Assembly: GCA_964401285.1 (NCBI GenBank)
Contig: CAYNXY010000008.1
Location: 1 to 29,288, forward strand
Direction of reading: 5' to 3'
Origin: an uncultured Candidatus Saccharibacteria bacterium
Lineage (GTDB): Bacteria; Patescibacteriota; Minisyncoccia; Minisyncoccales; CAYTKG01
Length of the DNA: 29,288 nt
Under the pieces are notes generated by a model. That model saw nothing but the letters and a program-made list of their open reading frames with translations. It was not told where the DNA came from and did not search any database. Of the stretch, positions 1-29,288 are shown piece after piece. The first letter of the stretch is position 1; each line of letters begins with the position of its first letter. The position numbers and the translations under genes were made by a program.

Positions 1-1089
1 AAAATTGAGAAAGACACTTATCAAAAAATCCTTTCCCGGATAAAACTTTTAGCCGGGTTAAAACTTAATATTACGGACCGACCTCAAGACGGTCGGTTTT
101 CTATTGGTTTGGAAGAAAAAGGGTTAGAAGTAGAAATCAGAACTTCGGCCCTGCCGGCTGAGTACGGAGAAACAGTGGTGATGAGGATTTTAAACCCCGA
201 GTCCCTTAAAAATTTAGGGGAGTTGGGGTTACGGCCGGATTTACTTAAAAAAGTTGAAGAGCAGATCAAAAGACCAAACGGCATGGTTGTAGCAACCGGC
301 CCCACCGGGTGTGGGAAAACAACCACTCTTTACGCTATCTGCAAAGAGCTTTCCAGTCCGGAGATAAAAATAATAACGATTGAAGACCCGATAGAGTACC
401 ACCTGGAAGGGGTTTCACAAACCCAGGTAGAACCTAAAAAAACCTATTCCTTCGGTTCCAAAGACCAGCCGATTGAACCCAAAAAGGGGTATGATTTTGC
501 CTCGGGGCTGCGCTCCATAGTAAGGCAGGACCCGGACGTAATTCTTGTGGGGGAGATAAGGGACGAGGAAACCGTAGACATCGCGCTCCAGGCGGCCTTA
601 ACAGGCCACCTCGTGCTTACCACCCTGCACACCAATGATGCGGCAGGAGTGGTAACCCGGCTCATCTCCCTGGGCGGTAACGTGGCAAACATCGGGCCGG
701 CGGTGAACATGGTAATCGGCCAAAGGTTGGTAAGAAAACTTTGCCCTGAGTGTAAAAAAACGAGAAAATTAACAGAAGAAGAGAAAAAAGAGGTTAAAAA
801 CCAAGTATCCGCTTTACCGGAAGGGGTAAAAACCCCTAAAATAGAAGAGGTAGCTGAACCCGTAGGGTGCAAGGCCTGCAACAACACCGGGTACCGAGGC
901 CGGACAGGAATTTTTGAGCTCTTTTTAACAGATGAAGAACTGGAAGAAATGATACAAAAAAAGCCCTCCATCGCAAAGCTGCGCAGGAAGGCCCACGAGA
1001 AAGGGATGACTACGATGAAACAGGACGGAATACTAAAAGTTTTAAAGGGAGAAACTACCTTAAGCGAGGTAGAAAGAGTGACAGGGTAA
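1..1089 (+). CDS. pilB: Type IV pilus / type II secretion assembly ATPase (PilB/GspE family), 5' partial; the reading frame is open from window position 1
   Basis: Frame 1 is open from nt 1 and reads ...LPQDGRFSIG..., the GspE N-terminal motif. Walker A GPTGCGKTTT. Asp/His boxes DPDVILVGEIRDEETVDIALQAALTGHLVLTTLHTNDAAG. C-terminal tetracysteine CPEC...CKAC, typical of PilB/GspE and not PilT. Confidence 0.8.
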   Translation, partial: KIEKDTYQKILSRIKLLAGLKLNITDRPQDGRFSIGLEEKGLEVEIRTSALPAEYGETVVMRILNPESLKNLGELGLRPDLLKKVEEQIKRPNGMVVATGPTGCGKTTTLYAICKELSSPEIKIITIEDPIEYHLEGVSQTQVEPKKTYSFGSKDQPIEPKKGYDFASGLRSIVRQDPDVILVGEIRDEETVDIALQAALTGHLVLTTLHTNDAAGVVTRLISLGGNVANIGPAVNMVIGQRLVRKLCPECKKTRKLTEEEKKEVKNQVSALPEGVKTPKIEEVAEPVGCKACNNTGYRGRTGIFELFLTDEELEEMIQKKPSIAKLRRKAHEKGMTTMKQDGILKVLKGETTLSEVERVTG

Positions 1090-1157
1090 GCCGTGTTAAA
1101 AAATAAAAGCCCCAGCACTTACAGAGAGAAGAGAGCAAAGAAGGGTAAATAAAAATA

Positions 1158-1274
1158 GAGTTGGGGTTGGGGGCCAAAAAATTTGCTTTGAAAAGTCAGA
1201 AGCTCTTTGAGGTATAGCTGAGCGTAAACCAAGCTACCCATCCACAAGAGTTTCCTCACCCCCAACCCCAACCC
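1158..1274. repeat. Long-range inverted repeat: GTTGGGGTTGGGGG at 1160-1173 is a perfect 14-bp complement of CCCCCAACCCCAAC at 1259-1272, enclosing about 85 nt. A T-rich tract follows. Possible structured RNA.
   Basis: Read directly from the sequence. The arms are a TTGGGG telomere-like repeat. Confidence 0.5.
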
Positions 1275-1331
1275 TACTAGTTTTTGTTTTTCTTACTTAG
1301 TTTACTATTATTATAATAAGGATATTTGGAA

Positions 1332-2366
1332 ATGTCAAGTGAAAAACGGGTGACAACACCAAAAGCAACTGAAGAAGACCAGGTCCTAGACCTCACTTTA
1401 AGGCCTAAAACCTGGGACGGTTTTATCGGGCAGAAAAGAATCAAGAAAAACCTGAGAATAATCATTGAAGCCAGCAAAAAAAGAGGTGAGGCCTGCTGCG
1501 AGCACCTGCTTTTTTACGGAAACTCGGGGCTGGGCAAGACAACCCTGGCCCACATCGTAGCCCACGAACTTGACACAAATTTAAGGGTAATCTCGGGGAC
1601 AACGGTTAAAAACGTAGGCGACCTGGCTGCTATTCTTTCCAACCTGGGAGAGGGAGATGTTCTTTTTATCGATGAGATACACCGGCTCAACAAACTCATA
1701 GAAGAGTTTCTTTACCCGGCGATGGAGGACTACAAGCTCCACCTGGTGCTCGGGAAGGGGCCGATGGCTAAAACAATGGAGCTTGAACTGCCGCGCTTCG
1801 CGATGATAGGGGCAACCACCAAAATCGGACTTCTCTCTACCCCTCTGCGCAACCGCTTCGGGGCCATTTTCCAGCTTAATTTTTACAACAACGAAGAGAT
1901 AGAAAGAATAGTAAAACGCTCCGCTAAAATTCTGGATGTAGACGTTAAAGACGAGGCAGGGAAAATCATAGCCAAAAGAGCCCGCTTCACCCCCCGAGTA
2001 GCAAACCGTCTCTTAAAAAGAGTGCGGGACTGGGCGCAGGTGGAAGCAGACGGAGTGATTACAAAACCGGTGGTGGAAAAAGCGCTTGATTTTCTTGACA
2101 TCGATGAAAAAGGGCTGGAGAAAGGAGACAGAAGAATACTTAAAACTCTTATTAAAAAATTCGAAGGCGGGCCGGCCGGACTGCAGGCCATATCCGCCGC
2201 TTCCGCAGAAGAAAAAGAAGCAATCCTTGACATTTACGAGCCCTACCTTATGCGGCTCGGGTTCGTAAAGAGGACCCCAAGAGGAAGGGTGGCAACCAAG
2301 CTGGCTTACAAACACCTCGACTTGAAACCAAAGCCAGAACAGAAAAACCTGTTAGACAGCTCATGA
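1332..2366 (+). CDS. ruvB: Holliday junction branch-migration helicase RuvB
   Basis: N-terminus LRPKTWDGFIGQ, Walker A GNSGLGKTT and Walker B LFIDEIHRL match RuvB. The ORF track starts at a TTG at 1326, but the ATG at 1332 is the likely start. Confidence 0.93.
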   Translation: MSSEKRVTTPKATEEDQVLDLTLRPKTWDGFIGQKRIKKNLRIIIEASKKRGEACCEHLLFYGNSGLGKTTLAHIVAHELDTNLRVISGTTVKNVGDLAAILSNLGEGDVLFIDEIHRLNKLIEEFLYPAMEDYKLHLVLGKGPMAKTMELELPRFAMIGATTKIGLLSTPLRNRFGAIFQLNFYNNEEIERIVKRSAKILDVDVKDEAGKIIAKRARFTPRVANRLLKRVRDWAQVEADGVITKPVVEKALDFLDIDEKGLEKGDRRILKTLIKKFEGGPAGLQAISAASAEEKEAILDIYEPYLMRLGFVKRTPRGRVATKLAYKHLDLKPKPEQKNLLDSS

Positions 2367-2376
2367 GCAAAAGTTC

Positions 2377-3000
2377 ATGAATGAGGAAGTAAAAAACGAA
2401 GCCGGTGTTATCGTAAACGAGGTGGCCTGGATGGGAACTGAAAACTCAAGCTACGACGAGTGGATAGAGTTAAAAAATAAAAGCGAAAGGAATATCAACC
2501 TGGCCGGATGGCGCCTTGAAGCGGCAGACGGTACCCCGGAGGTAGAGCTTGCGGGCAAGATAAATGCCGGCGGCTTTTTTATTTTAGAAAGAACAGATGA
2601 GACAACCCTGCCCGAACAAAAGGCAGACCTTATCTATAAAGGGGCATTAAGCAACAAAGGTGAAAGACTAACCTTGCTTGACGGTGAGGGCAACCCGGTG
2701 GACGAGGTTGACGCCCAAGCGGGCTGGCCGGAAGGAGACAATGAAAGCAAAAGAACAATGGAGCGGAAAGAAGACGGATGGCAAACAAGCAAGATTAAGG
2801 GCGGGACCCCGGGGGCCAAGAACAGCCCGGGGATGATAATTCAAAGCGTGAAAGAGTCCGAAAAAATCCCAGTTTTAAAGCCGAGAGCTTACTCGCGGGC
2901 AGCCAATAAGAGATTTTTGCAAACGTTTTTTTTCGGAGCTTCCCTGGCTTTACTTTGCACCGGCTTAGCAGTTATAATAAAAAGGAAGGTAATGCCCTAG
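2377..3000 (+). CDS. Lamin-tail-domain (LTD) protein with a C-terminal hydrophobic anchor followed by KRK
   Basis: VIVNEVAWMGT...YDEWIELKN...NLAGWRLEAADG...GGFFILER...ADLIYKG..LSNKGERLTLLD fits the LTD fold signature. There is no N-terminal signal peptide. The C-terminal TM is FFFGASLALLCTGLAVIIKRK. Confidence 0.65.
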   Translation: MNEEVKNEAGVIVNEVAWMGTENSSYDEWIELKNKSERNINLAGWRLEAADGTPEVELAGKINAGGFFILERTDETTLPEQKADLIYKGALSNKGERLTLLDGEGNPVDEVDAQAGWPEGDNESKRTMERKEDGWQTSKIKGGTPGAKNSPGMIIQSVKESEKIPVLKPRAYSRAANKRFLQTFFFGASLALLCTGLAVIIKRKVMP

Positions 3001-3062
3001 TCGCGGTTCGCAACACGAGGTTTACAAATAACAAGTTTTACGTTTCCCAGTGCAGAGAAAAC

Positions 3063-4262
3063 ATGACAAAAGAAGAAAAAATTGAAGAAGTTTTAGCGCG
3101 GGGGGTGAAAAAGATTTACCCTTCCAAAAAGAAGCTCAAGGAAAAAATGCAGGAAGGGAAAATCCGCCTTTACCAGGGGTTCGACCCCACGGCCCCGAGT
3201 TTGCACATCGGCCACCTGGCCGGGATCGTAAAACTGGCTCAGTTTCAAAAGCTGGGGCACGAAGTGATTTTTTTGGTGGGGGACTTCACGGGGATGATAG
3301 GCGACCCCACGGATAAAGCGGAAACAAGAGAAAAACTGACCCGGGAAGAGGTGCTTACAAATTGCAAGAACTACAAAAAACAGGCAGGAAGAATTCTTTC
3401 TTTTTCCGGTGAAAACCCGGCAAAATTAAAATTTAACAGCAAGTGGCTGGACAAGGTGGATTTCAAGGAGCTTATTGAAATCACCTCCAACTTCACGGTG
3501 CAGCAAATGATACAAAGGGATTTTTTCCAAGAAAGGTTAAAAAAAGAAGAACCAATTTTTTTACATGAATTCCTTTACCCCGTTGCTCAAGCAATGGATT
3601 CACTCAAGATGGAGGTGGATTTGGAGGTGGGCGGAACGGACCAAACCTTTAACATGCTTCGAGGGAGGGACCTCTTAAAAAAAGAAAAGGGCAAAGAAAA
3701 ATTTGTTTTAACCGTTGACCTCTTGGTAGACAAACAAGGCAAAAAGGTGGGGAAAACAACAGGAAACGCTGTCTTTTTGGACCTGCAAGCAAAAGAGATT
3801 TACGGCAGAGTTATGGCTTTCCCGGACGAGGTTATCATAGACGGCTTCAAGCTGCTCACGCTTTTCCCCGCAAAAGAAATTGAAAAAATCAAAAAGGAAC
3901 TTAAAGCCGGGGGAAACCCCATGAAGGCCAAGCAAACTCTTGCTTTTGAAATTACAAAACTTGTAAAGGGAGAAAAAAGGGCGGAAGAAGCGGAAGCAGA
4001 TTTTGAGCGAGTTTTTAAAAAAGACAAAAAACCCAAAAAGATAAAAGAAGAAAAAGTGGATGAAGAGGTAATGGGAATAGTTGAGCTTTTGGTAAAAACA
4101 GGGCTTTGCTCTTCAAAAAGCGAGGCAAAAAGGATGATAAAACAGAAAGCGGTGAGGGTTGACGGAGAAAAAGTTAAAAGCGTGGGAAAGAAGGTGGAAA
4201 TAAAAAAGGGAAGAGTGCTCCAGGTGGGAAAGAGAAAATACAGAAAAGTAACCTGCAGGTAG
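3063..4262 (+). CDS. tyrS: Tyrosyl-tRNA synthetase
   Basis: HIGH motif PSLHIGHL and a KMSKS-like KKVGKT. C-terminal S4 RNA-binding domain (VKTGLCSSKSEAKRMIKQKAVRVDGEKV). Start moved to the ATG at 3063 (MTKEEK) to avoid overlap with the upstream gene. Confidence 0.9.
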   Translation: MTKEEKIEEVLARGVKKIYPSKKKLKEKMQEGKIRLYQGFDPTAPSLHIGHLAGIVKLAQFQKLGHEVIFLVGDFTGMIGDPTDKAETREKLTREEVLTNCKNYKKQAGRILSFSGENPAKLKFNSKWLDKVDFKELIEITSNFTVQQMIQRDFFQERLKKEEPIFLHEFLYPVAQAMDSLKMEVDLEVGGTDQTFNMLRGRDLLKKEKGKEKFVLTVDLLVDKQGKKVGKTTGNAVFLDLQAKEIYGRVMAFPDEVIIDGFKLLTLFPAKEIEKIKKELKAGGNPMKAKQTLAFEITKLVKGEKRAEEAEADFERVFKKDKKPKKIKEEKVDEEVMGIVELLVKTGLCSSKSEAKRMIKQKAVRVDGEKVKSVGKKVEIKKGRVLQVGKRKYRKVTCR

Positions 4263-4296
4263 CACCAACGGTTAACTATTAACCAACATTTCAAAC

Positions 4297-4806
4297 ATGA
4301 TTATTTTAGGAATCGATCCGGGAAAGGCGGACACGGGATGGGGGGTGGTAAAAAGCACAAAACAAAAAAGAAAGACAAAACTGGAGTGCGTCGGGTACGG
4401 CGTGGTTAAAACAGAAAAGGAGCTGGAGGACGCACAAAGATTGAGGTTGATTTTTAACAAAATAAATAGTTTAATAAGAAAGTTCGAGCCGGAAGTTGCG
4501 GCTGTTGAAACATTGTACTTTTTTAAAAACAGAAAAACCGCAATGGGGGTGGCGCAAAGCAGAGGAGTAGTGCTTTTGTCCGCAGCTAGGAAAGAACTGA
4601 AAGTAGAAGGGTTCACCCCGCTTCAAGCAAAGATGGCTATCACTGGCTATGGGAGAGCCAAAAAAAGCCAAGTACAGAAAATGGTTAAAAAACTGCTCGA
4701 CATGGAAGAGATCCCCAGGCCGAGCCATGCAGCAGACGCACTGGCAATGGCAATCTGCTACACAAGAACGAATGAGCATAATAAAAAAATCAACCACAAA
4801 TCATAA
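4297..4806 (+). CDS. ruvC: Holliday junction resolvase RuvC
   Basis: MIILGIDPGKADTGWGVV opening and the RNase H-like RuvC layout. Confidence 0.88.
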   Translation: MIILGIDPGKADTGWGVVKSTKQKRKTKLECVGYGVVKTEKELEDAQRLRLIFNKINSLIRKFEPEVAAVETLYFFKNRKTAMGVAQSRGVVLLSAARKELKVEGFTPLQAKMAITGYGRAKKSQVQKMVKKLLDMEEIPRPSHAADALAMAICYTRTNEHNKKINHKS

Positions 4807-4874
4807 TCGCGGTTTGTGCGGCTCCCAACTGCGCATTTAAGATAACTCCCAACTTATACACTTAATATAATAAA

Positions 4875-5606
4875 ATGTCAGGTCACAGTCATTGGCAAAA
4901 TATAAGAGCGAAAAAGCAGGCAGAAGACGCTCGTAAGAGCAAGATTTTTTCCAAATTGTCAAGATTAATAAGTATTGCCGCCCGCGAAGGGGGAGATGTG
5001 GAAGAAAACTTCAAGCTGAGACAAGCAATTGACAAAGCCAAGGAGGCAGACATGCCCTCTGAGACGATTGAGCGGGCCGTTAAGCGCGGTACCGGGGAGC
5101 TTGAAGGGGTAGAATACAAGGAGATAACTTTGGAGGCCTACGGACCCGCTAAAAGCGCCATTATCATCGACGGGATAACAGATAACAGAAACAGAACAAT
5201 TGCAGATATGAAGCAAATTCTCGATAAAAACGAAGGGAAGCTGGCCGAGCCGGGCAGTGTGCGCTACCTTTTTGAAAGAAAAGGCGTTTTGACCCTCAAC
5301 CTTGAAAAGCAGCCGGAGCGTTTTCAAGACGAGGAAAAAGTGGAGCTTGAAGTAATTGATGCCGGAGCGGAAAACACGATGTGGGACGAGAATTATTTAG
5401 ATATCTTTGTCAGCTTAAAAGATTTAAAAGAAGCAAAGGAAGAGTTGGAGAAAAAAGGTTTAAGGATTGAGTCCTCAGGCCCAGGGTGGGAACCGAAAAA
5501 TCAAATAGAAATTTCTGAAGAAGACAAAGAAAAAATAGAAAAACTGTTTGAAGCCCTGGATGAAAATGACGATGTGCAGGAAATATACACAAACGTCCGC
5601 TGGTGA
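4875..5606 (+). CDS. yebC: YebC/PmpR family DNA-binding regulator
   Basis: MSGHSHWQNIRAKKQAEDARKSKIFSKLSRLISIAAREGGD is the canonical YebC N-terminus. The ruvB, ruvC and yebC genes lie together. Confidence 0.9.
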   Translation: MSGHSHWQNIRAKKQAEDARKSKIFSKLSRLISIAAREGGDVEENFKLRQAIDKAKEADMPSETIERAVKRGTGELEGVEYKEITLEAYGPAKSAIIIDGITDNRNRTIADMKQILDKNEGKLAEPGSVRYLFERKGVLTLNLEKQPERFQDEEKVELEVIDAGAENTMWDENYLDIFVSLKDLKEAKEELEKKGLRIESSGPGWEPKNQIEISEEDKEKIEKLFEALDENDDVQEIYTNVRW

Positions 5607-5622
5607 AAAAAGTAAAGAAAAT

Positions 5623-5654
5623 AAAAACCCCCGCCAGGCGGCGGGGGTTTTTTG
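5623..5654. terminator. Bidirectional rho-independent terminator: CCCCCGCC-aggc-GGCGGGGG, with an A-tract on the 5' side and a T-tract on the 3' side
   Basis: Stem 5628-5635 pairs with 5640-5647. The T-run 5648-5653 serves yebC on the plus strand. The A-run 5623-5627 gives a U-run on the minus strand, serving the micro-ORF. Confidence 0.8.
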
Positions 5655-5792
5655 TCACTCATCCCAATCCTCGTCTTCGTCGTCCTCCTCCCAATCTTCT
5701 TCTTCATCCATCTCTTCTTCGTCACCCCAGTCCTCGTCCTCCTGGAAGGAGTCAACCTCAAAATTGGAGTAAGACCAAAATTCTTTTTTCAT
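5655..5792 (-). CDS. 45-aa hyper-acidic Trp-repeat micro-protein, MKKEFWSYSNFEVDSFQEDEDWGDEEEMDEEEDWEEDDEDEDWDE. It falls below the ORF-track length cutoff.
   Basis: Translated by hand from the minus strand. The ATG is the complement of 5790-5792 and the TGA the complement of 5655-5657. AGGGG sits 8 nt upstream. The stop abuts the shared terminator. The plus-strand frames over the same stretch give only low-complexity Ser and Pro/Arg runs. Confidence 0.4.
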   Translation of the reverse strand: MKKEFWSYSNFEVDSFQEDEDWGDEEEMDEEEDWEEDDEDEDWDE

Positions 5793-5929
5793 AATTTCAG
5801 CCCCTAAGGTTTATTGTTTAAGACCCGACCTTTCCCCGATAATCAATTTGCGCTTTTTACTTCCCTTTGGCAATTATATTTATAATCAAGCTCTTGTCAA
5901 GGGGTTCATCTTCTACTATTTTATACTAT

Positions 5930-7810
5930 ATGAAGAAAAAGTTATCTAAAATATTAGCGTTGGTTCTGAAAAGTGGAATAATACTTGTTTTTCTAGGCCT
6001 TATTTTGTTTTTAAGCATGCTTCTTTATTACAGTAAAAATTTACCGAGGCCGGAAAAATTTACAGAAAGAAGGTTAGCTGAGCCCACCGAGATATATGAT
6101 AAAACGGGGGAGCACATCCTTTACACTCTTTACGGCGAAGAAAAAAGAGAACCCGTCCCCCTAGAAGAAATGTCCCCTCACCTTAAAAATGCCGTAGTGG
6201 CGGCAGAAGACAAAAAGTTTTACGACCACTTTGGAATCGACCCCTGGGGTATAGTCCGGGCTCTGCTCATTGATGTGCAGCGCGGAGCACCAGTCCAGGG
6301 CGCCTCCACCATCCCTCAGCAGCTTATTCGTTCTACTTTTTTAACACCTCAAAAAAACATAGAGCGCAAGGTAAGAGAGATAATTTTGAGTATAGAGCTT
6401 GATAATCGTTATTCCAAAAATCAAATTCTTGAATGGTACCTGAACCAAGTCCCTTTCGGTTCCAACGCTTGCGGTGTCGAAGCGGCCAGCAAAACATTTT
6501 TCTCCAAAAAAGCAAAAGACCTCAAACTGGCAGAAGCAGCCACCTTAGCAAGCTTGATAAAAGCACCCAGCCGTCTTTCCCCTTACGGACCTCACAAGGA
6601 AGAGCTTCTGGAAAGAAAGGACTACGTAATAGATGAGATGGTGAAAGAGGGTTACGTAAGCAGAGAAGAAGCGGAAAAAGCCAAAAAAGAAGAGGTTGTT
6701 TTTGGTAAAAAATCATCAACCCCGCTTATGGCCCCTCATTTCGTGCTTGAGGTGAAAAGCAAGCTGGTAGAAAGATACGGAGAAGAATATTTAAAAACAG
6801 AAGGGCTCAAGGTTTACACCACTCTTAACTGGGAACTGCAGCAAGCAGCAGAAAAAATAGTAGAGGAAGGGGCAGAAAAGAACGAGGCCTACCGATCTTA
6901 CAATGCAGCCCTGGTAGCAATAGACCCCAAAAATGGAGAATTAGCAGCACTTGTAGGTAATAAAAATTATTTTGGCGAACCGCACCCTCAAGGTTGCGTC
7001 TCAGGGAAAAACTGCCTTTTTGACCCGGATTTTAATGTTGCCTCGTTCGGGAAAAGACAACCCGGATCATCTTTTAAACCTCTGGTTTACGCCACTGCAT
7101 TTGAAAAGGGGTATAGCGATAAACACGTAGTAGTAGACGAGCCAACCAACTTCGGTGTTTGGGGAGGCAAAGAGTACACCCCCAAAAACTACGACGGATT
7201 CTTTAGGGGCCCCGTCACTCTGAGACAATCTCTTGCCCAATCATTAAACGTCCCTTCCGTTAAGGTGCTTGTTTATCTAGCAGGGATAGAAGAAAGTGTG
7301 CTCCAGGCAAAAAAAATGGGGATTACAACCTTGAAAGAACCATCTTACTACGGCCCCGCCCTTGTTCTCGGTGGAGGGGAAGTAACTTTAAAAGATATGG
7401 TAAGCGCCTTTAGTGTTTTTGCTAATAACGGGAAGAGGCATCCCTCCCACTCAATCTCCCGCATAGAAGACAAAAGGGGAGAGGTTATTTATGAATTTCA
7501 AAGTGATGCCAAAAGAGTGCTCAGCGATCGTTCTGCGAGTTTGATAACAAGCGTTCTTTCCGATGAAGAAGCAAGGGCGCCGATGTTCGGTTCCAACTCG
7601 GTTCTTTACGTTGACGATGAAACCGCAGTCAAGACAGGAACCACACAATATTACAATGACGCCTGGACCATCGGGTATGATAAAAAAATAGCGGCAGGGG
7701 TTTGGACCGGAAACAACGACAACTCTTCAACTGCCAATAAGCCGGGGGTGGTGATAGCAGGCCCAATATGGCATGACTTTATGGTGGAGGCGAAAAAAAT
7801 AATAGAATAG
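5930..7810 (+). CDS. Class A penicillin-binding protein (glycosyltransferase GT51 plus transpeptidase), PBP1A-like
   Basis: N-terminal TM anchor. GT51 motifs EDKKFYDHFGIDP and GASTIPQQLIRS. Transpeptidase motifs SSFKP, a likely SxN, and KTGTT. ATG at 5930 chosen over the upstream TTG at 5867. Confidence 0.9.
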   Translation: MKKKLSKILALVLKSGIILVFLGLILFLSMLLYYSKNLPRPEKFTERRLAEPTEIYDKTGEHILYTLYGEEKREPVPLEEMSPHLKNAVVAAEDKKFYDHFGIDPWGIVRALLIDVQRGAPVQGASTIPQQLIRSTFLTPQKNIERKVREIILSIELDNRYSKNQILEWYLNQVPFGSNACGVEAASKTFFSKKAKDLKLAEAATLASLIKAPSRLSPYGPHKEELLERKDYVIDEMVKEGYVSREEAEKAKKEEVVFGKKSSTPLMAPHFVLEVKSKLVERYGEEYLKTEGLKVYTTLNWELQQAAEKIVEEGAEKNEAYRSYNAALVAIDPKNGELAALVGNKNYFGEPHPQGCVSGKNCLFDPDFNVASFGKRQPGSSFKPLVYATAFEKGYSDKHVVVDEPTNFGVWGGKEYTPKNYDGFFRGPVTLRQSLAQSLNVPSVKVLVYLAGIEESVLQAKKMGITTLKEPSYYGPALVLGGGEVTLKDMVSAFSVFANNGKRHPSHSISRIEDKRGEVIYEFQSDAKRVLSDRSASLITSVLSDEEARAPMFGSNSVLYVDDETAVKTGTTQYYNDAWTIGYDKKIAAGVWTGNNDNSSTANKPGVVIAGPIWHDFMVEAKKIIE

Positions 7811-7873
7811 TAATCACCAAGATTCTTCCGGTTTTTCTACAAAGGATTTTATAATTTCACAATTTAAAAAAAC

Positions 7874-7902
7874 AAAAGCATGGCTAGATTGCCATGCTTT
7901 TG
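7874..7902. terminator. Bidirectional rho-independent terminator: GCATGGC-tagatt-GCCATGC flanked by A and T runs
   Basis: Stem 7878-7884 pairs with 7891-7897. TTTTG follows on the plus strand and an A-rich tract precedes it. The hairpin lies between the convergent PBP and dnaN genes. Confidence 0.75.
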
Positions 7903-7978
7903 AATTATGAGAATATTTTATTAATTTATCCTTGCCTGCCCTTCCAACAGCCAACCTTTAGAAGCCGGCCGTTGGATT

Positions 7979-9130
7979 TTATGCCGGCTGGATAGGCATC
8001 ACAACGTAAAGATAACTTTCATCTTGAGCCGGCCTTAAAATTGCCGGGCCTTCTTCTTCAGTTTCTTGTTCTTCTTTTTTAGAAAGACCAATCATAACAT
8101 TTGGTTCTTTCACATTGGAAAGCCCTCCGATTAAAAATTTGTAGTTAAAAGAAACTCTGCTTTTTTCACCTTCGATTTGAGCTGGGAAGGAGGAAGAGTA
8201 TTCACCCAGTTCGGGGTTATTGCAGTAAACTTCCACTTCGTCTTTTTTGGGAGAAAAATCAAGGCGGACTTCGTTGATGCGGCTGGCAAACAAGCTGGCT
8301 CTTCTCAGTTCATCCAAAAATTTTTCTCTTGCCACCTCGGCCCGCACCTTCAAGTCGGAAGGGATAATTTCTTTGTAGTCAGGATAATCACCTTCAATAA
8401 GCTTGGAAACAAAACGCATTTCGGGTTTTTCCTGGTCCTCACCATCAAGCTCCACCATGATAAGGTTGGGGGAGAGGTGGAATGTTGAAGGCCTGTCTTC
8501 TTCTTCGCTAAAAACAGCCCTCAGAAAAGAAGCAGCTTTTTGAGGGATAATAAGAGAATTAATCTTAGAAGACGATTCCTTAACAGGAATCTTTTTCTCC
8601 GCCAAGCGAAAAGAATCGGTAGCAGCCATCACGAGAGTCCCATCTTCAAACCTCATAAAAACCCCTGAAAGTTCAGGTTTAATGCTCGAGGAAGAAGCGG
8701 TCCCCGCCACCTGCGAGAGGGCTTCGGAGAAAAGAGACGTAGAAAGGGTCGCGCTGCCGTTTTTTTCAACCTCGGGTAAAACAGGGAACTCCTCAGGGTC
8801 CATAGTATTTATTTTCGTTTCCGTTTTCCCGCATTCCAGGTGGAGATTATTACCTTTAAGCTCCATGTGTACAACAGCACCGGTGGGAAGGTAATTAATA
8901 AAACTGGAAAAAATCCGAGCAGGAATTGTGGTTTTCCCTTTTTTCTCCACCTTGGCCCTTTCCCAAAAATCAACACCAGTTTCAAGATTAGTAGCTGAAA
9001 GGCGCAGAAAGCTATCTTCTGCTTCTAAAAGCACATTACCCAAGATGGGGAGGGAAGCAGAAGAAGAAGCAATTTTCTCAATAATTCCTAAAACTCTTTT
9101 TAATTTTTCCTGCCTTATTGATATTTTCAT
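7979..9130 (-). CDS. dnaN: DNA polymerase III beta sliding clamp
   Basis: MKISIRQEKLKRVLGIIEKIASSSASLPILGNVLLEAED matches DnaN. It lies immediately downstream of dnaA. Confidence 0.93.
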   Translation of the reverse strand: MKISIRQEKLKRVLGIIEKIASSSASLPILGNVLLEAEDSFLRLSATNLETGVDFWERAKVEKKGKTTIPARIFSSFINYLPTGAVVHMELKGNNLHLECGKTETKINTMDPEEFPVLPEVEKNGSATLSTSLFSEALSQVAGTASSSSIKPELSGVFMRFEDGTLVMAATDSFRLAEKKIPVKESSSKINSLIIPQKAASFLRAVFSEEEDRPSTFHLSPNLIMVELDGEDQEKPEMRFVSKLIEGDYPDYKEIIPSDLKVRAEVAREKFLDELRRASLFASRINEVRLDFSPKKDEVEVYCNNPELGEYSSSFPAQIEGEKSRVSFNYKFLIGGLSNVKEPNVMIGLSKKEEQETEEEGPAILRPAQDESYLYVVMPIQPA

Positions 9131-9338
9131 AGCAAATTTTATTAGTAACTATTAATTATTTAAAAATACTTATTGTTGTTATTAATGGTGTGGATAAAAA
9201 TTATTTTAAGTTTATTTGAGGTGGGGAAATTGTTGTGAAGAAAGGGGTGGATAATCTGTAGAAAAAATTGTGGATAAAAACAAGTGCTTTTTATTCAGGA
9301 ATTACTAACAACTATTTTAAGAGGTTTATAACAGGGTT
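9131..9338. promoter_or_regulatory. Candidate oriC segment. DnaA boxes TGTGGATAA at 9189-9197 and 9269-9277 are perfect complements of TTATCCACA. GGTGGATAA at 9246-9254 has one mismatch. The AT-rich stretch 9131-9185 is a putative DNA-unwinding element.
   Basis: Consensus DnaA boxes read directly. The dnaA-dnaN intergenic position is the classic origin location. Confidence 0.7.
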
Positions 9339-10703
9339 TTACACACCCAAAAGCCGCATGTTTATAAGCTTGATATCTTTTTGTAATCCCTCGTCGTCTT
9401 TCAATTTTTTATTTATTTTATTGCAGGCATAGATAGCGGTGGTGTGGTCTTTCCCGCCCAAATGCTTAGCAATGGAAGGGTAGGATGATTCTAATTTTTC
9501 TCGGATAAGATACATCGCTACTTGGCGGGGTTTTACTATTTCTCTTTTACGCGAACTGGAACAAATGTCGTTTTTAGATATATTGTAAAAATCGGAAACA
9601 ACCTCCACGATTTTTTCCGGGGTTACTTTTTCTTCCGGCCCGGCTGTAAAGTCCTTTACCAGTTCTTTTACTTTTCCCATCTTTACCTTGTCATCTTTTA
9701 CCTTGTAGAAAAGTATGATCCTGTTGAGCGCTCCTTCCAGTTCTCTGATGTTTGTTTTTATGTTGCTGGCCAAATATTCGTAAACTTTCTGGGGGAGTTT
9801 GATGTTTTTTTCCTGGGCCTTGGTTTTTAAAATGGCGATTCTTGTTTCAAGGTCCGGGAAACTGATGTCGGCAATCATGCCGCCTTCAAACCGGGAACGA
9901 AGCCGTTTCGCCAAAGACCCGATTGCTTTTGGTGGCCGGTCCGAAGAAAGAATAATCTGTTTATCGTTTTGGTACAAGGCGTTAAAGATATGGAAGAATT
10001 CCTCTTGTGTTTTTTCTTTCCCTGCCAAAAATTGAACGTCATCAACGATGAGAAGGTTGATATCTCTATATTCTCGCTTCAGTGACTCGATGGTGCCGTC
10101 TCTTATGGAATTTATAATATTTGACACCAGCCGTTCGCTGGGTAAGTATTTCACCTTTTTTCGTGGTGATTCTTTTAAAGTTTCATTTCCCACTGCCTGT
10201 AAAAGGTGGGTTTTCCCCAGCCCGACACGGCCGTAGATAAAAAGCGGGTTGTAAAGGGAGCCGGGTTTTTCAACCACGGCTGTTGCTGCGGCATGGGCTA
10301 ACTCGTTGAAACCTCCAACTATAAAATTTTCAAAAGTGTAGTGTTGGTTTAGGCCTGTTTTTTTGTTTTTGATGAGGTCATCCAGCCGTGTCTGGCTGAT
10401 TTCTGCTTCTTCCGTTTCTTGTTCTGTTGAAGATCCCCGAGACGGTTGGTTGCGCATTTCTTGGTCCACCAAGAATTCGATTTCTTTAACGTTTTTGTCA
10501 ATGTTTTTTGCTACTTTTAAAACATCCTCCTTGTATTTTTTATCAAGCCATTCTTTAACAAAAGAGTTAGGGACAGAGACAAGAAGCTTGTTTTTTTTAC
10601 GGTCGCAGGCCCTGGTATTTTTGAACCAAGTGGCAAAGTTGGCAGGAGAAAGGTCCAACTCTATTTGGGCTAGAACCGCTTGCCAAAATGAGTTTTGGGG
10701 CAT
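9339..10703 (-). CDS. dnaA: Chromosomal replication initiator DnaA
   Basis: AAA+ Walker A GRVGLGKTHLL, the sensor and box VII regions, and the C-terminal DNA-binding helix ...HTTAIYACNKI. Confidence 0.95.
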   Translation of the reverse strand: MPQNSFWQAVLAQIELDLSPANFATWFKNTRACDRKKNKLLVSVPNSFVKEWLDKKYKEDVLKVAKNIDKNVKEIEFLVDQEMRNQPSRGSSTEQETEEAEISQTRLDDLIKNKKTGLNQHYTFENFIVGGFNELAHAAATAVVEKPGSLYNPLFIYGRVGLGKTHLLQAVGNETLKESPRKKVKYLPSERLVSNIINSIRDGTIESLKREYRDINLLIVDDVQFLAGKEKTQEEFFHIFNALYQNDKQIILSSDRPPKAIGSLAKRLRSRFEGGMIADISFPDLETRIAILKTKAQEKNIKLPQKVYEYLASNIKTNIRELEGALNRIILFYKVKDDKVKMGKVKELVKDFTAGPEEKVTPEKIVEVVSDFYNISKNDICSSSRKREIVKPRQVAMYLIREKLESSYPSIAKHLGGKDHTTAIYACNKINKKLKDDEGLQKDIKLINMRLLGV

Positions 10704-10832
10704 GTTAAAAACCTGTGAATTACTCTGATTAACATTTATAAAGTTTCAAAAAAATGTGTTTGAGAGAATAGGTGAGGGGTTAAATAATTGATTTCAGTAT
10801 AACATAATTTAACTTGAGCGCTAGATCTGGAG

Positions 10833-10889
10833 TTTTCCACAAGATTTAGCTTAAATGTGGAAAAACCTGTGGAAAAGTATTGTGGAAAA
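10833..10889. promoter_or_regulatory. DnaA-box-like cluster upstream of dnaA: TTTTCCACA at 10833-10841 and three direct TGTGGAAAA repeats at 10856, 10868 and 10881. These fit the relaxed TTWTNCACA consensus. Possible dnaA autoregulation or second half of a bipartite oriC.
   Basis: Four 9-mers read directly. They lie between the divergent dnaA and rnpA genes. Confidence 0.6.
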
Positions 10890-10986
10890 CTTGTTGATAG
10901 TTTTTATTTTCTTTGATTGATAAAAATGTGTTTTCTTGTTAAACTTCTTAAGTAGCGAGATAGGGGGAAAACAGTAGCACGTCATT

Positions 10987-11322
10987 ATGTTACCTAAAAA
11001 AAACAGATTGAAAAAGGAAAAGGATTTTAAGAAGGTTTTAAGAGAGGGAAAAGGGCTTAAAAGTCGCTCTCTTTTTCTTAAAGTGTTGGGAAAAAGCGAA
11101 GGAGCCACCCGGTTTGGATTTGTTGTTTCTAAAAAAGTGTCCAACAAGGCCTCAGACCGCAATAAAATCAAAAGGTGGCTTAGGGAGACGGTGCGTCCCT
11201 TGCTTTCAGAAATAAAAGAGCCTGTGGACGGAGTGATTATTGCTTTCCCGGAGTCGAAAAATAAAAGCTTTGAGGAGATTAATAAAGAGGTTAAAATGTT
11301 ATTTAAAAGAGCCGCATTATGA
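10987..11322 (+). CDS. rnpA: RNase P protein component
   Basis: RLKKEKDFKKVLREGK...RFGFVVSKKV...DRNKIKRWLRE is RnpA-like. It is followed by yidC with a 4-nt ATGA overlap. Confidence 0.85.
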   Translation: MLPKKNRLKKEKDFKKVLREGKGLKSRSLFLKVLGKSEGATRFGFVVSKKVSNKASDRNKIKRWLRETVRPLLSEIKEPVDGVIIAFPESKNKSFEEINKEVKMLFKRAAL

Positions 11323-11972
11323 ATATTTTTAATACACTTTTTTATCAACCGTTGCTTAACGCACTGTTATTTTTGTATGAGCTGCAGCCGGCGGGGCTGG
11401 GGGGAGCTGTCATTCTTTTGACTCTTCTCATAAAGATTGCCCTTTTTCCTTTGAATAGAAAATCAATAAAATCTCAAAAAGCTCTTTCCAAATTGCAGCC
11501 GAAGCTTAAGAAGCTGCAAAAAAAATACAAAGATGACAAAGAAAAACTAGGCCGGGAGATAATGGCTCTTTATAAAAAGGCGGGGGTTAACCCTTTCTCC
11601 TCTCTTCTGCTTTTGGTGGTGCAGACACCAATCCTTATTATGCTTTATCGAGTTTTTAGAGAGGCCCCGAAAAGAGAAGGTATAAACCCTTATTTTTTAA
11701 CCCTGAATCTTTCCACGTCAAATACTTTCTTGGCAATAGGCGGGGCTTTATTCTTTTTTATCCAAATGAAATTTACGACTCCGAAATCGAACCCAGGAGA
11801 CAAGAAGGGCACTGACTTCCAAGAGATGTTTCAAAAACAGATGCAGTATTTTTTTCCTGTTTTTATCTTTTTTATTCTTTTAAAGGTGCCTTCCGCTATT
11901 GCTCTTTACCTTGTGGTAAGCGGGCTGCTTTCCATTTTAGAGAATTATATTATTAAAAACGAAGTGTTTTGA
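11319..11972 (+). CDS. yidC: Membrane protein insertase YidC (short form)
   Basis: YidC/Oxa1 core (LLIKIALFPLNRKSIKSQKAL...LYKKAGVNPF), five TM helices, and synteny with rnpA. Confidence 0.85.
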   Translation: MNIFNTLFYQPLLNALLFLYELQPAGLGGAVILLTLLIKIALFPLNRKSIKSQKALSKLQPKLKKLQKKYKDDKEKLGREIMALYKKAGVNPFSSLLLLVVQTPILIMLYRVFREAPKREGINPYFLTLNLSTSNTFLAIGGALFFFIQMKFTTPKSNPGDKKGTDFQEMFQKQMQYFFPVFIFFILLKVPSAIALYLVVSGLLSILENYIIKNEVF

Positions 11973-12016
11973 CTTTCCTTGTTTTTTAACTTATTCTAGA
12001 ATCAACAGAAAAGATT

Positions 12017-12478
12017 ATGCCTTTATCTAAAAAGAACTTGAAAAAAATAGAAAAAGAGACAAAAGAATTATTTAAAGAAATGGGGTTCGACGTGCGGCTT
12101 ACCTCTTGCTCACAAGAGGATGACACGGTTTTTGTTAATGTTAAATCCAGCGAACCGCGGGTTCTTATTGGAAAAAGGGGAGAGGCCCTGCGAGCGGCTC
12201 AGCGTATTTTAAGAGTTATTCTTCTTCGGGAACTGGACACTCATTTTTATCTGCAGCTTGACATTAACGGATACAAGGAAAAGAAAATTCAGTACTTGTG
12301 CGAGATTGCAAACGAGATTGCAGACGAGGTTGCGCTCAGTCAAAAGCCAGAGCCGCTGGTGCCAATGTGCGCTTATGAAAGGAGAGTTATTCACATGGAA
12401 CTTTCGGAGAGGGCTGATGTTACCACCGAAAGCGAGGGAGAAGAACCAAAAAGAAGAGTAGTAGTGAAACCGGCCTGA
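12017..12478 (+). CDS. jag: Jag/KhpB-like KH plus R3H RNA-binding protein
   Basis: KH-like VLIGKRGEALRAAQRIL and R3H-like RRVIHMEL. Position downstream of yidC. Confidence 0.75.
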   Translation: MPLSKKNLKKIEKETKELFKEMGFDVRLTSCSQEDDTVFVNVKSSEPRVLIGKRGEALRAAQRILRVILLRELDTHFYLQLDINGYKEKKIQYLCEIANEIADEVALSQKPEPLVPMCAYERRVIHMELSERADVTTESEGEEPKRRVVVKPA

Positions 12479-12510
12479 TTTAGAATAATTTAATTTTGCA
12501 GATTTTTAAA

Positions 12511-12541
12511 AAAAGAGCGGGAAACCGCTCTTTTTTCTTTT
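12511..12541. terminator. Bidirectional rho-independent terminator: AGAGCGG-gaaa-CCGCTCT with flanking A and T tracts
   Basis: Stem 12514-12520 pairs with 12525-12531 around a GNRA loop. T-run 12531-12541. The hairpin sits between the convergent jag gene and the accessory minus-strand operon. Confidence 0.8.
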
Positions 12542-12606
12542 TGGTTACGATGGGCCATTTTCGCGCGCAAACCCCTACACGTTGGGCTACAAGTTTTAAA
12601 ATGCGA

Positions 12607-14115
12607 TTAAGGTGTCAGGTCTTCGATAGATGTTCTTAGGTCGGGGATGACGATGAAAGATGAGAGACAATCTTCGCATCCCCAATTGGATGTTATACAA
12701 TTACAGCGGCCGATAGGGTTATCTCGAAGGTTGGAATCACTTTCTTTAAAGACCTCACATTTACCGCTAAAATCTTTTTCTTCTAAAAGAATTGCGGTAT
12801 AACTCCCGTCAATAATGATAGAAGAGATGCTGTCTTCCTCTATACCCTTATCGTTTACATTGATGCTTGTAATTGAACGAGTCATGGCATCGAGAGACAA
12901 CTCTTTTTGATAAGGGCCGTAGCAACCCTCCTCTCCTCTTTGTGCGTTCGGTTCTTCACATAACCAGACGCCACCTGAAAGATCTTCCTCTTCCTCGTAG
13001 GGCACCCTCATAAAGATAGTAACAGAAGAAACATCTTTGTCTACGGGGCTGCCTGTGATACTGGTTACAGAGGTAAGCTCTTTAGTGTGGTAGATGACAT
13101 GACACTTACCGGTGTGGTCTGGGTTTTCATGCAATACTACTCCGTACCAATAATAAGGAAAATTACAGTAATATTGTGTCTCGCCGCTTTCTGTTGTGAG
13201 GTCCCACTTAACAATTTTTTCGTAGTGGCGAGAAGAAAAGCATTCCGCATTTCTTTCTTCTGAGGTAGAGAAGGGACCTTTTACTTTATAAGCGGGCACG
13301 ATTTTGACGCCTAGCACTTCATCTTCGATTTCCGAATCCAGAAGAGCTGTCCCGCTACGCAAAAAAACTTCTTTACCCTTACATATATTTGTTTCAAGTT
13401 CGGGGTCTACTGTGTAATTTTCGCTACAGAGGTAAACACCAGGTAATTTATAAATAAACCTAATCGAGTTTATTGGTTGGTTGGCGTTGTAACAGTCACC
13501 GGCACTCTTATAACTACTTGTTGCTTGAATGTTACTGCTTACAATCTTTGGTTCACCTTTGTAGTCCGTGTTAGGGTAAAGACGAACTTCAAGTTGTCCT
13601 GGAGGGGAAAGAAAACGGATTGATGTGGTATTGTCGGGGGAATCAACATCAGGATTGTTCTGGGTTATTATTTTTTCCTCTCCGGTGCAGTTCTCGTCAG
13701 CGTAAACGATAACCCCTCCTATTGGCCGAGCTTCTGTCTTAGGAATTACAAGTTGAGGGTTGATGGTTTTAGAAAGGAGGAATGAGCCGAGCACTATTGC
13801 TCCCCCTAAAAAAGCCATCTGGACCCTGTTTTTTGCTTTTTGGTGTTGAGTTGGGCTGCCGGCTGAAGTAACAAAAAGAAACCCAGCGTAAACAAGCGAG
13901 GCAAAGCAAAACAAGCCGGAAACAGATATGACGAGCCAAAAAACATATTTTATGTAATCCGGCAAACCCATTTCTATATCGACCGGGGTTTCTATGTCTC
14001 CCGGCCCGGGTGGATAATTTATCTCTGTTTCCCGGACGGCAAAAGAAAAAGTCGGGAGTAAAAGAAGCGCGAGCGCCACTGCTGTCAGCGTAAATTTTCC
14101 TAAAACATTGTTCAT
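12607..14115 (-). CDS. Secreted protein: signal peptide, then a VirB2/TrbC-like two-helix pilin module, then a large Cys-rich extracellular domain. Paralogue of 17120-18796.
   Basis: The signal peptide ends ...SFA|VRE. Conserved block ETEINYPPGPG...LPDYIKYVFWLVISVSGLFCFASLVYAGF...AFLGGAIVLGSFLLSKTINPQL aligns with the N-terminus of the 558-aa protein. About 23 Cys lie in the C-terminal 400 aa. Confidence 0.55.
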   Translation of the reverse strand: MNNVLGKFTLTAVALALLLLPTFSFAVRETEINYPPGPGDIETPVDIEMGLPDYIKYVFWLVISVSGLFCFASLVYAGFLFVTSAGSPTQHQKAKNRVQMAFLGGAIVLGSFLLSKTINPQLVIPKTEARPIGGVIVYADENCTGEEKIITQNNPDVDSPDNTTSIRFLSPPGQLEVRLYPNTDYKGEPKIVSSNIQATSSYKSAGDCYNANQPINSIRFIYKLPGVYLCSENYTVDPELETNICKGKEVFLRSGTALLDSEIEDEVLGVKIVPAYKVKGPFSTSEERNAECFSSRHYEKIVKWDLTTESGETQYYCNFPYYWYGVVLHENPDHTGKCHVIYHTKELTSVTSITGSPVDKDVSSVTIFMRVPYEEEEDLSGGVWLCEEPNAQRGEEGCYGPYQKELSLDAMTRSITSINVNDKGIEEDSISSIIIDGSYTAILLEEKDFSGKCEVFKESDSNLRDNPIGRCNCITSNWGCEDCLSSFIVIPDLRTSIEDLTP

Positions 14116-14137
14116 ATTCTTATTTTAAAAATTTATT

Positions 14138-15412
14138 TTAAAAACTGCAACAATAAAAGTCATCTGCGTTTGGAGCCGGGTAGCGCGGAGTTATTCCCAC
14201 TGCTTCCATTGCCTGGCCGTAATAATACCCGTAACAGCCCTCAGTCGGCACCCCTTCAAGGGGTAGTCCATTTTCGTCTAACCCGTCTTTAGAAATAAAA
14301 GAGTGGGGAATAACATCCATGTCTTTAAGGTCGCGGCACCCCATAAAACCATATTCCGCTTTTTCTCCCCTTAAAACTGCTTCTATTAGATAGGGTTCGC
14401 TTACACACTCGGACATTCTTATTCTGGCTTTGTCGAGGTAGCCGTAAGTGAAAGGGATGGGGTCTCCGTCCTCATTTTTTTCAACTGAAGTGTGCCACGC
14501 GGAAGGGGTGATGCAATAAATATTTTTGTAATCTTCCATTTCAAGGCAGATTTTTCTTGCCGCCTCCTCCCAGCCGGACAACCCGTTCCAATCTCTGTGC
14601 GGTCCCGAGTCCATGCTGTTTAGGGCAGCGCTCAACCAAGCGGGGATGTATTCCAGATAACTTGCCAGGTAGTTTCTAATTTGGCTGCTGGTTGGTTCTT
14701 CAACCTTTCCTCCATTTACGTAAATACCGTATTGTTCGTTGTAAAGAAGCAGGGGGTAGAAAAATTCTTCAAAATAGGTGCGTTCAATTTTAGTGTGATA
14801 CGTATCTATTGCAGCGTCAAGTGGTTTTATCCCATCAACCTTCCCCTTGATAGATGCTGCTATGTCAGCGCAGTCCCCTTTACAGGGCTCATCTATACAT
14901 TCCGCGCAAGTGTGACAGCAACACGTAGGAGCAGTATAGCTCGCCGGAGGAGTGCTGGTGCAAAGACCGCAGGTATGCCCGTCTCCGCATCCCCCATCAC
15001 CCCAGTAAGGCGAGCAGTCCCAGGTGCGCTTATGGCAATCGGACTGGCAAACTCCTACCTCACACCCTTGGCTTTCGGCAAGAATTTCTTCAGCGAGGAC
15101 AATTTCTGCCCGCGCATTGTCTAAAATCTTTTGAGACCAGATTATAATATCATCGGCCATCTTTTCCGTATAGTCGGTAGAGCGGCCTATGGGAATTTCT
15201 GACGTGTTTTCTATGAGTTCTTTTTTTTCTCTGGGTTTTAATAAGCGGAGGTTGATTTCTTCTGTTTCTTCACATAAAAAATTTATCTCAGAAAGAGATG
15301 TTTCTTGAGCTAGAATAATGTTTTCTAAAAGAAAGTTACCGGCCAGGGCAACACTTAAAAACGTTAAAACCAGGCCGCACTTTATTATTCTTTTTTTGAT
15401 ATTTTTTGTCAT
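14138..15412 (-). CDS. Secreted Cys-rich protein of unknown function
   Basis: N-terminal signal peptide. Dense Cys cluster CEVGVCQSDCHKRTWDCSPYWGDGGCGDGHTCGLCTS...CCCHTCAEC...CKGDC. C-terminal CCSF. Confidence 0.5.
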   Translation of the reverse strand: MTKNIKKRIIKCGLVLTFLSVALAGNFLLENIILAQETSLSEINFLCEETEEINLRLLKPREKKELIENTSEIPIGRSTDYTEKMADDIIIWSQKILDNARAEIVLAEEILAESQGCEVGVCQSDCHKRTWDCSPYWGDGGCGDGHTCGLCTSTPPASYTAPTCCCHTCAECIDEPCKGDCADIAASIKGKVDGIKPLDAAIDTYHTKIERTYFEEFFYPLLLYNEQYGIYVNGGKVEEPTSSQIRNYLASYLEYIPAWLSAALNSMDSGPHRDWNGLSGWEEAARKICLEMEDYKNIYCITPSAWHTSVEKNEDGDPIPFTYGYLDKARIRMSECVSEPYLIEAVLRGEKAEYGFMGCRDLKDMDVIPHSFISKDGLDENGLPLEGVPTEGCYGYYYGQAMEAVGITPRYPAPNADDFYCCSF

Positions 15413-15454
15413 TTTGCGATTAAGTTCGCTTTAAAAATCAGCTGAATTAGGGTT

Positions 15455-17107
15455 TTACCAACAATGCCCGGCCGGGTCACCGGTGCAGGGGCATTCATTA
15501 TATCTGGGATCGCAGGCAGTTGGAGAACACCCTCCTCGATAGCAGAAATCATTTTCGGAGAGACCTAAAGAAGAGGGGGTGCCGAAAACCCCTTCCGGGT
15601 CTACCGGCCATCCATTTTTGCGGACTTCGAAGTGGAGGTGAGGGCCGAAAGAAGTGGTGCCGGTGCACCCCACCCGGCCTATAGGGTCACCCGTTTTTAC
15701 TTTTTGGCCGGGGGCAACTGTGAAGCTTCCTTTTATCATGTGAGCATAATAAGTTGACCAGGCGGCATCGCTTTCTATCCCACCGTGTTGTATTCTTACC
15801 CAGCAGCCGTATCCCCCTGAGTTATTGCAACTTGAGATATCTACTGTACCGTCCAGGGCGGCATGGATGGCTCTTCCACATTCGGCAGTAAGGTCCCAGG
15901 CGTTGACGGAACCGCGTCGCAGGTGGTCACCAGCGTCGCTGCTTAAAACTGTTGGGGAATAAATGGGGAGCTGCCACCCCTCGGAGGTGGGGTAAGGTTC
16001 TCCTTCTTCCGGGATTTGGGAAGCATCGGGGAAATCGTCGTGGTCAACGGCATTGACAACCTTTCTTTCCACTTCGTGGATCAACCCAATTTGGCCGTCT
16101 TGTAAAACATAAAAGTTACCAGCGTCCTCTGGCCAGTCAGTGCCCATTTCATCTTCAGATGAACGGGACTCACATTCGGGAGTGGCCCAATTTTCTATTA
16201 AAGGTTCGTTGGGGCCGATGATTACATAAACATCGCTTGCCGCATAACTGTTTATGGTGTTGATTGCATCTATTAGGGCTTGCGGGTCATCAAAACCGCC
16301 GCTGTCATCTCCCACACCAATTCTTACAATGGGAGTCACCCCTCTCCCTATTGCATCTTCAATACCTTGTTTAACAGAGCCCGTTATCTCCATGGCGTTT
16401 CCTATTTCCAAAGAGTAATCCATGCCGTAACCGTCTGCTTTAGAGTAAAGGTCTTCGTGGTAGTAATAAGCAGCGGAGTTGGCACCTACTCTCGAGGAGC
16501 TGCACTTGCTGAAGAGCAGGTTGAGCTCTTCGTCGGACATTGATTGCTCCTTAAAATCGTCGTTGTGGCCAAAAACATTAAAAATTAAACCGCCTTCTAT
16601 ATTTTTTTCAGGAAACTTATTAATTTCTTGGGCCAGCTCGTTTATTACTCTTTCCCTGTCGCCCACCAAGTGAGGATACCAGCCGATTTCTGTAAGGATG
16701 ATGTTTCTTTTTTTAACAACAGCGGGGGCTTCATCCACCCACGTGGTAATTCTTTTCCCGGAAGTGTTGTAGGCGTTGCCCGCCACAAGATAAAAACTAC
16801 CCAACCCTTCTTCGTATCCTTTTTCCGCGAGGGCTTCGTCCAGCTGAGTGGCAAAAGAGCTGAATTTTGGGTCGGTCATATTAAAAACGGGGGATAGGAA
16901 CTTAACGTTTCCCGACCCTCTTGTGCCAAATTCGTCAAACACTTGGGAGATATAGTCCGCAAGCCCGGAGGCGATACAGGCAGTGTCCTGGGCTTGGGTC
17001 TTAGCGGGGGCAAGAAAAGTGGGGTAAAGACAAACTCCAAGAATTACAAAAGCAAAAAACAGAGTGCCGGCTTTAAAGATATTATTTTTATTCTTTTTCC
17101 CCTTCAT
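15455..17107 (-). CDS. Secreted cell-wall hydrolase. Signal-anchor, a central domain of unknown fold that may be glycosidase-like, a C-terminal M23 (LytM) metallopeptidase, and a Cys-rich tail.
   Basis: M23 motifs HAALDGTVD (HxxxD) and GCTGTTSFGPHLHFEV (HxH). The locally higher GC content is a visual impression only. Confidence 0.7.
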   Translation of the reverse strand: MKGKKNKNNIFKAGTLFFAFVILGVCLYPTFLAPAKTQAQDTACIASGLADYISQVFDEFGTRGSGNVKFLSPVFNMTDPKFSSFATQLDEALAEKGYEEGLGSFYLVAGNAYNTSGKRITTWVDEAPAVVKKRNIILTEIGWYPHLVGDRERVINELAQEINKFPEKNIEGGLIFNVFGHNDDFKEQSMSDEELNLLFSKCSSSRVGANSAAYYYHEDLYSKADGYGMDYSLEIGNAMEITGSVKQGIEDAIGRGVTPIVRIGVGDDSGGFDDPQALIDAINTINSYAASDVYVIIGPNEPLIENWATPECESRSSEDEMGTDWPEDAGNFYVLQDGQIGLIHEVERKVVNAVDHDDFPDASQIPEEGEPYPTSEGWQLPIYSPTVLSSDAGDHLRRGSVNAWDLTAECGRAIHAALDGTVDISSCNNSGGYGCWVRIQHGGIESDAAWSTYYAHMIKGSFTVAPGQKVKTGDPIGRVGCTGTTSFGPHLHFEVRKNGWPVDPEGVFGTPSSLGLSENDFCYRGGCSPTACDPRYNECPCTGDPAGHCW

Positions 17108-17119
17108 TTACTTTTATCT

Positions 17120-18796
17120 TTATTTACATTTTTCCCATCCGTAGCTTTCAGCGATTGCGTTTGCGTTTTCTACTATCTGGTTTTGAAGCGAACCGTGAGG
17201 GGCGCCCCAGTAACTGATAACCGCTGCTACCTCGTCGCTGCATTTTTGGCTGTCCGCCCCACCCCTGTATTTTAAATGGAGCCCGGCAACAAAAAAGGCC
17301 TCTTGATATTCCCAGGGGGAGATTATGTCCCCCGTTCCGTAGCCGGCATAATCTATCATGTACTGCCGCACCGTTTCTTTAAGCCACACCCAGGTGGCGG
17401 GCATAGCTTGAGCCGGCCCCATTGCTCCTCCGCAGTGCTGGACGTCGGCGTAAATGCCGGAACCGGAAACGGGAATGGTTTCTATTGTGTATTGGGGGTA
17501 AAGACCTTTTACCTCTTCCCAGATGTTTTCAAATGTGTCCTGGTCGTAGCAAAAAGCATCAGGGTAATTTCCGTTGCCGGCAAACTTATTCAGCCCTGAC
17601 TCATGGTTTAAAAGCGCAAGTATCAGAGCGGCCCTGACTCCGGTTGCTTCTTCTGCCATTTTAGCTATGTTTTTTAACTCATTCATACTGGCTGAGGGAG
17701 CGACTGGTTCGTAGGGCGGCTTGACTCGGTCGTAAGCAAATGTTTTTGGTTTTTCGTAACTCCATATTTCTTTAACGTTTTTATCTTCAATCCCGGCAAA
17801 CGTTTGGTAATTGAGAGGAGCGTTCATGGTGTCTCTTATTAAGGCCTCTGCTACTTCTTCATTCTTTTTAGCTCCTTCCAGGCGGGCCTTAGCGTAGGCA
17901 AGCTCTCTTGTTTCTTCTCTTGCTTCTTTTATGAGGAACTGGAGCAAGGATTGAGTGGAGGTTATCGCCTCCCGTAGATTGGGAGGGGTGCCGACCCCTT
18001 GGGCGGCACAAAGGTTGCCTATTTCGATATTACAAGGGTCTACCTCTTCTTCACAAAAATCCTCCGCAGGTTGACACCCGCTGTCAGGGTTTTCACAGTC
18101 ATGTGTACACCTTAGTTTTTCCCCCTCGCAGTCCGCTTCTGCGGCGCAGTCGCAGGTGTTTACGAGAATTTGCAGACATTCTGCCACCTGAGGGATGCTT
18201 ACCTCTTCACTCTCCACAGAGGTTATTTCCCAAACATCGGTTGACTCCTTGAAAGTAAGTTCTCCCCAATCTTTGGTGTTTTGGACAAGCCCGGTCATGG
18301 GGATTTCTACGTAAGTGTCTTTTTCCACTTCCATCTCTTCGTAAGCCGGGATGTCTCCACCGGTTATTTCGCCCGGACTTTCCATCTCAAAGACAAGAAG
18401 GTTGGGGTCCAAAACTTGAAGAATGATATAGGTGGAAAGAATAATACCTACCCCCATCAGCCCGGCTGATATTTTATCAAGGGCAGTTTTGGCCTGGACG
18501 GCCGAAGTGGTCACCCCCGATATGAGATAAGTGACTCCCCCCGAAACTAAAGCGTAAAAACAGGCGAGGCCGGTGGTAAAAATTAAGAGGTGGTAAACGT
18601 ATTTTAAGTAAAGAGGAAGGGCCTGTTTTCTTTCATACTCTCCCGAATTTATTTTTTCCATAAAGATCTGCGGGGGCTCTGCACCCGGAACATTGGGGTA
18701 GAGAATTTCTATTTCTGCAGCAAGGGTGGCGCTGCCCCTAAAAAGAAAAGACAACGCGAGAATCAATAAAATTATCTTTTTTGTTTTTCTTTTCAT
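17120..18796 (-). CDS. Secreted fusion protein: VirB2/TrbC-like pilin module at the N-terminus and a VirB1-like lytic transglycosylase (SLT) domain at the C-terminus
   Basis: Signal peptide, then AEIEILYPNVPG...LPLYLKYVYHLLIFTTGLACFYALVSGG...GLMGVGIILSTYIILQVLDPNL. C-terminal LLNHESGLN...GGAMGPAQAMPATW resembles the SLT catalytic ES and GLMQ(I/L)MP motifs. Confidence 0.55.
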   Translation of the reverse strand: MKRKTKKIILLILALSFLFRGSATLAAEIEILYPNVPGAEPPQIFMEKINSGEYERKQALPLYLKYVYHLLIFTTGLACFYALVSGGVTYLISGVTTSAVQAKTALDKISAGLMGVGIILSTYIILQVLDPNLLVFEMESPGEITGGDIPAYEEMEVEKDTYVEIPMTGLVQNTKDWGELTFKESTDVWEITSVESEEVSIPQVAECLQILVNTCDCAAEADCEGEKLRCTHDCENPDSGCQPAEDFCEEEVDPCNIEIGNLCAAQGVGTPPNLREAITSTQSLLQFLIKEAREETRELAYAKARLEGAKKNEEVAEALIRDTMNAPLNYQTFAGIEDKNVKEIWSYEKPKTFAYDRVKPPYEPVAPSASMNELKNIAKMAEEATGVRAALILALLNHESGLNKFAGNGNYPDAFCYDQDTFENIWEEVKGLYPQYTIETIPVSGSGIYADVQHCGGAMGPAQAMPATWVWLKETVRQYMIDYAGYGTGDIISPWEYQEAFFVAGLHLKYRGGADSQKCSDEVAAVISYWGAPHGSLQNQIVENANAIAESYGWEKCK

Positions 18797-18817
18797 TTTT
18801 TATTTATCGGCTTGGAT

Positions 18818-19243
18818 TTAAGAAGCAGTTTCAGCTGTAGTTTCAGCGGCGGTTTCGGCTGCGGATTCAGCGCTTGAAACACTCGCTTTCCCTCTTCCTT
18901 TAAATATGTGGGGGAAAAGAAAGCTCAGAGTAAGCACTAACCAACCGGGGAGAAAATCAATCCCGATTATAATTTCACAGACAAAAGAAATTATGATGGT
19001 AATCGCCTGCCCCCAGCTTTTAAAAAGAGTTTTAAAAGAAAACCCTTCAAACGCTAACTGAAGGAAAAGAATAAGTGCTGCTCTTAAGAGGTCAAGGATT
19101 AAAAGTGCTATCAGGCCGACCCCGGTAAGCCCTATCCAGTTAACTACTAAGTCCAGAGCATCGAACCCAACCCCTAAAGTAAGAAGCATAAACTGGTAAA
19201 CTCCCCCCGCCCCGTTATTATTGTTCCCAGAGGGACTCATCAA
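18818..19243 (-). CDS. Small polytopic membrane protein with 3-4 TM helices and a C-terminal (A/T)ETA repeat tail. It is translationally coupled to the VirB4 gene by a 4-nt overlap.
   Basis: Hydrophobic segments LLTLGVGF, GLTGVGLIALLILDLL, ITIIISFVCEIIIGIDFLPGWLVLTLSFLF. Tail SAESAAETAAETTAETAS. Confidence 0.45.
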   Translation of the reverse strand: MMSPSGNNNNGAGGVYQFMLLTLGVGFDALDLVVNWIGLTGVGLIALLILDLLRAALILFLQLAFEGFSFKTLFKSWGQAITIIISFVCEIIIGIDFLPGWLVLTLSFLFPHIFKGRGKASVSSAESAAETAAETTAETAS

Positions 19244-21045
19244 AGATTTTTCTTTAAACTTTTTTTAGATCTTTTTATTTTTGCCACCTCTTCCGGTGAA
19301 CTTGTTATAATTTGATTTTCAGTGTAGGAGGCAACCACACTCATCGCAACATGCTTATTGCCTGCGAAAAAGAGTGTTTCCCCTACGCTTGCCTCAAGAA
19401 GCCGCATTTTTTCTTCTTCAGTGAGATTAAAAGTTTTTTGTACGACATCTATAGCGGAGGGGCTTTGTTTCATTAAAATTTGGAGAGCGGAGTTGGCAAC
19501 AATAGGTTTGCCGTATTCGGAGCGCATAAAGTCGCTTACGTCTTGAGTGATGGTGGTAACGCCCAGCCAGTATTTTCTTGCTCTTTTTACCAACCCATAA
19601 AGGAAAGAGGCACCATCTTCGGTGCGCATCATCCACCAGGCCTCATCTATCACTAGAATTCTTTTCTTGAGCTCTGTCCTTATCTGGTTCCAGATATAGC
19701 GCATAATGATAAACATTGCCAGTTGTTTTAATTCTTCCTCCATGTCCCGGATTCCAAAGACAACCAGGTTGTTACCCAGGTCCAGATTAGAGGGCTGGTT
19801 AAAAAATTCGGAGTAGGTGCCTTTTGTGTATTTGCGCAGGCGGCGCACCAAGCTTTCTGCCCCTTCCATTGTTTCCAGAACGGACTCCAGGTCCGAAAGA
19901 AGAGGGGTGTTTTCCTGCCAGGTGCTCGGGTCGCTTTCGGGAGTTATATCGCGCGCGGCGTAAGTGGCTGTTAAGGCCTGGTCAATAATTGCGTCTTCTT
20001 CCGGGCTGAGCCCGCCCAGCATGATTCTCATAAGGCCTACCAGGTTTATAATATTGGAGCGCAAAACGTTTTCGGGGTTTTCGTCTTCCCTTGGAGTAGG
20101 AAGGTCAAAGGGGTTCATGTGGTGAGGGGAGGTAAGGGAGATGTTTAAAAAGGAGCCGCCGGTAGCATCAGCCAGAAACTCGTATTCGTTTTCCGGGTCA
20201 ACAACTATTACGTCAACCCCGGTCATCATAGATCTTAAAATTTCCAGCTTGGCAAGAAATGATTTCCCGCAGCCCGAGGTGCCGAAAAAGACCTGGTTAT
20301 AGCTTTCCAGGGAGAACCGGTCAAAAAGAATAAGAGAGTTGTTGTGCTGATTAATTCCGTAAAGAATTCCTTTATTAGAGCTTAAGTCAAAGGAAATAAA
20401 GGGGAAAACGCTTGAAAGGGGAGCAGTATTCATCGGGGTGTGGACTAAAAGTTTGTCCAATCCGTAGGGAGAGGTGCTTAAAAACCCGTCTCCCTGCTGC
20501 CAGGTGGCCGGTTTTATGTATATGAGGCGGCTTTCCAAAATGGAGCGGAGAGTGGTTTCTATTTCCCTCATTTTATCCAGTTCGTCCGAATAGATGGTAA
20601 GATAAAGCCCGAAACTGAACATCTTGTCTGTCCCCGTTTGGAGGCGGTCTCTAAGCTGCTCCATGTTTTGATAGGCGAACTCGAGCTGGGGGGAGCGGAT
20701 GCGGCCTTGTTCCTGTCTTTCCATCATTTCTGCTTTCGTGGCGGTTATTCTTTTTCTAAGCTCTTTAAGTGTTTCGCTGGTGTCTGTGGGGTGAATGAAA
20801 AAAGAAATATCCATCGGGACGTCAAGATTGATGATAGGGGAGAACCAACCGGTGGTAAGATAGCGGGGGTAGGAAAAGATGAAAAAGGTTTTAGCATATC
20901 TTTCCCCAAGCTGGATGTGGTCTCCATTCAAGCGAAGAGAAGGGGGGGCCACAAAGTCACGCACATCAAGGACTTGTGATTCGGGCACCTTCATCTTTTC
21001 CCCGCTGATCTTCTTTTTTATTTTTTCAAAAATAGATGTTGCCAT
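19240..21045 (-). CDS. virB4: VirB4/TrbE/CagE-family secretion ATPase, C-terminal 601-aa part
   Basis: Walker A GTSGCGKS. Walker B ILVIDEAWWMM, the family-specific DEAW. CagE/TrbE-type region DVRDFVAPPSLRL...GERYAKTFFIFSYPRYLTTGWF. C-terminal motif LGVTTITQDVSDF. Confidence 0.8.
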   Translation of the reverse strand: MATSIFEKIKKKISGEKMKVPESQVLDVRDFVAPPSLRLNGDHIQLGERYAKTFFIFSYPRYLTTGWFSPIINLDVPMDISFFIHPTDTSETLKELRKRITATKAEMMERQEQGRIRSPQLEFAYQNMEQLRDRLQTGTDKMFSFGLYLTIYSDELDKMREIETTLRSILESRLIYIKPATWQQGDGFLSTSPYGLDKLLVHTPMNTAPLSSVFPFISFDLSSNKGILYGINQHNNSLILFDRFSLESYNQVFFGTSGCGKSFLAKLEILRSMMTGVDVIVVDPENEYEFLADATGGSFLNISLTSPHHMNPFDLPTPREDENPENVLRSNIINLVGLMRIMLGGLSPEEDAIIDQALTATYAARDITPESDPSTWQENTPLLSDLESVLETMEGAESLVRRLRKYTKGTYSEFFNQPSNLDLGNNLVVFGIRDMEEELKQLAMFIIMRYIWNQIRTELKKRILVIDEAWWMMRTEDGASFLYGLVKRARKYWLGVTTITQDVSDFMRSEYGKPIVANSALQILMKQSPSAIDVVQKTFNLTEEEKMRLLEASVGETLFFAGNKHVAMSVVASYTENQIITSSPEEVAKIKRSKKSLKKNL

Positions 21046-21051
21046 ATGAGT

Positions 21052-21687
21052 TTATTGAATTAATTCCGGCGGTACTACCGGGTAATATCCGACCTCCGCT
21101 TCTCTGGGGTGGTGCAGGGTCCAAAAAAGTTCAATAATCTCCGAGCTTCGAAGCGGAACGCTTTGTAATCCGCAGTTTCTAAGCCCCATCGCTACAAACT
21201 CCATTCTTTGCCAGAGCTGATTTTTACATCTTTGAAAAGTATTTTCAGTAAGCTGAGGAGCATTCGCCTTTTTAAGAGAAAATTTATTTCCCTTTTCGCC
21301 TTTTGTTTCCCACAACGTGAAAGGGACCACCACAAAGAATTTTTTAGACATAATGTTTCCTTGGGTCAGAAGCTCCTTAATAAAGCTGCGATATTCTCTT
21401 GTTTGAATTCTAAGCAGCTCTTCTTCCTGTTCTTTTTCTAGTTCCTCCAATTTTTCTAAATAGCCGGTGAGGTTGAGACGGCGGGACTGAACAACGATTT
21501 GGCAGGAAAAATCAAGCGTGTTTAAAAAACCTTGAAAGCGCTGGACTATTGCCTGCTGTTCATCCCGTGATTTAAGAGAAAAGTTAATGGAGGAAACCAT
21601 AAGTATTCCTCGCAAGGCCTTGCTTTTGAGCACGATTACCCCTTCTCTTATTTGTTCTATGGGTAGAAAACCCTGTGTGCTTGGCAT
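21052..21687 (-). CDS. N-terminal domain of the VirB4-family ATPase, 211 aa. It is in the same frame as 19240-21045 and separated from it by a single TAA.
   Basis: LPIEQIREGVIVLKSKALRGILMVSSINFSLKSRDEQQAIVQRFQGFLNTLDFSCQIVVQSRRL fits the VirB4 N-terminal pattern. The two ORFs together give 815 aa, with the Walker A about 470 aa from the start, as in full-length VirB4. Confidence 0.6.
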   Translation of the reverse strand: MPSTQGFLPIEQIREGVIVLKSKALRGILMVSSINFSLKSRDEQQAIVQRFQGFLNTLDFSCQIVVQSRRLNLTGYLEKLEELEKEQEEELLRIQTREYRSFIKELLTQGNIMSKKFFVVVPFTLWETKGEKGNKFSLKKANAPQLTENTFQRCKNQLWQRMEFVAMGLRNCGLQSVPLRSSEIIELFWTLHHPREAEVGYYPVVPPELIQ

Positions 21688-21757
21688 AATAGTTCTATTC
21701 GTTAGCTATGTGTTTAAAACAAGTGCAGTAAATTGAATTAATGTTTTCTTCGGACAA

Positions 21758-22177
21758 TTATGATTCTTCTCTGTATGTGTCAAGGCGCGAGGAAAGGTTT
21801 TCCAATCTGCTTTTTCGGGTGACGGGTGATGTTTCTTCTTTTTCCTCCGGCTCTTTCATTTTCGGGGGAGAATATGTTTGGGAAATTACTGCTTTTTTCT
21901 TCCACAAATATTGGCGTCCACCTAAAAGGTGGCTGATGAAGTTTACTACAACTTTTGCCAAAGAAAGCCCCTGGTATTTCCCAAAGGCAAGAGCCACGCT
22001 GGCCCCCATTATTATTAAACTTAAAAAAAGGAATACGATAATATGTTCAGGAACGAGAAGAAAATAAAGAACAGCACAAATCCCTACTCCTGCTCCCGCA
22101 AAAAGAACTTGGCGGAAGCTCATGGGCCCCAGTATTTTTATCTCCCTTTTTATAAATTGGGGGACGAGATATCTCAT
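21758..22177 (-). CDS. VirB3/PrgI-like small two-TM protein
   Basis: 139 aa, two hydrophobic helices (VLFAGAGVGICAVLYFLLV; IVFLFLSLIIMGASVALAF) after a short basic N-terminus. It lies directly upstream of the VirB4 gene. No specific motif beyond architecture and position. Confidence 0.4.
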   Translation of the reverse strand: MRYLVPQFIKREIKILGPMSFRQVLFAGAGVGICAVLYFLLVPEHIIVFLFLSLIIMGASVALAFGKYQGLSLAKVVVNFISHLLGGRQYLWKKKAVISQTYSPPKMKEPEEKEETSPVTRKSRLENLSSRLDTYREES

Positions 22178-22599
22178 TCTTCAATTGGCTCTCTGTATTG
22201 ATCTTTACCTTTAGGTGTTTTTTTAACGGCTTTTTCTTCTGCTCCATTCTTTCCTGCCTCATCTTTTTCCGCTTCTACCTTTTCTTGATAAAGGTTTTCC
22301 AGAGTGTCTTTTACTCTAGAGAAGACAAAACGATTCATAATTTGGGATATTCTCTCCGCGCTTTTTTCTTCAATCCTTCCATCTTTAATTAAAGCTTCCT
22401 TAAACTTTGAAGGGGCAAGCAAGCCGACTAGCACCTCGCCCATTAAGGATACAAGAGCAGAATGTTCTTTATCGTTTAATTCTTCTTGGGCTGAAACCCT
22501 TTCAATGGTATCAATGGTTCTATCTGCTTCCATTGCCTCCTTTAATTCTTGAGGAGCGCTTCTGTAAAGCTGTAAAAATTGTTTATCTGAAACTTTCAT
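22174..22599 (-). CDS. Hypothetical soluble acidic protein, first gene of the minus-strand operon, with a 4-nt overlap onto the VirB3-like gene
   Basis: 141-aa ORF with no TM helices and a K/E-rich C-terminus. Coding-like codon structure. No domain recognised. Confidence 0.45.
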   Translation of the reverse strand: MKVSDKQFLQLYRSAPQELKEAMEADRTIDTIERVSAQEELNDKEHSALVSLMGEVLVGLLAPSKFKEALIKDGRIEEKSAERISQIMNRFVFSRVKDTLENLYQEKVEAEKDEAGKNGAEEKAVKKTPKGKDQYREPIEE

Positions 22600-22750
22600 T
22601 GTTTGAATAGTTTATCTTTAGGTATTTTAACATAAAAAGGATTAGGAGAAAATTATTTTGTTACTTTATTGTTTAAGGGGCTGCCGAAAGGGGTAAGTTG
22701 AGGTTTTCTAAGGTCTACTTAGCGACCATGGGAAGAGAAGGAATTAATTA

Positions 22751-22779
22751 TTGACGAAAAGGGAGAAATATGGTATTAT
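22751..22779 (+). promoter_or_regulatory. Near-consensus sigma70 promoter: TTGACG, 17-nt spacer, TGgTATTAT extended -10
   Basis: -35 at 22751-22756. -10 TATTAT at 22774-22779 with TG at 22771-22772. RBS AGGAG at 22806-22810, 7 nt before the ATG at 22818. Confidence 0.65.
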
Positions 22780-22817
22780 TTAGACAGTTGGTTGTCAATC
22801 AAAAAAGGAGAAAAGAG

Positions 22818-24056
22818 ATGAAAAAACTGTTTGTCAGTGGAGGCAACTTTATTGTTGCCCTCCTTCTAGGGGCGGTGCTCTCCCTGTTAAACTTTGTAGC
22901 AGGGAGTGTGCTCGTAAGTGTTGTTGTGTGGATAATGGGTGGTTTTTCAAGGATTCTTGATTTCTTGCCCTGGGTGGCGGTTATCTCCGCTTTTATAGGG
23001 TGTTTTACATCCTTTCGTTCTGTTTTTAAAAAAGAACGATGGGCGTTTATTCTGACACCCCTAGTAGTGTTCGGGGGGGGCAGGATGTTTGGATTTTTAC
23101 CTCAGTTTTCTTTATTAGGAGGAGTGAAAATGTCTCAACTAGCAGTAAGATTAGTAAGGTGGATTTTATTTGTCACTGTTGTTGGGCTGCCGGTGATGAT
23201 TGTGCTGACGGCCTTGATTTTTCTTCTCACCTGGCTTCTTTTTGGCAAGGAGTTTGCTCAAGATCTTTTGACTCTCCCGCTCTTTTATTGGGCGAAAAGG
23301 TGGGCTAAAAAGAAAAAACTGTTTGTCTCTATTCCGGAAGGGTTTGCAGTGCTTGTAGTCGAGGGTGGCGAGTATGTTAAAACTCTTGTCCAGTGGGAAG
23401 GATGGACCACAGACAGCGAAGGGAACATTATTTCTGGAGAAGAACCTGAGTTCTTAGGTGGACTATTTGACCTGGGGGGAATCAGGTGGCTAGGGTTAAA
23501 AGGTCAGGTTTACAGTTTCCATTTCCGCTATCATTCAATCCGGGAAGATGGAACTGCAGTTGAACACGATGAAGATTTCGAACAAGTCATGCTTAAAACC
23601 CACCCTCCTTATCTTTTCGCAGCAAGAGATGTGGAAGATAAGGGAAATGTCCCGGTAGATCTAGAGTTTCCGTTTATCATGAGGGTGTTTAACCCTCGCA
23701 AGTTTGTTTTTGAGGCCCAAGATTCTCTAGAGATTGCTTTTAGTAAGATCGAACCGGTGGTGACTGGATTGGTCGGGCAGTGGGACTGGCAGGACATCCG
23801 GTCTGAAAAGGAAACCTTTGAAACGGAGCTCTGGGAAAAACTGAAGAGCGTCCGGAGCTATTTAAAGGATGAGTTGGGGATTCTTATCCTAGAGATGCCC
23901 CTGCGGCGAATTATCCCGCCGGAGGCCTTTGCTGAAAGCTCAGCGGAAGCGCAGAGAGCTGAGGGTTTAGGCAAGGCAGCCGTTGTCGAGGCCCAGCGAG
24001 CAGGAGAAGCTCGAGCTGGAGCAATCCGTTCGTTCTTAAAAGTTCTTTTTGGCTAA
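22818..24056 (+). CDS. Polytopic membrane protein (about 5 TM) fused to an SPFH/band-7-like domain
   Basis: N-terminal hydrophobic helices. IPEGFAVLVVEGGEYVKTLVQWEG...VPVDLEFPFIMRVFNPRKFVFEAQDSLEIAFSKIEPVVTGLVGQ resembles the SPFH beta-sheet and helix core. Start moved from 22770 to the RBS-preceded ATG at 22818. Confidence 0.5.
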   Translation: MKKLFVSGGNFIVALLLGAVLSLLNFVAGSVLVSVVVWIMGGFSRILDFLPWVAVISAFIGCFTSFRSVFKKERWAFILTPLVVFGGGRMFGFLPQFSLLGGVKMSQLAVRLVRWILFVTVVGLPVMIVLTALIFLLTWLLFGKEFAQDLLTLPLFYWAKRWAKKKKLFVSIPEGFAVLVVEGGEYVKTLVQWEGWTTDSEGNIISGEEPEFLGGLFDLGGIRWLGLKGQVYSFHFRYHSIREDGTAVEHDEDFEQVMLKTHPPYLFAARDVEDKGNVPVDLEFPFIMRVFNPRKFVFEAQDSLEIAFSKIEPVVTGLVGQWDWQDIRSEKETFETELWEKLKSVRSYLKDELGILILEMPLRRIIPPEAFAESSAEAQRAEGLGKAAVVEAQRAGEARAGAIRSFLKVLFG

Positions 24057-24070
24057 CTATTTCCAAAAAG

Positions 24071-24102
24071 AAAAAAGAGCTGTCAAGTGACAGCTCTTTT
24101 TA
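24071..24102. terminator. Bidirectional rho-independent terminator: AGAGCTGTCA-agt-TGACAGCTCT with A and T flanks
   Basis: 10-bp perfect stem 24076-24085 with 24089-24098. T-run on the plus strand and A-run on the 5' side. The hairpin lies between the convergent SPFH gene and the VirB6-like gene. Confidence 0.8.
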
Positions 24103-24147
24103 ATTTACTTTATACATGTTATAAGCCCTCTTTTCTTGTTTTTTGCT

Positions 24148-26532
24148 TTATGTTGTGCCTGGCCCCTTGTAGACATTCTCGTTTTCTTCTCTAGGTTCTG
24201 TGTCTTCAGAGGGCTGGGACCGAGGAACCCAACCGCTTTCTATGACTTGATTTCTATGCTTTATTGCTTTTTCAAAGCGTTCAACGACTTCAACGTCACT
24301 AGGTAAGCTTTCTATTCTTTCTTTCAGTTTGTCTGATGGTAGGTTTACGACTTCATCTACCAGTTTTTCATTTTCAGGTTCATTCAGCCAGCTATAATCT
24401 TCAAGCCCCGGCAGGTCTTCTCCGAAGACAGCTGAGTAAGAGCGACTGTTTTTGATAAGACGGAGAAGTTGAGGGGATGCTTTCTTTAATTGGTAAGCCC
24501 CCATCTCCCTTACTCTTTGTCTCATTTTTTCTCCTACACCTCCACCTCTTTCTGCGACTTCTCTTACTATGTTTGGAGAACGGTGTGCTCTTACTAAAGA
24601 ATCTTGGAAAAAGCTGTTTTCCAGCACTTCATTGGGCATATCTTCCAGGTCACTGTTTCTAAGATTGGCAGTAGTTTTTTCAAAACCAGCCAGAAGCAAC
24701 GCTTCAGCCATGCCTTTGCCTTGGTTCATAAGCTCTTTTACGTCGTCATCCTCAAAGCCATCGGATACAAGGTTTCCAAGAACAACTCGGCCGGTTTCCG
24801 GCATTTTATTTAACACTTCTTCAGTGAACCCTTCAACCTCCTCTTCACTTGCTTTACTGAGATCAATATCTTGTATGCTTCTTAACTCACTTCTGAGCTC
24901 TTCTTCGTTTTCCCCGGTTAGAATGTCGGGAGATGCTTGGGCAATATCTTTCAGGGTATCCGGGGAATATGTTCTCATCTTTTTTATGGCATCGTTAAAC
25001 ATGCCGGGCATTGCTTCTCTAACTTTTTTAAGGCCTTTTCCTCCTTTCTCGTCTAGGACATGTTTTAGAAAAGCAACTCTTTGCCTTGTTTTTGTTACAT
25101 TGGCTGGGCCTCCGAGGTTACCCCTTCCCCAAGCAAGAGCTGTCTCAAAAGATTCAAATTGTTCATCATATTTTTTCTTCTCCTCTTCTATTTTTTTTCT
25201 TTGTTTGTCCGAAAACTGTAGTCCAGCTGTTGCTATTTTTCCTCCAGCCCAACCTCCGACTGCTGATCCTACGGACGCAGCAACTCTTCCAGCAGGCCCT
25301 TTATCTCTTACTTTCTTCCAGAATTCGTCGCCCATCGCCCCCTGAGAGACACGCTCAAGGGTTTCTCGACCGCCTTCGCCTGCTGCTAATCGACCTAGGC
25401 CGCCTAGTTGCTTTTCTTCTCCGAGAACTCCGGCTGCTCTAGCTCCCACATATCCGGCAGCGGCACCACCTGCCGTTTTAACTCCTGACCAGGCAGTATT
25501 GGTTCCGCTTATTACTTTTTCAGCGCCTGTGGCACTGGAACTTAGAACTTGAGTAAAGCCGTAGAAATAAAAGAAAAGAGTCATTGCTAAGGGAACCAAG
25601 CTTTGCAGGGTGGTTTTCCATATGGGGTCGCCTACTCCTTCTGCATTTATAAAAGCAGTTGCTTCGTTCATGAATTTCGTTGCGAGGAAAACTATGAAGG
25701 CCCCTGTTACACCTATAAAACACCATTGGAGAAAATTATTCCACCATTGCTCCCAGAAATCTCTTGTTTTAGGGAAGATGCGAGCGGCAAAGGCAACGGG
25801 AGCTAGAATAACCAAGGTCCAAAGCACCACGTAACGGGCCATAAAAAGAATACTGAAAAGAATGAAGATAACACCTGTCCAACCGTTAAAAAAAGCAATA
25901 AGAAGTAATCTGAAATTTTCTTTAAATTCTTGTTGAGGGTTGAACCAACAGGCGCCTTTAGAAAGCAACCCTCCCCTCATCTCTTCAGAAAGATCTTCGA
26001 GCTCTCCTAAAATAGATATTTCTTCCCCCACCGTGAACAACCCGGTGAAATAATTCATTAATATATTGGAAGCATCAATTATAACTCCGCAGATAACCGG
26101 GCTGAAATTAACAAGCAGGGCGAAAAACAAAAGGCGGGGGAGTAATCGTTGAATCTTATACTCTTCTTTCTCCAGAGCGGTAGCCAAGCCCACAAAAGCG
26201 AGCGCTATTACAAAAAACATATTCATTATGTCCCGAGCTAGTGTCCACCCCGTATGGACTACCGGGTTTTGGTTTGGTCCGGCTCTGCCGGTGTAGTTCC
26301 AGGAGATAAACTTATCGCTTAAAACCAGCCGAAAAAGAGTCAAAGATATTTCTAAAAACAACTCTGAAAAAGAATGGATTAGGTTGAAGACAGAAGAAAT
26401 AAGGCAGCTTGTTATTGAGTTTGCCAGGTTTGCAGCATAACTTTTGCAAAACGGGAAAAGCATCGCTAAAAGGGCGATGGTTCCTAGAAAAACTATTTTG
26501 TGTTTCTTCATTTTTTTAAGAATGAGACCCAT
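24148..26532 (-). CDS. VirB6/TrbL-like polytopic membrane protein with a long Gly/Ala-rich and acidic C-terminal extension
   Basis: Signal or TM1, a periplasmic loop, then 5-6 TM helices (FFVIALAFVGLATAL, LLFFALLVNFSPVICGVII, IFILFSILFMARYVVLWTLVILAPVAFAA, FIGVTGAFIVFLATKF, VPLAMTLFFYFYGF). These are followed by a Gly-rich stretch GGAAAGYVGARAAGVLGEEKQLGGLGRLAAGEGG as in TrbL. Confidence 0.5.
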   Translation of the reverse strand: MGLILKKMKKHKIVFLGTIALLAMLFPFCKSYAANLANSITSCLISSVFNLIHSFSELFLEISLTLFRLVLSDKFISWNYTGRAGPNQNPVVHTGWTLARDIMNMFFVIALAFVGLATALEKEEYKIQRLLPRLLFFALLVNFSPVICGVIIDASNILMNYFTGLFTVGEEISILGELEDLSEEMRGGLLSKGACWFNPQQEFKENFRLLLIAFFNGWTGVIFILFSILFMARYVVLWTLVILAPVAFAARIFPKTRDFWEQWWNNFLQWCFIGVTGAFIVFLATKFMNEATAFINAEGVGDPIWKTTLQSLVPLAMTLFFYFYGFTQVLSSSATGAEKVISGTNTAWSGVKTAGGAAAGYVGARAAGVLGEEKQLGGLGRLAAGEGGRETLERVSQGAMGDEFWKKVRDKGPAGRVAASVGSAVGGWAGGKIATAGLQFSDKQRKKIEEEKKKYDEQFESFETALAWGRGNLGGPANVTKTRQRVAFLKHVLDEKGGKGLKKVREAMPGMFNDAIKKMRTYSPDTLKDIAQASPDILTGENEEELRSELRSIQDIDLSKASEEEVEGFTEEVLNKMPETGRVVLGNLVSDGFEDDDVKELMNQGKGMAEALLLAGFEKTTANLRNSDLEDMPNEVLENSFFQDSLVRAHRSPNIVREVAERGGGVGEKMRQRVREMGAYQLKKASPQLLRLIKNSRSYSAVFGEDLPGLEDYSWLNEPENEKLVDEVVNLPSDKLKERIESLPSDVEVVERFEKAIKHRNQVIESGWVPRSQPSEDTEPREENENVYKGPGTT

Positions 26533-26556
26533 TGCAAAATAATAACATAAAAATCG

Positions 26557-27381
26557 TTAAGGGTGAATATGTTTTTTTATGTTTTTCGTTAAGTTGATCC
26601 ATTTTTTAAGAGATAACGCCTCAGATCTTTTCCGAGGGCCGACAGAAGATTCTTCTAAAACGTGAATGATTTCTTGTTTTTCCAGCTTGAATTCTTTTGT
26701 GAGATTTGTGGCAAGCTGCTTTCTTCTGTGTCTAAACCCCGCTTTTACCAACTTAAAGAAAAGTTCTTTGTCTACCGCCGGAGGTTTGCGGGTTGAAATT
26801 TTTATAAGGCCCGCTTCCACCTCGGGTTGAGGCCAAAAATGACTGCGGGGAACTGTTTTTACGTATCTCGGTTGAGCGTAGAACTGAACAGCTACACTTA
26901 GAAGGTCCATGTCCCGCGGGCTGGCGCAGATACTTTCTGCCACTTCTTTTTGGACGAGAAGCGTCATTGTTTTGGGTGAGTTTTCTGCTTCAAGCAGTTT
27001 TCTTATTATCTGTTTTGAAATATTAAAGGGGAGGTTGGCAACCACCTTGTAATCTTCGCCGGGGGTAAGCTTAGAGTTGTCAACTATTTTCAGTGCGTCT
27101 CCGGTTATTATTTCTGTGTTACTGAAATTTTTAAGCTCTTCTCTCAGCCACCCTGCCAGAACTCTATCTTTTTCGATCGCCAGCACCCTTTTAACTTTTG
27201 GCGCTATTTTTTTAGTAAGAACCCCCAAACCCGGCCCTATCTCCAGGATTATATCCTCTTTTTTGAGGTTTACCGTTTTTAAAATTTCGTTTCTTGTCTT
27301 TTGAGAAACCAAAAAATTTTGCCCTAATCTTTTCTTAGGGGAAAGCTCTAGTTTTTTAAAAATGGCCTTCGGATGCTTCAT
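26557..27381 (-). CDS. rsmA: 16S rRNA (adenine1518/1519-N6) dimethyltransferase
   Basis: LGQNFLVSQKTRNEILKTVNL...ILEIGPGLGVLTKKI (SAM-binding) and NLPFNIS motifs. Confidence 0.9.
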   Translation of the reverse strand: MKHPKAIFKKLELSPKKRLGQNFLVSQKTRNEILKTVNLKKEDIILEIGPGLGVLTKKIAPKVKRVLAIEKDRVLAGWLREELKNFSNTEIITGDALKIVDNSKLTPGEDYKVVANLPFNISKQIIRKLLEAENSPKTMTLLVQKEVAESICASPRDMDLLSVAVQFYAQPRYVKTVPRSHFWPQPEVEAGLIKISTRKPPAVDKELFFKLVKAGFRHRRKQLATNLTKEFKLEKQEIIHVLEESSVGPRKRSEALSLKKWINLTKNIKKHIHP

Positions 27382-27466
27382 AAAACTTGATTTTTTGATT
27401 AAAAGGTTTAAAATCTAAAAAGAACATTTAGGCGTAAATCACGGGCTTTTTTGTAGGGAGCCCGGG

Positions 27467-28618
27467 GTGAGGCCTAAAAAAAACCTTATTAAGCGTAAGC
27501 TTTACATAAGAAGAAAAATAAGAAAGAGCATTGAAAGGATTACTCCTTTTAGCCGGCAGCTGGCGAAAATTCTTGCCAGGCCTCTTATATCTTTGGGGCT
27601 GGTTTTGTTTTCTTTTGTGATGTTTTCTTATTATGATGCGGATGCTTCTCCTGGGGAGCTGTCTTTGGCAAATGTGATAAGCCCGGTGGTTGGGGGGAGC
27701 CAGGGCGGTCTTTTTCTCAGTGATGAAAATTATACCATGGACAGCGCGGAACCGGTGGCAGTTGCAGGGTGTTTAAAAGCCGGAGGCCCGGTGACTGTGG
27801 CCCAAACTCAAACGTTTGGCAGTCTGGGTGGAGATGTGGAAAGGGGGTCCGCTACAGACAAGGAAATTTTAGAATACCGCGTGCAACCAGGAGATACCCT
27901 TTCATCAATAGCTGAATCTTTTGATATTTCACTTAATACTGTGTTGTGGGCTAATGACCTGAGCCGCAACTCAACCATCTCTGTGGGCCAAAAATTAAGC
28001 ATTCTTCCTGTTTCCGGTGTGACGCACCTTGTAAAAAAGGGAGAATCGGTTAGTTATCTGGCGGAGGCGTATGGGGCTGAGGCGGATAAGATAAGAGAAT
28101 TTAACAATCTTCCCGAAGACGATAAGATAGTGGTAGGAGACCTTCTTATTCTCCCCGGGGGGGAGCCTTCTCGTAGTAGTGCTCCCAGCTCCACTAGTTC
28201 CCCCAGCTCTCCTTCCAGAGCTCCCAGTTCTCCCGGTTCTCCTGCACATTCACCTCTTGCTACAGGTTACTTTATCTGTCCTGTTCCTTCTCCATGTAAT
28301 GTGACCCAGGGGTTGCATTGGTATAATGCTATTGATTTTTCCAATGGTGTTTGCGGTCAACCAGTTTTTGCCGCGGCTGGCGGGGAGGTGCAGAAAACAG
28401 GGTTTGACCCTTACGCAGGGAATTATGTACGAATTCTTCATCCTAATGGTGTGGTTACTTTTTACGGGCACTTTTCTAAATATGTGGTGACCCCGGGGCA
28501 AAAGGTTAATCAAGGCCAGATTATCGGATATATAGGCAACACGGGGCGTACTATTGGTCGGACCGGTTGTCATGTCCATTTTGAGGTGCGAGGGGCCAGG
28601 AACCCGTTTGCTTATTAA
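27467..28618 (+). CDS. Membrane-anchored peptidoglycan hydrolase: two LysM domains, a Ser/Pro-rich linker and an M23 peptidase
   Basis: LysM YRVQPGDTLSSIAESFDISLNTVLWAN and HLVKKGESVSYLAEAYGAEADKIREFNNL. Linker SRSSAPSSTSSPSSPSRAPSSPGSPAHSP. M23 GNTGRTIGRTGCHVHFEV. GTG start at 27467 preceded by GGAG. Confidence 0.85.
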   Translation: MRPKKNLIKRKLYIRRKIRKSIERITPFSRQLAKILARPLISLGLVLFSFVMFSYYDADASPGELSLANVISPVVGGSQGGLFLSDENYTMDSAEPVAVAGCLKAGGPVTVAQTQTFGSLGGDVERGSATDKEILEYRVQPGDTLSSIAESFDISLNTVLWANDLSRNSTISVGQKLSILPVSGVTHLVKKGESVSYLAEAYGAEADKIREFNNLPEDDKIVVGDLLILPGGEPSRSSAPSSTSSPSSPSRAPSSPGSPAHSPLATGYFICPVPSPCNVTQGLHWYNAIDFSNGVCGQPVFAAAGGEVQKTGFDPYAGNYVRILHPNGVVTFYGHFSKYVVTPGQKVNQGQIIGYIGNTGRTIGRTGCHVHFEVRGARNPFAY

Positions 28619-28663
28619 GGATTATTAAAGTACAGCGATTCGGACACCATAAATTCAATCTGC

Positions 28664-29288
28664 TTATTGGTGGCTAATGCGATACATGACCGCTTCTTGC
28701 AAGTGGTCATTTTTTATTTCCATTGAATCTTCTAAGTCGGCAATGGTGCGGGCCGTTTTTAAAACTCGATGATATCCACGTGCAGTTAATTTTCCACTAT
28801 TTATATATCTGCGAAGAAGGTGTTCAGATTTTTGCGGGACCGGGCAATGTTTTTCAATCTGGGGCAGAGACATCTGGCTGTTAGTGAGGGTGGGAGAACC
28901 CTTGAATCTTTTCTTTTGTATTTTACGCGCTTTTTTAACCTTTTTTCTTATCTTTTTGCTTTGTGGAGCGCCTCCTTTTTTGGTTAACTCTTGGGACTTG
29001 ACTGCTGGAACTTCTATAAAAAGGTCAATGCGGTCAATTAATGGACCGCGTAATTTTCTGCGGTAACTTTGGATTTGGGAAGTGGTGCAGGTGCATCTTC
29101 TTTCCGAGCTTTTGTAGTATCCGCAGGGGCAGGGGTTGGCGGCACAAATAAGAGTGAATTGAGTAGGGAAGGTAGAGCGGTGGCGGGCTCTTAAGATAGT
29201 AATTTTTTCTTCTTCCAGGGGTTGTCGCAGCGACTCGAGCACATCTCTGTGGAACTCCGGGAATTCATCTAAAAAAAGAACGCCGTGT
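28664..29288 (-). CDS. comM: Mg-chelatase-like AAA+ protein ComM/YifB, 3' part. The gene continues beyond the window end.
   Basis: Reading the frame to the window edge gives HGVLFLDEFPEFHRDVLESLRQPLEE...ICAANPCPCGYY...LRGPLIDRIDLFIEV, the YifB/ComM C-terminal signature. Confidence 0.85.
   Translation of the reverse strand, partial: HGVLFLDEFPEFHRDVLESLRQPLEEEKITILRARHRSTFPTQFTLICAANPCPCGYYKSSERRCTCTTSQIQSYRRKLRGPLIDRIDLFIEVPAVKSQELTKKGGAPQSKKIRKKVKKARKIQKKRFKGSPTLTNSQMSLPQIEKHCPVPQKSEHLLRRYINSGKLTARGYHRVLKTARTIADLEDSMEIKNDHLQEAVMYRISHQ

What the first reader, a model, noticed from the sequence alone, without database searches (positions are those of the whole stretch)
12607..26532. A ~14 kb T4SS-like accessory locus with no coupling protein or relaxase in view. 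It is likely a cell-surface or host-interaction apparatus rather than a conjugation system.
The locus is bounded by bidirectional terminators at 12511-12541 and 24071-24102. The minus strand carries a tight operon with 4-nt overlaps or gaps of 12-70 nt. Its genes, in order, are a hypothetical, a VirB3-like protein, the two VirB4 halves, a small membrane protein, a pilin-SLT fusion, an M23 hydrolase, a Cys-rich protein and a pilin-Cys-rich fusion. A separately transcribed VirB6/TrbL-like gene lies at 24148-26532. VirB4 is firmly identified by Walker A GTSGCGKS and the DEAW Walker B. Apart from VirB4 the parts list is unusual: pilin-like modules fused to 400-aa extracellular domains, three Cys-rich secreted proteins, and two cell-wall hydrolases. 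No VirD4, relaxase, VirB8/9/10/11 or integrase is visible in 29 kb. The rest of the window has a CPR-like gene content, and epibiotic CPR bacteria are reported to depend on T4SS-like genes. This locus may therefore be a minimal apparatus for attachment to, or transfer into, a host cell. It appears to be an undescribed architectural variant.
Basis: partly seen in the sequence, partly recalled or inferred. Interest (0 to 1): 0.8.

Follow-up and report, generated by a model that had tools for sequence, protein, structure and literature searches.

The report
Patescibacterial chromosomal type IV secretion locus
This is a real type IV secretion gene cluster, of the chromosomal, relaxase-free kind already described in 2023-2025 for the ultrasmall Patescibacteria (CPR), so it is a new example of a known system and not a new architecture; its one less-described feature is that its pilin-like membrane modules are fused to large cysteine-rich outer domains.

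Summary
VirB4, PrgI/VirB3, VirB6/TrbL and M23 pass curated profile cut-offs.

The "two VirB4 halves" are a conserved two-gene pair, a TrsD-like gene plus a ~600-aa VirB4, found in 78 of 80 related species. They are not a broken gene.

The window is a whole 29,288-bp contig from a Paceibacteria-like CPR bacterium. The locus lies between jag/yidC/rnpA/dnaA/dnaN and ksgA, and this synteny recurs across the 80 species representatives. It is therefore vertically inherited, origin-proximal core DNA, not an accessory island.

No coupling protein, relaxase or integrase was found in the contig, in 3 kb beyond it, or among the Pfam families listed for the neighbouring ORFs of related loci that I scanned.

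All of this matches the "Patescibacteria-clade T4SS" of Wang et al. 2023 and Quiñonero-Coronel et al. 2025, so "undescribed variant" is not supported.

What the papers I searched do not mention is the lineage-specific cassette downstream of VirB4. It holds a pilin-hairpin–lytic-transglycosylase fusion, an M23 protein, a rare Cys-rich protein and a pilin-hairpin–βγ-crystallin fusion. Such long pilin-module proteins are the norm in related loci (72 of 86). Function is inferred as host contact or transfer, not conjugation.

The parts
12509..12536 (.). G+C-rich hairpin terminator between jag/KhpB (12017-12478, +) and the end of the minus-strand operon; scored on the + strand.
   Evidence: 12-bp stem with 5 GC pairs. 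A and T runs flank the stem on both sides, so it could serve both convergent transcripts.
12607..14115 (-). g1, 502 aa. Signal peptide, a PF18895-type pilin hairpin (residues ~54-117), then βγ-crystallin-like Cys-rich domains (15 Cys).
   Evidence: PF18895 E 5e-4; Crystall E 7e-4; full-length homologues at 33-47% identity, many carrying PF18895. AF2 pLDDT 78. Foldseek top hits are γ/β-crystallins (E 2e-5); bacterial βγ-crystallin 3hzb has TM 0.78.
14138..15412 (-). g2, 424 aa. Secreted, 23 Cys (5.4%), no known domain, from a rare lineage-restricted family.
   Evidence: no hits; only 22 cluster representatives among 1.84 billion proteins; the same domain is embedded in 800-1200-aa proteins, several of them pilin-module proteins, in related T4SS loci.
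15455..17107 (-). g3, 550 aa. Secreted protein with an unknown N-terminal ~360-aa domain, a C-terminal M23 peptidase domain (402-504) and a Cys-rich tail.
   Evidence: PF01551 E 3.7e-24. HxH and Asp are present, but the canonical HxxxD histidine is Val. In some relatives this domain is fused to the g4-type protein.
17120..18796 (-). g4, 558 aa. Signal peptide, pilin-type hairpin (56-129), Cys-rich linker, long helix, then a family-3 (MltB/Slt35-like) lytic transglycosylase (370-558). This is the VirB1-equivalent.
   Evidence: homologues carry PF13406; E399 and the GGAMGPAQ motif are conserved; nine homologues keep the pilin+SLT fusion. C-terminal domain pLDDT ~95; top PDB hits are SltB1 and Slt35.
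18818..19243 (-). g5, 140/141 aa. Small polytopic membrane protein overlapping the VirB4 stop codon; lineage-specific.
   Evidence: hydrophobic segments; called as 140 aa in an independent assembly; the only homologue is in the closest relative, L001. A small ORF at this position is common in relatives.
19240..21045 (-). VirB4 ATPase, 601 aa, MPF_FATA/CD1110 type, lacking the usual N-terminal domain.
   Evidence: NF045971 E 6e-110, matching model positions 183-733 of 752. PF19044; thousands of ~595-600-aa patescibacterial homologues, around 70% identical among those listed.
21052..21687 (-). TrsD-like protein, 211 aa, equivalent to the VirB4 N-terminal domain and encoded as a separate gene.
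   Evidence: NF041427 TrsD E 8e-6; CD1110 model positions 10-119. PF26593 TraC-like; present in 78 of 80 loci; its frame relative to virB4 is not conserved.
21758..22177 (-). PrgI/VirB3-like membrane protein, 139 aa.
   Evidence: PF12666 E 3.3e-9, above cut-off; present in 76 of 80 loci.
22174..22599 (-). g9, 141 aa. Soluble acidic protein with no known domain; a conserved core gene between VirB6 and PrgI.
   Evidence: jackhmmer finds it in 65 of 80 loci; the small ORF after VirB6 in relatives belongs to the same family.
22770..24056 (+). Polytopic membrane protein with an SPFH/Band_7 domain, 428 aa, transcribed divergently inside the locus.
   Evidence: PF01145 E 1.4e-9; same position and strand in 14 related loci; 12 Band_7 hits among the neighbours' unknown ORFs.
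24072..24101 (.). Bidirectional terminator between the convergent SPFH and VirB6 genes.
   Evidence: 13-bp stem, scored on both strands.
24148..26532 (-). Extended VirB6/TrbL-like protein, 794 aa. Polytopic N-terminal half (~100-320) and a long hydrophilic C-terminal half. It lies 24 nt downstream of ksgA and is probably co-transcribed with it.
   Evidence: PF04610 E 1.8e-8, above cut-off. TM segments; homologue in 55 of 80 loci, usually directly after ksgA.

Best explanation
The locus is the chromosomal, vertically inherited type IV secretion system typical of Patescibacteria. It is the clade derived from monoderm MPF_FATA conjugation machinery, here in the Paceibacteria-type arrangement next to the replication origin.

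Shown:
- A cytoplasmic-membrane engine made of VirB4, a separately encoded TrsD-like N-domain, PrgI/VirB3 and an extended VirB6, plus a conserved unnamed 141-aa protein.
- Directly downstream, a lineage-specific cassette of exported, disulfide-rich proteins.
- Two of these carry an N-terminal PF18895 pilin-type helical hairpin. One is fused to a family-3 lytic transglycosylase and the other to βγ-crystallin-like domains.
- There is also an M23-domain protein.

Inferred:
- The VirB4/VirB3/VirB6 platform uses ATP to assemble or position the hairpin proteins at the cell surface.
- The transglycosylase and M23 proteins open peptidoglycan, either the cell's own or possibly the host's.
- The βγ-crystallin protein and the 424-aa Cys-rich protein act as contact or adhesion surfaces.
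- The apparatus serves contact with, and macromolecule exchange across, the interface with a host cell. It does not serve conjugative DNA export.
- The direction of transport and the cargo are unknown.
For: Core identities come from curated profiles.

The VirB4 nearest relatives are all patescibacterial, with the same ~600-aa length.

The order ksgA–VirB6–g9–PrgI–TrsD–VirB4–[variable cassette]–jag–yidC–rnpA–dnaA–dnaN–PBP1 recurs in the 80 species representatives. Counts of loci with a hit: TrsD 78, PrgI 76, VirB6 55, dnaA 57, yidC 59, ksgA 37.

No T4CP, relaxase or integrase was found in the whole 29.3-kb contig, in the 3-kb extension, or among the Pfam families listed for 224 neighbouring ORFs of related loci.

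For the lytic transglycosylase, βγ-crystallin and hairpin folds.

Literature:
- The same gene set, the absence of relaxase and the proximity to dnaA are reported for 2,400 genomes (PMC12102498).
- T4SS and pilin genes are essential for epibiotic growth of Southlakia epibionticum, which lacks a recognisable coupling protein or relaxase (PMC10633639).
- The 2025 review treats these systems as potentially pilus-forming monoderm T4SSs (PMC12857230).
Against: - Function is inferred entirely by analogy with a distantly related class (Saccharimonadia). No experiment exists for Paceibacteria.
- The rest of this genome is unseen, so a T4CP or relaxase elsewhere cannot be excluded. T4CP homologues occur away from virB4 in most Patescibacteria (PMC12102498).
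- No free-standing short pilin is present in the contig.
- The pilin-module profile shows no sequence similarity to any solved VirB2/TraA pilin, so pilus formation is unproven.
- The M23 domain lacks the canonical first zinc-ligand histidine.
Confidence: 0.65

Rival explanations
1. The pilin-like hairpins are only membrane anchors and no pilus is made. The system would be a pilus-less Gram-positive-type channel. In that reading g4 is a PrgK/TraG(pIP501)-like, membrane-anchored VirB1 analogue that opens the wall for the channel, and g1 and g2 are surface adhesins analogous to PrgB.
For: - 72 of 86 complete pilin-module proteins in related loci are 170-1520 aa (median 361), far larger than polymerising VirB2 pilins.
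- The contig has no short pilin.
- The module profile has no sequence match to solved conjugative pilins.
- Monoderm VirB1 analogues are normally TM-anchored and encoded just after virB4 (PMC12102498, section 13).
Against: - The module is a specific, conserved family (PF18895; invariant Tyr-Pro, Gly and Pro positions), not a generic TM anchor.
- It recurs in arrays beside virB4.
- Short versions coexist with long ones in 14 loci.
- Pilin genes are essential in S. epibionticum (PMC10633639).
Confidence: 0.25
2. The machine imports material. It would take up host or environmental DNA, RNA or other macromolecules, as H. pylori ComB or archaeal Ced do, to feed a cell that cannot make nucleotides.
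For: - There is no relaxase or T4CP.
- VirB4 gives partial hits to the CedB/CedD import ATPase models (E 6e-15 and 6e-6, far below cut-off).
- comM lies 2 kb away and a PilB-like ATPase is at the contig start.
- The idea is raised in PMC11665869 and PMC12857230.
Against: - The CedB hits cover only the shared P-loop region.
- In S. epibionticum competence depends on T4P and ComEC and is dispensable, whereas the T4SS is essential (PMC10633639, PMC12857230).
- No DNA-binding or channel component specific to uptake was found here.
Confidence: 0.15
3. It is part of an integrated conjugative element whose relaxase, coupling protein and oriT lie outside the contig.
For: - VirB4 belongs to a family named for conjugative elements (CD1110/CTn2).
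- Only about 32 kb of the genome is visible.
Against: - Both flanks are housekeeping genes, and the same flanks surround the locus in dozens of species at 57-84% VirB4 identity.
- G+C is unremarkable.
- There is no integrase, tRNA or repeat boundary.
- Only 15 relaxase genes lie near virB4 among the 2,474 virB4 genes found in 3,035 Patescibacteria genomes (PMC12102498).
Confidence: 0.04

Closest known systems
Patescibacteria-clade T4SS (Quiñonero-Coronel et al. 2025, PMC12102498; Southlakia epibionticum SEML1_0006-0019, Wang et al. 2023, PMC10633639)
   Same: - VirB4 of MPF_FATA ancestry with an adjacent TrsD, PrgI/VirB3 and VirB6.
- PF18895 pilin-type genes.
- Peptidase and lysozyme genes just downstream of virB4.
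- No relaxase or T4CP nearby.
- Chromosomal position beside dnaA, dnaN, rnpA and ksgA.
   Different: - Here both pilin modules are N-terminal parts of 500-aa proteins (a lytic transglycosylase and βγ-crystallin domains). S. epibionticum instead has an array of six VirB2-like pilins.
- An SPFH membrane protein is inserted divergently.
- The 424-aa Cys-rich protein belongs to a very rare family.
- None of these details is mentioned in the papers I could search.
Monoderm conjugative MPF_FATA systems (pGO1 Trs, pCF10 Prg/Pcf, C. difficile CTn2/CD1110)
   Same: - Same VirB4 family.
- TrsD+TrsE-like split as in pGO1.
- PrgI, and the order virB4 followed by a cell-wall hydrolase as in prgJ-prgK.
- No outer-membrane core complex.
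   Different: - No relaxase, T4CP, oriT or mobile-element boundaries.
- Pilin-type modules are present, and these systems generally lack them.
- The hydrolase partner is M23 rather than CHAP.
- No PrgB-type adhesin.
Mycoplasma ICE transfer genes (Mbov_0395 pilin-like protein, Mbov_0397 VirB4)
   Same: VirB4 hits NF045975 (E 1e-79, below cut-off). g1 weakly hits the 80-aa pilin-like NF045849 (E 2e-3). This suggests that a pilin-like hairpin next to VirB4 also exists in another wall-less or monoderm lineage.
   Different: Both scores are below the curated cut-offs. Those are mobile ICEs, and their pilin-like protein is short.
T4CP-less effector translocators (Bordetella Ptl, Brucella VirB)
   Same: They work without a coupling protein and export proteins rather than DNA (cited in PMC12102498 and PMC12857230).
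   Different: They are diderm MPF_T systems with a VirB7/9/10 core and VirB11. None of those components is detectable here.

Membership tests
Patescibacteria-clade T4SS | VirB4 of MPF_FATA affinity whose nearest relatives are patescibacterial | tested here: met
   the best model is NF045971 (CD1110), above its cut-off; all close homologues are from Paceibacterota/Parcubacteria MAGs. No phylogenetic tree was built.
Patescibacteria-clade T4SS | TrsD-like gene adjacent to virB4 | tested here: met
   NF041427 E 8e-6 (below cut-off) and CD1110 N-terminal positions 10-119. PF26593; 78 of 80 related loci.
Patescibacteria-clade T4SS | PrgI/VirB3 and VirB6/TrbL homologues near virB4 | tested here: met
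   PF12666 and PF04610, both above their gathering scores.
Patescibacteria-clade T4SS | VirB2-like (PF18895) pilin genes near virB4 | tested here: met
   g1 scores 20.5 bits (cut-off 26.6) and g4 is undetected alone. However, 23 of 25 aligned modules of their homologues hit PF18895, best E 1.7e-12, as do 42 of 127 cassette ORFs in relatives.
Patescibacteria-clade T4SS | No relaxase or coupling protein near virB4 | tested here: met
   Searches cover the whole contig plus 3 kb. The rest of the genome was not seen.
Patescibacteria-clade T4SS | Chromosomal location near dnaA, dnaN, rnpA and ksgA (Paceibacteria pattern) | tested here: met
   for the window. for the relatives.
Patescibacteria-clade T4SS | Needed for epibiotic growth on a host | not testable with these tools
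   Known only for S. epibionticum (PMC10633639).
Conjugative T4SS / integrative conjugative element | Relaxase, T4CP (VirD4/TcpA) and oriT | tested here: not met
   No such Pfam or NCBIfam hit in any substantial ORF, and none among the Pfam families listed for 224 neighbour ORFs of relatives. oriT was not searched for.
Conjugative T4SS / integrative conjugative element | Integrase or recombinase and variable insertion context | tested here: not met
   No integrase and no tRNA. The flanks are conserved across species.
Polymerising VirB2/TrbC/TraA conjugative pilin | Signal peptide followed by a two-helix hydrophobic hairpin | tested here: met
   (hydrophobic segments); helices 56-96/99-129 in g4 and 54-83/88-117 in g1, pLDDT 81-92.
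Polymerising VirB2/TrbC/TraA conjugative pilin | Small mature protein (roughly 70-120 aa) consisting of the hairpin alone | tested here: not met
   The two proteins are 502 and 558 aa. The median is 361 aa in relatives.
Polymerising VirB2/TrbC/TraA conjugative pilin | Detectable homology to experimentally solved pilins | tested here: inconclusive
   The profile of 25 modules searched against all PDB sequences gave no pilin hit at E<=10. A fold-level comparison of the isolated hairpin was not possible.
T4SS VirB1-type cell-wall hydrolase of monoderms (PrgK, TraG of pIP501) | Membrane-anchored lytic transglycosylase with a catalytic Glu, encoded just after virB4 | tested here: met
   One small gene (g5) separates it from virB4.
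T4SS VirB1-type cell-wall hydrolase of monoderms (PrgK, TraG of pIP501) | Second CHAP amidase/peptidase domain in the same protein | tested here: not met
   No CHAP domain was found. Instead an M23 domain lies in the next gene, and it is fused to the g4-type protein in some homologues.
Diderm VirB/D4 (MPF_T) system | VirB7/VirB9/VirB10 outer-membrane core and VirB11 | tested here: not met
   No hits.

The most novel reading that the evidence does not exclude
In Paceibacteria the PF18895 'pilin' hairpin may be a general export-and-display handle. VirB4 would polymerise, or lever out of the membrane, subunits that each carry an enzyme or adhesin: here a lytic transglycosylase and βγ-crystallin domains, and in relatives 1000-aa multi-domain proteins. 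The result would be a decorated fibre that both binds and cuts into the host wall. That would be a mode of T4SS pilus use not described for any system.
Probability: 0.15. Interest if true: 0.65.

Novelty: new member of a known kind. Interest (0 to 1): 0.3.

Why it matters
The Patescibacteria T4SS is one of the few molecular handles on how a very large, mostly uncultured bacterial radiation lives on other cells, and its function is still unknown. This locus does not change that picture; it is a textbook example of it.

It does show concretely that, in the Paceibacteria branch, the conserved ATPase/VirB3/VirB6 engine is coupled to a fast-evolving cassette of cysteine-rich surface proteins. Most of these are built on a pilin-type hairpin. 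These proteins are natural candidates for host-range determinants, and for the first biochemical tests of whether the hairpin polymerises and what the lytic enzymes cut.

Tried and rejected
- **Extending the contig.** The exact-match look-up of VirB4 failed. Look-ups of ksgA and the LTD protein found only short Logan contigs, which added 3 kb on the right (ComM, a DksA/TraR zinc-finger protein and a 466-aa unknown) and nothing on the left. The window is itself the whole NCBI contig.\n- **PDB sequence searches.** Searches with g1, g2 and g4 gave nothing useful.\n- **Pilin-module profile against the PDB.** Only chance transmembrane-hairpin matches were found.\n- **AFDB fold search.** It was unavailable.\n- **g5 and g2 in the 80 related loci.** They were found only in the closest relative by direct search.\n- **RNA genes.** The tRNA and Rfam scans were empty.\n- **Promoter-like hits.** They are not above shuffled expectation, so no operon start is claimed from them.\n- **Recent frameshift or stop mutation splitting VirB4.** Rejected: the two genes share a frame here, but not in 58 of 78 relatives, and ~600 aa is the standard VirB4 length.\n- **Alternative genetic code.** Rejected: ORFs are intact under table 11 and the TrsD stop is TAA.

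Full report
**Observation.** A minus-strand run of nine genes extends from 22599 to 12607, joined by 4-nt overlaps or gaps of 6-70 nt. A separate minus-strand 794-aa gene lies at 24148-26532, and a plus-strand 428-aa gene at 22770-24056 sits between them. Strong hairpin terminators lie at 12509-12536 and 24072-24101; the second scored on both strands, the first on the + strand. The second separates the convergent 428-aa and 794-aa genes, so it is internal to the locus. Promoter-like and terminator-like counts as a whole are not above shuffled expectation, so only these two long hairpins are taken seriously.

**Core genes.** The evidence for each gene is as follows.
- The 601-aa protein is a VirB4 ATPase. 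NCBIfam NF045971 (CD1110 family) gives E 6e-110 and 368.7 bits against a cut-off of 325, and Pfam gives P-loop_TraG and AAA_10. GTSGCGKS and DEAW are present.
- The match covers positions 183-733 of the 752-position model. The preceding 211-aa protein covers positions 10-119 and also hits the TrsD/TraD family (E 8e-6) and, in precomputed annotation, PF26593 TraC-like.
- The 139-aa protein is PrgI/VirB3 (PF12666, above threshold) and the 794-aa protein is TrbL/VirB6 (PF04610, above threshold) with a long hydrophilic C-terminal half.
- The 141-aa first gene has no family hit. An iterative search finds it in 65 of 80 related loci, always between VirB6 and PrgI, so it is an unnamed core component.

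**The "split" VirB4.** In the window the TrsD-like gene and virB4 share a reading frame and are separated by TAA plus six bases. Two observations argue against a recent split:
- Every one of the 120 best-scoring VirB4 homologues listed is 582-610 aa long.
- In 78 related loci the two genes share a frame in only 20, about the one in three expected by chance, and the upstream stop is TAA, TAG or TGA.

This is therefore an old two-gene arrangement, as in pGO1 TrsD/TrsE. It is the most abundant T4SS component reported in Patescibacteria (PMC12102498, section 13).

**Context.** The window is an entire 29,288-bp NCBI contig.
- To the left of the locus lie a PilB-type ATPase, ruvB, an LTD protein, tyrS, ruvC, yebC, a class A PBP, dnaN, dnaA, rnpA, yidC and jag.
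- To the right lie ksgA/rsmA, a LysM-M23 protein and comM.
- A Logan contig from the same organism adds full-length ComM, a DksA/TraR zinc-finger protein and a 466-aa unknown.
- There are no tRNA or Rfam hits, and G+C across the locus is unremarkable.

**Relatives.** A scan of one genome per GTDB species returned 80 loci with VirB4 at 57-84% identity. They are labelled Paceibacterota, Staskawiczbacteria, Minisyncoccales, Nealsonbacteria, Kaiserbacteria and the like. BLAST of the window's proteins against their ORFs gives these counts of loci with a hit:

| Gene | Loci with a hit (of 80) |
|---|---|
| TrsD | 78 |
| PrgI | 76 |
| yidC | 59 |
| dnaA | 57 |
| VirB6 | 55 |
| dnaN | 51 |
| jag | 48 |
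| PBP1 | 41 |
| ksgA | 37 |

The recurring order is ksgA–(0-3 genes)–VirB6–g9–PrgI–TrsD–VirB4–[0-5 variable genes]–jag–yidC–rnpA–dnaA–dnaN–PBP1. The locus is thus vertically inherited, origin-proximal chromosomal DNA, not an island.

**Missing conjugation parts.** No substantial ORF of the window hits a T4CP, relaxase, integrase or VirB9/10/11 model. I scanned 127 ORFs from the cassettes downstream of virB4 and 97 other unassigned large ORFs from the related loci.
- The cassette ORFs gave PF18895 pilin (42), a few peptidoglycan-binding or hydrolase domains, and single hits such as PT-TG.
- The other ORFs gave UvrD/PcrA helicases (15), Band_7 (12) and housekeeping enzymes.
- None of the families listed was a T4CP or relaxase. 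Only the 25 most frequent of 39 families were displayed.

**The accessory cassette.** g1-g4 all have N-terminal signal or anchor sequences and 2.5-5.4% Cys, against 0.86% in the housekeeping proteins.
- **g4 (558 aa).** Homologues of the C-terminal third carry PF13406 (SLT_2). E399, in an ES motif, and GGAMGPAQ are nearly invariant. The AlphaFold model (pLDDT 76 overall, ~95 for residues 370-558) has a helical hairpin at 56-129, a Cys-rich disordered loop, a long helix and a lysozyme-like domain. The best PDB matches of that domain are SltB1 and Slt35; the Foldseek E-values are weak (about 0.02) but the probability is 1.00. Nine close homologues keep the hairpin+SLT fusion, and several add an M23 domain. 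g4 plus g3 therefore behave as one VirB1-equivalent module.
- **g3 (550 aa).** It has a strong M23 domain. In the PDB alignments the position of the first zinc-ligand His (HxxxD) is Val, while Asp and HxH are kept. Catalytic competence is therefore uncertain.
- **g1 (502 aa).** It has full-length homologues at 33-47% identity, many annotated PF18895. Its model (pLDDT 78) shows a hairpin at 54-117 followed by β-domains. Their PDB matches are γ/β-crystallins (E about 2e-5) and a bacterial βγ-crystallin domain (3hzb, TM 0.78).
- **g2 (424 aa).** It has no family or PDB match and only 22 cluster representatives among 1.84 billion proteins. Its domain recurs inside 800-1200-aa proteins of related T4SS loci, several of which carry the pilin module.
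- **g5.** This is a small polytopic membrane protein seen only in the closest relative.

**Pilin modules.** An HMM built from the N-termini of g1 and g4 finds 98 proteins in the 80 loci.
- Of the 86 not cut by contig ends, only 14 are shorter than 170 aa. The median is 361 aa and the maximum is 1520 aa.
- 46 of 60 loci have only long forms.
- The extensions have a median of 2.6% Cys.
- 23 of 25 aligned modules hit PF18895.
- The module profile finds no solved VirB2/TraA pilin in the PDB by sequence.
- In the window only g1 and g4 carry the module; there is no free short pilin.

**Comparison with the literature.**
- Quiñonero-Coronel et al. 2025 (PMC12102498) describe a monophyletic patescibacterial VirB4 clade nested in MPF_FATA. 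They report TrsD, PrgI/VirB3, VirB6 and PF18895/VirB2-like pilins near virB4, and VirB1-like or M23/LysM hydrolases. T4CPs are almost never adjacent, only 15 relaxase genes lie near virB4 among the 2,474 virB4 genes they found in 3,035 genomes, and in Paceibacteria the locus lies close to dnaA, dnaN, rnpA and ksgA.
- Wang et al. 2023 (PMC10633639) showed that the T4SS and its pilin genes are essential for epibiotic growth of S. epibionticum, and noted that no coupling protein or relaxase is recognisable.
- A 2025 review lists these as pilus-capable monoderm T4SSs of unknown function (PMC12857230).

Searches of these papers and of the library found no mention of pilin fusions to large domains, the SPFH gene, or Cys-rich partners. 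That absence is limited to the open-access library I could search.

**Mechanism.**
- *Shown:* the parts list, their order, their conservation and their predicted folds and topology.
- *Inferred from established T4SS biology:* VirB4, with its TrsD N-domain, docks on VirB3 and VirB6 in the membrane and powers extraction or assembly of hairpin proteins. The hairpin's C-terminus faces outward, so the fused transglycosylase and βγ-crystallin domains are extracellular, which fits their cysteine content. The transglycosylase and M23 proteins open peptidoglycan.
- *Committed reading:* I take this to be a host-contact and transfer apparatus, not a conjugation system (confidence about 0.65 overall; identity as a Patescibacteria-type T4SS above 0.9).
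- *Main rival:* the hairpins are only anchors and no pilus is made (0.25). The size of the fusions argues for this; the specificity and array-like recurrence of the module argue against it.
- *Other rivals:* import of nucleic acids remains possible (0.15). An ICE with distant relaxase and T4CP is unlikely (0.04) given the conserved housekeeping synteny.

**Verdict.** This is a correctly observed, well-annotated locus that is a new member of a known kind. Interest is modest (0.3). The residual novelty lies in the pilin-hairpin fusion proteins and the rare Cys-rich cassette.

Noticed in passing
window 22174-22599 (-): The unannotated 141-aa soluble protein upstream of PrgI belongs to a family present in 65 of 80 related T4SS loci, always between VirB6 and PrgI. 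It is a conserved core component with no Pfam or NCBIfam model.
   Followed up: partly
window 22770-24056 (+): A polytopic membrane protein with an SPFH/Band_7 domain is inserted on the opposite strand inside the T4SS locus. The same gene, in the same place and orientation, occurs in 14 related loci. It is not mentioned in the T4SS papers I read.
   Followed up: partly
window 19240-21687 (-): The TrsD-like gene and virB4 are in the same frame, separated only by TAA plus 6 nt. This looks like a split gene, but it is a chance frame coincidence: only 20 of 78 relatives share a frame.
   Followed up: yes
window 15455-17107 (-) and 27467-28618 (+): Both M23 domains in the window have 'NAxD' where canonical M23 enzymes have HxxxD. 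The first zinc-ligand His is Val in g3 and Tyr in the LysM-M23 protein, with a His further upstream. HxH is intact in both. These may be a non-canonical or regulatory M23 subtype common in this lineage.
   Followed up: partly
L003, L004, L007, L008, L011, L012, L013, L016, L020 (large ORFs next to VirB4 or upstream of VirB6): Proteins of about 800-1200 aa in related T4SS loci contain a domain homologous to the window's rare 424-aa Cys-rich protein, and several of them also carry the pilin module. The cassette proteins look like a modular, shuffling repertoire.
   Followed up: partly
Related loci, cassette ORFs scanned: One cassette ORF downstream of virB4 in a relative carries a PT-TG pre-toxin domain. 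Others carry NlpC/P60, 3D, pectate-lyase-like and Ig-like domains. This hints that toxins or adhesins are among the variable partners. I did not identify which locus holds the PT-TG hit.
   Followed up: no
L082:2-1758 (beyond the right end of the window): Past comM the same organism encodes a DksA/TraR-type zinc-finger protein (119 aa) and a 466-aa protein with only a faint Cys-rich 'Paramecium surface antigen' hit. No T4CP or relaxase is present.
   Followed up: partly
window 109-1089 (+) and 2377-3000 (+): The contig starts inside a PilB/T2SSE-type ATPase gene (type IV pilus or T2SS), and a lamin-tail-domain protein lies next to ruvB. A type IV pilus ATPase therefore lies about 12 kb from the T4SS.
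   Followed up: no
window 2955-4262 (+): The mechanical ORF for tyrS (435 aa, TTG) is over-extended. An independent gene call on the identical sequence gives 399 aa (L083 2064-3263).
   Followed up: yes
Kaiserbacteria-type loci L037-L080, upstream of ksgA: A UvrD/PcrA-type helicase (about 650-680 aa) commonly sits just upstream of ksgA and the T4SS genes in the more distant relatives (15 hits). It is probably housekeeping PcrA, but it is consistently adjacent.
   Followed up: no
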